Shown here one piece after another: positions 1 to 64,000 of a DNA stretch of 64,000 nucleotides; within the stretch, counting starts at the first letter, position 1, and the number at the start of each line of letters is the position of its first letter. The notes beneath the pieces were generated by a model. It did not search any database and had not been told where the DNA came from. It was given only the letters and a program-made list of their open reading frames with translations. The position numbers and the translations under genes are program-made. Origin of the DNA: an uncultured delta proteobacterium (GTDB taxonomy: Bacteria > Desulfobacterota > RBG-13-43-22); NCBI GenBank assembly GCA_963802945.1, contig CAWDKY010000016.1:263287-327286 (forward strand), read 5' to 3'.

Positions 1-189
1 CACCATGATTCGGGTCACTCTAGTCAGGATTTCCTGTTCGGACAAGTCGGGGTTGATTTCAATAATTTCATCTACCTGGCTGGAAATCTGATTCAGAAAA
101 TCAGGGAGTGTTGATTCCTGTAAGGTCGCTGCCAGTTGATTCCAAAATGCATCACTCCGGCAATCCGGTTCTCGGAGTTCCTTTTGCAT
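1..189 (-). CDS. N-terminus of a protein running off the left edge (possibly GAF-type sensor)
   Basis: Manual translation MQKELREPDCRSDAFWNQLAATLQESTLPDFLNQISSQVDEIIEINPDLSEQEILTRVTRIMV is open to base 1 and follows the LUD gene on the same strand. Product is a guess. Confidence 0.5.
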   Translation of the reverse strand, partial: MQKELREPDCRSDAFWNQLAATLQESTLPDFLNQISSQVDEIIEINPDLSEQEILTRVTRIMV

Positions 190-240
190 GGTCTTGATAA
201 GCTTGTGGATAAAATGCCGGATCATCGTTTGCCTGTTCCC

Positions 241-888
241 TCAATATCCCATCGGCTCGCCGACCAATTTGACATGGATTCGGTCCTTGACCATATGGCC
301 TTCAATGATGGACCACATATTACAAATACGGGTGGGAGTCCGGCAGTCGGAGCACAGACCGGTTTTGACACAAGGATTGGACAGGCCGTAGCGGATATTA
401 TTCAGGGGGGCGGCGTGATGTTTGACCCGTTTTAAAGCCGCATCCAAATCCGGGGCCACCTTATTCATTCCCACCATGAGAATAACTTTTTTAGGGCCGA
501 AAGCCATGGCCGCCACCCGGTTTCCCATCCCGTCCAGATTAACCAATATCCCGTCTAAAGTGATGGCATTGGTGCTGGAGATCATGATGTCGGCGAAAAG
601 TCCCTGACGGCGCTGATCCAGACCTTCTTCCGGGGACAACTCCGGCTGGTAAGGATCGATAACTTTTACTCCAGAGATGGCTTTGACCGCCTCCCAAAGG
701 CCGATCTCCACCAGGGAAGTCGAACCGCAGCGATAAACAATGGCACCTTTAGGGATCATTTGGATGACCTCTTCTTTGGCCTGACTGATGGTGGGGGCGA
801 AACTTCCGGCCATCCGTTTTTTCTCCAGTTCGGTAATGATATGCCGGGCGACCATCTCATTATACTTTTCCTGAACCGTTTCCATCAT
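241..888 (-). CDS. LUD-domain (LutC/YkgG-like) protein
   Basis: SSTNAITLDGILVNLDGMGNRVAA, GPKKVILMVGMNKV and C-terminal PCVKTGLCSDC..RICN motifs; 215 aa. Confidence 0.85.
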   Translation of the reverse strand: MMETVQEKYNEMVARHIITELEKKRMAGSFAPTISQAKEEVIQMIPKGAIVYRCGSTSLVEIGLWEAVKAISGVKVIDPYQPELSPEEGLDQRRQGLFADIMISSTNAITLDGILVNLDGMGNRVAAMAFGPKKVILMVGMNKVAPDLDAALKRVKHHAAPLNNIRYGLSNPCVKTGLCSDCRTPTRICNMWSIIEGHMVKDRIHVKLVGEPMGY

Positions 889-1126
889 ATTCTCCTTCCG
901 ATACCTTCCACAGAATTTTTTTATCCCTTTTCATACAAAATCTGTTATTAAAGCATTATTATAAACTAAACATTTCGATGTTCAAGTTTTATCTTTTTCC
1001 AAAGGAATCGTAACCGGAGGAATGACAATCCAATGAGGCTATGGTAGCTGCTGCCAAAGCCAGGGGGTCTATGGAAGAGCCTGAATTGAACAACCATCTT
1101 TTTTTACAGACTAAGGGAAAAGTCCT

Positions 1127-1921
1127 ATGCTGTCTTACCCCAACATCGATCCGGTCTTGATTGCTTTCGGTCCCTTTCAGATCCGCTGGTATGGCATGAT
1201 GTACCTGCTGGGGGCGGTTTTTTCCTATCTTTTGGTCCGTTATCAACTGGCCCGCCAGAAATCCCCGCTGCTGGCCAAAGAACAACTGCCGGACCTTTAC
1301 TTCTATCTGGTCCTGAGTTTGATCCTTGGGGCGCGCTTGGGATATGTCCTCTTCTACAACTTCAGAGAGTATCTTCAGCATCCCCTGGAACTGGTGGCCG
1401 TCTGGCACGGCGGGATGTCCTTTCATGGGGGTTTGGCAGGACTATTCCTGGCCGGTTGGTGGTATTGCCGGAAAAACAAGATTGCTTTTTTGGACTTGGG
1501 AGATCTGATTATTGTTACGGCTCCGATCGGCTTAGGGTTGGGAAGGCTGGCCAATTTTATCAATGGAGAACTTTACGGGCGCATCACCTCTTTTCCCTGG
1601 GGTATGGTCTTTCCTTATGGTGGCCCCTTCCCCCGCCACCCGTCACAGCTTTATGAGGCCATCCTGGAAGGGGGGTTGCTTTTTGGCCTGCTCTGGCTTT
1701 GGAGAAATAAAAAAACTTTCTCCGGGGCCATAGTTGTGCGGTTTTTAATCCTGTACGGTGCGTTTCGAATTTTGGTCGAATTTTTCCGTGAACCGGATGT
1801 CCAGGTAGGTTTTCTTTGGGGATTTTTAACCATGGGTCAGTTACTCAGTTGCTTGATGATCTTAGTGGGATTTTTTTTATTTTTCAGCCGAAGGTTTAAT
1901 AAAAAGCACATCGGCTTGTAG
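1127..1921 (+). CDS. lgt: prolipoprotein diacylglyceryl transferase
   Basis: IRWYG, GARLGYV, GGMSFHGG, GRLANFINGELYG, RHPSQLYE, EFFREPD motifs. Confidence 0.97.
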   Translation: MLSYPNIDPVLIAFGPFQIRWYGMMYLLGAVFSYLLVRYQLARQKSPLLAKEQLPDLYFYLVLSLILGARLGYVLFYNFREYLQHPLELVAVWHGGMSFHGGLAGLFLAGWWYCRKNKIAFLDLGDLIIVTAPIGLGLGRLANFINGELYGRITSFPWGMVFPYGGPFPRHPSQLYEAILEGGLLFGLLWLWRNKKTFSGAIVVRFLILYGAFRILVEFFREPDVQVGFLWGFLTMGQLLSCLMILVGFFLFFSRRFNKKHIGL

Positions 1922-1970
1922 GGATCTCTTTCCTCTAAATAGAAAGAATAGGCTTTTTTAAGAAGGCTTT

Positions 1971-2753
1971 ATGAAAATAATGCGTTTTATTTACCAAGAA
2001 GAAGCGGAGTACGGTGTTGTCACTCAAGACAGCCTCCGGAAGATTGAAGGCTGGCCCTCCGGGTCCTATGCCATATCGGAAGAATTAATTCCTATCAGGG
2101 AGGTGAAAGTCTTGCCTCCCGTGATGCCCAGTAAAGTCGTGGCCATAGGATTGAATTATGCCAAGCACGTGACTGAAGTGAAGCTGGATCGGAACGCCCC
2201 TTCGGCCCCTCTTTTTTTCTTAAAACCCCCCACTTCTATTATCGGTCCGGAGGAAGGGATCATCTATCCTGCAAAAAGCAATGAACTTCATTATGAAGGG
2301 GAACTGGCGGTCATTATAAAAAATCGGACTTGGAAGATACAGCCGGAAGAAGCCCCGGATTTTATCCTGGGGTATACTTGTCTTAATGACGTCACCGCCC
2401 GGGATTGGCAGCGATCGGACGGGCAATGGACCCGAGGAAAGTCTTTTGACACCTTTTGCCCTATCGGCCCGGTCATTGCTTTGGACATCAAAAATTCGAA
2501 TGCCCTAAAAATTGAAACCCGGCTAAACGGCCAGGTGAAACAGTCCGCCTCCACCGCCGATCTTTTGTTTAAGGTGGAGGATTTGGTCAGCTATATCTCC
2601 CATCATATGACTTTACTGCCGGGAGATATCATCGCCACCGGAACCCCGGAAGGGGTTGGCCCGATGAAGGTCGGGGATACGGTTGAGGTGGAGATTGAAG
2701 AGATCGGGGTCTTGCGCAATCATGTGATCGAGGAAAGAGAGAAAGAATGCTGA
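1971..2753 (+). CDS. fumarylacetoacetate hydrolase family protein
   Basis: IGLNY, FLKP, HYEGEL, NDVTARDWQ, GKSFDTFCPIGP, TLLPGDIIATGTPEGVG. Confidence 0.93.
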   Translation: MKIMRFIYQEEAEYGVVTQDSLRKIEGWPSGSYAISEELIPIREVKVLPPVMPSKVVAIGLNYAKHVTEVKLDRNAPSAPLFFLKPPTSIIGPEEGIIYPAKSNELHYEGELAVIIKNRTWKIQPEEAPDFILGYTCLNDVTARDWQRSDGQWTRGKSFDTFCPIGPVIALDIKNSNALKIETRLNGQVKQSASTADLLFKVEDLVSYISHHMTLLPGDIIATGTPEGVGPMKVGDTVEVEIEEIGVLRNHVIEEREKEC

Positions 2754-2893
2754 TCATTGATATTATGACAAAGAAACGCTGCTTGCGCAATACACACATT
2801 CCCCTCGGCGAAAATCGGCACCCTTGAAAAACTAAGGGTGAAACATCCCCGTTTCTAATTCTTCTAGTTTATGTATTTTCTCTAGATTTCAGG

Positions 2894-2936
2894 AAAAAAA
2901 CAACAGGCACTTATTCCCTTGAATAAATGTCTGTTG
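2894..2936 (-). terminator. intrinsic terminator downstream of tRNA-Arg
   Basis: 16-bp stem caacaggcacttattc/gaataaatgtctgttg (two imperfect pairs), followed by a U-run on the minus strand. Confidence 0.7.
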
Positions 2937-2947
2937 CCCATTTTAAT

Positions 2948-3023
2948 TGGCGCGCCCAGGGTGATTCGAACACCCGACCTACGGATTCGTAGTCCGGCGC
3001 TCTATCCACTGAGCTATGGGCGC
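2948..3023 (-). tRNA. tRNA-Arg(ACG)
   Basis: Reverse complement folds as GCGCCCA acceptor, D arm AGCTCAGTGGATAGAGC, anticodon loop CT-ACG-AA, T arm GGGTG-TTCGAAT-CACCC and encoded CCA; 76 nt. Confidence 0.97.
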
Positions 3024-3094
3024 GTTACAGAAGGTATAAACCGAAAGGATGGACCTGTCAACCCTATTCGGGATTGAAATATTTCCCCAACAAC

Positions 3095-3733
3095 CTAAGA
3101 CCAGGAGCTTGTTAAAAAGGTATCCACATCTTCAAAAATGATCGCACCTTTTTCTTTGATTTCTGCCAGGGCCTGGGCCGAGGTTGCCGGGTCGACCCCC
3201 CGGCACAGATTTTGAACCACACTTATCTTATAGCCTCTGGCCAATCCATCCAGGGCGGTCCAGAGGACACAGTAATCCGTGGCAATTCCGAAAATAATTA
3301 AATGGTCGATTTCCCATTGCTTCAAAATTCTATTTAATTCCGTTTCCTGTCCTCCGTCGTCCTGAAAACAGGAGTAACTGTCGAATCGGTAGTCTTGGCC
3401 TTTTCGGACAACAGCTTCAAATAAATGTGGATGCAACAACAATTCCGCATTGGAGGTTCCCTGAACACAATGGGGGGGCCAGAGAACTTGTTCTTTCCCT
3501 TGTAAAACAATTTTGTCAAAAACCTTTTTCCCGGGATGATTGGTATAAAAGGAGATATGGTTGGCAGGGTGCCAGTCCTGAGAGGCCCAGAGAGGAATTC
3601 CCCGGCCTTTGATTTGATCAATCGCCTTGTTGATTTTGTGCAGATAGTCCAATCCGGTTGCCGGTACGGCCAGAGCACCGGTCATCAGGTGTGTAAAATC
3701 TCCCTGAATATCAACCACAATGGCTCCGTTCAT
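3095..3733 (-). CDS. pncA: nicotinamidase/pyrazinamidase (isochorismatase family)
   Basis: VDIQGDF, QDWHP..H.SF, LWPPHCVQG, KG..DSYS.F, GIATDYCV. Confidence 0.9.
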   Translation of the reverse strand: MNGAIVVDIQGDFTHLMTGALAVPATGLDYLHKINKAIDQIKGRGIPLWASQDWHPANHISFYTNHPGKKVFDKIVLQGKEQVLWPPHCVQGTSNAELLLHPHLFEAVVRKGQDYRFDSYSCFQDDGGQETELNRILKQWEIDHLIIFGIATDYCVLWTALDGLARGYKISVVQNLCRGVDPATSAQALAEIKEKGAIIFEDVDTFLTSSWS

Positions 3734-3831
3734 TCTTTTCCCCTTGAGGGTTTCAAATGGTCTTGTCCTACTTGTATCTTCATTTTTGATTCATATTATA
3801 CCAAATAGGCCAAGGGATCACCAATCTTTTA

Positions 3832-3955
3832 ACGAAAAAAAATTCAAGAATCCAGAATCCAGGAGCCAGAATTCAGAATAAAAACTTTTAATCGCTTGAT
3901 TCAAAGGTTTATTTTCATATTTCGTAGCGTAGTGCTTTATAGAGTATGAGAGTTA
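3832..3955 (-). repeat. ~120-bp dispersed element, copy 1 (hairpin/CACGAAAYATGAAA module plus TTCTGGA heptamer array)
   Basis: Reverse complement aligns by eye with 9138-9260 and 62464-62576. Confidence 0.8.
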
Positions 3956-3966
3956 AAAACAGAAAC

Positions 3967-4034
3967 AGAGTTCGAAGATTCAAGGATTCGAGGTTTCAAT
4001 CCCGCCAGAGGCGGGACTTGGCCCCTTGAATCCT
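3967..4034. repeat. 8-mer (GGATTCRA) array with internal hairpin and partial inverted copy
   Basis: gagttcgaagattcaaggattcgaggtttcaa, then the tcccgcc-aga-ggcggga hairpin, then ccccttgaatcct. Confidence 0.65.
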
Positions 4035-4125
4035 TTTCTTTTACCTTTTGTTTTTTCTTGACTTATTTTGGTGGGCTGGTTAAGAGGTTAAGTGTTGCTA
4101 TTCTTATAGTACTTAAAATAAGGAC

Positions 4126-4902
4126 ATGGTAATAACTCGCTTCTTTTTCGTTATCGGTCGTATGGCCTTGGCCTTCCTGTCGGAGCTGGGAGGGATTTTA
4201 CTTATGTTCTTCCGGACCCTAGCCTGGACTTTTATTCCACCCTTTCGCCTGAGAAATTTAATCAAACAGATGGAATTTATCGGGGTCAAATCCCTCTTTA
4301 TTGTCGTCCTGACCGGGACTTTTACCGGAATGGTCTTGGCCCTTCAGAGCTATCACGGCTTCAGAATGTTCGGCGGTGAAAGCCTGATGGGAGGGATTGT
4401 GGCCTTATCCATGGCCCGAGAGATGGGACCGGTGATGACCGCCCTGATGGTCAATGCCCGGGCCGGTTCGGCCATTGCCGCGGAATTAGGGAGCATGCGG
4501 GTTACCGAGCAGATCGACGCCCTGCAAATGATGGCCATCAATCCGGTCCAGTATCTTTTTGTCCCCAGGATTTGGGCCGGGGTCCTGATGCTGCCCCTGC
4601 TTACGGCCATCAATATCTTTGTAGGTATTATAGGCGGCTATTTTGTCGGAGTTGTCCTGTTAAAAATCAATTCGGGTGTGTATCTGACAAAGACGATCAA
4701 TATGATGGAGATGGCCGACCTAGTGCAGGGGATAGTCAAATCGGTCTTCTTTGGACTGATACTCACCCTGATTAGTTGTTATAAGGGATACAACACTTCC
4801 GGTGGTGCCGAAGGAGTCGGCCAGGCCACCACCGAAGCCGTAGTCATCTCTTCGGTCTGTATTTTGATCGGGACTTACGTGTTAACTTCTTTATTTTTTT
4901 GA
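4126..4902 (+). CDS. mlaE: MlaE-family MCE ABC permease
   Basis: REMGPVMTALMVNARAGSAIAAELGSMRVTEQIDAL and GGAEGVGQATTEAVV. Confidence 0.95.
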   Translation: MVITRFFFVIGRMALAFLSELGGILLMFFRTLAWTFIPPFRLRNLIKQMEFIGVKSLFIVVLTGTFTGMVLALQSYHGFRMFGGESLMGGIVALSMAREMGPVMTALMVNARAGSAIAAELGSMRVTEQIDALQMMAINPVQYLFVPRIWAGVLMLPLLTAINIFVGIIGGYFVGVVLLKINSGVYLTKTINMMEMADLVQGIVKSVFFGLILTLISCYKGYNTSGGAEGVGQATTEAVVISSVCILIGTYVLTSLFF

Positions 4903-4924
4903 AAACCATAAACCCTATGGAATG

Positions 4925-5007
4925 GAATCCAGAATTCAGGACCCGGAATACAGAAAGGGAATGGTTCTGTCTTTAATCCTGCTCCTGGCTTCTGACTCCT
5001 GGCGACT
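4925..5007. repeat. inverted pair of heptamer arrays between mlaE and mlaF
   Basis: gaatccagaattcaggacccggaatacagaa ... ctcctggcttctgactcctggcgact. Confidence 0.75.
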
Positions 5008-5014
5008 ATCTTTT

Positions 5015-5755
5015 ATGATCCGTTTAGTCAATATCAATAAATCTTTCAGAAGTCAGCAGGTCTTGCGGGATCTGAACCTGATCATTCCCTCCGGACAGAC
5101 GACCGTGATTATCGGCCGTAGTGGCGGAGGGAAGAGTGTTTTGCTTAAACATATTATGGGACTGATGCGGCCGGATAGCGGTGAAGTCTGGATCGACGAT
5201 GAGGAAATCAACCGCTTAAACCAAAGGAACCTTTACCGGGTCCGCAAGCGGTTCGGGATGCTCTTTCAGGAGGGAGCCCTATTTGATTCCATGTCCGTGG
5301 GAGAAAATGTGGCTTTTCCTATTCGGGAACATAAAAAATTGACCCCTTCTGAAATTGAAAAATTGGTTTCTGAAAAATTGGCCCTGGTGGGTTTGCGGGA
5401 TATTGAAGATAAGATGCCGTCGGAATTGAGCGGTGGCATGCGTAAGAGGGTGGCCCTGGCCCGGGCCATTGCCCTGGATCCGGATATCCTGCTGTTTGAT
5501 GAGCCGACTACGGGACTGGACCCGATCATGACCGCCGCCATAGATCAGTTAATTGTTGAGACCCAAAAGCGATTTCAAATGACCTGTGTGGTCATCAGTC
5601 ATGATATCCAGAGCGTCTTCCGAATCGCCCATAACATTTTTATGCTCTATGAAGGAAAGATCATCGAAGGAGGGACCCCGGAGATCTTTCGCCAGTCCAC
5701 CAATAAAATTATTCAGGATTTTTTATTGGGCCGAATCTCGGAGAATTTAATCTAA
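5015..5755 (+). CDS. mlaF: MlaF-family ABC ATPase
   Basis: Walker A GRSGGGKS, LSGGMRKRVALARA, DEPTTGLDP. Start placed at MIRLVN because the upstream extension is repeat-derived. Confidence 0.93.
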   Translation: MIRLVNINKSFRSQQVLRDLNLIIPSGQTTVIIGRSGGGKSVLLKHIMGLMRPDSGEVWIDDEEINRLNQRNLYRVRKRFGMLFQEGALFDSMSVGENVAFPIREHKKLTPSEIEKLVSEKLALVGLRDIEDKMPSELSGGMRKRVALARAIALDPDILLFDEPTTGLDPIMTAAIDQLIVETQKRFQMTCVVISHDIQSVFRIAHNIFMLYEGKIIEGGTPEIFRQSTNKIIQDFLLGRISENLI

Positions 5756-5773
5756 AGGCCCAGAGGAGGTCTC

Positions 5774-6814
5774 ATGGAAAAAAAAGGAGTGAGCACTGAA
5801 GTTAAAGTAGGTATTTTTGTCTTTCTCGGGTTGATTGTTCTCGGTTACATGACCCTGAAGGTTGAAAAATTTAAGTTAAAAACACAGAAAGGTTACGAAA
5901 TAGCCGCCTTCTTTGACTCGGTTTCAGGTTTGGTCGAAGGCGGTGCGGTCCAGATCGCCGGGATCGAGGTGGGCCGGGTGAAAGATATCCGTCTGACCGG
6001 CAGACAAGCCAAGGTAACCATGACGATTCGCAAAGAGATCCCGATCTATTCCGGTGCCCAGGCGAGTCTTAAAACAATGGGGGTTCTGGGAGATACCTAT
6101 GTCGAGATTAAACCGGGAAACGATAAGACCCCACGTCTCCTGGCTGGAGGAGTGATTCAGGAATCCTTTTCCCCTATAGAGCTGGGCGAAATTCTGTCTA
6201 GAGCCATGCCGGTGGTGGATAATATTCGTTCGGTGACAAAAACCTTAAGCGATGTCATCGGTACGGAAGCCGGTAAAACTGATCTCAAAGGTACGTTTGA
6301 TAATTTCCATAAAGCAACGGATGATATTCGGAGCATGACGGCGGGACTTTCCCGTGGGGAAGGAACCATGGGAAAACTAATACGGGACGACACCCTTTAC
6401 AAAGATATGAAAACCACCATGACCGGACTGAAGGATACCATGGCCCAGATTAATGAAGGCAAGGGGAGTCTTGGAAAGCTGATTAAAGATCAGGATTTTT
6501 ATGATGAAACCAAAAAGACCCTGACCAGTCTGCAAAAAGTGGCTGGGAAAATCGAATCCGGGGAAGGGTCCCTTGGGAAATTGGTCAATGACGACTCTCT
6601 GTACAAAGAGGCCAAGGAAACCGTTGCCAGTTTGAATCAAACGGCCAACAAGATCAATCAGGGGGAAGGGACCATTGGGAAATTAATCAATGACGACTCC
6701 TTGCACAAAGAGATCAAATACACCCTGCGAAGCGTGAACAAGGCCATGGAAGGACTTTCCGAGGAGGTCCCGGTGAGTATTCTGGGAACGATTATTGGGG
6801 TGATCATTAAATAA
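5774..6814 (+). CDS. mlaD: MCE/MlaD protein with long repetitive helical tail
   Basis: N-terminal TM helix, MCE domain (FDSVSGL..G..V.IAGIEVGRV, GVLGDTYVEI), four GxG[TS]xGKL..D...[YH] repeats; GGAGG RBS. Confidence 0.92.
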   Translation: MEKKGVSTEVKVGIFVFLGLIVLGYMTLKVEKFKLKTQKGYEIAAFFDSVSGLVEGGAVQIAGIEVGRVKDIRLTGRQAKVTMTIRKEIPIYSGAQASLKTMGVLGDTYVEIKPGNDKTPRLLAGGVIQESFSPIELGEILSRAMPVVDNIRSVTKTLSDVIGTEAGKTDLKGTFDNFHKATDDIRSMTAGLSRGEGTMGKLIRDDTLYKDMKTTMTGLKDTMAQINEGKGSLGKLIKDQDFYDETKKTLTSLQKVAGKIESGEGSLGKLVNDDSLYKEAKETVASLNQTANKINQGEGTIGKLINDDSLHKEIKYTLRSVNKAMEGLSEEVPVSILGTIIGVIIK

Positions 6815-6818
6815 GAAA

Positions 6819-6954
6819 GGGGTCGAGGATTCGAGGGTTCAAGGATTCAAGTGAACAAGATGATTAAGATCGGACTCAAGTTCGTTCAACGGGGCTGGGT
6901 CAGCGGAAAACCACGAAAATCGAATTCCAAGCTCCGAACTCTGAACTCCGAACT
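6819..6954. repeat. 8-mer array (GGATTCGA) and 7-mer array (ACTCCGA) after mlaD
   Basis: ggggtcgaggattcgagggttcaaggattcaagtgaa at 6819-6855; gctccgaactctgaactccgaact at about 6931-6954. Confidence 0.7.
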
Positions 6955-8458
6955 GAAAAAACAACAGATTTCTTCCATCGCTGGATATTTTCCCATAGTA
7001 TTGTTTCTACTTTCTCTGCTATGCTTCCCCGTCGGCTGTGCCCATCTTTCTTCCGACCTGGGGCCGGAAAACGTCGCCCCTTTTTTTCACATCCAAACCG
7101 ATCCGGAAAAACAGAGCCGCCGTCTGGATGCGGGCGGGCCTTTTTACTCCCAGGCGGAAGGCCCGGAAGAACGGGAATGGACGTTACGCCCTTTTTTTTC
7201 CTATAGAGAAAATCTAAAAGAACAAACTGAAGAACTGGAATATTTATACCCTATCGGCTGGTACAAAAAGACACCCGAAGGAACACTGAAGCGCCTCATT
7301 CCTTTTTTCTCTTCTTTTAAATCGGCGCCGGACCAAGAGGAAGAAGGGAAGGAAGAGCATACCGATCTTTTTCTGGTTTTTTGGGGAAAAGATAAGGCCG
7401 GGGAATCTTACGGCGGAGTGTTTCCTTTCGGAGGTTTATTTAAAGACCGGTTTGATCGGGATGAAATCCAGTTTGTGCTTTGGCCCCTTTACACCCGGAT
7501 CCGGGAAGGGGAAACACAAACGTACAATATCCTCTGGCCGATTTTTTCCCTGACTTCGGGAGGAATGCGTAGCGGATTTCGGATTTGGCCTTTTTATGGG
7601 CAGGAGAAACAAGAAGGGGAAGGGGCTTATCAAAAAATATTTTTTCTTTGGCCCCTCGGTCTTTATCAGCAAAGATATCTCGACACCGATCATCCAAAGA
7701 CCTATTTTTATATTCTCCCTTTTTATCTTTCCGAGCGGAGTCCCAACGAAAATAAAAAGATTTTTCTCTGGCCTTTTTTTAATTTTTACTTCGAAAAACA
7801 TTTTAACTACTTTCAGGTAGATTTCCCCTGGCCGATCTTTCAATATGCCCGGGGTGAAAAGGCTGAGGCCTTTAAGCTCTGGCCCATAATAACCTACCGT
7901 AAAGTGGATGACCGGGAGAGGATGTACTTCCTCTGGCCTCTGTTTTATCAGGAAAAAGAAGAAAATGACGAAAAAGACGAGGTTTTGAATCTATTTCTTT
8001 ATGTCATCAAATTCCATCAGGTCTATTATAAACAAGAGGACCGCTGGGAAAGGGTTTCCAAGTTTTGGCCCTTCTTTCGCCACGCCGAAGACGGAAGAGG
8101 GATGGTCCATTTTTATTTCCCGGCCCTAATGCCGGCCGATTGGGAAGGGCTTGAGCGGCATTACGGGATGCTTTTCCGGGTCTTTGAATACTACCAGGAC
8201 GGGAAAGGCAAAGAGGTTTCCAAATTTCTTTGGGGTTTGTATTATCACCAGAAACAAAAAGACCTGAATAGGATCGACGTCGGTTTCCTCTTCAATTATC
8301 AAAAAGAGAAAGAGACGGTCCAACTCTCTTTTTTGAAAGGATTGTTGGGGTATCGCCGAGACGGACCCAAACGCCAATTGAAGATTTTTTATTTCCCTAT
8401 TTCCTGGGAAGAGAGGGAAGAGACTGAGAAATCACCCGTGTCCCCTCCGGGGGGATGA
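6851..8458 (+). CDS. uncharacterised aromatic-rich WP-repeat protein, putative lipoprotein/outer-membrane partner of the MCE system
   Basis: 535-aa ORF with a hydrophobic stretch ending FPVGC (lipobox-like) and nine WP motifs, mostly 15-20 aa apart. True start uncertain. Confidence 0.75.
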   Translation: MNKMIKIGLKFVQRGWVSGKPRKSNSKLRTLNSELKKQQISSIAGYFPIVLFLLSLLCFPVGCAHLSSDLGPENVAPFFHIQTDPEKQSRRLDAGGPFYSQAEGPEEREWTLRPFFSYRENLKEQTEELEYLYPIGWYKKTPEGTLKRLIPFFSSFKSAPDQEEEGKEEHTDLFLVFWGKDKAGESYGGVFPFGGLFKDRFDRDEIQFVLWPLYTRIREGETQTYNILWPIFSLTSGGMRSGFRIWPFYGQEKQEGEGAYQKIFFLWPLGLYQQRYLDTDHPKTYFYILPFYLSERSPNENKKIFLWPFFNFYFEKHFNYFQVDFPWPIFQYARGEKAEAFKLWPIITYRKVDDRERMYFLWPLFYQEKEENDEKDEVLNLFLYVIKFHQVYYKQEDRWERVSKFWPFFRHAEDGRGMVHFYFPALMPADWEGLERHYGMLFRVFEYYQDGKGKEVSKFLWGLYYHQKQKDLNRIDVGFLFNYQKEKETVQLSFLKGLLGYRRDGPKRQLKIFYFPISWEEREETEKSPVSPPGG

Positions 8459-9107
8459 ATTCAAAGCGACTCCCGGCTAAGGGCACTTTGGTCTCCACCC
8501 GGCTGAAACGAAACCTGGTCCCGTCTCCCATCAGGTTTTCAAACGTAAATTCCAGGGGAAGGAAGGTTGTTTTGGATATACGGACCATGATTTGCTGTAA
8601 ATCCGGCTGAGGGTTTTTGGGTTTTAACAGCAACTGGTGAAAAGGGGCTTCCTCCGAAATCGTGGCATTCAACCGAACCGAGAAATTTTTTTCCAAGCCT
8701 CCCAAACCGGAGAGGAAATCGATGATCGGTTTGATCTGCAGATAATAATCTTTAAGCCGATACACATTAACCGCCTTTTCCTCGGGTTGATACCACCAGA
8801 CCTTGTCGCCGTTACAGATCAATTGCTCGGGCCGGGGTTTTTTCTGATCCAGGCGGAGTTTGTTCGGAGAAAGGAACGAAAGCTGTCCCTCGGCCTGTAG
8901 GGATGAGGAAGGCAGCTTGGAAGCAATTTTAGGCACAATTTCCCGGATATAATCGGCCTGAAAGGTCTTGGTAGCGGCAAAACGGTCTTTTAATTGAGAC
9001 AGGATAAAGTTCAAATCCTCTCCCGGCTGAGCCTGAACCTGATTCGTCAGACCACACAAGAAGATGCCTATCAAGGCCGGTAATAATTGTTCAACCCGTT
9101 TCATCAA
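8397..9107 (-). CDS. lolA: outer-membrane lipoprotein carrier LolA family protein
   Basis: Signal peptide, TFQADY, GQLSFLSPNKLR, NGDKVWWYQPE and C-terminal FEFIPPEG; directly downstream of ftsK. Confidence 0.88.
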   Translation of the reverse strand: MMKRVEQLLPALIGIFLCGLTNQVQAQPGEDLNFILSQLKDRFAATKTFQADYIREIVPKIASKLPSSSLQAEGQLSFLSPNKLRLDQKKPRPEQLICNGDKVWWYQPEEKAVNVYRLKDYYLQIKPIIDFLSGLGGLEKNFSVRLNATISEEAPFHQLLLKPKNPQPDLQQIMVRISKTTFLPLEFTFENLMGDGTRFRFSRVETKVPLAGSRFEFIPPEGTRVISQSLPSLPRK

Positions 9108-9137
9108 ATATTCCTTTAAAAGATAAGTTTTTCTTTT

Positions 9138-9260
9138 AAAGCCTCACGCCCCTATGGAGTGGGGCACCACGAAACATGAAATAAACTTAGCATAGATCGA
9201 TTAAGAGTTTTATTCTGAATTCTGACTCCTGGATTCTGGATTCTTGATTTTTATTTTCGT
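9138..9260 (+). repeat. ~120-bp dispersed element, copy 2
   Basis: gcctcacgcccctatggagtggggcaccacgaaacatgaaat ... ttaagagttttattctgaattctgactcctggattctggattcttga. Confidence 0.8.
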
Positions 9261-11439
9261 TTAAAAATTCTTGATCAGCACTTCCCGGGGACGGCCGCCC
9301 TCGCCTGAACTGACGATTCCTTCCCGTTCCATGATCTCCACCAAACGGGCTGCCCGGTTATAGCCGATGCGCAGTTTTCTTTGGATCATAGAGATGGAAA
9401 CCTGGCGGGTCTCTTTGACGATTTGCAGCGCTGCCTCGTATTTTTCATCGATGTCATCATCCGTTTCCGAGGGTTCCGGTTCTTCCATGGTTAAAAGGGT
9501 GTCATCATAGACCGCCTGTTTCTGATTTTTTAGAAATTCGGTCAAACGTTTGATTTCCGCTTCGGAAACAAAGGCCCCATGTATGCGCTGGAGTTTGGAT
9601 ACCCCGGGAGGCAGAAAAAGCATATCTCCGGCACCCAAAAGGGCCTCGGCCCCATTGGCATCAAGGATGGTTCGGGAGTCGGTTTTGGATGAGACCTGGA
9701 AAGAAATGCGGGCCGGGAAATTGGCTTTGATGATACCGGTCAGGATATCGACGGAAGGTCGCTGGGTGGCTATAAGCAGATGAATACCAGCAGCTCGGGC
9801 CATCTGGGCCAGCCGGGTCAGGGATTCCTCTACGTCCCGGGAGGAAATCAGCATCAGATCGGCCAGTTCGTCAATGACGATGACTACATAAGGCAGCCAT
9901 TCCTCGGGGTATTTTTCAGAAGTCCCCTTTTTTTCCTTAAGCAGTCTTTGATTGTAAGTGTCGATATTCCGGGCCCCTTTGTCGGCCATTTTCTGGTAAC
10001 GGTCCTCCATCTCCCGGATGGCCCAGCGCAGGACCCGAGTGGCCATTTTGGCATCGGTAACCACTTCGTGCAACAAATGAGGGATCCCCTCATAGGGCAA
10101 AAGCTCAATTCGCTTGGGGTCGATGAAAAAAAAGCGAACCTCCTCCGGCCTGGCCTTAAAAAGAATACTGCTGATTAAGGCGTTCAGACACACGCTCTTG
10201 CCGGTGCCGGTGGCCCCGGCAATCAACAGGTGAGGCATCTTGGCCAGATTGGTGACTACGGGAAAACCCAAAATATCTTTGCCCAAGGCTAAGGTCAACT
10301 TGGATTTGGGACTCGGAAAATTCCTGAGAGGAAAGGATGTCTTTCAGCCCCACCGTCTCCCGCTGACTGTTGGGGATTTCTATGCCGATGACCGGCTTGC
10401 CCGGCAGAGGGGCGACGATTCGGATGCTGACGGCCCGCATGGCCATGGACAGGTCATCGGCCAGACCAGTGACCCGGCTGATCTTGACCCCTGGGGCCGG
10501 TTCAAACTCGTACATCGTAATGACCGGTCCCGGCGAGACCTCGGTCACCTGACCCTCCACCCCGAAATCCTTCAGCTTTTTTTCCAGGAGTCTGGAATTC
10601 ATGAGCAGACTTTGCTGTTGAACCTCCTGATCATTCTTTTCATAGGTATCCAATAAAGTCAGGGGGGGCAGCTCAAACTCCCCTTTCTCCTTCATGAAAA
10701 CAAATTGCTCCTGTTGAGGTTGGGGACGCGGCAGGGGCGCAACCGGTTTAAACACCGGGCTTTGGACTATGGTCGGCGGGTGGGCTTCTTTTTCCTTCTG
10801 AATTTCTTTTTCAACCCGCAAGGATTTGGCTTTCCGTTTTCGCTCCCTGTTTTTTTGATAAGCATCCCGCCATCGGCTCAACTGATCCAAAAGCCGGGCC
10901 TGAACCCTTTCTCCCAATCGGGCCAAAGAAACCCGGGTGATCAGAATGAAGCCGGTCAGCAAGACAACGATTAAAAAGATATGGGTTCCTGGCGGATTTA
11001 ACAACAAGGAGATGTGGTGGAAGATCAGATAACCCAAAATTCCTCCCCAGGGAAAGTTCCAGCCGAAGTATTGAAAATTCTGCTCTCCTCTGGAGAGCAA
11101 GGCGGCAAAAGAAAAAATCACTAAAAGATAGCCGGTTGCCTGCCAATAAGGCGAGGAAATAGGTTCTTTGCGGAAGGAATAAAAGGCCAGTTGAAAAAAG
11201 ATGAAACTGAGCCAGAAGGAGGCCAGGCCCAAGAACTCAAACAGGAAGGCCGAGAGATAAGAACCGATCTTTCCCACCCAGTTTGTTATGGGCAGATCGC
11301 CAACCTGATGAGAACTGAAAGAGGGATCTGTCGGGTGATGGGAAATAAGGGCCAGGAGAATTAAAATTCCCACCGCTCCCAAACACAGCCCAAGGATTTC
11401 ATAATAAATGGGTTTTGGGGAGGTTTCTTCTTTAGCCAT
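9261..11439 (-). CDS. ftsK: DNA translocase FtsK, split by a +1 frameshift near 10310
   Basis: N-terminal 4TM domain and alpha domain (GPVITMYEFEPAPGVK) in 10156..11439; PHLLIAGATGTGKS, IDELADLM, ATQRPSVD and gamma domain in 9261..10298. Removing one C in GAG TCC CAA restores SESKSKLTLALGKD. Confidence 0.93.
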
Positions 11440-11475
11440 AGGATGAGTCCTCTGTCATTTTAATAAAATAAAACC

Positions 11476-11606
11476 GGAGTATTGGAGTGATGGAGAAACA
11501 GGCCATGAGAGTATTGGAAAAACCCATTGAGCTGTATTTTGTGATGGGAAAAACTTCCCTTTTCCAACACCCCAACACTCCATCACTCCAATATCCCAGC
11601 ACTCCA
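11476..11606. repeat. inverted pair of 8-mer arrays (GGAGTRTT / AAYACTCC) between rnj and ftsK
   Basis: ggagtattggagtgatggag ... ccaacactccatcactccaatatcccagcactcca. Confidence 0.8.
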
Positions 11607-11612
11607 TTTCTT

Positions 11613-13295
11613 TTACATCGGTATGATCAAAGGCAGCACCACCGGTCTGCGTTCGAGAGAATGATCAAAGAATCGCCTCAGGGTCTTGCGGATCTCTTCC
11701 TGGATGTCGGACCAATTTTTGTTATCCTCCTTTTGCCTGAGGTATAAGATCTCCAGGACCAGTTCCTTGGCCTCCCGGATCAATTCTGGGTGCTCCTCTT
11801 CGGAAATAAATCCTCGGGAAATGATGTCCGGCCCGGATAGAAGTTCTCCGGTCTGGTTGTTCAGCACCACCTGAACCACCACCAGTCCTTCATTAGAAAG
11901 GTGGCGCCTGTCCCTCAAGATTAGATTGCCCACATCCCCAACGCCTTTGCCGTCCACAAAGACGCGGCCCACTTCCACCTGATCAAAAATCCGGCCTCCT
12001 TCTTGATCAAAGCGTATGACCTGGCCGTCTTCAGCCAGGATCAGATTTTCTTTGGGGATGCCGATCTTGCCGGCCAATTGGGCATGTTTGACCAGATGGC
12101 GGTATTCCCCATGAATGGGAATGAAGAATTTGGGCCGGGTCAGGTGGAGCATTAATTTCAATTCTTCCTGATTGGCATGACCGGAAACATGGATCTCCGA
12201 AACTTTTTCGTATATCACCTCAGCCCCAAAGCGGTACAAATTATTAATTAATCCGTCGATGGCCTTTTCGTTGCCGGGAATGAAGCGGGAAGACAGGATG
12301 ACCGTATCCCCTTTTTTGATCTTGATCTGTTTATGATCGTCCCGGGCGATCCGGGTTAAAGAGGACATGGGTTCAGCCTGACTGCCGGTGGTGATAAGGG
12401 TTACTTGGGAATCGGGGAGCTGAAGCATCTCCCCCAGGGTCAGTTCCATCCCCTGGGGGACAGTTAGAATACCCAATTCCTGGGCGATCCGGCAATTGGT
12501 AATCATACTTTTTCCGTTGAAGGCCACTTTGCGCTGATAGCGGGCGGCCGAGTTGATCACCTGCTGGATCCGATGGATATTGGAAGCGAAGACAGCCACA
12601 ATCACCCGGCCTTCACATTCGCGCATGATCTGGTCCAGGGTCTCGCCGATCCGTTTTTCCGGCAAGGTATGGCCTTCCCGTTCGACATTGGTGGAATCCG
12701 ACATCAGGGCCAATACACCTTTTGCCCCATAGGCGGCAAAGGTATTGATGTCTGTGATCGCGCCATCCAGAGGGGTCTGGTCGATCTTGAAATCCCCTGA
12801 ATGGATCAGGGTGCCTACTGGGGTTTGAATCGCCAGGCCCAGACCTTCCGGGATGCTGTGGGTGACCCGGATGAATTCCAGTTGGAAGGGTCCGATAGTC
12901 AGGGATTCTCTTGGGGCAACCATCCTCAGATCACATTGCTCCAGGATACGATGTTCTTTCAATTTTTCCTTGACCAGTTCCAGGGTAAACCTGGAGCCGT
13001 AAACCGGGACCGAAATCTCTTTAAGCAGGAAAGGCAGGGCCCCGATATGGTCCTCATGGCCGTGGGTCAGGACAATGGCCCGGATCCGTTCTTTGTTTTT
13101 TAATAAATAGCTGAAATCCGGGATGACAATATCGACGCCCAGCATATAGTCTTCAGGGAACATCAGCCCGGCATCGATGACCAGGATATGCTCTTCATAT
13201 TGAACCAGGAGCATGTTCAGCCCGATCTCTCCCAAACCCCCAAGGGGGATGATATCCAAAAAAGGAGGGGCTTGCCAACGTGTTTCTAATTCCAT
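11613..13295 (-). CDS. rnj: ribonuclease J
   Basis: PLGGLGEIGLN, THGHEDHIG, HSIPE, GDFKIDQTP, HVSGHA, PIHGEYRH. Confidence 0.96.
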   Translation of the reverse strand: MELETRWQAPPFLDIIPLGGLGEIGLNMLLVQYEEHILVIDAGLMFPEDYMLGVDIVIPDFSYLLKNKERIRAIVLTHGHEDHIGALPFLLKEISVPVYGSRFTLELVKEKLKEHRILEQCDLRMVAPRESLTIGPFQLEFIRVTHSIPEGLGLAIQTPVGTLIHSGDFKIDQTPLDGAITDINTFAAYGAKGVLALMSDSTNVEREGHTLPEKRIGETLDQIMRECEGRVIVAVFASNIHRIQQVINSAARYQRKVAFNGKSMITNCRIAQELGILTVPQGMELTLGEMLQLPDSQVTLITTGSQAEPMSSLTRIARDDHKQIKIKKGDTVILSSRFIPGNEKAIDGLINNLYRFGAEVIYEKVSEIHVSGHANQEELKLMLHLTRPKFFIPIHGEYRHLVKHAQLAGKIGIPKENLILAEDGQVIRFDQEGGRIFDQVEVGRVFVDGKGVGDVGNLILRDRRHLSNEGLVVVQVVLNNQTGELLSGPDIISRGFISEEEHPELIREAKELVLEILYLRQKEDNKNWSDIQEEIRKTLRRFFDHSLERRPVVLPLIIPM

Positions 13296-13318
13296 TTATA
13301 TCCTACCTTTTATCTCTC

Positions 13319-13495
13319 TGAATCCAGAATTCAGAAGCCGGAAGCCAGGATAGCAGTCAGATACGATTCAAGCAATTTACTTACTTCCTCAAGTTGATTC
13401 ATCAGAGTTGAGTAATCTCCATAGCCAGTTCTTGAAAATCCTTTGCAGGTTTTCTTTTCATTCTGGCTTCTGACTCCTGGCTTCTGGATTCTGAA
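13319..13495. repeat. inverted pair of heptamer arrays enclosing a four-helix-bundle gene remnant
   Basis: tgaatccagaattcagaagccggaagccagga (left) and ttctggcttctgactcctggcttctggattctgaa (right). Confidence 0.8.
13331..13461 (-). pseudogene. internally deleted four-helix-bundle protein gene (TIGR02436 / 23S-IVS-protein-like)
   Basis: ATG overlapping the plsC stop gives MKRKPAKDFQEL, joined out of frame to GYGDYSTLMNQLEEVSKLLESYLTAILASGF*. These resemble the N- and C-termini I recall for this family. Confidence 0.7.
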
Positions 13496-14195
13496 CCTCA
13501 AGATTCTCCTCAATCGCTTCTCTGACTTTCTGCATCAGGATGTCGGCATTTTTTTTATGATACCCTTCGGTGGGGATCGGGTTTCCCAAAACAATGCTTA
13601 TGGTCCCCGGGGTTATCCAGAATCCACCCTTGGAGAGCACCCGGGCGCTTCCCCTTATGGCGATAGGAACAATGGGTTTTTGAGATTTAATAGCCAGAAA
13701 AAACAACCCTTGTTTAAACTCACCCAACTGATCGGTTTTTTGTCGGGTCCCTTCCGGGAAAATGACAATCGAAGTCCCTTCATTGACCTTTCGGGCGGCT
13801 TGCATGAGGCTTTGATAAGCCTGTTTGGCATTGGAACGGTTGATAGAGATATAACCAGCCCGTTTCATGGCCCATCCGAACAAGGGGATCTTAAAATAAC
13901 TTTCCTTGGCCATCCAGCGAAATTGAATCGGGAGTCTGGAAAGAAGTACTGGGATATCATAAGCACTTCGATGGTTGGCGGCAAAGATATAAGACTGGCC
14001 CGGAACGAGGACTTCCGGGTTGAATACTTCGGTCCGAACCCCGCTAATCATCAAAACTACCTTGGCCCAGAAGGCAGCAATCCGATGCAATCGGTTCCCA
14101 CTCGAATCAAATAAAGAGACAACCAGGGCATACAAACTTAACCCTATGGTCAGGATAAAATAACAAGGTATGATAAAAAAAGTCCGTAAATACAT
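13458..14195 (-). CDS. plsC: 1-acyl-sn-glycerol-3-phosphate acyltransferase
   Basis: ANHRSAYD (HxxxxD), IFPEGTR, PIVPIAI. Last residues are encoded by the heptamer array. Confidence 0.93.
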   Translation of the reverse strand: MYLRTFFIIPCYFILTIGLSLYALVVSLFDSSGNRLHRIAAFWAKVVLMISGVRTEVFNPEVLVPGQSYIFAANHRSAYDIPVLLSRLPIQFRWMAKESYFKIPLFGWAMKRAGYISINRSNAKQAYQSLMQAARKVNEGTSIVIFPEGTRQKTDQLGEFKQGLFFLAIKSQKPIVPIAIRGSARVLSKGGFWITPGTISIVLGNPIPTEGYHKKNADILMQKVREAIEENLEVQNPEARSQKPE

Positions 14196-14288
14196 AAGTT
14201 CCTTTTAACCGGATCAAATATTAAAAATAATAAACTATTGCAGTGAATTCGTCAATCAATGAATCGAGTTTTGGGATGCACTTCCCGG

Positions 14289-15993
14289 TCAGGCCGAGGT
14301 TTGACTGAGGGACTGTGTCCCTCTTTTCATGGCCCACCATCCGGTGAACAGATGCAGGAACAAAACTACGATGAATGACCCTATCATCCACCAGTAATCC
14401 ATGAGTATTAGTGAAATATTCCGAAAATCAGCCATCAGCAGCCGATACACTGGTCCGGCCTCTAGCCCAATGCTAACCCCGATTAAGGCCAGGGAAAAAA
14501 TCATATAAAGAAATCCTCCGAAACCGGTGGGCATCTGCCCCAGATTCTCCGAGCCGTATTGGGGATACATGGCCCCCAGGCCTATGGCCAGGCCCACCAA
14601 TCCAAAATCCAGACTAATCATGGTCAGGGAGGAGATCCACTGCATGTTGGCTGAGACCTGTAGCTGCCGGTTGGTGAAAACAATCAAAACTTCGGAAAGG
14701 ATTAATAAGGGGATGAAGTAAAAGACAAATTTGTACCAAAGGAACTTTTTTAAGGAAAGGGGGGAACTGCGGATCATCCAGAAGGCCTGGCCTTCGGCGC
14801 TGATTGCGGGAAAAACAAACCGCACGGCTACCGAAGCCAACACAAAACCGGCCAGCCCCAAATTCAAGAAGGCAATAAAATTTTTTAAATATAGGGTCGG
14901 CAAGGGGGACTTATGTAAAGGCAGGACACTGAAATTATAGACATAGATAACGATCAAGACCAGCAGAATGAAAAGTTGAGACCATTGAGTCTTGTCCCGA
15001 TAAAAGGCCTTCACGTCCTTCAGAATCATCCCGTTCATCCCTGGAGAAAATGGCAGGGACTGCCACAACCTCCCATCCAGTCTGTTTTGAACTTGCATCC
15101 CTTTATAGTGCCCCTCTTGGGCCCGGGAATAAGATGAAAAATAATATTGTCCGGCCAAAAGAAGGTTAGCCATAAAAACAAACCAGGCGGTACTCCAAAG
15201 CACCAGTAAGGGCAACAGGCCCGGGATAAATTCCCCTTTTAGAAAAAGCCAGAAGGCCTCTTTGGTCCAGGAGCTGGGAAGATAAGGCGACTCCTGGGCG
15301 GTCAGGCTTCCAAGATATTCGACCAGTGTGGAAAGCTGATCAGGGTTGACCAATTGCTCCGGCCGCATAAGGCGAAAGATCATAAATAACATGGTGACCA
15401 TCAGGACGCTTAATATCACCAACAAATCGCGGGTACGGCGAACCGGTAAAAAAGCAGTCAAAAGAAGGGTGAGTAAAATGCCCAGGCTTCCGGCCAGAAA
15501 AACAAACGGTAGAATGACCAGGGGCAGGCTTAGATAAAAACCTCCAGGAGCCTGAAAAATAATCCCATAGCAGAGGAAGATCGGCAGGGCCATGAGGATA
15601 ACCATCCAGGAGGCATCGAACAGGCTTTCCAGATATCGGGCGGAAAACAGGGTCAGCCTGGGGACTGGGGTTTCATGGATCAGGTCAAGGTCTTTGGAAA
15701 GGAAAAAGTTGGAAAGGGCGGTAATCAAATGACTGTAAATCAGGATCGTAAAAAAGGTCAGCAGGAGCATAGACAGGACCTTTTGTGACAGGACTTCGCC
15801 GAATCCCGGGATCCCGTGAAAGTAACTTAAGATTACGAAAAAAGGCATAAAAGATCCCGGCCCAAAAGACCAGGCCGATGAAGATAAAGAGCACAAATTT
15901 CCAACGGGTCCCCGGTATGCGCTTGAGACGGTTGTTGAACCCCAGGATCCGGGGTTGGAGCAGAAAAAAGACGGCTTTAAGGGAGTTGGACAA
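14289..15993 (-). CDS. large ABC-2-type membrane permease, frameshift near 15833
   Basis: Multi-TM protein with SKDLDLIHETPV and SAEGQAFWMIRSSPL motifs. The N-terminal ORF 15685..15993 joins 14289..15896 if one A is removed (CGT AAT CTT to CGT ATC TTA). Confidence 0.8.
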
Positions 15994-16040
15994 AGGGAAT
16001 GAACCTCTGAAATAAATTTATTTATTTTAAAAGCCTTTTT

Positions 16041-16116
16041 AAATCCCTCCCAACCTCCCTTTTACAAAGGGAGGGGTAGAACTTCCCCTTTAGTAAAGGG
16101 GGATTGAGGGGGATTT
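16041..16116. repeat. REP-like palindromic element
   Basis: aaatccctcccaacctcccttttacaaagggagg ... cccctttagtaaagggggattgagggggattt, nested hairpins. Confidence 0.7.
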
Positions 16117-16159
16117 GAGGTTTACAATGCCTTGAATAAACCTCTCTTAAAAATCTAAT

Positions 16160-16903
16160 CTAATATTCCTCTTCCTCCTCAATATCTCCAGTCACTTTAA
16201 GAAAAAGGGCTTCCAACCCTTTGGACTTCCAGTCCGCCTCTTTGGAAAAGGAATCCATGGAACCAAGGGCGATCAACGCCCCTTTTTGGATGATCCCGAT
16301 CCGTCCGCAAATCTCCTGGGCCGTGGATAAGGTATGGGTAGAAAGAAAAATGGTCATCCCCCGGCTGGTTTCTTTCTGAAAAAGACGCTTTACAATCCGG
16401 ACCCCTTTGGGATCTAAGCCCACCATGGGCTCGTCGACGATCAAGACCCGGGGATGATGGATCAGGGCTGAGCAGATGATCAAGCGTTGTTTCATGCCGT
16501 GGGAATAGCTCTCGATCAGTTCATGGCGCCAGTCCCATAGGTCAAACAGGTTAAGCCGCTCTTCGATCTCTTTATCCGTCTTGGCAGGCAAAAGCCCATA
16601 AAGCCCCCCGACAAAATGAAGAAATTCCAGCCCAGTGAGTTTGTCATACAAGAAAGGACGGTCGGGGATATAGCCGGTAAGGGCCTTGGCCTGGGAGGGC
16701 TGGGTAAGGACAGAAAACCCCACGATTTCCACATCGCCGGCGGTAGGAGCCAGAACTCCGGCCATGATTTTCAGGGTAGTGGTTTTACCGGCCCCGTTCG
16801 GCCCCAGAAATCCGAAGATTTCTCCCTGCGTCACCTCCAGAGAAAGATTATTAACTGCCAGTAACGAACCGAATTGTTTGGACAGGTTTTTAATCGCTAT
16901 CAT
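16160..16903 (-). CDS. ABC transporter ATP-binding protein (ABC-2 exporter type)
   Basis: GFLGPNGAGKTT, YSHGMKQR, DEPMVGLDP, LSTH. Confidence 0.93.
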   Translation of the reverse strand: MIAIKNLSKQFGSLLAVNNLSLEVTQGEIFGFLGPNGAGKTTTLKIMAGVLAPTAGDVEIVGFSVLTQPSQAKALTGYIPDRPFLYDKLTGLEFLHFVGGLYGLLPAKTDKEIEERLNLFDLWDWRHELIESYSHGMKQRLIICSALIHHPRVLIVDEPMVGLDPKGVRIVKRLFQKETSRGMTIFLSTHTLSTAQEICGRIGIIQKGALIALGSMDSFSKEADWKSKGLEALFLKVTGDIEEEEEY

Positions 16904-16919
16904 TGGTGTTGACAAATTA

Positions 16920-18413
16920 TCACAAGGCCGACTCGATCTCAATTTTTAAGTTGCCGATGATGGGGATTAGAGAGGCCATCCCTTCTTCCATCCCTTCAGC
17001 CAATTTCAGGTGGGTGGGATCGGCCGGGACCTGATTGAATGTCGGATCCAGGCTGATCCACTTGGCACCCAGATAGGCTTCCACCCAGGCATGATAGAAA
17101 AAACGATCCCGCAGCAAGGTGACTCCCAGGGCCATACGGGAAGGTATTCCGGCGGCCCGCAACAAGGCCAAAAGCAGCGTGGCATGTTCATTACAGTCCC
17201 CTTCCCGCTGTTGCAGGACTTCCACCGCTCGTGGAACGGAGAGGATGGGGAGTTTCTTTAAATGTTGAAAGACCCAGGTATTTAAACGAACGGCCGCCTT
17301 TTGGGCCTCCTTCTCATTGCCTAGGGCCTCTTTGAGGGCCTTTTGCAGACGGGGATCTTTTAAGGTCAGCACAGGATGGTCGGCCAGATACCGGTTTTGA
17401 TCTCCTCGTTGATAAGGAAGAATATAGGAATCATCAAGGGTCAAGGACTCTCGTTCAATAGTCACCTGGTTTCCCGAAACCCTTTGCCGGCCTTCGGTTT
17501 GAGGGATGTCTCCAAGGGCCGGAGAGAGCTTGAAGATAACTTTTTTAACCGTTTTTGGATCCGGGGGATTTGAGACCGGGATGGATAGCTCTGTGGCCAA
17601 ATCAGGGCCCGATCCTTTATCCATTTTTTGTGCTTTTTCCCTACTGGAGCGGATCAGATGGAATCCCATTAAACCTTCTTCTTTCAAGACCCGGCCCTTA
17701 TAATCGATCCAGACGGTCATTTTGTTTCCCAATAGATTCATTTCAAAACGTTGTCCTGGACGCTTATCCCCTTCAAGGTTCAGTATCTCCGTAGGGCCAG
17801 CGGTGATGGTAACCGGTTTGGGAACCATCAGAACCGGATCGAAAAGGGAAAATGATGCTTGATCTCCCGGCTTCATCTGGGCTCGATAGACCTGATAGGG
17901 CAGGGTCAGGGAAAGCTGGGGAGGCCTCTTCAATACGATATTTTGGATTTGGGGTTGTCCCATCAGATCACTGGTCAACTTCAAGTTGGATCCTTCCACG
18001 GTCCCTTTGATGGAATAAACCAGGTACCCGGAAATCATTTTATAATGGAAATCCTTTAATAGAAATTCGGAGGTGAGGGAGGAGGTGAAGGAAAGGGTTA
18101 TCTGGCGGGGAAATCCCAGGACCATAAGTCTTAAAAAAAGATCCTGGTTGATGGCGTAGCCTTCGACCGACCGCTGCTTGACCGTATGAGCATAGCCGAT
18201 TTTTTGGTTATTAAAGAAAATGGACATCCAGTCTTCGGAATCCTGGAGAAGGATTTTAGGCTGGGCAGGATTGGCGGCAAACTGGCTGACTGGCGGTTGA
18301 TAGGATTTATAGGTCCACAGACCCAGCAAAACGAGCCATAGGCCGAAGGAAAGAAAGAAAACGATTTTTAGTTTCTTGGACAGGGGGCTGTGTTGAGCGT
18401 GAGAATTTTTCAT
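16920..18413 (-). CDS. membrane-anchored transglutaminase-like domain protein
   Basis: N-terminal TM helix; Cys-His-Asp motifs GDCNEHA, YHAWVE, WISLDPT. Confidence 0.88.
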   Translation of the reverse strand: MKNSHAQHSPLSKKLKIVFFLSFGLWLVLLGLWTYKSYQPPVSQFAANPAQPKILLQDSEDWMSIFFNNQKIGYAHTVKQRSVEGYAINQDLFLRLMVLGFPRQITLSFTSSLTSEFLLKDFHYKMISGYLVYSIKGTVEGSNLKLTSDLMGQPQIQNIVLKRPPQLSLTLPYQVYRAQMKPGDQASFSLFDPVLMVPKPVTITAGPTEILNLEGDKRPGQRFEMNLLGNKMTVWIDYKGRVLKEEGLMGFHLIRSSREKAQKMDKGSGPDLATELSIPVSNPPDPKTVKKVIFKLSPALGDIPQTEGRQRVSGNQVTIERESLTLDDSYILPYQRGDQNRYLADHPVLTLKDPRLQKALKEALGNEKEAQKAAVRLNTWVFQHLKKLPILSVPRAVEVLQQREGDCNEHATLLLALLRAAGIPSRMALGVTLLRDRFFYHAWVEAYLGAKWISLDPTFNQVPADPTHLKLAEGMEEGMASLIPIIGNLKIEIESAL

Positions 18414-18605
18414 AATAGGTTAGGCATTTTTCCTATTGATTTCAGGAGAAGGGGAAAGGGGCATCCCATGATACCTTGGTCAAAAGACAAAAATCGTTTC
18501 GAAAAAAGCATCGATTTTAACGATTCAAATCAGCCGCGCAAGTTGTCAAGCGTCGGTTGCCTTTGGCCTTTGACGATAGGTACCACGTGCTATCCTTTGG
18601 CGTTT

Positions 18606-19118
18606 TCAGCGATAGTATCCACTACCGACAACCCATCCGAATGGTTTAAATAAGAGCACATACGATCTTTTGGGTTGAGCTGTGGTCTCTCCCTTCTTCG
18701 TAAACCAGTACTCGACATACCCGCCTCCGGCTTTCGCTTTTGTCAGAAATTCCTTTATGTAGTATGTGCCTTTGAAGTCTTTGTCCTCAAGCCGATTCCG
18801 TCCCTCCACATCTTTTCGGCCGTATAGGACCACATTGACGCCTTCGATCGTATCGGCCCAGAAATATCCTTCGGTCCCGTACCTAAGTTCCCTCAGCAGG
18901 TCGGCAGCAAGCTTTTTGGCCTCCTTAAAGGTTAATTCTTCTTGCTGATACTTTGCATAGATTGCCTGAAGCATGCTGACTGCAGTTTCCACTTCCATTT
19001 TGATCAGCAGGTCCTGAGCCGCACAATTTCCAGGCCTTTCAGTCTGCGCAAAAGCAATTACACAGAAAACCGCCATACCCAGAAGACCAGCCAGTACTGT
19101 CATTAATACCTTTTTCAT
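18606..19118 (-). CDS. secreted stand-alone single-Cache domain protein
   Basis: Signal peptide; LRELRYGTEGYFW, D..G.YYIKEF, GGGYVEYWFTK, PKRSYV, FGWVVGSGYY. Confidence 0.85.
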   Translation of the reverse strand: MKKVLMTVLAGLLGMAVFCVIAFAQTERPGNCAAQDLLIKMEVETAVSMLQAIYAKYQQEELTFKEAKKLAADLLRELRYGTEGYFWADTIEGVNVVLYGRKDVEGRNRLEDKDFKGTYYIKEFLTKAKAGGGYVEYWFTKKGETTAQPKRSYVLLFKPFGWVVGSGYYR

Positions 19119-19151
19119 ACTTCCTTCTCCTCTTGTGTTGAATTGTTAACT

Positions 19152-19211
19152 GCCTAGTATGCAGATCAGCAACTGGGGCTTAGTCGCGGTCTGCTGGATT
19201 TGTTTGTCGGC
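19152..19211 (-). repeat. degenerate attC-like site
   Basis: Minus strand GCCGACA-N5-ATCCAGCAGAC-N15-GTTGCTGAT-N6-ACTAGGC. Inner arms pair with two unpaired bases; outer boxes deviate from RYYYAAC/GTTRRRY. Confidence 0.45.
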
Positions 19212-19235
19212 TTTATTATAACTTTTATGGACACT

Positions 19236-19628
19236 TTATTTTAGCATAGCTATGCAATCAATCTCAACCCGAGCACCAAGGGCCAGACCGGTGGCTCCAA
19301 AGGCACTGCGGGCAGGAAAATGCTTGGGGAAAAAATTAACATAGACTTTATTCATTTCCGCCCATTCATCCATATTGGCCAGCATGACGGTGACCTTGAC
19401 AACCTGATCGAGAGACGAGCCATGGCGTTTCAGTGCGGACTTGATGTTCTCCATGGTTTGCCTGGTTTCTTCCGAAATACCGCCCGGAACAATTTTCCCG
19501 GAATGATCCATCCCGAGCTGACCCGACAGATAGAGCATATTCCCGACACGCACTGCTTCGGAAAAAGGATAACCTTTCATACTTTCTGAGGATAAATATT
19601 CAATACCCGATGGATATTCAGCGCCCAT
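19236..19628 (-). CDS. RidA/YjgF family protein
   Basis: PFSEAVRVGNMLYLSGQLG, VVKVTVML, FPARSAFG, VEIDCIA. Confidence 0.9.
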   Translation of the reverse strand: MGAEYPSGIEYLSSESMKGYPFSEAVRVGNMLYLSGQLGMDHSGKIVPGGISEETRQTMENIKSALKRHGSSLDQVVKVTVMLANMDEWAEMNKVYVNFFPKHFPARSAFGATGLALGARVEIDCIAMLK

Positions 19629-19993
19629 CTTGTGTACCTTGAATTAGGATTCTTTTACCTATCTACTCCACAGCCGTTGTTATTAACGATGAACCTTTAA
19701 ACATGATAATTTAAATATCATGTTTATTTTATCATATCCAAAGGAAAATGGTGTAAATGTTTTAGCAATTTTTTGACTTGAGATCCCAAAATGATATCAT
19801 TTGTTTAGGGCTTTGAAACACAATTCTGAAAAGAAACCTGACAGGTTACAGTAAATTACCCATTTTTCCCCTTCAACCTGCTCATTGAAAATTTTTCTTG
19901 TAACCTGGAGTTGAATGACGTATTTAGAAGGATGCTCAAGGTGGGGCAGGCGATTTCCTGTTTCCACAGTTTATTAAAAGGAGAATGTGATCT

Positions 19994-21613
19994 ATGGCTA
20001 GTCAACCGAAAATGGACCCTGAAACACTTTCCATGGTGTTGGATACCCTGGCGAAACTTGAAAAAGAGCGAATCACTCCAAGCATCAAATTGGAAATGGA
20101 TGAAAAAGGTGAATTTCCCATGGAACTTATTCGTTTCATGCAAGGCCCGGAGATTGCGCTGCATCTCATCTTTATCCCTGTAGAATATGGTGGACTCGGC
20201 GCCGGCGCTAGGGAGATCGCCATTGTTTCCGAAAAAATGGCCAAGATCGATCTGGGCATAGCCACTTCTTTTTTGGCGATTTGTCTGGGAATGGATCCCA
20301 TTATGGTCGGGGCTACCCCTGAGCAAAAAGAAAAGTATATCACTAAAATCGCGGAGCAAGGCTTTATTGTCGCTTATGGCGTGACGGAACCCGAGGCCGG
20401 TTCCAATGTCCAGGCTCTTAAAACAAAGGCCGAAAGGGTCTTGGATGCCGGCGGCAGGATTATCGGTTATAAACTGAACGGTCAAAAGCAGTTCATTACC
20501 AACGGAGGCGTAGCCGATCTTTATACGATTCTGGCGGATACGCCTGAAGGCCCTTCATTTTTTATCGTGGAGAAAGGGGCCAAGGGTCTTATTCCCGGAA
20601 AACATGAAGATAAGCACGGCATAAGGGCTTCGGACACTTGTCCCATCACCTTGGAAGATTTGTTTGTGCCGGTCGAGAATCTGATTGGCGGAGTAGAAGG
20701 ACAGGGGCTTAAAGAGGCCAATCAGGTGTTCGGTTATACACGCCTCATGGTGGCTACTTTTGGTCTGGGCGGCGGCATGGCCGCTTTGGAGAAGACGATC
20801 GCTTATGCCAAAAAAAGAGTGCAATTCAATAAGCCCTTGGTGGAGAAGCAAGGATATACGCACCAATTATTGGTGCCCAATGCCGTGCGCCTGGAGGCGG
20901 CCCGGGCTTATATCGAACAGGTAGCCGAGCGACTCGACTCCGGTGAGACCGATCTGCAAGTCGAAGGTTCGATCGCCAAATACTTTGCGACCGAGGTCGG
21001 CGATGCCATGGCCAATGACGCCATTCAGGGTCTTGGCGGGTACGGGTTTATCCGTGAATATGAAGTTGAGAAAATCAAAAGGGATATTAAAATCACAACT
21101 ATTTTTGAAGGCACCAGCGAGATCCAGCGGAACATTATTTCTACTTTTCGATTGCGCGACACGGTACGCTCCAAAGGCGGATATTACGCGACCAAAGCTG
21201 CCGATCTTGAGCAGATGGAAGAAGAGATTGGCGGCCGTTGGCTGGCTCCCGGCCTCCGGCTTATCAATGAAATCATCCAGGGGGCCCGCAAGACCAAACT
21301 GACCAAATCCCAATATGTCATGTTCCTTTTGGCGGATATGATGACCTGGGGTGAAACGGCCCATGCCCTTTGCCGGAAAGCCGTTCACTATGAAGGCCGG
21401 GAGAGAACATCCGAATTCATGAAAGCTGCCGCCCGTTTATTTGTTAATGAAACACTCGGGAAGATCTATTTTAATGGCCTCAAGATCTCCCAGGGTTACG
21501 AAGCGGATATGGAGGATCTGGCGGAAAAACTCAAAACACTGGATCTTGGCGGAGCCGCTAAGGGATATCTGAAAGATATGGACTTGATCGCAGCCGAATT
21601 AGTGCGATCCTAA
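19994..21613 (+). CDS. acyl-CoA dehydrogenase with C-terminal extension
   Basis: YGVTEPEAGSN, LNGQKQFITNG, EDKHGIRASDT, GGYGFIREY, IFEGTSEIQ (catalytic Glu present). Confidence 0.92.
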   Translation: MASQPKMDPETLSMVLDTLAKLEKERITPSIKLEMDEKGEFPMELIRFMQGPEIALHLIFIPVEYGGLGAGAREIAIVSEKMAKIDLGIATSFLAICLGMDPIMVGATPEQKEKYITKIAEQGFIVAYGVTEPEAGSNVQALKTKAERVLDAGGRIIGYKLNGQKQFITNGGVADLYTILADTPEGPSFFIVEKGAKGLIPGKHEDKHGIRASDTCPITLEDLFVPVENLIGGVEGQGLKEANQVFGYTRLMVATFGLGGGMAALEKTIAYAKKRVQFNKPLVEKQGYTHQLLVPNAVRLEAARAYIEQVAERLDSGETDLQVEGSIAKYFATEVGDAMANDAIQGLGGYGFIREYEVEKIKRDIKITTIFEGTSEIQRNIISTFRLRDTVRSKGGYYATKAADLEQMEEEIGGRWLAPGLRLINEIIQGARKTKLTKSQYVMFLLADMMTWGETAHALCRKAVHYEGRERTSEFMKAAARLFVNETLGKIYFNGLKISQGYEADMEDLAEKLKTLDLGGAAKGYLKDMDLIAAELVRS

Positions 21614-21953
21614 GGCCATTAAATCGGCCCGAGAGCGCCGATCAGTGCAAATCATAAATCGGGAGACCTTACTTATTTCTCAACCAGAAAATTATAAAAG
21701 ATGTATGGTCTACCCCGATTTCTTAATTTTACACCGTACACCTTGTGTTCTAATAGATTGTCAAGTGATATAAGATACCCCGGGACGCTACAACTCTTCA
21801 AAAAAGCTGGCCCCAAAAATTAACGATTACGTTTGTACTCTTCTGATTTTTTCAAAATCAAATTTTGGGGGAAGAAGTCATCATCGAGCTTGACAATGCC
21901 TATATAGACAAATCATGATTTTCACACCAAAGTTCATAGAAGGTTACCCCGAC

Positions 21954-22334
21954 CTACTTCAGCCACTGGACGTATTCAATCACATTGTTGTCCGGGTCAC
22001 TGATGTAAATCCACTTTGACTCGGCGTTTTCCAGCGGCCCTTTAATGACCGGGATATGATGTTCCTCGATCAACCGGAGTGTCTGGTTCATGTCCTCGCT
22101 GGTGAGGGCCAGATGCGGACAATACGGCGGCTTGATCGTCGGCTTGGCGAAGGGTTTGCCATCCAGCCAGTGAAGCAATTCCAGGTTTCCGCCGGTTAGT
22201 TCCAGAAAGGCATAATCCTCTTGTTCTTCGATGTTCACCTTTCGGAAGAGGAGCCTCAGGCCCAATACCTGGGTGTAGAACCTAATGGACTGATCCATAT
22301 TAGAGACTTCAAAAGCCACATGATCGTTCTTCAT
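21954..22334 (-). CDS. VOC/glyoxalase family protein
   Basis: DHVAFEV..M.QSIRFY..VLG, LELL, HLAL, DPDNNVIE. Confidence 0.88.
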   Translation of the reverse strand: MKNDHVAFEVSNMDQSIRFYTQVLGLRLLFRKVNIEEQEDYAFLELTGGNLELLHWLDGKPFAKPTIKPPYCPHLALTSEDMNQTLRLIEEHHIPVIKGPLENAESKWIYISDPDNNVIEYVQWLK

Positions 22335-22347
22335 AATTAATGCCCTC

Positions 22348-22537
22348 TAACAGGTTGCTGAAAAAGGCCCATCAATCCCGCCAAGGGCGGGATTGCCCTC
22401 ATCCCTCCCCGCTTTTCAGCGGGGCAGGCTTATTGCGACGTACTTCTATGTACGCCTCATTCCTCAAAATTTCTGGCGCCTTGTATCTGGACCTTTATGA
22501 GCAACCTGTGAAATATGAGTTTTTCCGCAGACTATTA
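22348..22537. mobile_element. MITE-like element, family A copy 1
   Basis: Imperfect terminal IRs TAACAGGTTGCTGAAAAA / TTTTTCCGCAGACTATTA and internal hairpins; closely similar to 52867-53118. Confidence 0.8.
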
Positions 22538-22553
22538 AAAGACCGGGTCGTTT

Positions 22554-23537
22554 CTATCTCTTATCCTGCCAGGATAAAATCGTCTTCCCAATCCATTGAT
22601 CGGCAGTCAAAAGAATGGATAAATGATTTTCTTTTTTTATTATTTGGCTTATCGATTTCTTTTGTATCTCACTATCGGCATAAGTTGCATATCTGATGAC
22701 TTTTTCAGGCACAAACAAGTCGTCATTGGCTCCGATGAATAATCCAAAGGGCTTATCTATTTTCCTGAACTGCTCCTGCGGATTATCCGGTGTCATTGAT
22801 AAAGACATATTGCGCGTAATGGATTTCAGTAGCAGAGGTTGTGCCGCCCGGACTTTCTCTGGGTAATTAAAAAAAACCGCCTGCGTGTTTCCCAAAAATC
22901 GCCCACCGGAGATGGCCGATATGATAAAAACCCATTTTTTAACAGAGACAAAGGAGTTTTTTGTATTAACGCGGCTGGTGTCGGATTTATATCCCAATTG
23001 CGGGGAGACAAAGAAATAACCGTCGACATCTTCTTTCTTATTCCAGGCTGAATAATTTAATATCAGTCCGCCGCCGGAAGAATGCCCGCCCAGATATAAC
23101 GGAATTCCCGGATTATTTTTTCGTATAGTCGTGATAAACAGGCTAAGATCAGTCCATACCTGCTCAACGGAAGGAGCGTCACCACGAGGGCCGCCGGAAT
23201 GACCATGACCCCGTAAATCAACAAGGTATACAGCGGTTCGATATTTTTCACTCAACCCTTTGGCCAGATATTGATAGCCGGCCTCACTATAAGCACCACC
23301 CCCATGGAAAAATATTAACAAAGCAATCGGTTTTGTTGGCGGAAGTTTTGTATAATAGGCCAGATCGATGCCGTCAGAGGCTTTAAGAAATTGTGGTTTG
23401 TCTAGGAAAACCTTTTGTTCGTTCTGTAGTTCCTTAAAAGATATTGGCGTTGATTGATCCTTAGATTTGCATCTCACCATAAAAACAGCTATCAAAAAAA
23501 TAAGAAGAAATAGAAAAATAAGGTTTGCTTTTGTCAT
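22554..23537 (-). CDS. alpha/beta hydrolase (lysophospholipase-like), exported or lipoprotein
   Basis: HGGG, DLRGHGHSGG, nucleophile elbow GHSSGG; hydrophobic N-terminus ending in Cys. Confidence 0.88.
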   Translation of the reverse strand: MTKANLIFLFLLIFLIAVFMVRCKSKDQSTPISFKELQNEQKVFLDKPQFLKASDGIDLAYYTKLPPTKPIALLIFFHGGGAYSEAGYQYLAKGLSEKYRTAVYLVDLRGHGHSGGPRGDAPSVEQVWTDLSLFITTIRKNNPGIPLYLGGHSSGGGLILNYSAWNKKEDVDGYFFVSPQLGYKSDTSRVNTKNSFVSVKKWVFIISAISGGRFLGNTQAVFFNYPEKVRAAQPLLLKSITRNMSLSMTPDNPQEQFRKIDKPFGLFIGANDDLFVPEKVIRYATYADSEIQKKSISQIIKKENHLSILLTADQWIGKTILSWQDKR

Positions 23538-23635
23538 AGTTTGTTCCCTCTATATAATAATATTACTAAGACTCGATTTTTGAACAATGTTAAACGATCT
23601 TCATCTGTTAACGTGGCCCGGCCTCGAATTCAAAT

Positions 23636-24640
23636 TTATCGGTTTGATGAATGGACAAACCAGTTGATAGCGTCCGCGACCTGAGCGGGCTGATCAAAGT
23701 TGTCGAAGTGGCTGGCATTCGTGACCCATTTGATCTGGACCTTAGGGCATTTCGTCGCAAGATCGGCAAAAATAGACGGCGGCTGTGCCGGGTCGCGGCC
23801 AGCCTGCAGTTGAAGTACCGGGAACGGGAAGTTGTTGTTGCAGATTTTGCCGAGGGCGGTGTCCAAATCCCAGTTGTTGCGCTTGAAATACTTCGGGTTC
23901 ATTTCGGCGACTCCCGGTCGAGAAAACTCATAAACCAGATAATCGCGATCAATCTGCCGGAATGGGGTGGTCATGCGGCTGCCATAGACAAGGTCAATGA
24001 ACCGGCCGGGATCCCGCATCAAATAGGTGGCAATCCAGTTATTCTGGAAAAGCAGCCATTGGGGTTTTTGAATATATTTGGCCCATTTGTTGCTTTGTTG
24101 AATCAAATCCGCTTCCATACGGACATAACCCAAAATATGATCCTGGTGATCGCTAACCATCACACTGCCGATGATCGTGCCCCAGTCATGCGAGACAACA
24201 TAATATTTGTCAATGCCCAGGCTATCCATGAAATCTACAATTTTCTGAGCCACATAGTGCCAGTTAAAATTCCTATCTTGCAGGTCGGAACGCCCGTAAC
24301 CCTTCATGTCAATGGCGATCAGACGGTAATGATGATCGACCTGGGGCAGCACATAGCGCCAGGAGTACCAGCCTTCCGGAAGTCCATGCAAGAAAAGAAT
24401 CACACGGCCGTCGGGGTTGCCTTCGTCAACATAGTGCCATTTGATTCCATTCACCACCCGGTCATGATGGTTGAACCGGGCATCGATGGCATCGTGTTTG
24501 GGTTGGAATTCGGCGCGAAAACGGTCGTACTTTCCGGCCAGTTCCTTGGCCCTATGCGGTGCATAGATCCAGACAAAAGCGGCCACTAAAATTCCAATTG
24601 CCACCAAAATCAAAACAAACCATTTCAATATGTTTTTCAT
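23636..24640 (-). CDS. alpha/beta hydrolase, epoxide-hydrolase-like
   Basis: LHGLPE..YSWR, DMKGYGRS, SHDWG (Asp nucleophile), C-terminal ASHF; N-terminal TM helix. Confidence 0.88.
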   Translation of the reverse strand: MKNILKWFVLILVAIGILVAAFVWIYAPHRAKELAGKYDRFRAEFQPKHDAIDARFNHHDRVVNGIKWHYVDEGNPDGRVILFLHGLPEGWYSWRYVLPQVDHHYRLIAIDMKGYGRSDLQDRNFNWHYVAQKIVDFMDSLGIDKYYVVSHDWGTIIGSVMVSDHQDHILGYVRMEADLIQQSNKWAKYIQKPQWLLFQNNWIATYLMRDPGRFIDLVYGSRMTTPFRQIDRDYLVYEFSRPGVAEMNPKYFKRNNWDLDTALGKICNNNFPFPVLQLQAGRDPAQPPSIFADLATKCPKVQIKWVTNASHFDNFDQPAQVADAINWFVHSSNR

Positions 24641-24911
24641 GATGATGAGTTCCCCATTTTTGATTCGAACACTATAACGGTGTGAGGTCGAACCAGAAAA
24701 TTTTAATAAATCTTATGAACTAAAGGACCATGAATGATCTTTTTTAAAATTCACAACCATCGATTTTGGGCTTAGAAAATGTAATAAAGGACCCCTAGAA
24801 GCCCCTCTGTTGAATAATTATCATGTCATTCTGAGCAATTCGGGTGGCCCGACCCCATAGTACAGAGGTTAAATTTTTCTTCAAGAATAGTTTTGACTTA
24901 GTCCGGTATTC

Positions 24912-26081
24912 CTAAATCTCAGCTTTTTGAACAGCCAGAATTTCCCGGCTGAAATGATCTTTTAACCATCTTTTCAAACCCATAATCTCTTCCATCTCTT
25001 TTAGGGACCGAGGATTTTTCAAAGCCAAGGCATTAATCAGGGCGTTATTCATAAGAATTCCAGACTCCATCTCCAACTCTTTTGCCCGCTGTTCCCGCCA
25101 CTTTTTTAGTGCCTTGACCCTTTTGCGCACGGCCGATGGCAAATCCGGCCTGGCCTCACGGGGGTACACCGGAAGATCTTTGTCGGGAACTGCCATGGCC
25201 CGGTGAATTCCCTGCAGCAGGCCTGTCCCATATCGGTCGATTTCTTTCCGGCTCAAGGTTTTCCCTGTTTCCATTTCTTCCGGACTCAATGGTTTTTTTA
25301 TAGCCAATTCCAGAAGGGATTCGTTACGAATCACTTTGAAAGGAGGAAGATCCGCCTTTTGGGCCTGGGCCTCCCGGAATTCCAACAAAGCCTCAAGAAC
25401 GGCAAGACCTTTAGGGTCGAGGAGAGCAGCCCTTTTCACCTTTAAGTATAGCGGGGCATGACTGGGAGGCGCAAAACGGACCTTAGTCATAAATAGGCAC
25501 TCCTCTTCCACCCAGGATAAGCGGCCCTTCTCTTCCAGTTCCCTTTCCAGCATACGAGCCAGGGGGATCAGGTACTTGCCGTCCATCGCCGCATATTCCA
25601 GCATTTCCGAGGATAAAGGTCTTCGTGACCAATCGGCCCGCTGGAATTTCTTATTCAACTCCACCTGGAACCGGCTTCGCAGCACCGCTTCCAGGCTGGT
25701 CTCCCGGAGGCCCAGAAATTGACAGGCCAATTGCGTATCAAAGAGGTTGTCCACCTCGAACCGGAAGTCCCGGTACAGGGAACGGATATCATAATCCGCC
25801 CCATGCAATACCTTGCGGATGCCGGGATTGGAGAAAACGGGGTGTAACGCGGAAAGATCCCTTAGTGCCAATGGATCCAAGACATAAGAGGCGGATTCCG
25901 TGGCGATCTGCAGGAGGCAGACCTTTTCGAAATAGTGGTAAAAAGAGTCCGATTCCAAGTCGACCCCGATGATCTCGGCCTGACCCAGAATCCGGGCAAT
26001 CTCCTTCAATCGCGGAAGTGTCTCTATCCATTCATAAGAAAATCTATTTCCATCCACGGTCTTTTCAGAGCCCTTTCCCAT
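24912..26081 (-). CDS. rnd: ribonuclease D (3'-5' exonuclease with HRDC domains)
   Basis: GVDLE, CLLQI, HGADYD, LFDTQLA, ADWSRRPL, YAAMD and two HRDC-like regions. Confidence 0.9.
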   Translation of the reverse strand: MGKGSEKTVDGNRFSYEWIETLPRLKEIARILGQAEIIGVDLESDSFYHYFEKVCLLQIATESASYVLDPLALRDLSALHPVFSNPGIRKVLHGADYDIRSLYRDFRFEVDNLFDTQLACQFLGLRETSLEAVLRSRFQVELNKKFQRADWSRRPLSSEMLEYAAMDGKYLIPLARMLERELEEKGRLSWVEEECLFMTKVRFAPPSHAPLYLKVKRAALLDPKGLAVLEALLEFREAQAQKADLPPFKVIRNESLLELAIKKPLSPEEMETGKTLSRKEIDRYGTGLLQGIHRAMAVPDKDLPVYPREARPDLPSAVRKRVKALKKWREQRAKELEMESGILMNNALINALALKNPRSLKEMEEIMGLKRWLKDHFSREILAVQKAEI

Positions 26082-26311
26082 CGTTCATGCTTCCAGAATA
26101 TCTTACCTTGAATCCACTAAATTAATATTGCGTCCACGAATACCCTCGGATCGGCCGGATTCCATGGAAGGGATTATTATAGGGTGGGTGGGTGGTGCAA
26201 ATTCACGATCTGGTTTTTTTAAATTTCAGCCGACCTCACCGTTCTCGTGGCCTGACCCCATAGTACTTAAAATTTAGAACCGTCGTCTTTTTTGTATCTT
26301 TGATTTAAAAA

Positions 26312-27160
26312 TCATATCATCACATTCACTCTTTCGATTTTAACTATATATTGAGCATTAAGCGCTTTACCATAGAGCCTAACAGTATACTCACAGAGAG
26401 AATTCTCATTAGAATCAGGATCTGGATCAATATAATTGAAGAACGACACAAGTATTATAAAGGCCAAACTTTCACGAGCGGAAATAAGTGAAAAAGGAAG
26501 TATGCAGACAAGAATAAATGGCGTTGAATTGAGCGCAAGCGCTTTTATCCATTGGGCCCTATCAGTGCAGGGAAGGGTGATTTTCTTTTGGGCACAATAA
26601 CTCAGCAAAATATCAACGCAAGACCACCAATTTTCGGGGCCGTGATTGAGATAATTGTTATCTTCCTCCTTGGCTCTTAGATAGCTCAAAAAGAAATGCG
26701 GGCCGGCTTGTTTGTCTTTCAATCTTATTTTTAAGACCGGTTCATTCACTATTTCCCGCATAATTAATTCCATATCGTTATCCGAAATTCGGAGTGAGGG
26801 AAATGCAATATATGATTGTCTTAAAAATTCCTCTAAGGTTTCTTCACTTAAAGGTAAAAGTCCTTTTTTAAGAAAAGAGTCGGAAGAGAAAGCTCTGGTA
26901 CAATGATAAGCCATTATATGCAGGTCATTATTTTCACATCGGGTATTCCATTCCCCCATAAATTCATCTTTCGTACATGACAAGAAGCCTGAAACACAAT
27001 TTAAAAGATGGGCAGTTTCGTGCCAAAAACTTGGCGAGGTAATTTTGCCATCTTGCCTAATTTTATTATACAATTCTTTTGCGTCGAACCAATTTTTTGT
27101 GATGTTTTCAATACATGTCATAAGAGATGTCTGATCCTCAATTTCAAAAATTAGCGACAA
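26312..27160 (-). CDS. hypothetical protein, AT-rich
   Basis: 282-aa ORF with TTG start and AGGAG RBS; contains AYHCTR...FLKKGLLPL. Confidence 0.7.
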   Translation of the reverse strand: MSLIFEIEDQTSLMTCIENITKNWFDAKELYNKIRQDGKITSPSFWHETAHLLNCVSGFLSCTKDEFMGEWNTRCENNDLHIMAYHCTRAFSSDSFLKKGLLPLSEETLEEFLRQSYIAFPSLRISDNDMELIMREIVNEPVLKIRLKDKQAGPHFFLSYLRAKEEDNNYLNHGPENWWSCVDILLSYCAQKKITLPCTDRAQWIKALALNSTPFILVCILPFSLISARESLAFIILVSFFNYIDPDPDSNENSLCEYTVRLYGKALNAQYIVKIERVNVMI

Positions 27161-27240
27161 TATTATTTATCTCCTGAAATCATGTTACGTTTCAATATTA
27201 AGAAAGAATTACCTATAGTTCGTTACATTTTTTATAGAAG

Positions 27241-27338
27241 TGGGGTCGGAAAACGTCATGTATTTTATCTCTATTGATGAATGTCCCAGAAATAGGCATT
27301 TTCAACCGCTATATCCTTGTTTTCGGCCCCCGACTCCA
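27241..27338. repeat. short inverted-repeat element with GGGGTC-type ends
   Basis: tggggtcggaaaac ... gttttcggccccc imperfect IR. Confidence 0.5.
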
Positions 27339-27346
27339 TTATATCT

Positions 27347-27796
27347 TTATGCTATTGTTCCACCGTGATAACGGAGCTCATACACTTGCTTGTTTCCAAG
27401 CTCAATAATCTCTTCACCAAAGAATGAATCAATCCTTCCATTGGCTGAATTGCGATAAATAAACTTGTCCTTTTCAAAAGTTGTTGGACCTCTTAAGGGT
27501 AATTCAGGATCAGGATCTTGGAGGGCAAGTTTCAGAAATTTATAAACAGAAAATGCTTCTTTCCCTGGAAGGTTTGTTTTACCGGAATAGTTCATTACCC
27601 AAATCGCTCTGTTTTTTTGTCTGACGATTTCCTGCCCTACAAATGGATCGAATCCATAATAAACATCTGAATATTCTAAATCACTCTCTTTGTAATAGAA
27701 TTTCAAACCACCGTCTTCGAGTTTCAACTCTTTTCCTTCTCCACCGGTTGCATATCCGGATAGTTTTGCCTTTACTAGGAACTCTGGTAGTTCCAT
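27347..27796 (-). CDS. DUF5680-like protein
   Basis: FLVKAK..GYA, Y.D.YYG..PF.GQE, W.MNY.G, P.RGP, YHGG; GGAGG RBS before MELPEF. Confidence 0.75.
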   Translation of the reverse strand: MELPEFLVKAKLSGYATGGEGKELKLEDGGLKFYYKESDLEYSDVYYGFDPFVGQEIVRQKNRAIWVMNYSGKTNLPGKEAFSVYKFLKLALQDPDPELPLRGPTTFEKDKFIYRNSANGRIDSFFGEEIIELGNKQVYELRYHGGTIA

Positions 27797-27871
27797 TCTG
27801 TCCTCCGTGGAACAAGATATTTCATTTTTTATGTATATCTCCCCCAACCCAAAGCGAAACCCAAGCTGAAA

Positions 27872-28060
27872 TCAATTTCGCGTTTGGTGAATAACACGAG
27901 CACATCTCTGAAGTCTTTCTGAACTTCCATGGTATTGCCTTCTTAAGATTTCGATGGCCGAGATACGTCCTTCGGGTGTCTTGATAAGCCAGTAAGCCAG
28001 ATCTTCTTTTATGGCCGAATCTCTCTCAATATCCATTTTTTTCACCACTCGTTCGATCAT
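27872..28060 (-). CDS. small hypothetical protein of the type usually upstream of nucleotidyltransferase genes
   Basis: 62 aa with DLAYWLIKTPEGRISAIEILRRQ; GAGG upstream. Confidence 0.6.
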   Translation of the reverse strand: MIERVVKKMDIERDSAIKEDLAYWLIKTPEGRISAIEILRRQYHGSSERLQRCARVIHQTRN

Positions 28061-28331
28061 CTTTATTCCTCATTCATCACCTGGTTGAAATCCTTTTGCA
28101 TTTTGTCTAAATTTTTCTAATGTTTTTGTATAACTCCCCAACCCAAAGGATCACATATCAAATAAATTTGGTTTGACCATCCTGCTCACTGCGTCATATT
28201 CTGTCATATCATGCTTAAATCATTAAAATAATTATAATCCCTTTATCTGTCTATTACAATAATTTATTTTGCATTCTTAATAAATTGTCTTTTATGGGAT
28301 TATATAGAAACAGCAGGATTCTTGGTGTCGG

Positions 28332-29180
28332 TTAAATCATTTCTTGAAATATTTCTTCGGACAAATAGCCTTCGATGATCGAGGTTACCGGCCCGGTCAT
28401 GATGATAGCGAAATTTTTATCGATGGCGATGTTAAGTTGTCCGCCGGGCATATGGACGGTGATGGGTGAATCGCAAAGCCCGAGTTTTCGGGCCACCGCG
28501 GCAGCGGCACTGCTGCTGCTGCCCGAGGCGAGGGTGTAGCCCGCCCCACGCTCCCAGATCTCAATCAGGATGTTGTGCCGATCCAAGACCTTTAAGAACT
28601 GGACATTGGTGCGATTGGGAAACAGAGGGTGAACTTCCAATAGCGGACCGTATTTTTTGGCCAACTTCGGACTAAGGTCTTCAACTAGGATGACGCAATG
28701 CGGGTTGCCTATGGATGCCCCGCAGAAACGAAAGGTCGTATCTTTAATGGTGATCGGCTCCTGAAGGACCTCGCGAGGCTTTCCGGCAATAGGAATATCC
28801 GGACTCCAAAAGCTCACCTTGCCCATCTCCACATGGACCTGTTTCCCGTCATCAAGCACCAGGCATTTAACCACGCCTCCCTTGGTTTCAATACTGAATT
28901 GCTCTTTATCAACGAGCTTTTGGTCCCAGAGATAGCGGCAAAAGATGCGCAAGCCGTTGCCGCTTTTTTCGGCCTCACTCCCGTCGGGATTAAAAATGCG
29001 GATTGAAAAGGGGGCTTTTTGAGAGGGCAGGGGGCCTAAGAGAATTCCATCCGATCCGATACCATAATGACGGTGGCAGATGATTCTGATTTGGTTCGGG
29101 GTAAGATCAATAGGCTGATCTTCAGGATTTAGAATTATATAATCATTGCCCAGGGCGTGATATTTATAAAATTTGACCAT
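28332..29180 (-). CDS. dapF: diaminopimelate epimerase-like protein (both catalytic Cys replaced by Ser)
   Basis: KYHALGNDY, RHYGIGSDG, NPDGSEAEKSGNG, GNPHCV, FPNRTNVQF, WERGAGYTLASGSS. Confidence 0.85.
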   Translation of the reverse strand: MVKFYKYHALGNDYIILNPEDQPIDLTPNQIRIICHRHYGIGSDGILLGPLPSQKAPFSIRIFNPDGSEAEKSGNGLRIFCRYLWDQKLVDKEQFSIETKGGVVKCLVLDDGKQVHVEMGKVSFWSPDIPIAGKPREVLQEPITIKDTTFRFCGASIGNPHCVILVEDLSPKLAKKYGPLLEVHPLFPNRTNVQFLKVLDRHNILIEIWERGAGYTLASGSSSSAAAAVARKLGLCDSPITVHMPGGQLNIAIDKNFAIIMTGPVTSIIEGYLSEEIFQEMI

Positions 29181-29191
29181 TAAAAATCTCT

Positions 29192-30313
29192 TTAAACAAA
29201 GCCGTAGCGTTGGCGTAAAGCTTGAGAAAGTCGGTTCAGTAAACCCAAAACACGCTCGGCCAAGGCTTCGGTAAGCACACCTCCGGCGCCGCAACTGGGG
29301 GTGATCAGTGCCCGCCGCAATAGCAGTTCCCGATCAAATCCCTTTTCCGCCAATTGTTGTACGCCCTCTTCAAAACGGGACAGCAAAGAGGGAACCGTTT
29401 CCGTCAAAGCCGCTTCTCTATCAAGAGTGGGGACGATACCCCAGCCCAGAGAGCCGCCCTGAGTCAGGAAGGTACTGAGTTCTGGCGGATAGAGGGTGAT
29501 GGCCTGCAGGTGATCATAAGCATCAAAGGCGAGGATATCTAAATCTGTCTGCATCACTAAAGACCAATCGGTATTTTCTTCGCAGTGGATACCGGCCAGA
29601 CCGCCTTGTTTATGGATGGCCGCCGTCACTTCATTTAAATCTTTTATAACGTCCTTTTTGCCAATCGTTAAAAAAAGATGCTTGCCGAATCCCAACAATG
29701 AGGGTTCATCAATAAAAATCATATTCGGAAGATTGAACCGGCTGAATTGTTCCATCTGCCAGGTTGCTTTAAGCTCTATCATTTTGATGATGAGATCCCG
29801 CAATTGTTCATCGTAGTAAGAGCAGCGCTTGTCTTGATCCAAAAAATTGATCCCCAGGGTTATGGGACCGGTCACCTGACCTTTGAGCATCCCTATTTTA
29901 CCCGAGGCGATCCGTTCAGGAAGCTGTTTCATAAATTCGGCAAAGCCGGCTGCATATTGGGAGGACAGCCCAAACGTCTCCAGGGCCTCAAGATCGTGCT
30001 TTTCCATTGCGTCCAGGTAACGCCGGTAAAAAACGACCATTTGCTCGATATAATCAGGAGATTCTACGGAAAAATAAAGGTATTCCTCCTCTTGAATTAA
30101 CCCCGGCAACCCTTCCGTAAATTGGGTCATCATGTTTTCATATCGGTTTCGTTTGGGGAACTGAATCCAGGAAGGGATATGCGGGGTGTGTTCAAACATG
30201 AGATTCGTGCCCTTGACCACATCGGTATGCGGCAGACTGCCGATGGTAGTGGCCAGGCAGCAGGGCTCAAAAATATAATGGGATGTTTTCGGGTTGTTTT
30301 TCTCTGAGGCCAT
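29192..30313 (-). CDS. cobalamin-independent methionine synthase catalytic-domain (core MetE-like) protein
   Basis: TTIGSLPH, LKGQVTGPIT, FIDEP, GIHC..NTDW, FDAY, WGIVPT, ITPSCG; single-barrel length 373 aa. Confidence 0.82.
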   Translation of the reverse strand: MASEKNNPKTSHYIFEPCCLATTIGSLPHTDVVKGTNLMFEHTPHIPSWIQFPKRNRYENMMTQFTEGLPGLIQEEEYLYFSVESPDYIEQMVVFYRRYLDAMEKHDLEALETFGLSSQYAAGFAEFMKQLPERIASGKIGMLKGQVTGPITLGINFLDQDKRCSYYDEQLRDLIIKMIELKATWQMEQFSRFNLPNMIFIDEPSLLGFGKHLFLTIGKKDVIKDLNEVTAAIHKQGGLAGIHCEENTDWSLVMQTDLDILAFDAYDHLQAITLYPPELSTFLTQGGSLGWGIVPTLDREAALTETVPSLLSRFEEGVQQLAEKGFDRELLLRRALITPSCGAGGVLTEALAERVLGLLNRLSQALRQRYGFV

Positions 30314-30397
30314 TTGGAGGCCTTCTGTAGGGTTGACTTTTATTAACCAATTTAATAATTATAGTAGGTTTGTCAAGAAGTTATTGAAAAGGGCGGA

Positions 30398-31087
30398 TTA
30401 AAGGATTTTCAGTTTTGTAAAGAGTGGTCCCTTGGCCCAGGAGCGAATGGCCTCCCAGTCACGAAAATCGCCTTCCGTCACCCCCTTGGATTGTATGATT
30501 TTCTTGTTTAACCATGAGAGGTTGTTGTAATGCATTGCTCCGGCAAAAGGTTCGATGTCAACCGGCTTTACTTGGGGTATGGTTTGAAGAACAGGATCAA
30601 AATAGGCTAAGGCTATTCGACGATTCTCTTCCGTTGGTTGGTGCAGGGTCATACAGACCAGGAAATAGGCTACCGGAATCTGACGCAATATTTCAGAGTT
30701 GGCCTTTACAAAATCCATCGCTTCCGGCATCCATTTGCCTCTGTAAATTGCACTGCCCACAATTACGCCTTGATAGGAACTCAAGTTTTTCACGTTTTTT
30801 ATTAAGAAAACGTCCACCTTCGCCCCCTGGCTGCATAATTCTTTCCCGATGGCCTCGGCAACACCACCGGTGGAGCCGTACTCGCTGGCGTAGGCGACTA
30901 ATATTTTTTTGTTCACCTTATTATTACTCTTGTCTCCGCATTTCGTTTCAGGGAAGAGGATTGAAGCAGCATAGCCGGATCCTGCAGGCGAGAAGCTTCC
31001 TAAGGATATGGTACCGATGATTCCCCCGGCCAGTACCAGAAAATCCCGGCGACCCATTCCCCGTTGTTTATTGTCTTTCGTTTCCAT
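30398..31087 (-). CDS. flavodoxin-domain (HemG-like) protein with Tat signal
   Basis: GRRDFL twin-arginine motif; LVAYASEYGST, VGSAIY.G.W, GDFRDWEAI. Confidence 0.85.
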   Translation of the reverse strand: METKDNKQRGMGRRDFLVLAGGIIGTISLGSFSPAGSGYAASILFPETKCGDKSNNKVNKKILVAYASEYGSTGGVAEAIGKELCSQGAKVDVFLIKNVKNLSSYQGVIVGSAIYRGKWMPEAMDFVKANSEILRQIPVAYFLVCMTLHQPTEENRRIALAYFDPVLQTIPQVKPVDIEPFAGAMHYNNLSWLNKKIIQSKGVTEGDFRDWEAIRSWAKGPLFTKLKIL

Positions 31088-31168
31088 GAACCCTCCTTTT
31101 TTATTCAATTAAATGTTTTTGAGAAGCAAAAGACGGATGAAAACCGGAAATGAAAAACATACTTCTGT

Positions 31169-32014
31169 TCAGGCCATTTTAATGGCCATCATCCCCAGGA
31201 CGATTAAGGAGATCCCGATGATCTTAATCCCGGAAAACTTTTCGCCCAGGAAGACGAATCCCATTAGGGCGCCGATGGCCACTGCCGATTCCCTTAAGGC
31301 TACCACATAACTGACCGGGGCGATCCGAAAAATAAAAAGAATTAACAGGTAGGTGACGAGGGAACCGGCCCCGATAATAAAACTATATTTTTTGTAATCC
31401 TTCCAGGCCAGGGACAATGCGTGGCATTTTTTAATCAACACATAAGGAGTCAGCCAGAGCGTGGCGATAATCCACAGGCCGAAGATGTAGGCCACCGGAT
31501 TCATGATCCCCACACCCAGTTTATCGACTATGGAATAGCTGACAATCATGGCCCCGACCAATAAGGCGAATAACAAACCTTTAAAGCTCCCTTTTTGTCG
31601 GGCGTCTTTTAGACCGACCAACAAGGTCCCGATACTGACCGAGGCTATTCCCAGAAGGCCGAACAGGGTAATGGCTTCATTTAAACAAAAAAAGGCGATC
31701 AGGGCTGTCCCGGCGACCCCGGTCCCTCTGGCTATCGGGTAGGCGCTGGAGATATCTCCGTGCTCATAGGCCTTGGCCAGGGCGAAAAAATAGACGGCAT
31801 GGATGGTCCCGGTGGCTAAAACATAGGGGAAGGCCTTGGTGTTGAAAATATCCGCAACCGAAAGGGTGAAAAGGAGGGGGAAAATTAATAGACTGGAAAC
31901 CAGGAGCGCCAGATAGACCACGTAAAAATTTCCTGAAGCTTTTTTGGCGGCAAAGTTCCAGGTAGCATGAAGAAAGGCGGAGCAAATGACCATCAAAAAT
32001 ATAATCAGGGGCAT
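31169..32014 (-). CDS. EamA/DMT family transporter
   Basis: SAFLHATWN, AYEHGDISSAYPIARG, YSIVDK, YVVALRES; about 10 TM segments. Confidence 0.9.
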   Translation of the reverse strand: MPLIIFLMVICSAFLHATWNFAAKKASGNFYVVYLALLVSSLLIFPLLFTLSVADIFNTKAFPYVLATGTIHAVYFFALAKAYEHGDISSAYPIARGTGVAGTALIAFFCLNEAITLFGLLGIASVSIGTLLVGLKDARQKGSFKGLLFALLVGAMIVSYSIVDKLGVGIMNPVAYIFGLWIIATLWLTPYVLIKKCHALSLAWKDYKKYSFIIGAGSLVTYLLILFIFRIAPVSYVVALRESAVAIGALMGFVFLGEKFSGIKIIGISLIVLGMMAIKMA

Positions 32015-32038
32015 ATTGCCATAGTGCCTTTCCTACCT

Positions 32039-32650
32039 TCAGGCGGTAGCCATTTCCGTTAGGAGTTTTTCTATTCGCCGAGGATTGCCAATTCCGCAGA
32101 CACAGGGCTTGATTAGCATTTGAGCTCCTTCTTCAGTGGTCATCTTCCGCCGTTTGATTTTTTTTACGATGTCTTTCACCAGATACTGAGAGATCAGGGC
32201 ATGTCCGCATTGGGTGATGATCTCAAGGGTTTTTTCATCGGGGAGTTTTTTCGTATTGCCGAAAATACCCAGGGAGACATTATAGGTATGTTCGTTCAGA
32301 TCGTTGGCCCGGCAAAGACAACGCACGTCGGAAAAGAGACCGGACAGAACCATGGATATCCCCAGTTTTTTGGTTTTGACTTCCGCTATCAAGTTGCGGA
32401 CATCATCCTTAATATTAAAAACAGCAGTGATTATCCCGCCGCGGGGAATAAGTTTTTTCAGTTGTTCCTCATTAAGCCCCATGGGCGCACCGATAATATT
32501 GGCGGGTTTATATTTTAAGACCGCATCGATAAGGGGAAACATCCCGGGAAGCTTTTGATCTTTTTCCTGCTGGTGTACCATGAAAAGTACTACGATTTCC
32601 TCTCCCGGTCTGGTTTCTGAGAGACCTCTGCGGTTTAAGGTGTGGGTCAT
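32039..32650 (-). CDS. uncharacterised Cys/His-motif protein
   Basis: 203 aa, AGGAG RBS; MTHTLNRRG, QCGHALI, PCVCGIGNP. Confidence 0.8.
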   Translation of the reverse strand: MTHTLNRRGLSETRPGEEIVVLFMVHQQEKDQKLPGMFPLIDAVLKYKPANIIGAPMGLNEEQLKKLIPRGGIITAVFNIKDDVRNLIAEVKTKKLGISMVLSGLFSDVRCLCRANDLNEHTYNVSLGIFGNTKKLPDEKTLEIITQCGHALISQYLVKDIVKKIKRRKMTTEEGAQMLIKPCVCGIGNPRRIEKLLTEMATA

Positions 32651-32679
32651 GATTTCTCCTGATGTTTAGTGTGAAAAGA

Positions 32680-32752
32680 AGTTCGGAGTTCGGAGTTCAG
32701 AGTTAAGAGTTTGGAGTAATATGATTTTACTCCGAACTAAATACTCCGAACT
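32680..32752. repeat. inverted pair of heptamer arrays (AGTTCGG / ACTCCGA)
   Basis: agttcggagttcggagttcagagttaagagtttggagt ... actccgaactaaatactccgaact. Confidence 0.8.
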
Positions 32753-32821
32753 TTAACGGGATTTTTATTTCCCTGGATCTTCGAATCTGTTTTCATACTT
32801 GATTTGAACCTGAGATAGGTT

Positions 32822-33532
32822 TCAAACCAGGGCCATCCCTATGTTGACTTTTCCATTGGGGTAAATATCGTGACCGGCTTCTTTGAGACGCCCCATGAAA
32901 CGGCAGTCTCCATTTGAATCCGCCCGGGAGATGACGCTCATGGTAGCCACCGAATCCAGTTCCCGGTTTAAAAAGGCCTTCATCTCGGTAATAAAATCGA
33001 TTGCCTTGTCCTCATCGATGATGAATTCGGCTATGGCACTAAGCACTTTTTCGCCCAAAACCTCCGGTCTCAAGGCTCCGGTCTCGTGGTCGACGATCAG
33101 ATCCATGACCGGATTGTCTTTAGCAAATTCGACTTTCTTGCGTTTTAACTCCTTAACTACTTTTTCTAAGTCGGTAAGATAGGCCCCCACTCCCGGCCGG
33201 CCCAATTCAATGGAAAAGCCGATTTTTCCTTCAATGAAATGATTGGTTACATCGTTGGTTTTCATTTCTTCCGTCCCCCGGCCGCTGATACCGGTGCTTT
33301 CATGCCGGGTAGTCGGGTCGGAAAAAGCGGCTCTAATGATTCTCGGGTAGGGAATGGTTTCGACCTGTTTGATGGCCCCTTCGTTGCAGATATTCATTCT
33401 CCGGCAGACACCGCATTCCACGCAGGTCTCATAATCAATAATCACTTCTTTGTCTTTGACCACAATGGCGCCCATAGGACAGACGGGCCGACAATCCAGG
33501 CATTTCTTACAAAATTCTTTTTCAATATACAT
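32822..33532 (-). CDS. 2x[4Fe-4S] ferredoxin-domain protein with uncharacterised C-terminal domain
   Basis: CKKCLDCRPVCP and CVECGVCRRMNIC, followed by SDP..RHESTGISGRGTEEMKTNDVT and ELGRPGVG. Confidence 0.85.
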   Translation of the reverse strand: MYIEKEFCKKCLDCRPVCPMGAIVVKDKEVIIDYETCVECGVCRRMNICNEGAIKQVETIPYPRIIRAAFSDPTTRHESTGISGRGTEEMKTNDVTNHFIEGKIGFSIELGRPGVGAYLTDLEKVVKELKRKKVEFAKDNPVMDLIVDHETGALRPEVLGEKVLSAIAEFIIDEDKAIDFITEMKAFLNRELDSVATMSVISRADSNGDCRFMGRLKEAGHDIYPNGKVNIGMALV

Positions 33533-33585
33533 AGGTGATCGATTCCCTTTCAGTTGAAGGGGAATAATTTTATTGATTTCCAGGT

Positions 33586-34530
33586 TTACACGACTTCAGG
33601 ATATAGCGGAGAGCCGGCTTTCATAAAACGGGACATGTGCCGCATCCCGGCAACGAGTTTATCGCTTTTCTTCTCATATAACCGGGATTCATACCAGTAG
33701 TATTCGGTCTTGCTGGTGACCCCCACGGCGATAATCTTACCTTTTGCCCGATAGGGGAAATCGGTTTTTACCGGACCGTTAAAAAATTGGATTTCGGTAC
33801 CGCCAAAAAAACCGACTGCTTTGGGTATAAATGGAAGCGGCACCTGCATAAAATTAATGATGCGACTGAGCGGCGCAATGGGCGGCCCCCAGGGAGATCT
33901 CTTCGAATACCAATCAATCCTATCCTCAAGGTACACCAGCCAGTTCTCCTGGGCAAGGGAATCGAGGACTTCCTCGAACGGCGTCATCTCATCTCCGGCT
34001 TTGATTCCTTTTAGAATCCTTAATTTTTCCGGAGAACTGCTTTCTATCTCCAGGGATTGCAGATATGATTTTTCATCGGGATTACCCAGGGAAAGTGTTC
34101 CTTTAGCCACGATACGTTTGTCCGGTGTTTCCGCCCGGGCCTCCACTTGAACATCCTTTGCTCCGGCAGGTGGGACTTGGACAACCGCCCTGACCTCTTC
34201 TCCATCCAACAAGGCAAAGGTATAATACAAACTGATTGAACCCGTTTCAAAACAATTCTGCCCGAAAACCTTGATCATGATAGGGGCAAAAAGATCGAGG
34301 TGTTGGATGCCGGCAACGACTCCGCCGCGCATACCCACTTTTTTGGCCACGTCATCATTGTGGATGGTTATATGTTGTTTATTTACGGTTTCAATTTGGA
34401 TGTTAAGAGGGTTGTCTTGATTTTTGAAAAGAGTCCGTAAAATAGGACGGGTTTCGGGGGTAAAATCGTTGATGGCTTTACGCCAAGGCCCAACTATCCA
34501 ACCATTTTGAATCATGAGATTGTCTGACAT
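33586..34530 (-). CDS. putative double-hotdog (MaoC-like) protein
   Basis: IHNDDVAKKVGMRGGVVAG resembles the MaoC hydratase segment; second half has WYSKRSPWGPPIAP and FFNGPV; paralog at 46558. Confidence 0.65.
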   Translation of the reverse strand: MSDNLMIQNGWIVGPWRKAINDFTPETRPILRTLFKNQDNPLNIQIETVNKQHITIHNDDVAKKVGMRGGVVAGIQHLDLFAPIMIKVFGQNCFETGSISLYYTFALLDGEEVRAVVQVPPAGAKDVQVEARAETPDKRIVAKGTLSLGNPDEKSYLQSLEIESSSPEKLRILKGIKAGDEMTPFEEVLDSLAQENWLVYLEDRIDWYSKRSPWGPPIAPLSRIINFMQVPLPFIPKAVGFFGGTEIQFFNGPVKTDFPYRAKGKIIAVGVTSKTEYYWYESRLYEKKSDKLVAGMRHMSRFMKAGSPLYPEVV

Positions 34531-34575
34531 AGGATCAAACCTCCTTTATAAACTTTGAGAATAAGAATTTATAGG

Positions 34576-34926
34576 CTATTGATTAACCCGTTTGGCCCTT
34601 TGGCCTCCAAAGGCATAAATAGCTCTGGTGCTGGGTGCGGCCTCCCCACTGTGAGGGCTGCCTTTGGGGATTAAAAATTCCTCCCCGACACCTATGGGAA
34701 TTCGCTTTCCATTCATAATCACCGTGTATTGTCCTTGGACCACCGTAAAGAACTCGTCATAGTCATGTATATGTTCGGCGGATTTTCCTCCATCTTGATA
34801 GGTCCAGAAGGCCAGCTGGCTTCCCTCCAGGCCGTCAAAGACATATCCCTCAATCCCTTGGGTGTATTGCGTTTCTGCAGAGATTTTATTAGCAGGGTGT
34901 TTCATAAATTCAGGAAATGCGTCCAT
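34576..34926 (-). CDS. cupin domain protein
   Basis: EHIHDYDE..VVQG and IPKGSPHSG cupin motifs; GGAGG RBS. Confidence 0.85.
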   Translation of the reverse strand: MDAFPEFMKHPANKISAETQYTQGIEGYVFDGLEGSQLAFWTYQDGGKSAEHIHDYDEFFTVVQGQYTVIMNGKRIPIGVGEEFLIPKGSPHSGEAAPSTRAIYAFGGQRAKRVNQ

Positions 34927-34934
34927 GCTTCCTC

Positions 34935-35406
34935 CTAAACTACGATGGTGCTTCGCCTCTCAAACAGGAGAACATCCCGCCATTGCCCGTCCATCTGTCC
35001 GAGCTTCTCGCGATGGCCTACGAATCGAAATCCACATCGCCGGTGAACGGCGATGCTGGACTCGTTCTCCGGGAAGATACCTGCCTGGAGGGTCCAGATT
35101 CCGTTTTGCTCCGACTCTTGCACAAGGGCCTGGAGCAATTGTTTCCCGACTCCCCGGCCTCGTTCGCCCTCCATAATATAAAGGCTGACCTCCGCTACAC
35201 CGCCATACACGCATCGGCTGGAGACCGGGCTCAAGGCTGCCCATCCTATCACCTTTCCGGAATCAACGGCAACCAAACGGCATTCCTTGAGGTGATCCGA
35301 ATCCCATTTCTCCCAGGTCGGGGCGTCAGTTTCAAAGGTGGCGTTTTTTGTGGCAATACCCTTCTTTAAAAATCGAAAGGACGGCGGGCCAGTCCTCAAC
35401 AGTCAT
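34935..35406 (-). CDS. phosphinothricin-acetyltransferase-like GNAT (frameshift near 35360; possibly C-domain of a tandem GNAT)
   Basis: GIAT.NATFET, GWAALSPVSSRCVYGGVAEVS, GIWTLQAGIFPENESS, WRDVLLFERRS. N-terminal MTVEDWPAV lies in the upstream frame. Confidence 0.8.
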
Positions 35407-35907
35407 ATTGTGTAGGGCATGATGTTGATTGGACAGGACCTCCGCAGAAATTGGAGATAAATTAAAAAATGCGCCTTCAATCTCTGCTTCAAGTTTTCTT
35501 GATATTACACTGATGTCTGATCGTTGTTCCCATCCGAGCGACTTCCAAAAGTCAATGCCGTCAGTATTGTCATTGAAAAAAAAGAGGTGACACTTTTGAA
35601 TACCTGCAATTTTCAAGGCCTGGAGACATTGATCAACAAGCTGGCGACCAAGACCTTGACGACGCCACTCCGGATGAACGGCCAGGTGGTAGATGTATCC
35701 GCGCCGGCCGTCATGACCTGCCAGGATCACACCTACCAGCCGGCCCTGGGTTCGGGCGAGGAAACTCATGCCGGGATTCTGTTTCAGATAGGACCGGATA
35801 TTTTCCCGAGAGTCAGCACTACTCAGCCCGACTCCTTCGCACTGCTGCCATAGGGTGAGAACTTCATCATAGGCCTCGATTATAAATGGTGAGATGGTTA
35901 TGGTCAT
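35332..35907 (-). CDS. GNAT acetyltransferase (YpeA-like)
   Basis: GHDGRRGYIYHLAVHPEWRRQGLG, GIQKCHLF, FWKSLGW. Confidence 0.85.
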   Translation of the reverse strand: MTITISPFIIEAYDEVLTLWQQCEGVGLSSADSRENIRSYLKQNPGMSFLARTQGRLVGVILAGHDGRRGYIYHLAVHPEWRRQGLGRQLVDQCLQALKIAGIQKCHLFFFNDNTDGIDFWKSLGWEQRSDISVISRKLEAEIEGAFFNLSPISAEVLSNQHHALHNMTVEDWPAVLSIFKEGYCHKKRHL

Positions 35908-35973
35908 ATTTCTCCACCGAAAGAGGTTTGTTTAGGAAACCCAGAAGGCGATCGCACTCCCTGTCTCGCTTTC

Positions 35974-36166
35974 GAGGCTGTGTCGTAATGGCAGATAGAG
36001 CCGTCAAGGCCGTCATGCCGGCGAAAGCCGGCATCCAGACGTCGTCCCGGCGAAAGCCGGGAACCAGACCCATATCCCCTGGATTCCCCCGGATCGAGTC
36101 CGGGGCAGGCTCCTCGTCGCGCTTCGCTTGCACGGAATGACAAAAATATAATTGCGACACAGTCTC
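35974..36166. mobile_element. MITE-like element, family B, containing REP-like hairpins
   Basis: 16-bp TIRs GAGGCTGTGTCGTAAT / ATTGCGACACAGTCTC (14/16); internal GTCATGCCGGCGAAAGCCGGCATCCAG ... CTGGATTCC ... GGAATGAC. Confidence 0.78.
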
Positions 36167-36188
36167 TTCAGCGGGACTGCACTTTGGT

Positions 36189-36629
36189 TCAGGGGGCTTC
36201 AAATTGCGACCGGTCGCCTCGCGCCCCCCGGATGATCATCCACTGATCCGGATTCTCAAGAGGTCCGAATCCGAATTGGGCATACACTTCGTGAGCATCC
36301 CTTGTACTGAGTAACCACTGATATACCAACGACATTTCCGGATGTTCCATAGCATACTTAACCATAGCGCTGCCGATGCCCTGTTTTCGAAAAGTTGGAT
36401 CGACAATTACGTCAAGAATGTAGGCGAATCTCACCTTGTCTGAAAGGATGCGAAGAAAGCTGACCTGTTTTCCAAATTCATCAAATCCCCCTACAACGAG
36501 GCTTGAATTTTTTGCGCCGAGGATTACCTCATCTTGGGTTATCCCCGGAGACCAATAGGCATCATGTAACCATTTTGATACGGTTTCGAATTCAATATGA
36601 TCGAATCCCGTTTTGAATGTAATTTGCAT
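36189..36629 (-). CDS. GNAT acetyltransferase
   Basis: AYWSPG, FAYILDVIVDPTFRKQGIG, LSTRDAHEVYAQFGF. Confidence 0.88.
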   Translation of the reverse strand: MQITFKTGFDHIEFETVSKWLHDAYWSPGITQDEVILGAKNSSLVVGGFDEFGKQVSFLRILSDKVRFAYILDVIVDPTFRKQGIGSAMVKYAMEHPEMSLVYQWLLSTRDAHEVYAQFGFGPLENPDQWMIIRGARGDRSQFEAP

Positions 36630-36782
36630 GGTTGTTCCTTCAGCTCAAAAGAGAACACCTGACACCCAAAGTTCCACCAAGGCTACGGCAAAGCAGAGAA
36701 TGGCGGAGAATTTGAGCATTTTTTGCGTCAATCATTATGAGTATTCCGTTCTATAATTTCGCTTTATTGATGGCTCTCAAGG

Positions 36783-37676
36783 CTAAACCGTATCCATGAC
36801 ACCCCGAATAAAGATGGGCTCCATTTGCAGTTGAGGGACATCGGTCTTTAATGCCTTTTCAAGATCGGCCAGATTTATCCCCTCATCAAATTCACTGGCA
36901 GCTTGCAGGATCGAAGGAAGCAAAGTCGCATCGCTGGAAGTGTTGAGAAAAATATTCGGCCGGCTCAACACCCATTGGACCACTCTGCGAAGTGCATCGG
37001 ATTCCTTGACCGGTTCGTACCAACTGAAGTGTTTCTGGGTATCGCCTTCCCGCCAGCGGCGTCGGGCAATGGATTTAATGGTCTGAACGGCAATTCCCCG
37101 GCTGGTGCAAAGGGTTATCAGTCGGTGTACGTCGGCAGCATATTCAGGGCTCTGCATTAGCATATAATTGTAGGGTAGAAGCACCGAATCGAAGGCGAAA
37201 CGCTCCAAACTGCGCAAATGCATTTCAGGAGCTCGTGTACCGTGACCAGTGACCCCAATGTAACGAACCAGACCTTGCTCTCTGGCTTCGATTGCCGCCT
37301 CTAACGCGCCGCCTGGACCCAAGGCCGTCTCCCAATCCGCTTGGTCCGTCAAGTTATGAAACTGGATCAGATCGAGCTGTTCTACTTGCAGACGTTCAAG
37401 AGATCGCCGGATACTATCCCATGCACCGGAAAATGTTCTCTCGCCGGTTTTGGTGGCCAGAAAGAAGTTTTGGCGGTGTTTCTTCATCCAAGCACCGACT
37501 CGAAGTTCGGCATCACCGTAAACGGCGGCGACGTCGATATGGTTTACCCCGTATTCCAGTAAGGTTTCAAGGACCTGATCGGCCCGTTCCTGTTTCATGG
37601 CCATCAAAGCAGCGGCACCGAATATAGTACGGGTGCTCAGGTGTCCGGTTTTCCCGAAAGGTATTTTCTTAATCAT
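36783..37676 (-). CDS. aldo/keto reductase
   Basis: FGKTG, GVNHIDVAAVYG, FLATK, SLERLQ..LDLIQFH, GLVRYIGVTGH. Confidence 0.92.
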   Translation of the reverse strand: MIKKIPFGKTGHLSTRTIFGAAALMAMKQERADQVLETLLEYGVNHIDVAAVYGDAELRVGAWMKKHRQNFFLATKTGERTFSGAWDSIRRSLERLQVEQLDLIQFHNLTDQADWETALGPGGALEAAIEAREQGLVRYIGVTGHGTRAPEMHLRSLERFAFDSVLLPYNYMLMQSPEYAADVHRLITLCTSRGIAVQTIKSIARRRWREGDTQKHFSWYEPVKESDALRRVVQWVLSRPNIFLNTSSDATLLPSILQAASEFDEGINLADLEKALKTDVPQLQMEPIFIRGVMDTV

Positions 37677-37690
37677 GCGTTATTTCTCCC

Positions 37691-38479
37691 TTAAGATTTT
37701 AGACATTTTATAAATCTGAATCCGGCATCAAAACTGTTTTGTTTTCTCAGATGTCCGTATTTTTCATCCCATTTCCCGATTTGTAAATCCTTTCTTAGAC
37801 CTTCGATACCTTTTTGAACCAAACTTTTTGAGGCTAGGGCCAGTCCGGAAACATTCCTTCTGAACTGAGGATCAAAGTATATTTCCGGTTTATTCCAACC
37901 GGAATACATATACTTGTCCGTTAAATCATGGGGCAAGGGGAATTTACGTATCGTTTTTTCCCATAGCCCCTCATCGGCAATCCTATCGGCAACCTCTTGA
38001 ATCGGCGGAAAGGAAATGAAATCTTTTTGATAGGCTTCTGGAAAATAATTTTTAAACCAGGGCTCTTCACCCTCCCGTGGATCAAAGGTCAATAAAATGA
38101 TTGGACCATTAGGGCAAATTCTATGAATTTCGGCGGCGGCCTTCGGCAGGGAAGAGAAATGGTGAAGGGCTAAAATGACGATGGCCCCATTCATCGAATT
38201 GTCGGATAAAGGAATGGACTCGGCAGTACCCGAAAGCCATTCCACCTGATCATTGGGAATTGCCTGCCGTTGCATCTTTTCCGAAGGTTCGATTGCTTTG
38301 ATCTTATATCCCAGATCAGCTAAGGCATTGGCATAATTTCCTGTCCCGGCGCCGATATCAGCTATCAGTGAGCCCAAGGGCAGGTTCAATAGATCAACAA
38401 TGTTCCTAACAATTCTATGATCGGCGGTTCGATTCTTATTATATTTGATACCGATGATATTGTAGACCTCTTCATTCAT
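37691..38479 (-). CDS. class I SAM-dependent methyltransferase
   Basis: ADIGAGTGNY, AIEPS, AESIPL, LALHHF. Confidence 0.9.
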   Translation of the reverse strand: MNEEVYNIIGIKYNKNRTADHRIVRNIVDLLNLPLGSLIADIGAGTGNYANALADLGYKIKAIEPSEKMQRQAIPNDQVEWLSGTAESIPLSDNSMNGAIVILALHHFSSLPKAAAEIHRICPNGPIILLTFDPREGEEPWFKNYFPEAYQKDFISFPPIQEVADRIADEGLWEKTIRKFPLPHDLTDKYMYSGWNKPEIYFDPQFRRNVSGLALASKSLVQKGIEGLRKDLQIGKWDEKYGHLRKQNSFDAGFRFIKCLKS

Positions 38480-38603
38480 CTCAAAAACTCAGGGGATAAA
38501 AAACGGGTTGATGGTGCAGATATTACCAGGATAATTTAAAAATAGCAAAAAAATCGAAAAAGTCATTCTTTGTTGTCAGTATCTTCCTTATAACAAATTG
38601 GCT

Positions 38604-38633
38604 TGACAGATAAAAAAGCCTTCTTCTATACTT
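38604..38633 (+). promoter_or_regulatory. sigma70-like promoter of the phosphotriesterase-family gene
   Basis: TTGACA-N18-TATACT about 50 bp before the start codon. Confidence 0.55.
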
Positions 38634-38685
38634 CAAAAACTCGAAACGAGGATCATGAGAGAAGAGCAAAAAGGAGAATTGTTAT

Positions 38686-39663
38686 ATGTCTACTGATTCA
38701 ATATCTGCCAAGCCAATGGTCGAAACCATGAACGGCCCAATCCCTACGGCGGATCTTAGCTTCACCCTCATGCATGAACATATTATCGTTCGGGCTGAGG
38801 GCCTGGCTAAAAATTTTCCGCAGGTTTGGAACCAGCAGCCGGTGCTGGACAAGGTTCTCGAGATGCTCACCGCCCTTAAAGCCAGGGGAGTTGATACCAT
38901 CGTCGATCTGACCGTCCTCGGTCTCGGGCGTGATGTCCCCCTGTTGCTGCCGGTGGTCAAGCGAACCGGCATCCAAATTATTGCCGCTACCGGCCTCTAC
39001 ACCTTTCACGACATCCCAACCTACTTCCGGGACCGGAAAACAGAAAAAATGACCGACCTCTTTGTAACCGATATTACCAAGGGCATTCAAGGGACCCCGG
39101 TCAAGGCGGCCATCCTTAAATGCGCCACCGATGCACCAGGTTTTACCCCAGGAGTGAAAAAAGTTTTGCGGGCCGTGGCCCGGGCCCATCGACGCACCGG
39201 TGTCCCCATCAGCACCCACACTCATGCCGCCACACAGCGAGGTCTGGAGCAGCAGGACATCTTTGCCGCCGAGGGAGTGGATTTGGGACGAGTGATCATC
39301 GGTCACAGCGGGGATAGCGATGACCTCGACTACCTGACGAAACTTCTTGACCGTGGATCTTATATTGGTATGGATCGCTTCGGTCTCGACGCCTACTTGC
39401 CCGAAGAAAAACGTATCGCTACCATAGCCAAGCTTTGTCAAAAGGGCTGGGCTGAGCGCATGGTTCTTTCTCATGACACGATGGTTTATTTTGACGTGTT
39501 TGAATTAGGTACCATTGAGACCTTCCGTCCCAACTGGAACTATTTCCATATTGTGGACAACATCCTACCGAAACTTTTAGAGGCCGGGGTCAGCCCGAAG
39601 CAGATCGAACTCATGACCAGGGATAATCCCCGCCGCATCTTTGAGAATGTTGGGAGTTACTAA
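38686..39663 (+). CDS. phosphotriesterase-family (PTE-like lactonase) protein
   Basis: TLMHEH, VDLT..GLGRD, ATGLY, ILKCATD, ISTHT, IGHSGD, GMDRFG, LSHD. Confidence 0.92.
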   Translation: MSTDSISAKPMVETMNGPIPTADLSFTLMHEHIIVRAEGLAKNFPQVWNQQPVLDKVLEMLTALKARGVDTIVDLTVLGLGRDVPLLLPVVKRTGIQIIAATGLYTFHDIPTYFRDRKTEKMTDLFVTDITKGIQGTPVKAAILKCATDAPGFTPGVKKVLRAVARAHRRTGVPISTHTHAATQRGLEQQDIFAAEGVDLGRVIIGHSGDSDDLDYLTKLLDRGSYIGMDRFGLDAYLPEEKRIATIAKLCQKGWAERMVLSHDTMVYFDVFELGTIETFRPNWNYFHIVDNILPKLLEAGVSPKQIELMTRDNPRRIFENVGSY

Positions 39664-39713
39664 ACCCCTTACTTTTTTGGCGAGTACAAAGAGATAGGAA
39701 TATGTTTTAATCT

Positions 39714-39798
39714 ACACTCACCCCTGCCCTCCTTCACCGGAAGAAAGGGGCCAATTGAAATTCCTCCCCCTTGATGGGGGAGGATTAAGGTGAGGGTG
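39714..39798. repeat. REP-like palindromic element between convergent genes
   Basis: cactcacccctgccctcc ... cctcccccttgatgggggaggattaaggtgagggtg. Confidence 0.65.
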
Positions 39799-39825
39799 GT
39801 GGAAAATCTATATTTGTAAAACTAA

Positions 39826-40170
39826 TTAAATTGTTTTTCTTATCTCATCCAGTGTGATTTTGCTCTGAGGAACCATCTGAAAGAAACCCGCCAGCTTTTG
39901 GCAGGGATACTCATTACAATAGGCGCAATTGGCCAGTTTTTTCCCCCGCCCGCATGATCTTATCTCACAAACTTGGCAATGGCTGAAAAGGCTTCCTTTA
40001 TCCTGAAAACATCCATCGCAATTGATGTCCTCCGGCTTGAACTGCGCCTTGTACTGCTTTGACCACAGTTCGGCGACCTTTTTTCTTTTTTCGTCATTAT
40101 CCTCACTGGTGGCCAACAATGTCGGGCATTCGGCACAATCGATTCCACAAAAAGCAATCATCTTTTCCAT
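39826..40170 (-). CDS. DUF3795-like Cys-rich protein
   Basis: AFCGIDCAECP, INCDGC, C..C.IRSC, NCAYCNEYPC. Confidence 0.85.
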   Translation of the reverse strand: MEKMIAFCGIDCAECPTLLATSEDNDEKRKKVAELWSKQYKAQFKPEDINCDGCFQDKGSLFSHCQVCEIRSCGRGKKLANCAYCNEYPCQKLAGFFQMVPQSKITLDEIRKTI

Positions 40171-40209
40171 GGGGATCTCCTTTTTATGTTATTTCAAATT
40201 GATCAATTT

Positions 40210-40545
40210 CTACCAGGGAAGGCCGCATAAATCAACAGGTCCATCCGGCCATGGTTTTTTCCCCAGTTCAAGAACCATCGTTAATCTGGGAAAAACCGTT
40301 TTGCCGGAAGGTTGGTCAAAGGTTGTGGGGCCGTCAATAATTTTCCAGCCGAGTTGTTCATAGAAAGGGGCCACCTGGGATCTACAAAGCAATAAACCAT
40401 AATTGATTTTTAACTGGGTATAAATGAATTCAGCTGCTCTTTTTAACATGGTGTTACCGACTTCCTTATCAAACCATCTGACAAGCTCCTGGCTTCGCTC
40501 GAATGGAACATTTTCCGCCGGATGAATTTCTATTTCATAGTTCAT
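40210..40545 (-). CDS. short GNAT-like protein (AAC(2')-like C-terminal part; possibly internally deleted)
   Basis: GLLLC...VAPFYEQLGW and VDLCGLPW; the acetyl-CoA-binding motif region appears missing. Confidence 0.6.
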   Translation of the reverse strand: MNYEIEIHPAENVPFERSQELVRWFDKEVGNTMLKRAAEFIYTQLKINYGLLLCRSQVAPFYEQLGWKIIDGPTTFDQPSGKTVFPRLTMVLELGKKPWPDGPVDLCGLPW

Positions 40546-40703
40546 TGATCAGTCTCTTTATTCTCAGGTTCAAACACCGCCTCCATGACCTCCAGGGCGA
40601 ACCGGCCTGAGACTGTGGCCGGACCGCCTCCCATTTCGATGCCCACTTCGACGGCCTCCAAGATCTCTCCCATCGTTGCTCCGGTCTTGGCCGCCTGTCC
40701 AAT
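40542..40703 (-). pseudogene. 3' fragment of a carboxymuconolactone decarboxylase (CMD/AhpD-like) gene
   Basis: Reads IGQAAKTGATMGEILEAVEVGIEMGGGPATVSGRFALEVMEAVFEPENKETDQ*; homologous to 43165-43303. Confidence 0.65.
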
Positions 40704-40738
40704 ATGCTATCGATCACAAACTACTGGAGAAACCAGCT

Positions 40739-42067
40739 TCACCGTGTGACACTTTTACGCACATTGCGATAGTTAATATTGGAATTCCAAGCGAACATGG
40801 TCGAAGTCATATTTCTAGTTTGCCACAAAGTGAGTAATGCCTTACGGAAGAGCACAGGCCAAGCATGCATCTTACGACTTAGTTTTTCCATAGTGTGAGC
40901 CAGGGGTAGCGGCTCCATGCAGCCTGGGCGATGAATCACTTCCATCATATCATAGTGTACCCAATCTTGAGGAAAATTGGTATAGAGTAATCGCCCCTCC
41001 CGCTGATAACGGTCAAAAAGCCGTGTCCCCGGAAGGGGAGTCAGGAGCGTGGTTTGCATGACATCTATTCCTTGATTGTATATCATGTAGTTCGCGCGTC
41101 TTTGTAATTTGGCGCTCGTATCCCCGTCCATACCAAAAATGAACGCCCCTAATACCGCAATACTGGCCTTGTGGATGCGGCTAAAGGCTTGTTGATAGCC
41201 GTTTATGCCCCGTTGGACATTGAGTTGCTTATGCACTTCTTGTAATGCATCAATTTCCTCTGCCTCCAGCCCGATAAAAACCATCTTACAACCTGCACGA
41301 CTGGCCCAACTCAACACCTCTTCATCGTCACCAAAGTTAAGCGAAGCCTGGCAAAACCACCACTTATATAACTTACGCTCTACCATCCCTTTAAAAAGGG
41401 CTAAGGCTTGCTCCCGTGAGGCTTGACCATACCCGATAATATTGTCATCCACAAAAAATAACATTTTCTGGGGAATCGTCTCTAACTCATCCAAAACTTC
41501 CTCTGCCGGACGACGGCGGTAACGTCTGCCATTAAAAACAGTAACCGAACAGAATTCACAATCCATTGGGCAACCACGAGAAGTTTGCACAGACGCAAAC
41601 CTATAGTCGGAGTGAAATAAGTCTCGCCGAGGATACGGCATACCGGATAAATCAGACCACTCACCTTGGTATCTTTGCTGGAGACGTCCTGCTTCAATAT
41701 CAGTCAAAACCTTTGACCAGACAGCTTCTGCTTCGCCAATGACTACCGCATTTACAAATCGCAAGGCCTCGTCCGGACACATGGAAGCATGAATACCTCC
41801 CATGATTACTGGCACCCCTTGCTGCCGATAGAGAGAGGCAATTTCGTAGGCCCGATTAGCTGATGCTGTAAAAGCGGTAATACCCACAAAGTCTGCTTCT
41901 TGATATGTAAAGGGTTCCCAGTTTTCATCAATCAGTTTCACTTCCCACGACAATGGGGTCAAAGCCGCAATAATGCCTAAACCGATAGGGGGAAAGCGAG
42001 AGCTTTTATTAACGGTCAGACCAACACGTGCAGGATTGACAGGATTAACTAAAACCAATTTTTTCAT
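40739..42067 (-). CDS. B12-binding domain radical SAM protein
   Basis: PPIGLGIIAA, VIMGGIHAS, IGEAE, TSRGCPMDCEFC (CxxxCxxC), FVDDN. Confidence 0.92.
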   Translation of the reverse strand: MKKLVLVNPVNPARVGLTVNKSSRFPPIGLGIIAALTPLSWEVKLIDENWEPFTYQEADFVGITAFTASANRAYEIASLYRQQGVPVIMGGIHASMCPDEALRFVNAVVIGEAEAVWSKVLTDIEAGRLQQRYQGEWSDLSGMPYPRRDLFHSDYRFASVQTSRGCPMDCEFCSVTVFNGRRYRRRPAEEVLDELETIPQKMLFFVDDNIIGYGQASREQALALFKGMVERKLYKWWFCQASLNFGDDEEVLSWASRAGCKMVFIGLEAEEIDALQEVHKQLNVQRGINGYQQAFSRIHKASIAVLGAFIFGMDGDTSAKLQRRANYMIYNQGIDVMQTTLLTPLPGTRLFDRYQREGRLLYTNFPQDWVHYDMMEVIHRPGCMEPLPLAHTMEKLSRKMHAWPVLFRKALLTLWQTRNMTSTMFAWNSNINYRNVRKSVTR

Positions 42068-42128
42068 ATCTCAAAACCTCAATTCTTTGCCTATGAGATG
42101 GTCTCTCTGAGTCAGGAGTAGGAGTCCA

Positions 42129-42794
42129 TTATTTTTCATTGGGAGACTCCAGTGCAATCATTTTTTTCAACCAAACCATCATACACCTCACAAGGCGGTT
42201 ATAGGAGGTTTTATCTCCGGGAAATGCCGCATAAAAGAATTCCTCAAGGCGGAGGCGGTGAAATTCGGAGACAAATCCTGAGTATATAAAAAAGCACAAA
42301 CTGCTTATCAGATAGGCCGTCATCTTAAGGTCAATATCGGGCCTTATTTCTCCCCGTTCAATCCCCTGAACCAGAATTGCCCGGATATTTTCAAAGGAAG
42401 CAGCCTCAATACGACGAGTGACCTTCCGGGCAAACAAATCCATGTCTGACGTGCCAAGTTGAAGAATGATTCGAAAGGTGTCGTTTCGGGCTTCGACTTC
42501 GGTTCGTGTGTTCTTCATCAGGGTACGAATTTTATCGAAACAAGTCCCGTTGCTATGCAGAACACTGCGCATGTATTCAGCCATGCCTTCAGCCTGCCGG
42601 TTAATCACCGCCACATATAACTCGGCTTTATTTTTGAAGTATTTGTAAAGAGCGCCGTTGCTGATTCCGGCACGTTCACAAATATCACTGATATTAGCCT
42701 GGTGATAGCCGTATTTGGCGAACTCGATTTGGGCTGCGCGAATCACGCAATCCTGCTTTTCTTTGGGAATATTCAAAAAAGTTTTAGAGGTCAT
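42129..42794 (-). CDS. TetR/AcrR family regulator
   Basis: EFAKYGYHQANISDICERAGISNGALYKYFKNKAELY HTH. Confidence 0.92.
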   Translation of the reverse strand: MTSKTFLNIPKEKQDCVIRAAQIEFAKYGYHQANISDICERAGISNGALYKYFKNKAELYVAVINRQAEGMAEYMRSVLHSNGTCFDKIRTLMKNTRTEVEARNDTFRIILQLGTSDMDLFARKVTRRIEAASFENIRAILVQGIERGEIRPDIDLKMTAYLISSLCFFIYSGFVSEFHRLRLEEFFYAAFPGDKTSYNRLVRCMMVWLKKMIALESPNEK

Positions 42795-42855
42795 GGCAGT
42801 TGTCGTCCTTTAAATACTGTAAAATCTGTTCAAATTTAATTTCCATTTCTAGATT

Positions 42856-42908
42856 AGAGAGTGATCGTTCACTCTCTTAAATAATACTAAAATATTACCC
42901 TTTGTCAA
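42856..42908 (-). promoter_or_regulatory. tetR promoter with palindromic operator
   Basis: Minus-strand TTGACA-N16-TATTAT followed by the perfect IR AGAGAGTGA-N4-TCACTCTCT (42856-42877). Confidence 0.7.
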
Positions 42909-43145
42909 GCTTGTTCTTTAAATTACCCTTTTTGGAAAATATTTTTCCTGAGTGGATTTTTTCTGAAGTAGTCATACCGTATTTAGGCTCAGGATCTTCC
43001 TCTTAATTTTGCTTACATCGTCTTTACTCGAATCGTCTTATTTATAGCCAAATTCCATGTCCAGTAGTTGGCAACGGCTCTTTTCATCTGGCTGAAGCAA
43101 GGACTAATCGTCTGCCGAGTAAACAGAAGTCGGGACAACCCCCAG

Positions 43146-43393
43146 TTAATCGATGTCATCTCTCACAGGTTCGAATAACGCCTCCATGACCTCTAGGGCG
43201 AACCTGGCCGAGACTGTGGCCGGACCGCTCCCATTTCTATCCCTAATTCGACGGCTTCCAAGACCTCTTCCATTGTCGCCCCAGCCTTGGCCGCTTGTTC
43301 CATTTGCAGAAAAGCATGATAGACCTTTGATTTCAGTTTAATCAACTTGGCATGGGTCTTTTGACGTTGTGCGGTGATTTGTTGTTTATTCAT
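43146..43393 (-). pseudogene. internally deleted CMD/AhpD-like gene
   Basis: N-terminus MNKQ...KVYHAFLQMEQ is joined directly to AAKAGATMEEVLEAVELGIEMG, so the central CxxC region is absent; a further frameshift precedes GPATVSARFALEVME. Confidence 0.65.
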
Positions 43394-43739
43394 GATCGCT
43401 ATCTCTGAAAGTCAGGACTTAACCTTGTATGGATTGTCAAGTTTAGTGTTTCCATTTTTGAAAAACGACCAGAGTTCCATAGGTAATCGTTATCAAGTTG
43501 GCGGGAGATTTAAGCCATCGGCAAGCTAAACAGAGCACTTCTTCATTCCCTGCCGAGCAATCCTCCGTCCCTTGTCTTTCTCCTTGACTCTGCTTTTTTT
43601 TAATTATACATTCAGTACAATAAAAAGAAAGTTCTTATTAAAGATTACCAAGGCGACGATAGGATGAAAAGAGGTTTTATTGATTTTTAATTTTATAACC
43701 TGTGGGCATGAGTTTACGGTTTAAAAGGAGGAGGTCTTA

Positions 43740-44987
43740 ATGGAATTCGAGTTTTCAAAAGAGCAAAAAAAGCTGATGGCAGAGATGCGTGCCTTCTGCA
43801 TCAAGGAGCTACCTGAGGACTTTAACCCTGATTTTACAGGTCGTTTCCGAGAAGAAAAGGCCGAGGCTTTCTGGAAACGCTTCCATCAGAAGGCGGCGAA
43901 AAAAGGTTGGCCAAGTGCCGGCTGGCCTAAAAATTACGGTGGCCTGGGCTTAACCCCCATGGAAGATGCGGCGGTTGCTTCTGAGATGGCCTATTGGGGA
44001 GCACAGTGGACCGGTATCATGAGTATGTCTCTGGTTGCGCCAACGGTCCTGGCAGTAGGGACCGAGGAACAGAAGAAACGGTGGATCCCCCAAATCGCCA
44101 AAGGAGAAATAACTTCTTTTGAGGCCTTTACTGAGCCCGAGGCCGGATCGGATGAGTCGAATATGCAACTCAGGGCTGTGCCAGATGGTGATGACTATAT
44201 CCTTAACGGCCAAAAGACCTTCATTTCCGGTGGCGTCAAACCGGACTGGCTTTTTACAATATGCAGGACTGCCGATGTGACGCCCAGGCACCGCGGCCTG
44301 AGCGTCTTTATGGTACCAGGGGATGCCCCCGGCGTCAGCTACAGGGCACTGCCGACCATGGGCGGCTCGCAACAGAACGACATTTTCTATGACCATGTCA
44401 GAGTTCCCAAGGAAAACCTGTTAGGAGAGCTAAACCGCGGCTTTTATCTGGCTATGACCACTTTTGAGTATGAAAGGGCAGCCGGCGGCGGTCTTGGAGC
44501 CAGAAGGAGCATGGAGAGAATCATGGAGTACGCCCGCAAGGAAAAGAAGAACGGCAAACCCCTTTATCAAGACCGCAAAGCCAGGGAAATGTTAGCCAGA
44601 TTGGCCATTCGCCGGCATCTGGAATTTCTCTTCGGCTGGTATACGGCCTGGCACAGGAGCCAGCGTGAAAAACTGGGACCCCAGCGCTATAACTCAGGAA
44701 TACTCTGGCATAAGCTCTGGCCGGCCTGGGAGGGTGAGCAGTACGGACGTGTCTTTGGGATGTACACCCAGCTCAAAGCGAAATCAAAGTATGCCAAGTA
44801 CGGCGGTATACCGGGACGTGCCTGGGAACGGATGCATTCCATCCATGCTGCCGGAAGCCCTGAAATACGCCGGGTTATCATTGCCGAGAGAGGTCTGGGT
44901 CTGCCAAGGATACCACGGAAGTTCAACAAGATGATCAATGATGAACTGAACAAAGATAAAGAAGCCAAATCATCACAGCCGAAATAA
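43740..44987 (+). CDS. acyl-CoA dehydrogenase, FadE26/ChsE2-like subunit
   Basis: WPKNYGGLG, FTEPEAGSD, NGQKTF, FEYER, GSPEIRRVIIAERGLGLPR. Confidence 0.9.
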   Translation: MEFEFSKEQKKLMAEMRAFCIKELPEDFNPDFTGRFREEKAEAFWKRFHQKAAKKGWPSAGWPKNYGGLGLTPMEDAAVASEMAYWGAQWTGIMSMSLVAPTVLAVGTEEQKKRWIPQIAKGEITSFEAFTEPEAGSDESNMQLRAVPDGDDYILNGQKTFISGGVKPDWLFTICRTADVTPRHRGLSVFMVPGDAPGVSYRALPTMGGSQQNDIFYDHVRVPKENLLGELNRGFYLAMTTFEYERAAGGGLGARRSMERIMEYARKEKKNGKPLYQDRKAREMLARLAIRRHLEFLFGWYTAWHRSQREKLGPQRYNSGILWHKLWPAWEGEQYGRVFGMYTQLKAKSKYAKYGGIPGRAWERMHSIHAAGSPEIRRVIIAERGLGLPRIPRKFNKMINDELNKDKEAKSSQPK

Positions 44988-45016
44988 GCATCATCTAAAC
45001 CAAAAAGGAGAAGTTT

Positions 45017-46273
45017 ATGGATTTTGCACTCAGTGAAGGCCAGAATAGACTGAAGACATCAGTCCGGGAGTTCCTGGAGAAAGAATGCCCTGAGGCTGTT
45101 GTCAGGAAGATAGAAACCGATCAGCAGGGTTACTCTCCGGAGATCTGGAAAAAGATTTCCGATTTAGGCTGGCTGGGGATCGGTATCCCCAAGGAATATG
45201 GCGGCACGGGTGGTGACTTCATCGACCTGATGGTGCTGCATGAGGAAATGGGAAGGGCATTGTTCCCCAGTCCTCACCTATCCACCGTGGTACTTTGCGG
45301 GCAGACGATCCTAAATGCCGGAAGTCCGGAACAGAAAAAAGAACTCTTGCCTAAGATAGTGGATGGCTCGCTTATCCTGGCCATGGCCCTGAACGAACCG
45401 GAGTCGGTCTGGGATGGCCGGGCCTGGGAACCGGAAGGAGTGAAGATGAAGGCCACTCCTAATGGTAATGATTTTATTTTAGATGGCGTCAAGCTGTTTG
45501 TTCATGATGCCCATGTGGCTGATTATATCCTTTGCGCTGCCAGGACCAGACAGGCCAGAAAATCCGAGGAAGGGATCACACTCTTTCTGGTCCCGGCCAA
45601 GAGCAAGGGGGTCAGTTATGAGCTGATGGACACCGTGACTAACAGTAACAAACAGTGCGAAGTTGTTTTTAAAAAAGTCAGGGTCTCCAAGAAGAACATC
45701 GTGGGAAAGTTAAATAAGGGATGGGACCCTCTGTTCCAATCCATCCAGGCCGGAGCAGTGATGCTGTGTGCCGAGATGGCTGGAGCCGCAAAGAAGGTCC
45801 AGGATATAACCGTTGATCATGCTAAAACCCGCATACAGTTCGATATGCCCATTGGAATAAACCAGCATGTTCAGGAGCATTGTGTCCAGCTGACGATCCG
45901 GCAGGACGCCTGCCGATATATTTCCAATTATGCGGCTTGGGCACTTAATCAACCGGACCACGAACTTGATGTCGCTATGGCCAAGGCCTTTTGCAGCGAG
46001 GCCTTTGAGCACCTTTGCTGGCGAGCCCACCAGGTACTGGCGGGAGTTGGAACGATGGCCGTGCTGCATATACTGCCGCTGTATACCCGATGGGGAATTA
46101 TTGCCGAGAACTACCTCGGAGATACCGAGTTCTGGCTGGAAATGGTCGCCCTGGCGCTGGAGAAACTGCCTCCACATCTGAAGACCAAAGGCAAGCCGAT
46201 GGATCTTTGGGATCCCAAAAAGAAACAGGTGCCGGCCTGGGATATCTGGCGCGAGTTCGCTGAGAGTCTGTAA
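45017..46273 (+). CDS. acyl-CoA dehydrogenase, FadE27/ChsE1-like partner subunit
   Basis: LGWLGIGIPKEYGG.G, EEMGRAL.PSP.LST, LDGVKLFV, RIQF..PIG..Q, HQVLAGVG; lacks the C-terminal EGT motif. Confidence 0.9.
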   Translation: MDFALSEGQNRLKTSVREFLEKECPEAVVRKIETDQQGYSPEIWKKISDLGWLGIGIPKEYGGTGGDFIDLMVLHEEMGRALFPSPHLSTVVLCGQTILNAGSPEQKKELLPKIVDGSLILAMALNEPESVWDGRAWEPEGVKMKATPNGNDFILDGVKLFVHDAHVADYILCAARTRQARKSEEGITLFLVPAKSKGVSYELMDTVTNSNKQCEVVFKKVRVSKKNIVGKLNKGWDPLFQSIQAGAVMLCAEMAGAAKKVQDITVDHAKTRIQFDMPIGINQHVQEHCVQLTIRQDACRYISNYAAWALNQPDHELDVAMAKAFCSEAFEHLCWRAHQVLAGVGTMAVLHILPLYTRWGIIAENYLGDTEFWLEMVALALEKLPPHLKTKGKPMDLWDPKKKQVPAWDIWREFAESL

Positions 46274-46374
46274 AAACGACCCAAAGCCTGAAGAAGAGAA
46301 AGAGACTGGTTATATATGGCGTCTTTAATAACGCAGCTTTTTTGCATTGATCCTTAGCCGATAAACAGTCTAAT

Positions 46375-46518
46375 CTCTTCGTCATGCCGGACTTGATCCG
46401 GCATCCAGAAATACCGACACCATTGAACTTCTCTGGATTCCGACTGGAGTTTATCCCGCACATGATGCAGGGTCGGAATGACGAATTTGGGTTTCGGCAA
46501 CTTTTTACAAGTTCGTCA
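46375..46518. repeat. REP-like element with MITE-type end
   Basis: GTCATGCCGGACTTGATCCGGCATCCAG ... CTGGATTCCGAC ... GTCGGAATGAC; related to the core of 35974-36166. Confidence 0.72.
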
Positions 46519-46557
46519 GTAATAAAAATTTCAAGTTCCAAGAAAAAGGGAGATGCT

Positions 46558-47428
46558 ATGTCAGAAGATGTTCAAATAAAAGACGGCTATATTTGGGGCG
46601 GCTGGAGAAGGCCGATAAATGTTTGGATCAACTTGCCGGGGTCAATCCATAATGATGAGGTGGCCCAAAAGGTGGGTATGCGCGGAGGCACTATACCAGG
46701 GACCATCCATTTGAATTTGTTCCCCCCTCTATTGCTCCAAGCCTTTGGCCAGCGCTGGTTTGAGCAAGGAACTTTGAGTGCTTTTTATACCTATGCCACC
46801 ACCGACCGAGAGGAAGTTAGGGCGGTTCTCGGTGTCCCTCCTAAAGAAGCCAAAGAGGTCCAAGTGGAAGCCAAGGCCGAGACCCCGGACGGGCATGCCG
46901 TGTTAAAGGGAACGGCCTCGGTTGGAAACCCAAAGGAGCCATCTTATTTGCAAACTCTTGAGTTTAAGAATGCCAAACGAGAAGAACTCCGTATTCTTGC
47001 CGGGCTAAAGGCCGGATCGGATTTAGCGGCGGAAGATGTCCTCATCACCCAGGAGTTGGTGGATGCCTCGCTTAAGACGATCACCGATCCGATGGATTGG
47101 TATCGAAACCGTTCACCCTGGGCAGCGCAATCGCACCGCCGGCCGTGATGGCCAAAGTTATGATGATACTCCCTGTCAGGGAGGACGGAAAACCTCTTGA
47201 AAAACCCAAAGCCGTGGGATTTTACGGGGCCACCGAGTTGCATTATATCAATGGACCGGTAAAGATCGGGGTGCCCTACCGGGCTAAAGGAAAACTGATC
47301 TGTGTGGGGGCCAGCTCCAGACGGAGTTTATCTGGTATGATGTAACCTTGGAGGAAAAGGATTCCGGGAAAAGGGTGGCCGAGATGCGTCAAATGACCCG
47401 CTGGATGAAATCATCCATCGCCGGCTGA
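46558..47428 (+). pseudogene. double-hotdog-like protein, paralog of 33586..34530, with two frameshifts (about 47120 and 47320)
   Basis: IHNDEVAQKVGMRGG; continues SAIAPP...GFYGATE...NGPV and TEFIWYD...MRQMTRWMKS in shifted frames. May be intact in the organism. Confidence 0.7.
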
Positions 47429-47883
47429 AGATGCGAGGCAGAGGGAGCGTATTGAAAATAAGCACCTGAGCCAGCAGAGCGGCCATTGTCGCTCTGGCCT
47501 TGGCCGCCTACTCGATATGTTTTTTCCTTGACCGTATCTATTTCTTTCCTTATACTCTTTCCATCAAAACACAACATCTATTAATGATTCTCTCAGCGAT
47601 TTTTGAGCCTTTGTGGTTAACAGTAACTCTCTTTCCAGATAACTAAAGTTTTGCCTTTCTTCGTAATTTGTGAAATTAGCATTTCCTTGTAGTTGAAGTA
47701 ATTTACCCAGTCAAACGGCCGGTTGAAGTGATAGCTGAACAGATAATTCTTTTTTGGAACGAATAACTATGCAGTCTTTTTGTTATGATAACAAATTTGT
47801 TTTATTGAATTAAGAAGAGAAAGAGGCAAGAGCAGACTTGCCCTTTTAAGATTTGAACCTACTTACTTGCAGAGAAAGCCAAT

Positions 47884-49126
<1,243 letters not shown>

Positions 49127-49413
49127 GGATAGTTCTGCGCCCTTGAACATTTTCTCGTGTAGTATGGGGGAAGATCAGCCTTCATTCCCTTGTCTTCTCC
49201 CCTGTTTTTTCTCCTTGATCCTGCCTTTTTCTTATTTTATACTCTCTCCATTCAAAACCAAAGTCCTATAATTCAGCATGATGAGATTGTTTTTCCTTGA
49301 CATAAAAGTTTAATGCTTCCCATATCTTCAACCCAAAAAGGGAATTCTTTATCTAACCTCATCTGTTGGAAAAAGGAGCCTAAGAATCTATTTCATTATA
49401 AAGGAGAAAAAGT

Positions 49414-50184
49414 ATGGGAAAATCTAGTTTTGATCTTGAAGGCAAGGTCGCGCTGGTAACCGGTGGCAACGGCGGTATTCGACTGGGAATGGCGGAAGCC
49501 CTGGCTGAGGCGGGAGCCGATGTCTGCATCTGGGGGCGAAATGAGGGAAAAAACGAGGCGGCTGAAGAAAAGCTGAAAAGTTATGGTCACCGTGTATTAG
49601 CCTTAAAATGTGACGTCTCGGCTGAACAACAGGTGGAGGAATGTTTTGCCAAGACGTTAAAAAGCCTGGGAAAGGTAACGGCCTGTTTTGCCAATGCCGG
49701 AATAGGAGGCATAGGAACCCCCTTTCATAAGATGACCATTGAAGAGTGGCGACGGATTTTCAGCGTCAATATGGAGGGTGTTTTTTTTACATTCAGGGCC
49801 GCGATCCGGCACATGATAGAATATAAGATCAAGGGGTCGCTGGTGGCTACCAGCAGCCTCTCTGCCATCTCAGGGGCGCCTGGGAGCGAACATTACGCCT
49901 CTAGCAAAGGCGGTTTACTGTCCCTGATTCGAGCCTTGGCTGTGGGATATGCTCGCTATGGCATTCGTGCCAACGCCATTATACCCGGTTGGATCGAGAC
50001 GGATATGACAGCTAACGTGTTCTCTAACGAGAAGTTTGAAAATGCGGTGCTTCGCCGGATCCCTTTGCGGCGCTGGGGCGTGCCAAAGGATTTCGGCCCG
50101 GCAGCGGTCTATTTTGCCAGTGACGCCAGTGCATATCATTCAGGTGATGAATTCATCATTGACGGCGCCTACTTCAGATTTTAG
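49414..50184 (+). CDS. short-chain dehydrogenase/reductase
   Basis: VALVTGGNGGI, ANAG, SS, HYASSK (YxxxK), GIRANAIIPGWIETDM. Confidence 0.93.
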   Translation: MGKSSFDLEGKVALVTGGNGGIRLGMAEALAEAGADVCIWGRNEGKNEAAEEKLKSYGHRVLALKCDVSAEQQVEECFAKTLKSLGKVTACFANAGIGGIGTPFHKMTIEEWRRIFSVNMEGVFFTFRAAIRHMIEYKIKGSLVATSSLSAISGAPGSEHYASSKGGLLSLIRALAVGYARYGIRANAIIPGWIETDMTANVFSNEKFENAVLRRIPLRRWGVPKDFGPAAVYFASDASAYHSGDEFIIDGAYFRF

Positions 50185-50207
50185 TTTAACCTGGAGGCCT
50201 CCCACAT

Positions 50208-50235
50208 GGCAGGGTCAGTTGACCCTGCCTTTTTT
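50208..50235 (+). terminator. intrinsic terminator after the SDR gene
   Basis: GGCAGGGTC-AGTT-GACCCTGCC followed by T6. Confidence 0.8.
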
Positions 50236-50606
50236 ATGCGCATTTCAAACAGTAATTGTTAATTTTAAGGACTTACTTTTTAAAACATTAGTAGGGTATT
50301 TTATATCACTTGACTATCTATTAGAACACAAGGTGAAATCCTTAAATTCTGTGCGGTGAGGCCATGTTCGAGGAAACTTGAGGAGTTCTTCCGGAAAGCC
50401 GCAGTTCTCCATTTTTCAAAACCCGCAAGAATGCAAATCGTAATAAAGGAAATGGCTTGATTTTTTAGAAATAATTGAATAAGAAATCCTATACCTTAAC
50501 GTTAGACCTTTTCTCGGCGGGGCCATTAACCAAAGAGTGTCAATGGCGGAAAATAAAACAGATCCAGGACGGAAGGCACTTAAAGGAGAGGAAAAAAGAA
50601 ATTAGA

Positions 50607-50852
50607 ATGGTTGAGGCCGAAGATTCCGGTAAATATATGACCACCAAAAGACTCGAAACCTTGGTGGATGGAATATTTGCCATCGCTATGACTTTGCTGG
50701 TATTAAATTTAGTTGTTCCTCGAAATGATGGTCAATTATCTGATGTGGCTTTTCAGAAGGCTCTTTATGGACTTATACCTACCTTTATCTCTCTTTTTGT
50801 AAGCTTCATCCTCCTGACAATCTTAGGAATGGGGTCAGGTCTATTTTCTTGA
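50607..50852 (+). pseudogene. 5' fragment of a TMEM175-family K+ channel gene, truncated at an IR element
   Basis: RLETLVDGIFAIAMTLLVL signature; frame runs into the IR at 50829. Confidence 0.75.
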
Positions 50853-50971
50853 CATTAATGTGTTTATATTTTCTGGAGCAGATCACCGATCATTTCGGTT
50901 TACACTTTATCTCGGCTGGCCAACCTATACGAACAAATAAACTAATGTCAAGAAAATAGACCTGACCCCAT
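50829..50971. mobile_element. MITE-like element with perfect 29-bp inverted repeats
   Basis: ATGGGGTCAGGTCTATTTTCTTGACATTA ... TAATGTCAAGAAAATAGACCTGACCCCAT. Confidence 0.82.
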
Positions 50972-51380
50972 GGTGGTGGTGCTGATCCTGCCCGTGGAGT
51001 GGCTGGCCGGAAGACGTAAAAAAGGTTCAATATTATTTTCTTTCTGAAGTCCTCAACCTTCCATTTCTGAAAAAAGACAAAAGTTCAAACGGTGATCGTT
51101 AATAAGTTATTTGTAAGTCCAGCCCCGCAATCTCCCAAATTTCTCCAGAAGACACCTTCATCCTCTCTTTTCTGCCCTGTTTTTCCCCTTGAGTTAGCCT
51201 AAAGAAAGGAGGCGATCCTACAACGGAGAAAAAAGAAAAAACAGATTGACCTTGGAACGTAAAAAGCGATATAATTTTAAGCTAAAGAATAAATGCCCAG
51301 ATCGGCGTCAGGTCTCAAACTCAGTCTAGAAAAAATTGTCAATTTTGGCCTGACGACATATAACTACTAACAATAAGGAG

Positions 51381-52802
51381 ATGTTAAAAATGAGATCAAT
51401 AAGTAAAATATTTTTGATTGTCCTGTCTATTTGTTCACTTTTTCTCCTAACTATTATGAGTCCCACCATGGCCTCGGCGGCTAATGCCAAATTTGCAGTC
51501 AGTAAAATGGGAAATATGTCCGACTTTGATCCGAGCCATCCGGTGATCCCCACTGGGGATACTATCAAGATCGCCGTGGTCGCTTCTTTTTCCGGACCGG
51601 GCGCTGTGAATGGTGAATTATACTGGGCGGTGGCCAGTTGGGTAAGCCACGATATCAACAAGAGGGGAGGCATCCTGGTAGACGGTAAGAAGAAGCTGGT
51701 CCAGATCATCAGGGCCGATCACATGTCCAGGCCGGACGAGTGCAAGAAAATTTGTGAAAGCATGGCTCTGCAAGAAAAGGTTTGCGCCTTTTGGGGCACC
51801 GATGGCAGTAACTTGGTAAAAATCATGAATGAGGTAGCCGATAAATATCATATTATTTCTCAGAACTTCACCTCCCTATCAGATGAACTGCAGAATGCCC
51901 AAAATTTTTCACGCTATGCCTTCATGACCCAGTTTTCGACTTCCCAGGTTGGAAGGAGCTTCGCCTATTTCTACGGCCAAATCAGGAAAAAGGAAAAAAA
52001 GTTCTATCTTCTCAACCAGGATTATATGTACGGTCATGACTTGTCCGAGTCGTTTAAAAAAGGTTTAAAAGAATACTATCCTCAGGCTCAGATCGTCGGT
52101 GAGGATTTTCATAAGCTGTTTCTGACCGACTTTGCCCCCTATCTGACCAAAATTAAGGCCTCCGGTGCTGAGGTGATTTACACTGGTGATTGGCTGCCGG
52201 ACTCGGGCAACCTGCTCAAGCAGGCCAGGCAAATGGGGGTTATGACTCCCTTTGCCCATGTCTTTATGGGCGACCCCAATACTTTGGCTGCCGTGGGAAT
52301 TCAGGGTTCGAACGGTTTGCAGAACATCGTTTCTTATGGAAACGGTAACCCGGTCTTCAAAACCCGTAATGACATCAAATTGTATAATATGTGGCATGAT
52401 CTGTGGAAGACCAAATTCAAACCCCCTTTCAACCAAAAGATGTATGAACACGGTTTGGGCCGTTGGAGCATGGATCTTTATTGGCTCTTGAGCATAATCG
52501 AACGAGCCGGAAGTACGGACCCCGAAAAGATTATCAAGGTCTGGGAGGGAGACACTTACCAATTTGCCAACGGTCAAGTGGTCAAAATGCGACCCTGTGA
52601 TCATATGGTCATCGAAGACCTTTATATAAGCGAATATGTTCCTCCGGATCAACAGAAGGTGTCTTTCAATATTTCGCCTTATCATTGGGCGTCTGACTAT
52701 TCTTTTTTCGGTCCCATAAGCAGGATTCCTGCGGTGAAGGTCCTTCCCTTGATGGATCCGAAACTGGAAAGGTGCAGAGGTAAAAATCCTTCGGGGGATT
52801 AA
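51381..52802 (+). CDS. LivK-like ABC substrate-binding protein 1
   Basis: Signal peptide; IKIAVVASFSGPG, INKRGGI, NQDYMYG, TDFAPYLTKIKASGAEVI, AGSTDPEKII. Confidence 0.88.
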   Translation: MLKMRSISKIFLIVLSICSLFLLTIMSPTMASAANAKFAVSKMGNMSDFDPSHPVIPTGDTIKIAVVASFSGPGAVNGELYWAVASWVSHDINKRGGILVDGKKKLVQIIRADHMSRPDECKKICESMALQEKVCAFWGTDGSNLVKIMNEVADKYHIISQNFTSLSDELQNAQNFSRYAFMTQFSTSQVGRSFAYFYGQIRKKEKKFYLLNQDYMYGHDLSESFKKGLKEYYPQAQIVGEDFHKLFLTDFAPYLTKIKASGAEVIYTGDWLPDSGNLLKQARQMGVMTPFAHVFMGDPNTLAAVGIQGSNGLQNIVSYGNGNPVFKTRNDIKLYNMWHDLWKTKFKPPFNQKMYEHGLGRWSMDLYWLLSIIERAGSTDPEKIIKVWEGDTYQFANGQVVKMRPCDHMVIEDLYISEYVPPDQQKVSFNISPYHWASDYSFFGPISRIPAVKVLPLMDPKLERCRGKNPSGD

Positions 52803-52866
52803 CCCAGTAAAAAACCAATGAGGGTTCAATTTCGAGCCCGGTAGATAGGGCAAGGAATAAACCTAT

Positions 52867-53118
52867 TAACAGGTTGCTGAAAAAGGCCCATCTATCCCGC
52901 CAACGGCGGGATTGCCCTTATCCCTCCCCGCCTTTCGGCGGGGCAGGCTTATTGCGACGTACTTCTATCTCCTAGGTACGCCTCATTCCTCGGAATTTCT
53001 TCGCGTAAAGGGCAACGCTCAGTCCCACCCCTTCGGGGCGGGTTCCCGGTTTCGGGATGCCTTGTATCTGGACCTTTTTGACCAACCTGTAAAAATAGAG
53101 TTTTTCCGCATCTTGTTA
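52867..53118. mobile_element. MITE-like element, family A copy 2, with nested insert
   Basis: Collinear with 22348-22537 plus about 55 extra bases near 53000-53058. Confidence 0.8.
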
Positions 53119-53291
53119 ATGGTTAAACCGTGAAAAGGAGGAGAGACCGATGGAACTGGGAGATATTAAATGTATCGGCACCGTGGGCGCAGAGCCTTTG
53201 TAGAGAGACGGGAACCTCATTTTAGGGGAAAATGAAATACATTTATGGCCGATTAATTGATAACTGCAAAAACAAATTAAAGGAGGAAAAC

Positions 53292-54581
53292 ATGAAGAAA
53301 AATTTTTTCAAATCTGTCGGTTGGTTTTTTTCCATCATGCTGGTTGCAGGCCTAATCGTTTCGCTCGGTACCGGTGGGGAGTCTTTTGCCAAAGACCCCA
53401 TCAAGATCGGATATATAGGCACTTTTTCCACACCCTGGGGTAAAACCGACAAATTCGCACTCGAGGAAAGTGTTAAAGAGCTTAATGCAGCGGGGGGTAT
53501 CTTAGGAAGGCCTGTTGAACTGGTCATGGCCGATACCAAGGGAGAGGTGCCGCTGGCAGTGGCTGCTTACAAAAAGCTGGTTATGAACGATAAATGCCTT
53601 CTGGTGTTCACTGAGGGGACTGAAGGCACTATGGGTTGTGCGGAGGTGGCCTCACGGCTCTATCCAAGTTATCCCCACATCCAATTTTCCGTTTTTGCTT
53701 CCTCTCCAATTGTTTCCGATCTCGTGGCCACTCAATACAACAAATATAAATTCCTCTTTAGGCCCTATTATAACGTGCTCAATACTTATACCGGAGAAAA
53801 TAAACTACATATCGATACCTTAAAAGGAACAATGGGAACAAAAAAGCTGGCCCTGGTAATAGAGGATGCCACCTGGACCGAACTCTATAGGAAAGGATTA
53901 CCGGGAGTCGTTCCGACTATGAAGGACTTCTACGAGAAGAACGGGCTCCCAGTGGTTTACTATCAAACCACAGACATAAAAGAAAAAATGTTTTTTCCCA
54001 TTTTCGAGAAGATAGCCGCCAGTGGGGCCGACTCCATATACTTCGTTGGAGCCTATACCGACACCATTGGAGTGGCCAAACAGTGGGCTCAATCGCCCGC
54101 GAAGAATATAGATTTTATGCTGATGGGTGGGGCCTCAGCTTACGAGGCCTTTTGGCAGATGACGGGCGGACAGGCCCTTGGGGTTGTTTCTCATCAAGCG
54201 GAAATTGATGTTCCCTATACGGTAGGAACCGTCCCGCTTTTGAAAAAAATGAAGGGGATGGGTGTTTCCGTTTCCATGGGCTCCGGACCTGGCTGCTATG
54301 ACGGTCCCTGGATTTTCAAAAAAGCGGTTGAAACCGTCGGAAATGTCAATGACTTTAACGCCATAATTAAAGCCTTAGAGAAAAATGAAGTGCAACACAA
54401 ATTTTGGACCTGGGCTTTCGATAAACGACATGATGCGAAAAATGGATATCCCCCCCATCAGCCCTATGTTTATGGCCAGTTTCAAAAGAACGGAAAGTAT
54501 GTTGTGGTTGACAATCCACCCCTTTTGAAAATGACCAATCCTGGTGCCAAATTTATACATGTCAGGGATCTAAGGAAATAG
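53292..54581 (+). CDS. LivK-like ABC substrate-binding protein 2
   Basis: AGGAGG RBS, signal peptide, PIKIG, ELNAAGGILGRPVELVMADT. Confidence 0.88.
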   Translation: MKKNFFKSVGWFFSIMLVAGLIVSLGTGGESFAKDPIKIGYIGTFSTPWGKTDKFALEESVKELNAAGGILGRPVELVMADTKGEVPLAVAAYKKLVMNDKCLLVFTEGTEGTMGCAEVASRLYPSYPHIQFSVFASSPIVSDLVATQYNKYKFLFRPYYNVLNTYTGENKLHIDTLKGTMGTKKLALVIEDATWTELYRKGLPGVVPTMKDFYEKNGLPVVYYQTTDIKEKMFFPIFEKIAASGADSIYFVGAYTDTIGVAKQWAQSPAKNIDFMLMGGASAYEAFWQMTGGQALGVVSHQAEIDVPYTVGTVPLLKKMKGMGVSVSMGSGPGCYDGPWIFKKAVETVGNVNDFNAIIKALEKNEVQHKFWTWAFDKRHDAKNGYPPHQPYVYGQFQKNGKYVVVDNPPLLKMTNPGAKFIHVRDLRK

Positions 54582-54594
54582 GAGAATAATCAAG

Positions 54595-55467
54595 ATGCAG
54601 ACTATCGAGAGTGTCTTGATCTATGCTGTCCAGCTGGGTTCATTATACCTTTTGATTTCCCTGGGTTTTTCTTTGACCTGTGGTGTTCTTGGCATTTTCA
54701 ATTTGGGTTATACGGCCACTTTTCTTGTGGCCATTTACGGGACTTGGATGCTTATCCAGGCCTTCGGATTCAAGCTTCTACCGGCAATTATCGGGGTCTT
54801 CGTGCTGCAGGCTTTGTTCACACTGGGTGTCATCTATTATCCCGTGGTAAAAAGATTTATGGAGAAAGAGGAGATACTCCTAACCTCATTACTGGTAATA
54901 TCGCTCATTCTTGAAGAGACTATTAATTATGTATATCCCATAACAGCAGGGGTCGACATACCGACGACAATCCTTTCAGGCAGTGTTCAGCTTGGATCGG
55001 TAAATATTCCAGGCCAGATGCTGGTCGTAATAGCCGCGGCCTTGATGATCACCGCTTTTTTCATTATTTTCCTGTTGAAAACCAGGATCGGTTATAAGAT
55101 TCGGGCCGTCAGCCAAAGCCAGGCAGCCGCCCGGTTATTAGGGGTCAAGGTGGAACGGGTCTATGCCTTGGCCATGGTCCTTTCCATTATCCCTCCGACC
55201 ATTTGTATGCTGATCATAGCCCCCATCTGGTCGATTGAACCCGGACTCGGCAATTCGCTGATGGAAACAGCCATTCTGGTAACCATTCTCGGCGGCCTGG
55301 GCAACCTTCGGGGGACAGTGATCGCCAGCTTCATCGTTGGTCTGATTGCTTCGGGGGTTTCCTTTTTTGGAAACCCCCGCCTGGTGGGAATGGCCACGTT
55401 GATCATTGTTTTTTTTGTACTGATTATTAAACCGCAAGGGATAGTAAAAAGCGAGACGTTATGGTGA
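54595..55467 (+). CDS. branched-chain-amino-acid-type ABC permease (LivH-like)
   Basis: GSLYLLISLGFSL..GV..IFN, KTRIG..IRAVSQ...AARLLGV, ILGGLGN, KPQGI. Confidence 0.9.
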   Translation: MQTIESVLIYAVQLGSLYLLISLGFSLTCGVLGIFNLGYTATFLVAIYGTWMLIQAFGFKLLPAIIGVFVLQALFTLGVIYYPVVKRFMEKEEILLTSLLVISLILEETINYVYPITAGVDIPTTILSGSVQLGSVNIPGQMLVVIAAALMITAFFIIFLLKTRIGYKIRAVSQSQAAARLLGVKVERVYALAMVLSIIPPTICMLIIAPIWSIEPGLGNSLMETAILVTILGGLGNLRGTVIASFIVGLIASGVSFFGNPRLVGMATLIIVFFVLIIKPQGIVKSETLW

Positions 55468-56498
55468 GATTTGAACATAAAAGAGCGCTTCTGGTTACAC
55501 ATATCGGGGATAAAAAATTTGAATGGCCGATTGAGCCCCGCTACTGGAGAAACCCCTTACTGGGCATCGCTGGTCTGGCCCTTTTGCCGATTCTTTTAAT
55601 TGGCCGGTCTGATTTCCTGACCCTCTTTGTTACCGCCAATATTTATGCCAGCATTGCTATCCCGCTGGGTTGGCAGATGGGGGGGATTGGTAGATTAAAT
55701 TTTGGACCCCAGGCTTTCGTGGGCATCGGCGGATATGTGGCCGGACTGCTCAGTATCCATTTCGGCTGGGGGCCTTGGGCAACTTTACCCATAGTCATAC
55801 TGGCCGGGATGGCTATCGGTATTGCCCTGAGCCCTTTGACCACCATTGCCAAGGGTTTATATTTTTCCCTTATCACCCTGATACTCCCATTGATCTTTCT
55901 ATCTATTACCTATTATTTTAGTATCTTTAAGGGAGAAACCGGGTTGCATGGCATTGCACCTCTTTTTGATACAGGCAACATTAAAACTGAATACATGCTG
56001 GGTGCTTATTTCTCCTTTTTTATGATGGTGATTTATTTGGCTGTCATTGAGAAAGTCTTTTCATCACGGTTAGGTCTCTATGCAGCGGCTATCAATGAAG
56101 ACGAAGAAGTCGCCAACGGCCTCGGTTTGAATATAAATAAATGGAAAATGATCTGCTTCATAATCAGCTCGGTCATGATTGCCGTCTCGGGGTGGTTTCT
56201 GGCCCATTATTTCGGTACTTTTGCCGGGGTGACCTATCTAAAGCTCCCTTTCATGTTGAAGGTACTTCTGATGGCTATGATCGGGGGGCGGGGAGAAATT
56301 TATGGAGCTATATACGGAGCCTATTTTATCACTATTCTTGAGACGGCGCTCATGTCCTTACTGGGACCGATTCATTATATCGTCTTTCCCGTAATACTCC
56401 TGATACTGCTCTTTACGCTGCCGGAAGGCCTCTACGGTCTATATCGAAGGCATAAATATCGTGAATATTATCCTACGGTACGAGTACGAAGGGGATGA
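55461..56498 (+). CDS. branched-chain-amino-acid-type ABC permease (LivM-like)
   Basis: G.LNFG.QAFVGIGGY, KGLYFSLITL, AINEDEEVA..LGLN, MIGGRG, PEGL. Confidence 0.9.
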   Translation: MVRFEHKRALLVTHIGDKKFEWPIEPRYWRNPLLGIAGLALLPILLIGRSDFLTLFVTANIYASIAIPLGWQMGGIGRLNFGPQAFVGIGGYVAGLLSIHFGWGPWATLPIVILAGMAIGIALSPLTTIAKGLYFSLITLILPLIFLSITYYFSIFKGETGLHGIAPLFDTGNIKTEYMLGAYFSFFMMVIYLAVIEKVFSSRLGLYAAAINEDEEVANGLGLNINKWKMICFIISSVMIAVSGWFLAHYFGTFAGVTYLKLPFMLKVLLMAMIGGRGEIYGAIYGAYFITILETALMSLLGPIHYIVFPVILLILLFTLPEGLYGLYRRHKYREYYPTVRVRRG

Positions 56499-56511
56499 GG
56501 AATGGAGACAC

Positions 56512-57243
56512 ATGTTACTGAAATTGGATAAAGTAACTAAACGGTTTGGTGGCTTAATAGCAGCCAATAATGTGAGCATTGATATTGACCGGGGAGAAAT
56601 CGTCGGCCTGATCGGTCCAAATGGTGCAGGAAAAACGACCATTATGAACCTGATTGCCGGGTCGATGAAGCCGGATTCGGGCAGGATTGAATTTGACGAT
56701 ATGGATATTACCGGCCAGGATCCCCATATCGTCTGCCATCAAGGAATCAGCCGGACCTATCAGATACCGAGGCCCTTCCCGAATATGACAACTCTAGCAA
56801 ATGTCGCTGTGGGGGCCTTCTGCGGAAAGAATAGGCCCCATATGAGTTTAGGCGACGCGACGTTTGACGCCTCCCATTATCTTGAGATGGTCGGTTTATT
56901 CGGGAAGCGAAACATACTTGCCCGCGACCTTTCTCTCTTCGAATTGAGGGCCCTTGAATTAGCCAGGGTATTGGCCACGACTCCGAAGTTCATTCTGATT
57001 GATGAAGTTATGGCCGGTCTTAATCCATCCGAATCGAAAAAAGCCATTAGTCTCATTCAGCAAGTCATCGAAGAATTCCAGGTGACGGTCTTGTGGATCG
57101 AACATGTTATGAAGATTATCATGGAGGCCACCCAAAGGGTCGTGGTTCTCCACCATGGAGAAGTCTTAACCGCAGGGTTGCCGGAGCAAGTGGTTAATGA
57201 CCCTCAGGTTATAGAAGCCTATTTAGGAGAAGAAATTGCTTAA
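56512..57243 (+). CDS. ABC ATPase (LivG-like)
   Basis: KRFGGL.A, GLIGPNGAGKTT, RTYQ, DEVMAGLN, IEH, VIEAYLG. Confidence 0.92.
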   Translation: MLLKLDKVTKRFGGLIAANNVSIDIDRGEIVGLIGPNGAGKTTIMNLIAGSMKPDSGRIEFDDMDITGQDPHIVCHQGISRTYQIPRPFPNMTTLANVAVGAFCGKNRPHMSLGDATFDASHYLEMVGLFGKRNILARDLSLFELRALELARVLATTPKFILIDEVMAGLNPSESKKAISLIQQVIEEFQVTVLWIEHVMKIIMEATQRVVVLHHGEVLTAGLPEQVVNDPQVIEAYLGEEIA

Positions 57244-57943
57244 AGTTGAAAAAGTCAATATTGCCTATGGATCAATCCAGGTAGTCTATGATCTGGATTT
57301 TTATGTCAAGGAAAGTGAGTGCGTCGCCTTACTGGGTTCAAACGGTGCAGGGAAGACGACTATTCTCAATGCCATCTCCAGCGTTGTACCCCGTAGGTCG
57401 GGAGACATCTATTTCCAAGATGTTCGGTGTGCGGTAAATAATCCGGGACTTCATTATGAATGGGGCATTGTCCAAGTTCCCGAGGGGGGAAAAATTCTCC
57501 CCTATATGACCGTTCAAGAAAATTTGATCATGGGGGCTGTCTGCAGGAATGAGGCCTGGAAAAAGAGAAAAGATACATTGACCTGGGTCTTTGAAATACT
57601 TCCTAGACTGAAGGAGCGCTTCAATCAGGAAGCGCGCCTTTTGAGCGGCGGAGAGCGACAAATGCTCGTGGTAGGCCGAGGCCTGATGGCCCTCCCCAAA
57701 CTTCTTATGATTGATGAGCCCTCTCTGGGTCTGGCTCCAAAGACAACTTTAGAAATATTTAATACGATGAAAATTCTTCGCGAGCAAGGCTTAACCATTC
57801 TCTTATCGGAACAGAATGTTTCCCAAGCTCTCAAAGTTGCCTCACGAGGCTATGTTCTGGAAAACGGGCGTATTGTTATGGAAGGAGCAAGCGATGAGCT
57901 TATCAATAACCCACACATCAAAACAGCTTATCTGGGCATGTAG
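57236..57943 (+). CDS. ABC ATPase (LivF-like)
   Basis: LGSNGAGKTT, VPEG, LSGGERQM, DEPSLGLAP, EQN, RGYVLENG. Confidence 0.92.
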   Translation: MLKVEKVNIAYGSIQVVYDLDFYVKESECVALLGSNGAGKTTILNAISSVVPRRSGDIYFQDVRCAVNNPGLHYEWGIVQVPEGGKILPYMTVQENLIMGAVCRNEAWKKRKDTLTWVFEILPRLKERFNQEARLLSGGERQMLVVGRGLMALPKLLMIDEPSLGLAPKTTLEIFNTMKILREQGLTILLSEQNVSQALKVASRGYVLENGRIVMEGASDELINNPHIKTAYLGM

Positions 57944-57955
57944 GGGACAAGGACA

Positions 57956-59299
57956 ATGAAAGAAGATTACTTTTCATTTACCCAACAACTTTTTGACCGA
58001 TTTCAAATATCCGATAAGCCTGAGGCCTTGAAGGGGATCAGAGTACTGGATCTATCCCGCATTATCTATGGTCCGATGGTGACCAAATGGCTGGCCTTAT
58101 TTGGGGCGGAAGTGATCAAGGTTGAGGAACCAGAAACGGGTGATGATTGGCGAATCGGCACCTACTGGGGGAAGTACTGGAAGGATTCTTCACCCTATTT
58201 CCAGTCTATCAACCCCAATAAATATTTTGTGGCCATAAATCTCAAAGAGCCGAAGGGAAAGGACCTGATTAAAGCCCTGGCGGAAAAATCAGACGTAGTT
58301 GTCGAAAATTATAGGGCCGGCTTAGCTGAAGCTTGGGGACTTGGATATATGACTCTGAGCAAAATTAATCCAAAGATCGTTTATATCAGCTGTAGCGGTT
58401 ACGGGCAGTGGGGACCGCTCCGTTATTTCCCGAGTTGGGATATCATTGCCCAGTCAAGGTCAGGCGTAGCCAGGACGACCGGCTTTTCCGAAGATAATAC
58501 CTTTAAGCTTCCGGATTATTACGGTGATTTTTTCCCGGCTATACTCGGTACTGTTGGTGTTTTGTCGGCGCTCTATCACCGTGAGCGTACCGGCAAGGGA
58601 CAATTTATTGATATGGCTCAAACAGAAGCCTTAATCCGCGCCATGCCTGATTGGACCTACATGAGCCTTACGGGTGAAGAACTCGGACCCACCGGAAATT
58701 TCGATCCGACCATGGCGCCCTCCGGAATATTCAAAACAAAAGATGAAGCTTTTATTGCTATTGCCGTCGCAACCAAAGAACAATTCATGGCTTTGGCTGA
58801 ATGTATGGGGGCTCTCGAGCTTACAAAAGACAAAAGGTTTGCGGAAACGTCCCAGAGATTAAAAAAGGAGAATGCGACTCTTATTAATGAAATCCTGGCC
58901 CAATGGGTAAGCCAACATAAAGAAGACGAGATCATTGCCTGGGCTAAAGAAAAAGGATTTGCAGCAGCACACGTCATGGACGACTTGGAATTAGTCCAGG
59001 ATCCCTGGAGGAAAGAACGGGGCAGCATCGTCGAATTTGAGGATGGCATGTATGGTCGCGCTCAATGGGCAGGTCCTCCTGTTTCCTTAAGTGAAACGCC
59101 TGGCAGACTCAAACAGCTTACACGTCCCGTCGGCTATCACAATCGGTATGTATTCAAAGAGGTTCTCGGTCTGTCTGAAGAAGATATCCTCGAATTGGAA
59201 AAAAAGAGGATCATCGGCTATTGGGAAAACCGAGTCGGCACACGCCCGCCAAGCTATGTCGATATGGATAAAGACGAAATATTCAACTACCAAAAATAG
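57956..59299 (+). CDS. class III CoA-transferase (CaiB/BaiF family), subunit 1
   Basis: LKGIRVLDLS, GAEVIKVE, DVVVENYR, SGYGQ.GP, WDIIAQ (catalytic Asp position), RERTGKGQ.ID. Confidence 0.92.
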   Translation: MKEDYFSFTQQLFDRFQISDKPEALKGIRVLDLSRIIYGPMVTKWLALFGAEVIKVEEPETGDDWRIGTYWGKYWKDSSPYFQSINPNKYFVAINLKEPKGKDLIKALAEKSDVVVENYRAGLAEAWGLGYMTLSKINPKIVYISCSGYGQWGPLRYFPSWDIIAQSRSGVARTTGFSEDNTFKLPDYYGDFFPAILGTVGVLSALYHRERTGKGQFIDMAQTEALIRAMPDWTYMSLTGEELGPTGNFDPTMAPSGIFKTKDEAFIAIAVATKEQFMALAECMGALELTKDKRFAETSQRLKKENATLINEILAQWVSQHKEDEIIAWAKEKGFAAAHVMDDLELVQDPWRKERGSIVEFEDGMYGRAQWAGPPVSLSETPGRLKQLTRPVGYHNRYVFKEVLGLSEEDILELEKKRIIGYWENRVGTRPPSYVDMDKDEIFNYQK

Positions 59300-59317
59300 T
59301 TAGGATGCCAAGAAACG

Positions 59318-60667
59318 ATGAAAAAGCAACAGGTCTTTTCAAAGCACATGACCGGCAAGAAGACGCAAGAGCAACTCTTGCAGTTTAACCGCCTTCTAAC
59401 TGAAATGATGGGTTCTCTTGGGAGCAAAGGGGGGGCGCTTCACCAGATTCGAGTTCTGGAGATCAGCTATGCCAATTTCCCGGGACTGATTTGCGGAGCC
59501 CTGTTTGGAGAAATGGGGGCCGAAGTGATCAAAATCGAACCTCCCCAAGGGGATTCGGCCCGGGAAGCTACCTATAATGGTGTTTATATTCAGGGTGTAG
59601 GCATTCCTTTTGTTATGGAAAGCCGAAATAAACTTTTGATTACTATTGATTTTGAAGATGAACAAGGGATATTGAACCTAAAAAAGCTGGCTAATAAAGC
59701 CGATATTATCATCGATGCGATGAAACCCGGGTATCTCGATGAAATCGGACTCGGTTACAGGCAGATCTCGGGGACCAATCCGCGCCTTATCTATATTGCC
59801 ATTTCCCCCTATGGACATTTTACTTCGAAGGGAAAAGATTTCCGCAATATACCCGACACAGATTTAACGGCACAATCGGAATCGGGTTTTCCGGCCTTAA
59901 CGGGGAATCCCAAGGCTCCTGAACCGCTCAATTATCCGGTGAGAGCCGGCATCTGGGCAGCAAATTATATGAGCGCAGTCGTCGGAGTTGCCGGTGTAAT
60001 TACCGCACTTTTGCATAGGGAAAAAACAGGTCAAGGGCAAATGATTGATCTGGCAACCTATGATGCTTTATCAACCTGGCAGGGATACTCCTATGTATGG
60101 GGTTCTACAACCAAAAAACCAAGGACCAGGGTCGGAAATTATGATTGGGGCCTCTTTCCTTATGGTTATTACAAGGCGAAAGACGGCTATGTAACTGTTG
60201 CCTCAGGACATGATGCCGCTTTCAGAGGTCTTTTAAAAATTCTCAAGCGATGGGATCTGGAAAATGACTGGAGATTTATTTTTGACAGAATTGCGGATGA
60301 CCCGGAAAAAATGGACGAATTGGAAAAGGAGATAAAAAAAGAGCTCGTCAAACATACACGGAAAGAGCTGACTTCAAAAACTCTGGCTTATAGTGCCAAA
60401 GCTGCGCGGGACAAGCTGCGGGCCAAAGGTTTTCCGATCGTAGTTGAAACCTTATCGCCTCGGGAGGTTTTGAAGGAAGAACATTGGAAAATCCGTGAGA
60501 CTTTTTTAGAACTTCCTGTCAAAGATAATGGTAAGATTACCATCCCGGCACTGCCCCCTCGAATGTCGGATTCCCCATCAAAAACAAAATGGATCAAGAT
60601 CGGCCTCGGTGAAGACAACGATGCCGTTTCCGAGGAGTACGGCTTGGCTTTAACAAAAAAGAAGTAG
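59318..60667 (+). CDS. class III CoA-transferase, subunit 2 (divergent)
   Basis: IRVLEI, MGAEVIKIEPP.GD, ISPYG, TDLTAQ, REKTGQGQMIDL, PYGYYKAKDG. Confidence 0.9.
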   Translation: MKKQQVFSKHMTGKKTQEQLLQFNRLLTEMMGSLGSKGGALHQIRVLEISYANFPGLICGALFGEMGAEVIKIEPPQGDSAREATYNGVYIQGVGIPFVMESRNKLLITIDFEDEQGILNLKKLANKADIIIDAMKPGYLDEIGLGYRQISGTNPRLIYIAISPYGHFTSKGKDFRNIPDTDLTAQSESGFPALTGNPKAPEPLNYPVRAGIWAANYMSAVVGVAGVITALLHREKTGQGQMIDLATYDALSTWQGYSYVWGSTTKKPRTRVGNYDWGLFPYGYYKAKDGYVTVASGHDAAFRGLLKILKRWDLENDWRFIFDRIADDPEKMDELEKEIKKELVKHTRKELTSKTLAYSAKAARDKLRAKGFPIVVETLSPREVLKEEHWKIRETFLELPVKDNGKITIPALPPRMSDSPSKTKWIKIGLGEDNDAVSEEYGLALTKKK

Positions 60668-60798
60668 TAAATAAAGGCTGTTGATTCGCCTGGACGGCGG
60701 TCATGCCAGCCAATATTATTCTCTTCGCGAGTTTATCTCTTTCTGCCCGGATTCACCTTAACTCTCAGGGATTCAGAAAGTGACTTTTCATTAACAGG

Positions 60799-60903
60799 AT
60801 GCGGGAGAAAGAGGACATGGAAAACCTGGCCCGCTATTTCATCCGGGTCTCTTTCTTATTGGAACAAATGACCTATTTCACAGTAGAGTCAGCAATGGTT
60901 TAG
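60799..60903 (+). mobile_element. short IS91-like transposase remnant
   Basis: MENLARYFIRVSFLLEQMTY resembles the ENLARYIIRASFSQERMTY segment I recall from IS91-family transposases. Confidence 0.5.
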
Positions 60904-61046
60904 CTTTTTTTTGCACACTTCATCCAGTAATCGTTAATTCTCGGAACGACCTATTTAGAAGAGTTGTACACTTCATGCCGCATATTTGAAACTGTCCGTC
61001 AAATCAAATACCAGTTAAGATACGTCATCCAATTTTTAGGATTTTT

Positions 61047-61553
61047 TTATCTGCCGGCATCGATTGCTTTGGACATAAAGAGGACCTCGAACGGGAGATG
61101 AGGGAAGGTGGCTTTCTTTTGGTCAACGAACCCGATCTTCTTGTACCAATCCTTCAGTTCAATATGAGCGGCAATGATGCCGATGTCTACTTGGTGTGCA
61201 CCTAATGCCCTGGCCTCGTCAAGAACGTGATCAACAAGTGCCCGGCCATAACCTCGGCGTTGTTGGGCCGGAAGGACGGCCAGTCGTTCGAGATAGCATA
61301 CTTCGGGGTTGGCCTGTTCCAAGGCCACGCAACCGCAGGGAAGCCCTTCCGACTCAAGGATAAAATACCGGGCTCCCTTGGCCAAGGCATCTTGGATCCA
61401 GTCGGCTCTGCAGTTGGAGGGGTGAGTCGGGCAGTTGGCTTCGCTCAGGCTGAAACGGACGGCCACCTCATAAAACGCCTTCCTGATAATCTCGACCATC
61501 CTGGGAATGTCTGCTTCATTGGCTTTTCTGATTGTGATTTCGGGGGTCATCAT
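61047..61553 (-). CDS. GNAT acetyltransferase
   Basis: YLERLAVLPAQQRRGYGRALV, WYKKIGF. Confidence 0.88.
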   Translation of the reverse strand: MMTPEITIRKANEADIPRMVEIIRKAFYEVAVRFSLSEANCPTHPSNCRADWIQDALAKGARYFILESEGLPCGCVALEQANPEVCYLERLAVLPAQQRRGYGRALVDHVLDEARALGAHQVDIGIIAAHIELKDWYKKIGFVDQKKATFPHLPFEVLFMSKAIDAGR

Positions 61554-61630
61554 CCAAAATATTTTCTCTTTAATCGATCTTCCTGATTTTTTCTTAAGGC
61601 AGGACGCCAGCCAAAAATGTTCCTACTATT

Positions 61631-62443
61631 TCACTTCGGCGATTTAGTATACCGCCGGAGAAAGGATTTAACCATGTTTTCTGAAGAAAATTGCTGTTGG
61701 GTTCTTTGAGCAGTGGGATTTTCTTCCCCGAAGACCCGCTGTCGTATAGCGGCTGTATTCAGGCCTTTTTTATACAGGGCTTCAACCCTTTTGCCCAAAG
61801 CCTCAAGGTGCACGATAGCCTTTCCCAGCTTTTCCATGGGTTCAATGATGACATTGCTTGGTGCCGGGAAAAGGATGTGGGGCTTTAAATCCCGTATAGT
61901 CTTAAGGTCTTCAATGATCTGCCATTGGTCATCCATGGGGCGACAAACAACGGGTTTCGTACCGACGTAAAGGTCGCCGGAAAAGAGCCATCGGCGGGTG
62001 GGTTCGAAAAGACAGATATGATCGCGGTCATGTCCCGGCGTGGGGATAACCTCAAATGAGAACTTTTCCGTGTTGATGCTATGACCCAGAGGATTAACCT
62101 GGCTGGGAATCGGGTATCCCCAGGCCTCTTCCTGGTAAGGATAGAGATTGGCCGGTTTATTGATTTTGTCCACTGAGAGCGGAGGTGCGAAGATCTCGAC
62201 ACCGTAACGTTCCTGGAGGAATTTGTTGGCCGCAATATGATCTTCGTGAAAGTGGGTGTTAACAACGATCCGGACCTGCTTATCTTTGAAAAAATCGGCC
62301 AGTTCTTCAGCCGTGTGGGCAGGGCCGCTGTCGATCAGTAAGCCGTCCACTAAGTAAGCGGACACGGTGGGGGCAGGAATTAATTCGGGGTATCTGCAAA
62401 GCCTGATCTGCAGGACATCTTCGTATTGTTGCGTTGCAATCAT
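61631..62443 (-). CDS. metallo-beta-lactamase fold hydrolase
   Basis: LIDSG, THFHEDH, TPGH..DH, LFSGD. Confidence 0.9.
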   Translation of the reverse strand: MIATQQYEDVLQIRLCRYPELIPAPTVSAYLVDGLLIDSGPAHTAEELADFFKDKQVRIVVNTHFHEDHIAANKFLQERYGVEIFAPPLSVDKINKPANLYPYQEEAWGYPIPSQVNPLGHSINTEKFSFEVIPTPGHDRDHICLFEPTRRWLFSGDLYVGTKPVVCRPMDDQWQIIEDLKTIRDLKPHILFPAPSNVIIEPMEKLGKAIVHLEALGKRVEALYKKGLNTAAIRQRVFGEENPTAQRTQQQFSSENMVKSFLRRYTKSPK

Positions 62444-62463
62444 TTGAATAATTGCTTTGGACT

Positions 62464-62576
62464 AAACCCTCAAGTCCCTATGGAGCATCACGAAATATGA
62501 AAATAAACCATAGAATGAAAAAATTAAGAGTTTATATTCTGAATTCTGACTCCTGGATTCTGGATTCTTGATTTCG
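62464..62576 (+). repeat. ~120-bp dispersed element, copy 3
   Basis: ccctcaagtccctatggagcatcacgaaatatgaaaataaacc ... ttaagagtttatattctgaattctgactcctggattctggattcttga. Confidence 0.8.
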
Positions 62577-62583
62577 TTTCACC

Positions 62584-62829
62584 TCATCCCCCTTCCATGA
62601 TGGGCAGTAATAGTACCTGATCCCCTTCCTTTAAGATGGTATGAAGGAAAACATTCTTGTGATTGACCATAATGGCCATCTGTTCGGTTTTTAAGGGGAG
62701 GTTGTTAAATTTCACACTGAGTGATTTCAGCAAATCTGCCACCGTGGCCTCATCGACTAAATCAACGGATGCTTGATCAGTCCCGGTGATTTGACGTAGA
62801 TAGGAAAAGAATTTAACGGTTACGTGCAT
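62584..62829 (-). CDS. MoaD/ThiS family sulfur carrier
   Basis: VTVKFF..LR, LKEGDQV.LLP..EGG C-terminal double glycine; follows aor. Confidence 0.9.
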   Translation of the reverse strand: MHVTVKFFSYLRQITGTDQASVDLVDEATVADLLKSLSVKFNNLPLKTEQMAIMVNHKNVFLHTILKEGDQVLLLPIMEGG

Positions 62830-62846
62830 GATTAAAAAAAGAAAAA

Positions 62847-62927
62847 AGTTCTGAGTTCAGAGTTTAAAGTTCGGAGAAAATCATTTTCATATTCCAAGGC
62901 CTCCAAAGTTTGGGTTTTGGAGGCCTT
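62847..62927. repeat. heptamer array (AGTTCRG) plus 12-bp hairpin between aor and the MoaD-like gene
   Basis: agttctgagttcagagtttaaagttcggag; aaggcctccaaa/tttggaggcctt at 62896-62927. Confidence 0.65.
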
Positions 62928-62940
62928 AGATAGGTATCAA

Positions 62941-63999
62941 TTACCCATGAAGATCTCGGATCACGTCATCCATCCCGCCCAGGGATTCGAGGGATTGTCG
63001 GCTGGGCTTTCCTGTTTCCGCATCCCAGTCCATGGCGGCAAAAAAGTTCTTCGCTAAGGCCTGGTGATCGATCGTGACTCCCGCAACGGGTCCTTCAGTC
63101 TGGGCCGGTTCACCGACCAACCTTTTTGGAACCCCAACATCCATGGGTTTTTGACCTTCACGGAGATTGAAGGCATGTCTCATATTAAAAATACGCATAG
63201 CGGCTTGCTTCTGAAAGGCCTCATCAAATTCCCAGCCGGTTACCGCCGCCAACATTTTTGGAATCATGTCCCTAAGACCGACAAACCCACCGAATAGGCA
63301 GCTACCGGAGGCATTGAGGATCTCCGTAGGGAGGGTTCTTTTTACATCGGTCGGGCCGGTGTTGCTGTAATCATACCTGTCCTGTTTGCGGGCCTGTCCC
63401 TGCCACGTTCCTCCTTTGACATGACGTCCGGGAGTCGGATCAATTTGATAAGTGCGGGCGTATCCCGGGGCGAGCTTGGCATCATGCATGGCCAGTTCAA
63501 TCCCTTTCACGGTCTGCAAATACTCTGCGCCTTTTCCCAATTTCTCTGCGGCCGCAGCGGAACCCAAAGCCAGTATTTTACCGAAGCCGGTTTGGTCGGC
63601 TATAGCCTGGGTCAGGTCCACAATGGCCTTGGCGTTACCCCAGGTCAGTTCGATACCGTCAGTTTCCTCCTTAGTAAAAATTCCGTTTTCATAACATTCG
63701 ATGGCCCAGGCTACCGTCCCCCCCACAGAAATCGTATCCAGGCCGTAGCGATTGCAGATGTCATTGCATTTAATGATCGACTCCACGTTGTCGTTCAGGC
63801 ACAAGGTGCCGAAGGCTCCCAAGCTCTCATACTCGGGCCGGTAGGTCTCTTTGAGCGGCCATTCGCCTTCTTTGACTTCATAATCGGCCCCGCAGCCAAT
63901 AACACAATTGGCGCAGGCATACTTCTTGGTCCTGTACTTCTTGTCCGCGTGAATGGTGTCCAGTTTATGAGCCCTTTCTTCACCGAAATCGACAATGCC
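62941..63999 (-). CDS. aldehyde:ferredoxin oxidoreductase family protein (5' end outside window)
   Basis: Frame open to the edge: CANCVIGCG, PEYESLG, CNRYGLDTIS, L.WG, VKGIEL.MHD, R.FNLREG, WD..TGKP. Confidence 0.92.
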   Translation of the reverse strand, partial: GIVDFGEERAHKLDTIHADKKYRTKKYACANCVIGCGADYEVKEGEWPLKETYRPEYESLGAFGTLCLNDNVESIIKCNDICNRYGLDTISVGGTVAWAIECYENGIFTKEETDGIELTWGNAKAIVDLTQAIADQTGFGKILALGSAAAAEKLGKGAEYLQTVKGIELAMHDAKLAPGYARTYQIDPTPGRHVKGGTWQGQARKQDRYDYSNTGPTDVKRTLPTEILNASGSCLFGGFVGLRDMIPKMLAAVTGWEFDEAFQKQAAMRIFNMRHAFNLREGQKPMDVGVPKRLVGEPAQTEGPVAGVTIDHQALAKNFFAAMDWDAETGKPSRQSLESLGGMDDVIRDLHG

Positions 64000-64000
64000 G

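Follow-up and report, generated by a model that had tools for sequence, protein, structure and literature searches.

Repeat elements of the window

We refer to the 64,000-nt stretch of DNA that was analysed, from an uncultured delta proteobacterium, as the window. It includes mlaE, mlaF, mlaD, plsC, rnj and a moaD-like gene, and it holds the repeat elements collected in Table 1. A preliminary description of this DNA listed at least ten arrays from four families of repeat units, and all ten lie where it placed them.

Table 1. Repeat elements in the window (positions counted from its first nucleotide; TRF, period 7/8)
Element	Position	Strand	Arrays and parts	Context	Evidence
~140-nt dispersed element, copy	3826..3963	+	TCCAGAA-type array 3843-3879 (TRF 3847-3879), then conserved core hairpin repeat 3907-3963		TRF; blastn and alignment; nhmmer core hit
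Gene-less GGATTCRA hairpin	3969..4035	.	pair 3969-4035 (by eye)		sequence; fold -35.4 kcal/mol, z -5.9 (3966-4036)
Decayed TCCAGAA hairpin	4919..5002	.	degenerate pair 4919-5002 (by eye)	mlaE stop to mlaF start	sequence; fold z -0.6
GGATTCRA array without partner arm	6818..6851	.	6818-6851 (TRF)	directly 3' of mlaD stop	TRF
AGTTCGG hairpin	6872..6955	.	left arm decayed, 6872-6892; right arm intact, 6921-6955 (TRF 6921-6954)		TRF; fold z -0.6
~140-nt element, second copy	9129..9255	-	array 9212-9249 (TRF); core hairpin 9129-9185		TRF; blastn and alignment; nhmmer core hit
GGAGTRTT octamer hairpin	11476..11607	.	left arm 11476-11519 (by eye); 11563-11606 (TRF)	rnj stop to next gene	TRF; fold -50.9 kcal/mol, z -3.9
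Internally deleted TCCAGAA four-helix-bundle cassette	13319..13495	-	arms 13320-13348 and 13461-13493 (TRF)	plsC-rnj	fold -60 kcal/mol, z -5.3
Gene-less AGTTCGG hairpin	32680..32752	.	32680-32717 (TRF)		TRF; fold -26.6 kcal/mol, z -5.7
~140-nt element, third copy	62456..62575	-	array 62536-62573 (TRF); core hairpin 62456-62508	fills spacer between moaD-like gene and next gene	TRF; blastn and alignment; nhmmer core hit
AGTTCRG array without partner arm	62847..62876	.	62847-62876 (TRF)	upstream of moaD-like gene	TRF; sequence

Two earlier readings of these arrays were rejected. None of the arrays at 3845, 9212 and 62537 stands free; each is the 5' part of a ~140-nt element present in at least 13 copies with 80-89% identity (blastn, alignment). 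In the first copy, the array matches TCCAGAA four-helix-bundle cassettes over their left arm and the region of the start codon. Nor do 6819 and 6931 make up a single pair: these two arrays are parts of different elements. Homologues of the second of these elements are better preserved at L170, L172 and L173, and its AGTTCGG unit is identical to the arms of two gene-bearing cassettes, L039 and L057. An arm unit of L039 is also identical to the unit of the array at 62847. The GGATTCRA hairpin has a conserved inner loop, TCCCGCC-N4-GGCGGGA at 4000-4017, which is found between identical arms at ~7-8 other loci (14 strand-wise matches).

It had been proposed that four to five inverted pairs in the window could fold. 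When six pairs were folded as RNA, four were more stable than shuffled sequences, and the pairs at 4919-5002 and 6872-6955, both decayed, were not.

Arrays and hairpins across the genome

A genome-wide scan for tandem 7- and 8-mers, as the preliminary description had suggested, revealed an excess of exactly these periods. With at least three copies required, the 4.37-Mb genome contains 335 arrays of period 7 and 110 of period 8, while other periods are much rarer (41, 27 and 8 arrays for periods 6, 9 and 10); array numbers are above chance. Most arrays are fully intergenic (259/335 for period 7 and 83/110 for period 8), meaning that they have no overlap with crude ORF calls, which span 80% of the genome. 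Among 479 merged arrays, 243 have a reverse-complement partner at most 300 nt away with a score of at least 10, compared with 14 and 17 in two controls, and only 38 have a direct partner. The arrays use ~95 heptamer words, most of which are not G-rich, and arms measure 25-33 nt regardless of unit size.

Insertion had been suggested to leave operons unbroken, and this is borne out, as the elements lie just 3' of stop codons (median 19.5 nt from hairpin to facing stop codon) and the genes are uninterrupted. A location between co-directional genes, also proposed, is indeed preferred, but only modestly: it applies to 94 of 115 hairpins (82%), compared with 72% of all adjacent gene pairs. The stems are strong, with a median of -31 kcal/mol and z below -3 in 93 of 97, although this is partly by construction. 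Since a run of four T follows only 23 of the 97 co-directional hairpins, most are not ordinary terminators, and pattern scans at three window elements detected no promoter- or terminator-like sites.

A four-helix-bundle gene between inverted arrays

The inverted arrays had been expected to enclose varied cargo. In fact, the recurrent cargo is one gene family only, PF05635/TIGR02436, whose members are four-helix-bundle (4HB) proteins annotated as "23S rRNA intervening-sequence protein" and related to Avd; other long spacers proved to be ordinary host genes with a separate element on either side, or small nested repeats. The enrichment of this family is pronounced. Using an inverted flank score of at least 12, PF05635 genes lie between inverted arrays of 6-9-nt units in 63 of 70 cases in a sample of the genus and in 67 of 78 cases in other phyla, compared with 28 of 1105 in a control set of other 90-170-aa ORFs from the window's genome. 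Five of the six PF05635 genes in the window's genome are so placed, each with a different word, and an array of period 6-9 flanks 62 of the 65 near-full-length cassettes from the genus on one side or both. A given protein subfamily and its word recur together at 2-5 distinct genomic sites. Not all 4HB domains are basic: the median pI is 7.9, and 22 of 65 fall below 6.5.

The gene is rare relative to the arrays, with ~480 arrays versus six PF05635 genes in the window's genome. Exact arm words of cassettes from other species occur in 197 of 343 gene-less heptamer arrays (57%, versus 5% for shuffled words) and in 32 of 136 octamer arrays (versus 0%). For each of the four unit families in the window, some congener has a cassette with the gene; for GGAGTRTT, it is L191 in G005. 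The earlier suggestion that different unit words build the same architecture is supported.

The one direct connection between the two forms in the window is the element at 13319-13495. Sequence alignment identifies it as an internally deleted counterpart of L042, the intact cassette at the orthologous plsC-rnj site of a sister species, G011. Both arms remain, together with ~12 codons from the start of the gene and ~30 from its end, and ~235 nt are missing; a profile HMM assigns it only 3.9 bits. In most gene-less hairpins no gene remnant is detectable, the domain being present in 6 of the 51 pairs whose spacer is at least 45 nt long. For this reason, an emptied cassette is established for one window element, and the remainder are putative cases.

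Some gene-less forms multiply as complete units. Subfamilies with conserved loops or flanks include the ~140-nt element and a GGATTCAA loop type with 19 copies. Copies within one word family mostly have the word in common and not the loop. Large word families in the window's genome lack a resident cognate gene, e.g., AGTTCGG (26 arrays) and GGAGTNNT (30 matches). Across 14 congeners, one word family ranges from 0 matches (six genomes) to 96, while the reversed pattern has none in any genome. In G011, which has the 96 matches, none among the matches listed adjoins a PF05635 hit.

Gain, loss and replacement at single spacers

Comparison of orthologous sites, which had been suggested as a check, revealed spacers that are empty, filled or occupied by another family, so that elements are gained, lost and replaced at one spacer between sister species. 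The mlaE/mlaF spacer is empty in 5 of 14 relatives, carries TCCAGAA hairpins in 4-5 and other unit families in 4. The site behind rnj is empty in 4 of 11 congeners and has other unit families in 5, with at least four different families in total. Behind moaD, the site is empty in 2 of 4 readable relatives; in G008 and G004 (L186, L187), the spacer next to the moaD-like gene is empty and measures ~30 nt. The array at 6818..6851 is also found in six congeners (L164, L170, L172, L173, L175 and L176), with other families instead in six more and one locus masked. At the site of 32680..32752, AGTTCGG hairpins occur in G008 (L181) and G005 (L178), and other families in four congeners. Cassettes of three families, one of them nested, occupy guaB-guaA across 10 genomes. 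The filled, partly emptied and empty states that had been postulated all exist, but a deletion series at one site, i.e., intact in G011 and deleted here, is established only for 13319-13495. Length changes by whole units, as in an extra 8-nt unit that a related population has at 4023 and an indel of one 8-nt unit between related populations at 11583. Neither target-site duplications nor defined ends were found at the compared orthologous sites, and no cognate transposase was found for the elements.

Known relatives and a probable origin

The 4HB proteins share a related fold and family with Avd of diversity-generating retroelements. However, the NCBIfam Avd model matches them weakly (E-values of 2e-6 to 3e-4, well below its cut-off), the window's genome contains no detected reverse transcriptase (RVT_1), no template or variable repeats were seen, and the genes stand alone inside hairpins. 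As high-copy intergenic palindromes 3' of stop codons within operons, the elements also resemble REP/BIME sequences. REPs are single 20-40-nt imperfect palindromes that are associated with RAYT transposases and fall into one or a few families in each genome, whereas here many families of repeated words make up the arms. Some of the gene-less hairpins resemble MITEs in that a conserved loop recurs at many loci.

Like the present arrays, the STRR heptamers of cyanobacteria are plentiful tandem repeats of intergenic DNA, unevenly scattered among phyla and with no known means of spread. A similar pattern, again with no known means of spread, applies to TAACTGA direct repeats of Beggiatoaceae, cyanobacteria and Bacteroidetes (MacGregor 2015, PMC4679880). 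Those lie immediately 5' of start codons, and one of their 170 sets is an indirect repeat, whereas about half of the arrays here form inverted pairs, 3' of stop codons. Xanthomonas (GGGAATC) and Nostoc (GGGGAYT) likewise have intergenic tandem heptamers, typically of ~four units and many in inverted pairs; Xanthomonas genomes have 70-75 convergent pairs each, conserved in position and varying in length between related species (Rehm et al. 2015, PMC4692102). These belong to one G-rich word family, interpreted as quadruplex-forming DNA, and the available part of the paper links no gene to them and does not mention XCC0516 in the main text; the many, mostly not G-rich words here are tied to 4HB genes. 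The closest likeness is to ORF-bearing 23S rRNA intervening sequences (IVSs) of Coxiella burnetii and Leptospira, which are considered selfish elements gained by horizontal transfer (Warrier et al. 2016, PMC4990558). In Coxiella, an S23p ORF lies in the loop, the stem has variable numbers of tandem heptamers, and RNase III excises the IVS. The PF05635/S23p four-helix-bundle ORF in the loop of a long heptamer-repeat stem is common to both. However, 23S IVSs lie in rRNA helices rather than between protein-coding genes, RNase III excision is known for them and only predicted here, and the present elements comprise dozens of word families per genus, with gene-less hairpins far outnumbering genes.

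We consider it probable, at roughly 70%, that the arrays stem from an IVS-type cassette family, either as arms of its cassettes or as gene-less copies and relics. A full cassette would carry a small 4HB gene (PF05635/TIGR02436) in the loop of a hairpin whose arms each repeat a word of 7 or 8 nt in tandem, with a separate word for every gene subfamily. Cassettes and their gene-less derivatives settle in short spacers 3' of stop codons.

It is unlikely that the arrays are instead local simple-sequence repeats, immobile and grown in place by slippage, which turn palindromic because hairpins are tolerated or favoured and in which 4HB genes merely settle. Slippage accords with the whole-unit indels, the loops that differ among copies of a word family, the failure to find target-site duplications or a transposase, and the missing remnants in most hairpins; the idea is also cited in the study of the Xanthomonas arrays, convergent pairs included (Rehm et al. 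2015, PMC4692102). However, it leaves unexplained the recurrence of protein subfamily and word at several sites, the gene-less subtypes with conserved loops at 13-19 loci, the 0-96 range among congeners, and the unrelated words in one spacer of sister species where others are empty, and the 57% of heptamer arrays with a cassette arm word of another species argues against it.

Less probable still is that these are host-selected RNA elements, like REP/BIME or operon-internal processing sites, which stabilise the upstream message, set cistron ratios or end transcription, with their origin secondary. Their placement inside operons, strong stems, constant arm length and the filling of the same spacers in many species fit such roles, but those spacers are empty in sister species with equal genes (5/14, 4/11 and 2/4), two window hairpins have decayed, words turn over freely, and the scarcity of four-T runs and the pattern scans also speak against it. 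We give very little credence to a transposase encoded elsewhere, e.g., a Y1/HUH enzyme acting on hairpins with the 4HB gene as passenger. The gene-less hairpins are short, non-coding, multi-copy and have inverted arms, some subfamilies have conserved interiors, and bursts occur in single lineages, all as expected for such a mover; yet dozens of unrelated arm words would each need their own enzyme, the arms are variable-length tandem repeats without defined ends or observed target-site duplications, and the 4HB gene is their sole constant companion in many phyla.

Under the IVS-type cassette reading, the arms would pair in the host transcript and RNase III, whose gene is present in the window's genome, would cut the stem as in 23S rRNA intervening sequences, so that the insert would be harmless between cistrons. 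By this analogy (PMC4990558), an RNA-processing role of the hairpins is plausible. In the TCCAGAA family, the stem would also hide the gene's ribosome-binding site and start codon. Replacement at a given site between species may proceed by homologous recombination through conserved flanking genes, and new sites would be reached by a transposase-free route, possibly with the help of the 4HB protein.

The literature that we searched describes only the rRNA form and bare repeats. The present cassette shares its design with the intervening sequences of rRNA genes and is probably widespread across phyla. It would connect two things so far unexplained, a bacterial excess of 7-base repeats and a protein family.

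Word-repeat arrays and their inverted partners

All of the arrays that the preliminary description had reported, which belong to the word families TCCAGAA, AGTTCGG, GGATTCRA and GGAGTRTT (a word being the 7- or 8-nt unit of a tandem repeat), were recovered where it had placed them, by Tandem Repeats Finder and by direct reading of the sequence (see table). We extended the repeat scan to the entire genome that carries the window (4,369,355 bases in 72 contigs), counting arrays from three copies up. There are 41, 335, 110, 27 and 8 arrays of at least three copies for periods 6, 7, 8, 9 and 10, respectively, and the 335 heptamer arrays comprise 95 distinct words (up to rotation and strand), the commonest of which accounts for 26 arrays. 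Judged against crude ORF calls that cover 80% of the genome, 259 of 335 arrays of period 7, 83 of 110 of period 8 and 74 of 282 of period 9 are fully intergenic.

Merging leaves 479 arrays. A reverse-complement match within 300 nt (score of at least 10) was found for 243 of these and a direct match within the same distance for 38, while the controls, in which the array was only reversed or only complemented, gave 14 and 17. The genome contains 144 inverted pairs, with a spacer shorter than 60 nt in 106 cases. The preliminary observation is real: words of 7 and 8 nt are in excess, lie mostly between genes and often have an inverted partner.

When six pairs in the window were folded as RNA and compared with 200 shuffles each, four folded better than the shuffles (z from -3.9 to -5.9), while the pairs 4919-5002 and 6872-6955 did not (z of -0.6 each). 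Placement was analyzed for 126 hairpins with a spacer of at most 150 nt, 115 of which have both neighbouring genes called. Only 6 of the 126 lie inside crude ORFs. Neighbouring genes are co-directional at 94 of the 115 (background 72%) and divergent at 8 (7%, versus a background of 14%), and the median distance from the hairpin to the facing stop codon is 19.5 nt. Arm length is about 29 nt for heptamers and about 27 nt for octamers, independent of unit size. We considered intrinsic terminators, i.e., a G+C-rich stem with a T run, and rejected them for most hairpins, as a run of four T follows just 23 of 97 co-directional hairpins. Scans with promoter and terminator patterns at three window elements found no site, and Rfam, applied to the whole window at gathering thresholds, matched only one tRNA.

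Repeat arrays, cassettes and other features located in this analysis (window positions unless a contig of G000, the genome carrying the window, or a locus of a congener is named)
Feature	Location	Strand	Remark
Arrays of period 7/8	starts 3847, 6818, 6921, 9212, 11563, 13320, 13461, 32680, 62536, 62847		Tandem Repeats Finder, 3-5.5 copies
More degenerate arms	3969-4035, 4919-5002, 11476-11519		readable directly in the sequence
Cassette, guaB-guaA spacer	G000 C14:159786-160251		
Cassettes, guaB-guaA spacer	L035, L044, L045, L047, L051, L055, L057, L062, L071		congener loci
GTCATTCC..GGAATCC-type repeat	36011-36094		29-nt tandem pair
GTCATTCC..GGAATCC-type repeat	G000 C39:54668-54987, C8:11735-12420, others		
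'Core' hairpin repeat	3907-3963	+	
'Core' hairpin repeat	9129-9185	-	
'Core' hairpin repeat	62456-62508	-	
tRNA gene	2951-3023	-	Rfam

A single gene family between the arms

The preliminary description had interpreted one array pair as still holding a gene remnant. We compared the spacers that flank the gene for RNase J in eleven congeners with 85-94% identity in this protein. In one of these, G011, the plsC-rnj spacer contains a complete small gene inside the same TCCAGAA arms as window 13319-13495. This gene matches Pfam PF05635 (23S_rRNA_IVP) and NCBIfam TIGR02436 ('four helix bundle protein', hereafter 4HB), and its product has relatives in the PDB, namely 2gsc, the solved structure of a Xanthomonas protein, and 2rld, as well as a weaker relationship to Avd of diversity-generating retroelements. 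The window copy aligns to this intact cassette, keeping both arms, the leader and approximately 12 first and 30 last codons with about 235 nt missing between them, so that the suspected remnant was borne out. This internally deleted copy is the only window element with a PF05635 ORF between its arms. In TCCAGAA cassettes (e.g., G000 C29:192757-193168) an irregular arm unit, CCAGGAG, provides a ribosome-binding motif, AGGAG, that lies upstream of the gene's ATG by 13 nt. This ATG is itself the last triplet of the arm; therefore, the stem would hide both signals. The right arm is entered by the gene's last codons.

There are six PF05635 matches in the genome, and five of them lie between inverted arrays, each of a different word. 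The sixth (C16:41197-41409, outside the window) is weak, at 38 bits, and falls in a frame of 249 aa without flanking arrays; frames of about 240 aa that resemble it occur also in three congeners (G007, G009 and G011), and this match may represent a fusion or another form of the domain. Across the genus, all 14 genomes surveyed carry PF05635, with 3-15 matches each. We scored the flanks of 70 of the 111 listed matches, namely the 30 best-spread loci and 40 more down the score list. The inverted flank score was at least 12 at 63 of these 70 genes, with one of the seven loci below this score ending at a contig edge (L040), and it was passed by 28 of 1105 other ORFs of 90-170 aa in the window's genome. 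Outside the genus, a scan of named-species genomes yielded 598 relatives, of which the best 80 were kept and 78 had scorable flanks; among these best matches, 67 of 78 pass the inverted flank score, versus 11 for direct repeats. The labels of their records include Bacteroidota, Acidobacteriota, Planctomycetota, Elusimicrobiota, candidate-phyla bacteria and Firmicutes, among others. Bacteroides thetaiotaomicron, used as a control, has the gene family as well. Of 65 cassettes, 62 are accompanied by an array of period 6-9. Protein subfamily and word are coupled, in that clusters of related proteins keep related words at 2-5 genomic sites; for example, AGTTCGG and CGTTCGG cassettes, whose words are one base apart, encode related proteins.

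It had been proposed that the arms enclose varied cargo. With a profile built from 65 genus proteins, the 4HB domain is present in 6 of the 51 inverted pairs of this genome that have a spacer of at least 45 nt, and none of 255 control segments scored 5 bits or more. The profile is blank in the other 45 longer spacers, although this is a weak test, given that the proven remnant itself scores just 3.9 bits. The remaining long spacers consist of host genes flanked by two distinct elements (e.g., the gene for ribosomal protein L31) or contain another small repeat nested between the arms. Because of this, the proposal of varied cargo does not hold, and the cargo is one gene family, PF05635/TIGR02436. 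The nested repeat, of the GTCATTCC..GGAATCC type and with spurious 'VIPAxAGIQ' frames, occurs inside several hairpin loops.

Most arrays in this genome have no gene, and their words were compared with those of 68 cassettes from other species of the genus, leaving out the genome's own two loci. The consensus word is identical to a cassette arm word in 197 of 343 heptamer arrays (5% for shuffled words) and in 32 of 136 octamer arrays (0% for shuffled words). Three of the four window families match a sampled cassette word exactly or with one mismatch. The fourth, GGAGTRTT, is absent from the sampled cassettes, and a pattern search found a gene-bearing copy in the congener G005. Matches to this word number 96 in G011, 30 in the window's genome and 25 in G012, while five genomes have fewer and six have none; the reversed pattern gave 0 matches in every genome. 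Large word families are present in the window's genome without a resident cognate 4HB gene. These elements form a cassette family with word-repeat arms and gene-less relatives.

Turnover and copying in operon spacers

Orthologous sites differ in their elements. Of 11 readable loci behind rnj, 4 are empty, and the others hold hairpins of at least four unrelated words. In the mlaE/mlaF spacer, 5 of 14 loci are empty, 5 have TCCAGAA hairpins and 4 have other families or composites. The spacer behind mlaD is occupied in 13 of 14 loci, with no fewer than four families represented and one locus masked at the site, and upstream of the gene at 32039-32650 all 7 loci are filled, by three families. The guaB-guaA spacer holds 4HB cassettes of three word families in ten genus genomes, and in one of them, G006, one cassette is nested inside another. 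The guaB-guaA copy is 5'-truncated in the window's genome and has an in-frame stop in G012. Behind mlaD (6851-6960), the AGTTCGG hairpin has in its loop a conserved short frame, M-x-x-x-G-V/L-K-x-V/F-x-R-G/S, seen in the window and in four congener loci (L164, L170, L172 and L173). Since the frame in the window's genome is open into the downstream lipoprotein gene, the element may supply this gene's start.

Four peat-metagenome runs gave contigs from relatives that are mostly 90-95% alike and distinct from the window strain. These contigs show an insertion of exactly one 8-nt unit at 4023 (in all four runs) and at 11583 (in one run). They contain no clean empty-versus-filled allele, and the joint of 13253 to 13503 in two of the runs has unknown letters between its two sides. 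These elements are gained, lost and replaced in the spacers of operons, and they change in length one complete unit at a time or more. The preliminary reading as cassettes stands in outline, but not in its varied cargo.

Some families bear signs of having been copied as complete units. The arrays at 3845, 9212 and 62537 are the 5' part of an element of about 140 nt, with at least 13 copies of 80-89% identity, whose array part corresponds to the TCCAGAA cassette's left arm and the region of its start codon (ATAAAAAC versus ATGAAAAG in the cassette). The element occupies, at 62456-62575, a spacer that in two congeners is empty and measures about 30 nt. Gene-less GGATTCAA hairpins have at least two types of conserved loop, one of which (window 4000-4017) occurs at approximately 7-8 loci, the other in 19 copies. 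[quoted passage not shown] No target-site duplication was seen by eye between filled and empty orthologous spacers, where fuzzy ends could mask a short one. The subfamilies with conserved loops and the bursts in single lineages favour copying for at least some families.

A further hairpin repeat ('core' in the table) has 67 copies in the genome, with conserved halves ATTTTCATGTTTCGTGGTGCC ... GGGCATGAGGGTTTA..ACGAAA around a variable stem-loop. Its lower stem needs G-U pairs, and therefore it would be strand-specific as RNA. A called array lies within 70 nt at 25 of the 67 copies, versus 115 of 2000 random intergenic segments. Rfam gave no hit for the repeat, and it lacks a promoter or terminator consensus; when the match columns of its 67 copies were analyzed with RNAalifold, no consensus emerged, because the variable stem falls in insert columns.

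Known systems and a possible word-specific factor

The closest known elements are the ORF-bearing intervening sequences (IVSs) of 23S rRNA, in which an S23p/PF05635 ORF lies in the loop of an inverted-repeat stem, as is the case at the genes with inverted flanks in the window's genome, in the genus and in other phyla. In the Coxiella IVS, as described in PMC4990558, the loop carries the S23p ORF, the stem has tandem GACAGAT units of variable number, and RNase III excises the element; here too there are arrays of period 6-9 and indels of whole units. However, IVSs reside in a 23S rRNA helix, whereas the window elements and the genome's six genes lie between or beside protein-coding genes. A second relevant class is that of heptameric simple-sequence repeats, for which a heptamer excess and convergent heptamer pairs have been published in Xanthomonas and Nostoc (PMC4692102), and direct TAACTGA repeats in Beggiatoaceae and others (PMC4679880). 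This class shares with our arrays the intergenic excess of tandem heptamers, partly in convergent pairs. The published words GGGAATC and GGGGAYT are absent among the 40 commonest heptamer words of the window's genome, which are led by AACTCCG, AACCTTG and AATTCAG, and when GGGAATC arrays beside a 4HB gene were sought as a link to Xanthomonas, the pattern occurred in 1 of 401 genomes of the class to which two Gammaproteobacteria-labelled loci (genomes of about 1 Mb) belong. Given the relationship to Avd, we also considered a diversity-generating retroelement and rejected it: the RVT_1 reverse transcriptase has no match in the genome, and matches to the Avd model reach 21-28 bits, where its cut-off is 80. 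In the literature that we searched, there was no connection of PF05635 genes outside rRNA with word-repeat arms at their flanks, or of gene-less heptamer arrays with PF05635 genes.

By analogy with the Coxiella IVS (PMC4990558), the arms would pair in the transcript and be cut by RNase III, whose gene is present in the genome, and such an insert would do no harm between cistrons, just as in rRNA. Exchange between species may occur by recombination through the flanking genes, as suggested by the different families that occupy one conserved spacer. As to what spreads the words, one conjecture is that the 4HB pentamer gives word specificity to a mobile element without a transposase, with each subfamily recognising its own 7-8-nt arm word and helping hairpins made of this word to be copied or retained. 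We consider this unlikely as it stands, at roughly one chance in five. The 4HB domain has no uniformly basic character, its charge being mixed, and this, together with the word families that have no resident cognate gene, argues against the idea that the elements simply depend on a resident protein that binds nucleic acids.

If the conjecture of a word-specific 4HB factor is true, cassettes would be the source of the heptamer excess in many phyla, including the repeats of Xanthomonas and cyanobacteria and the rRNA IVSs. Three puzzles, namely the heptamer excess, the role of the very large 4HB family and the origin of rRNA IVSs, would then become one system. The window's genome offers a clear view of the gene-less side, with about 480 arrays versus six genes: its words are common to sister-species cassettes, and there are single-lineage bursts, turnover in spacers and some MITE-like subfamilies. 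For annotation, the consequence is that each genome has hundreds of intergenic hairpins that derive from elements and need not be terminators or regulatory sites.
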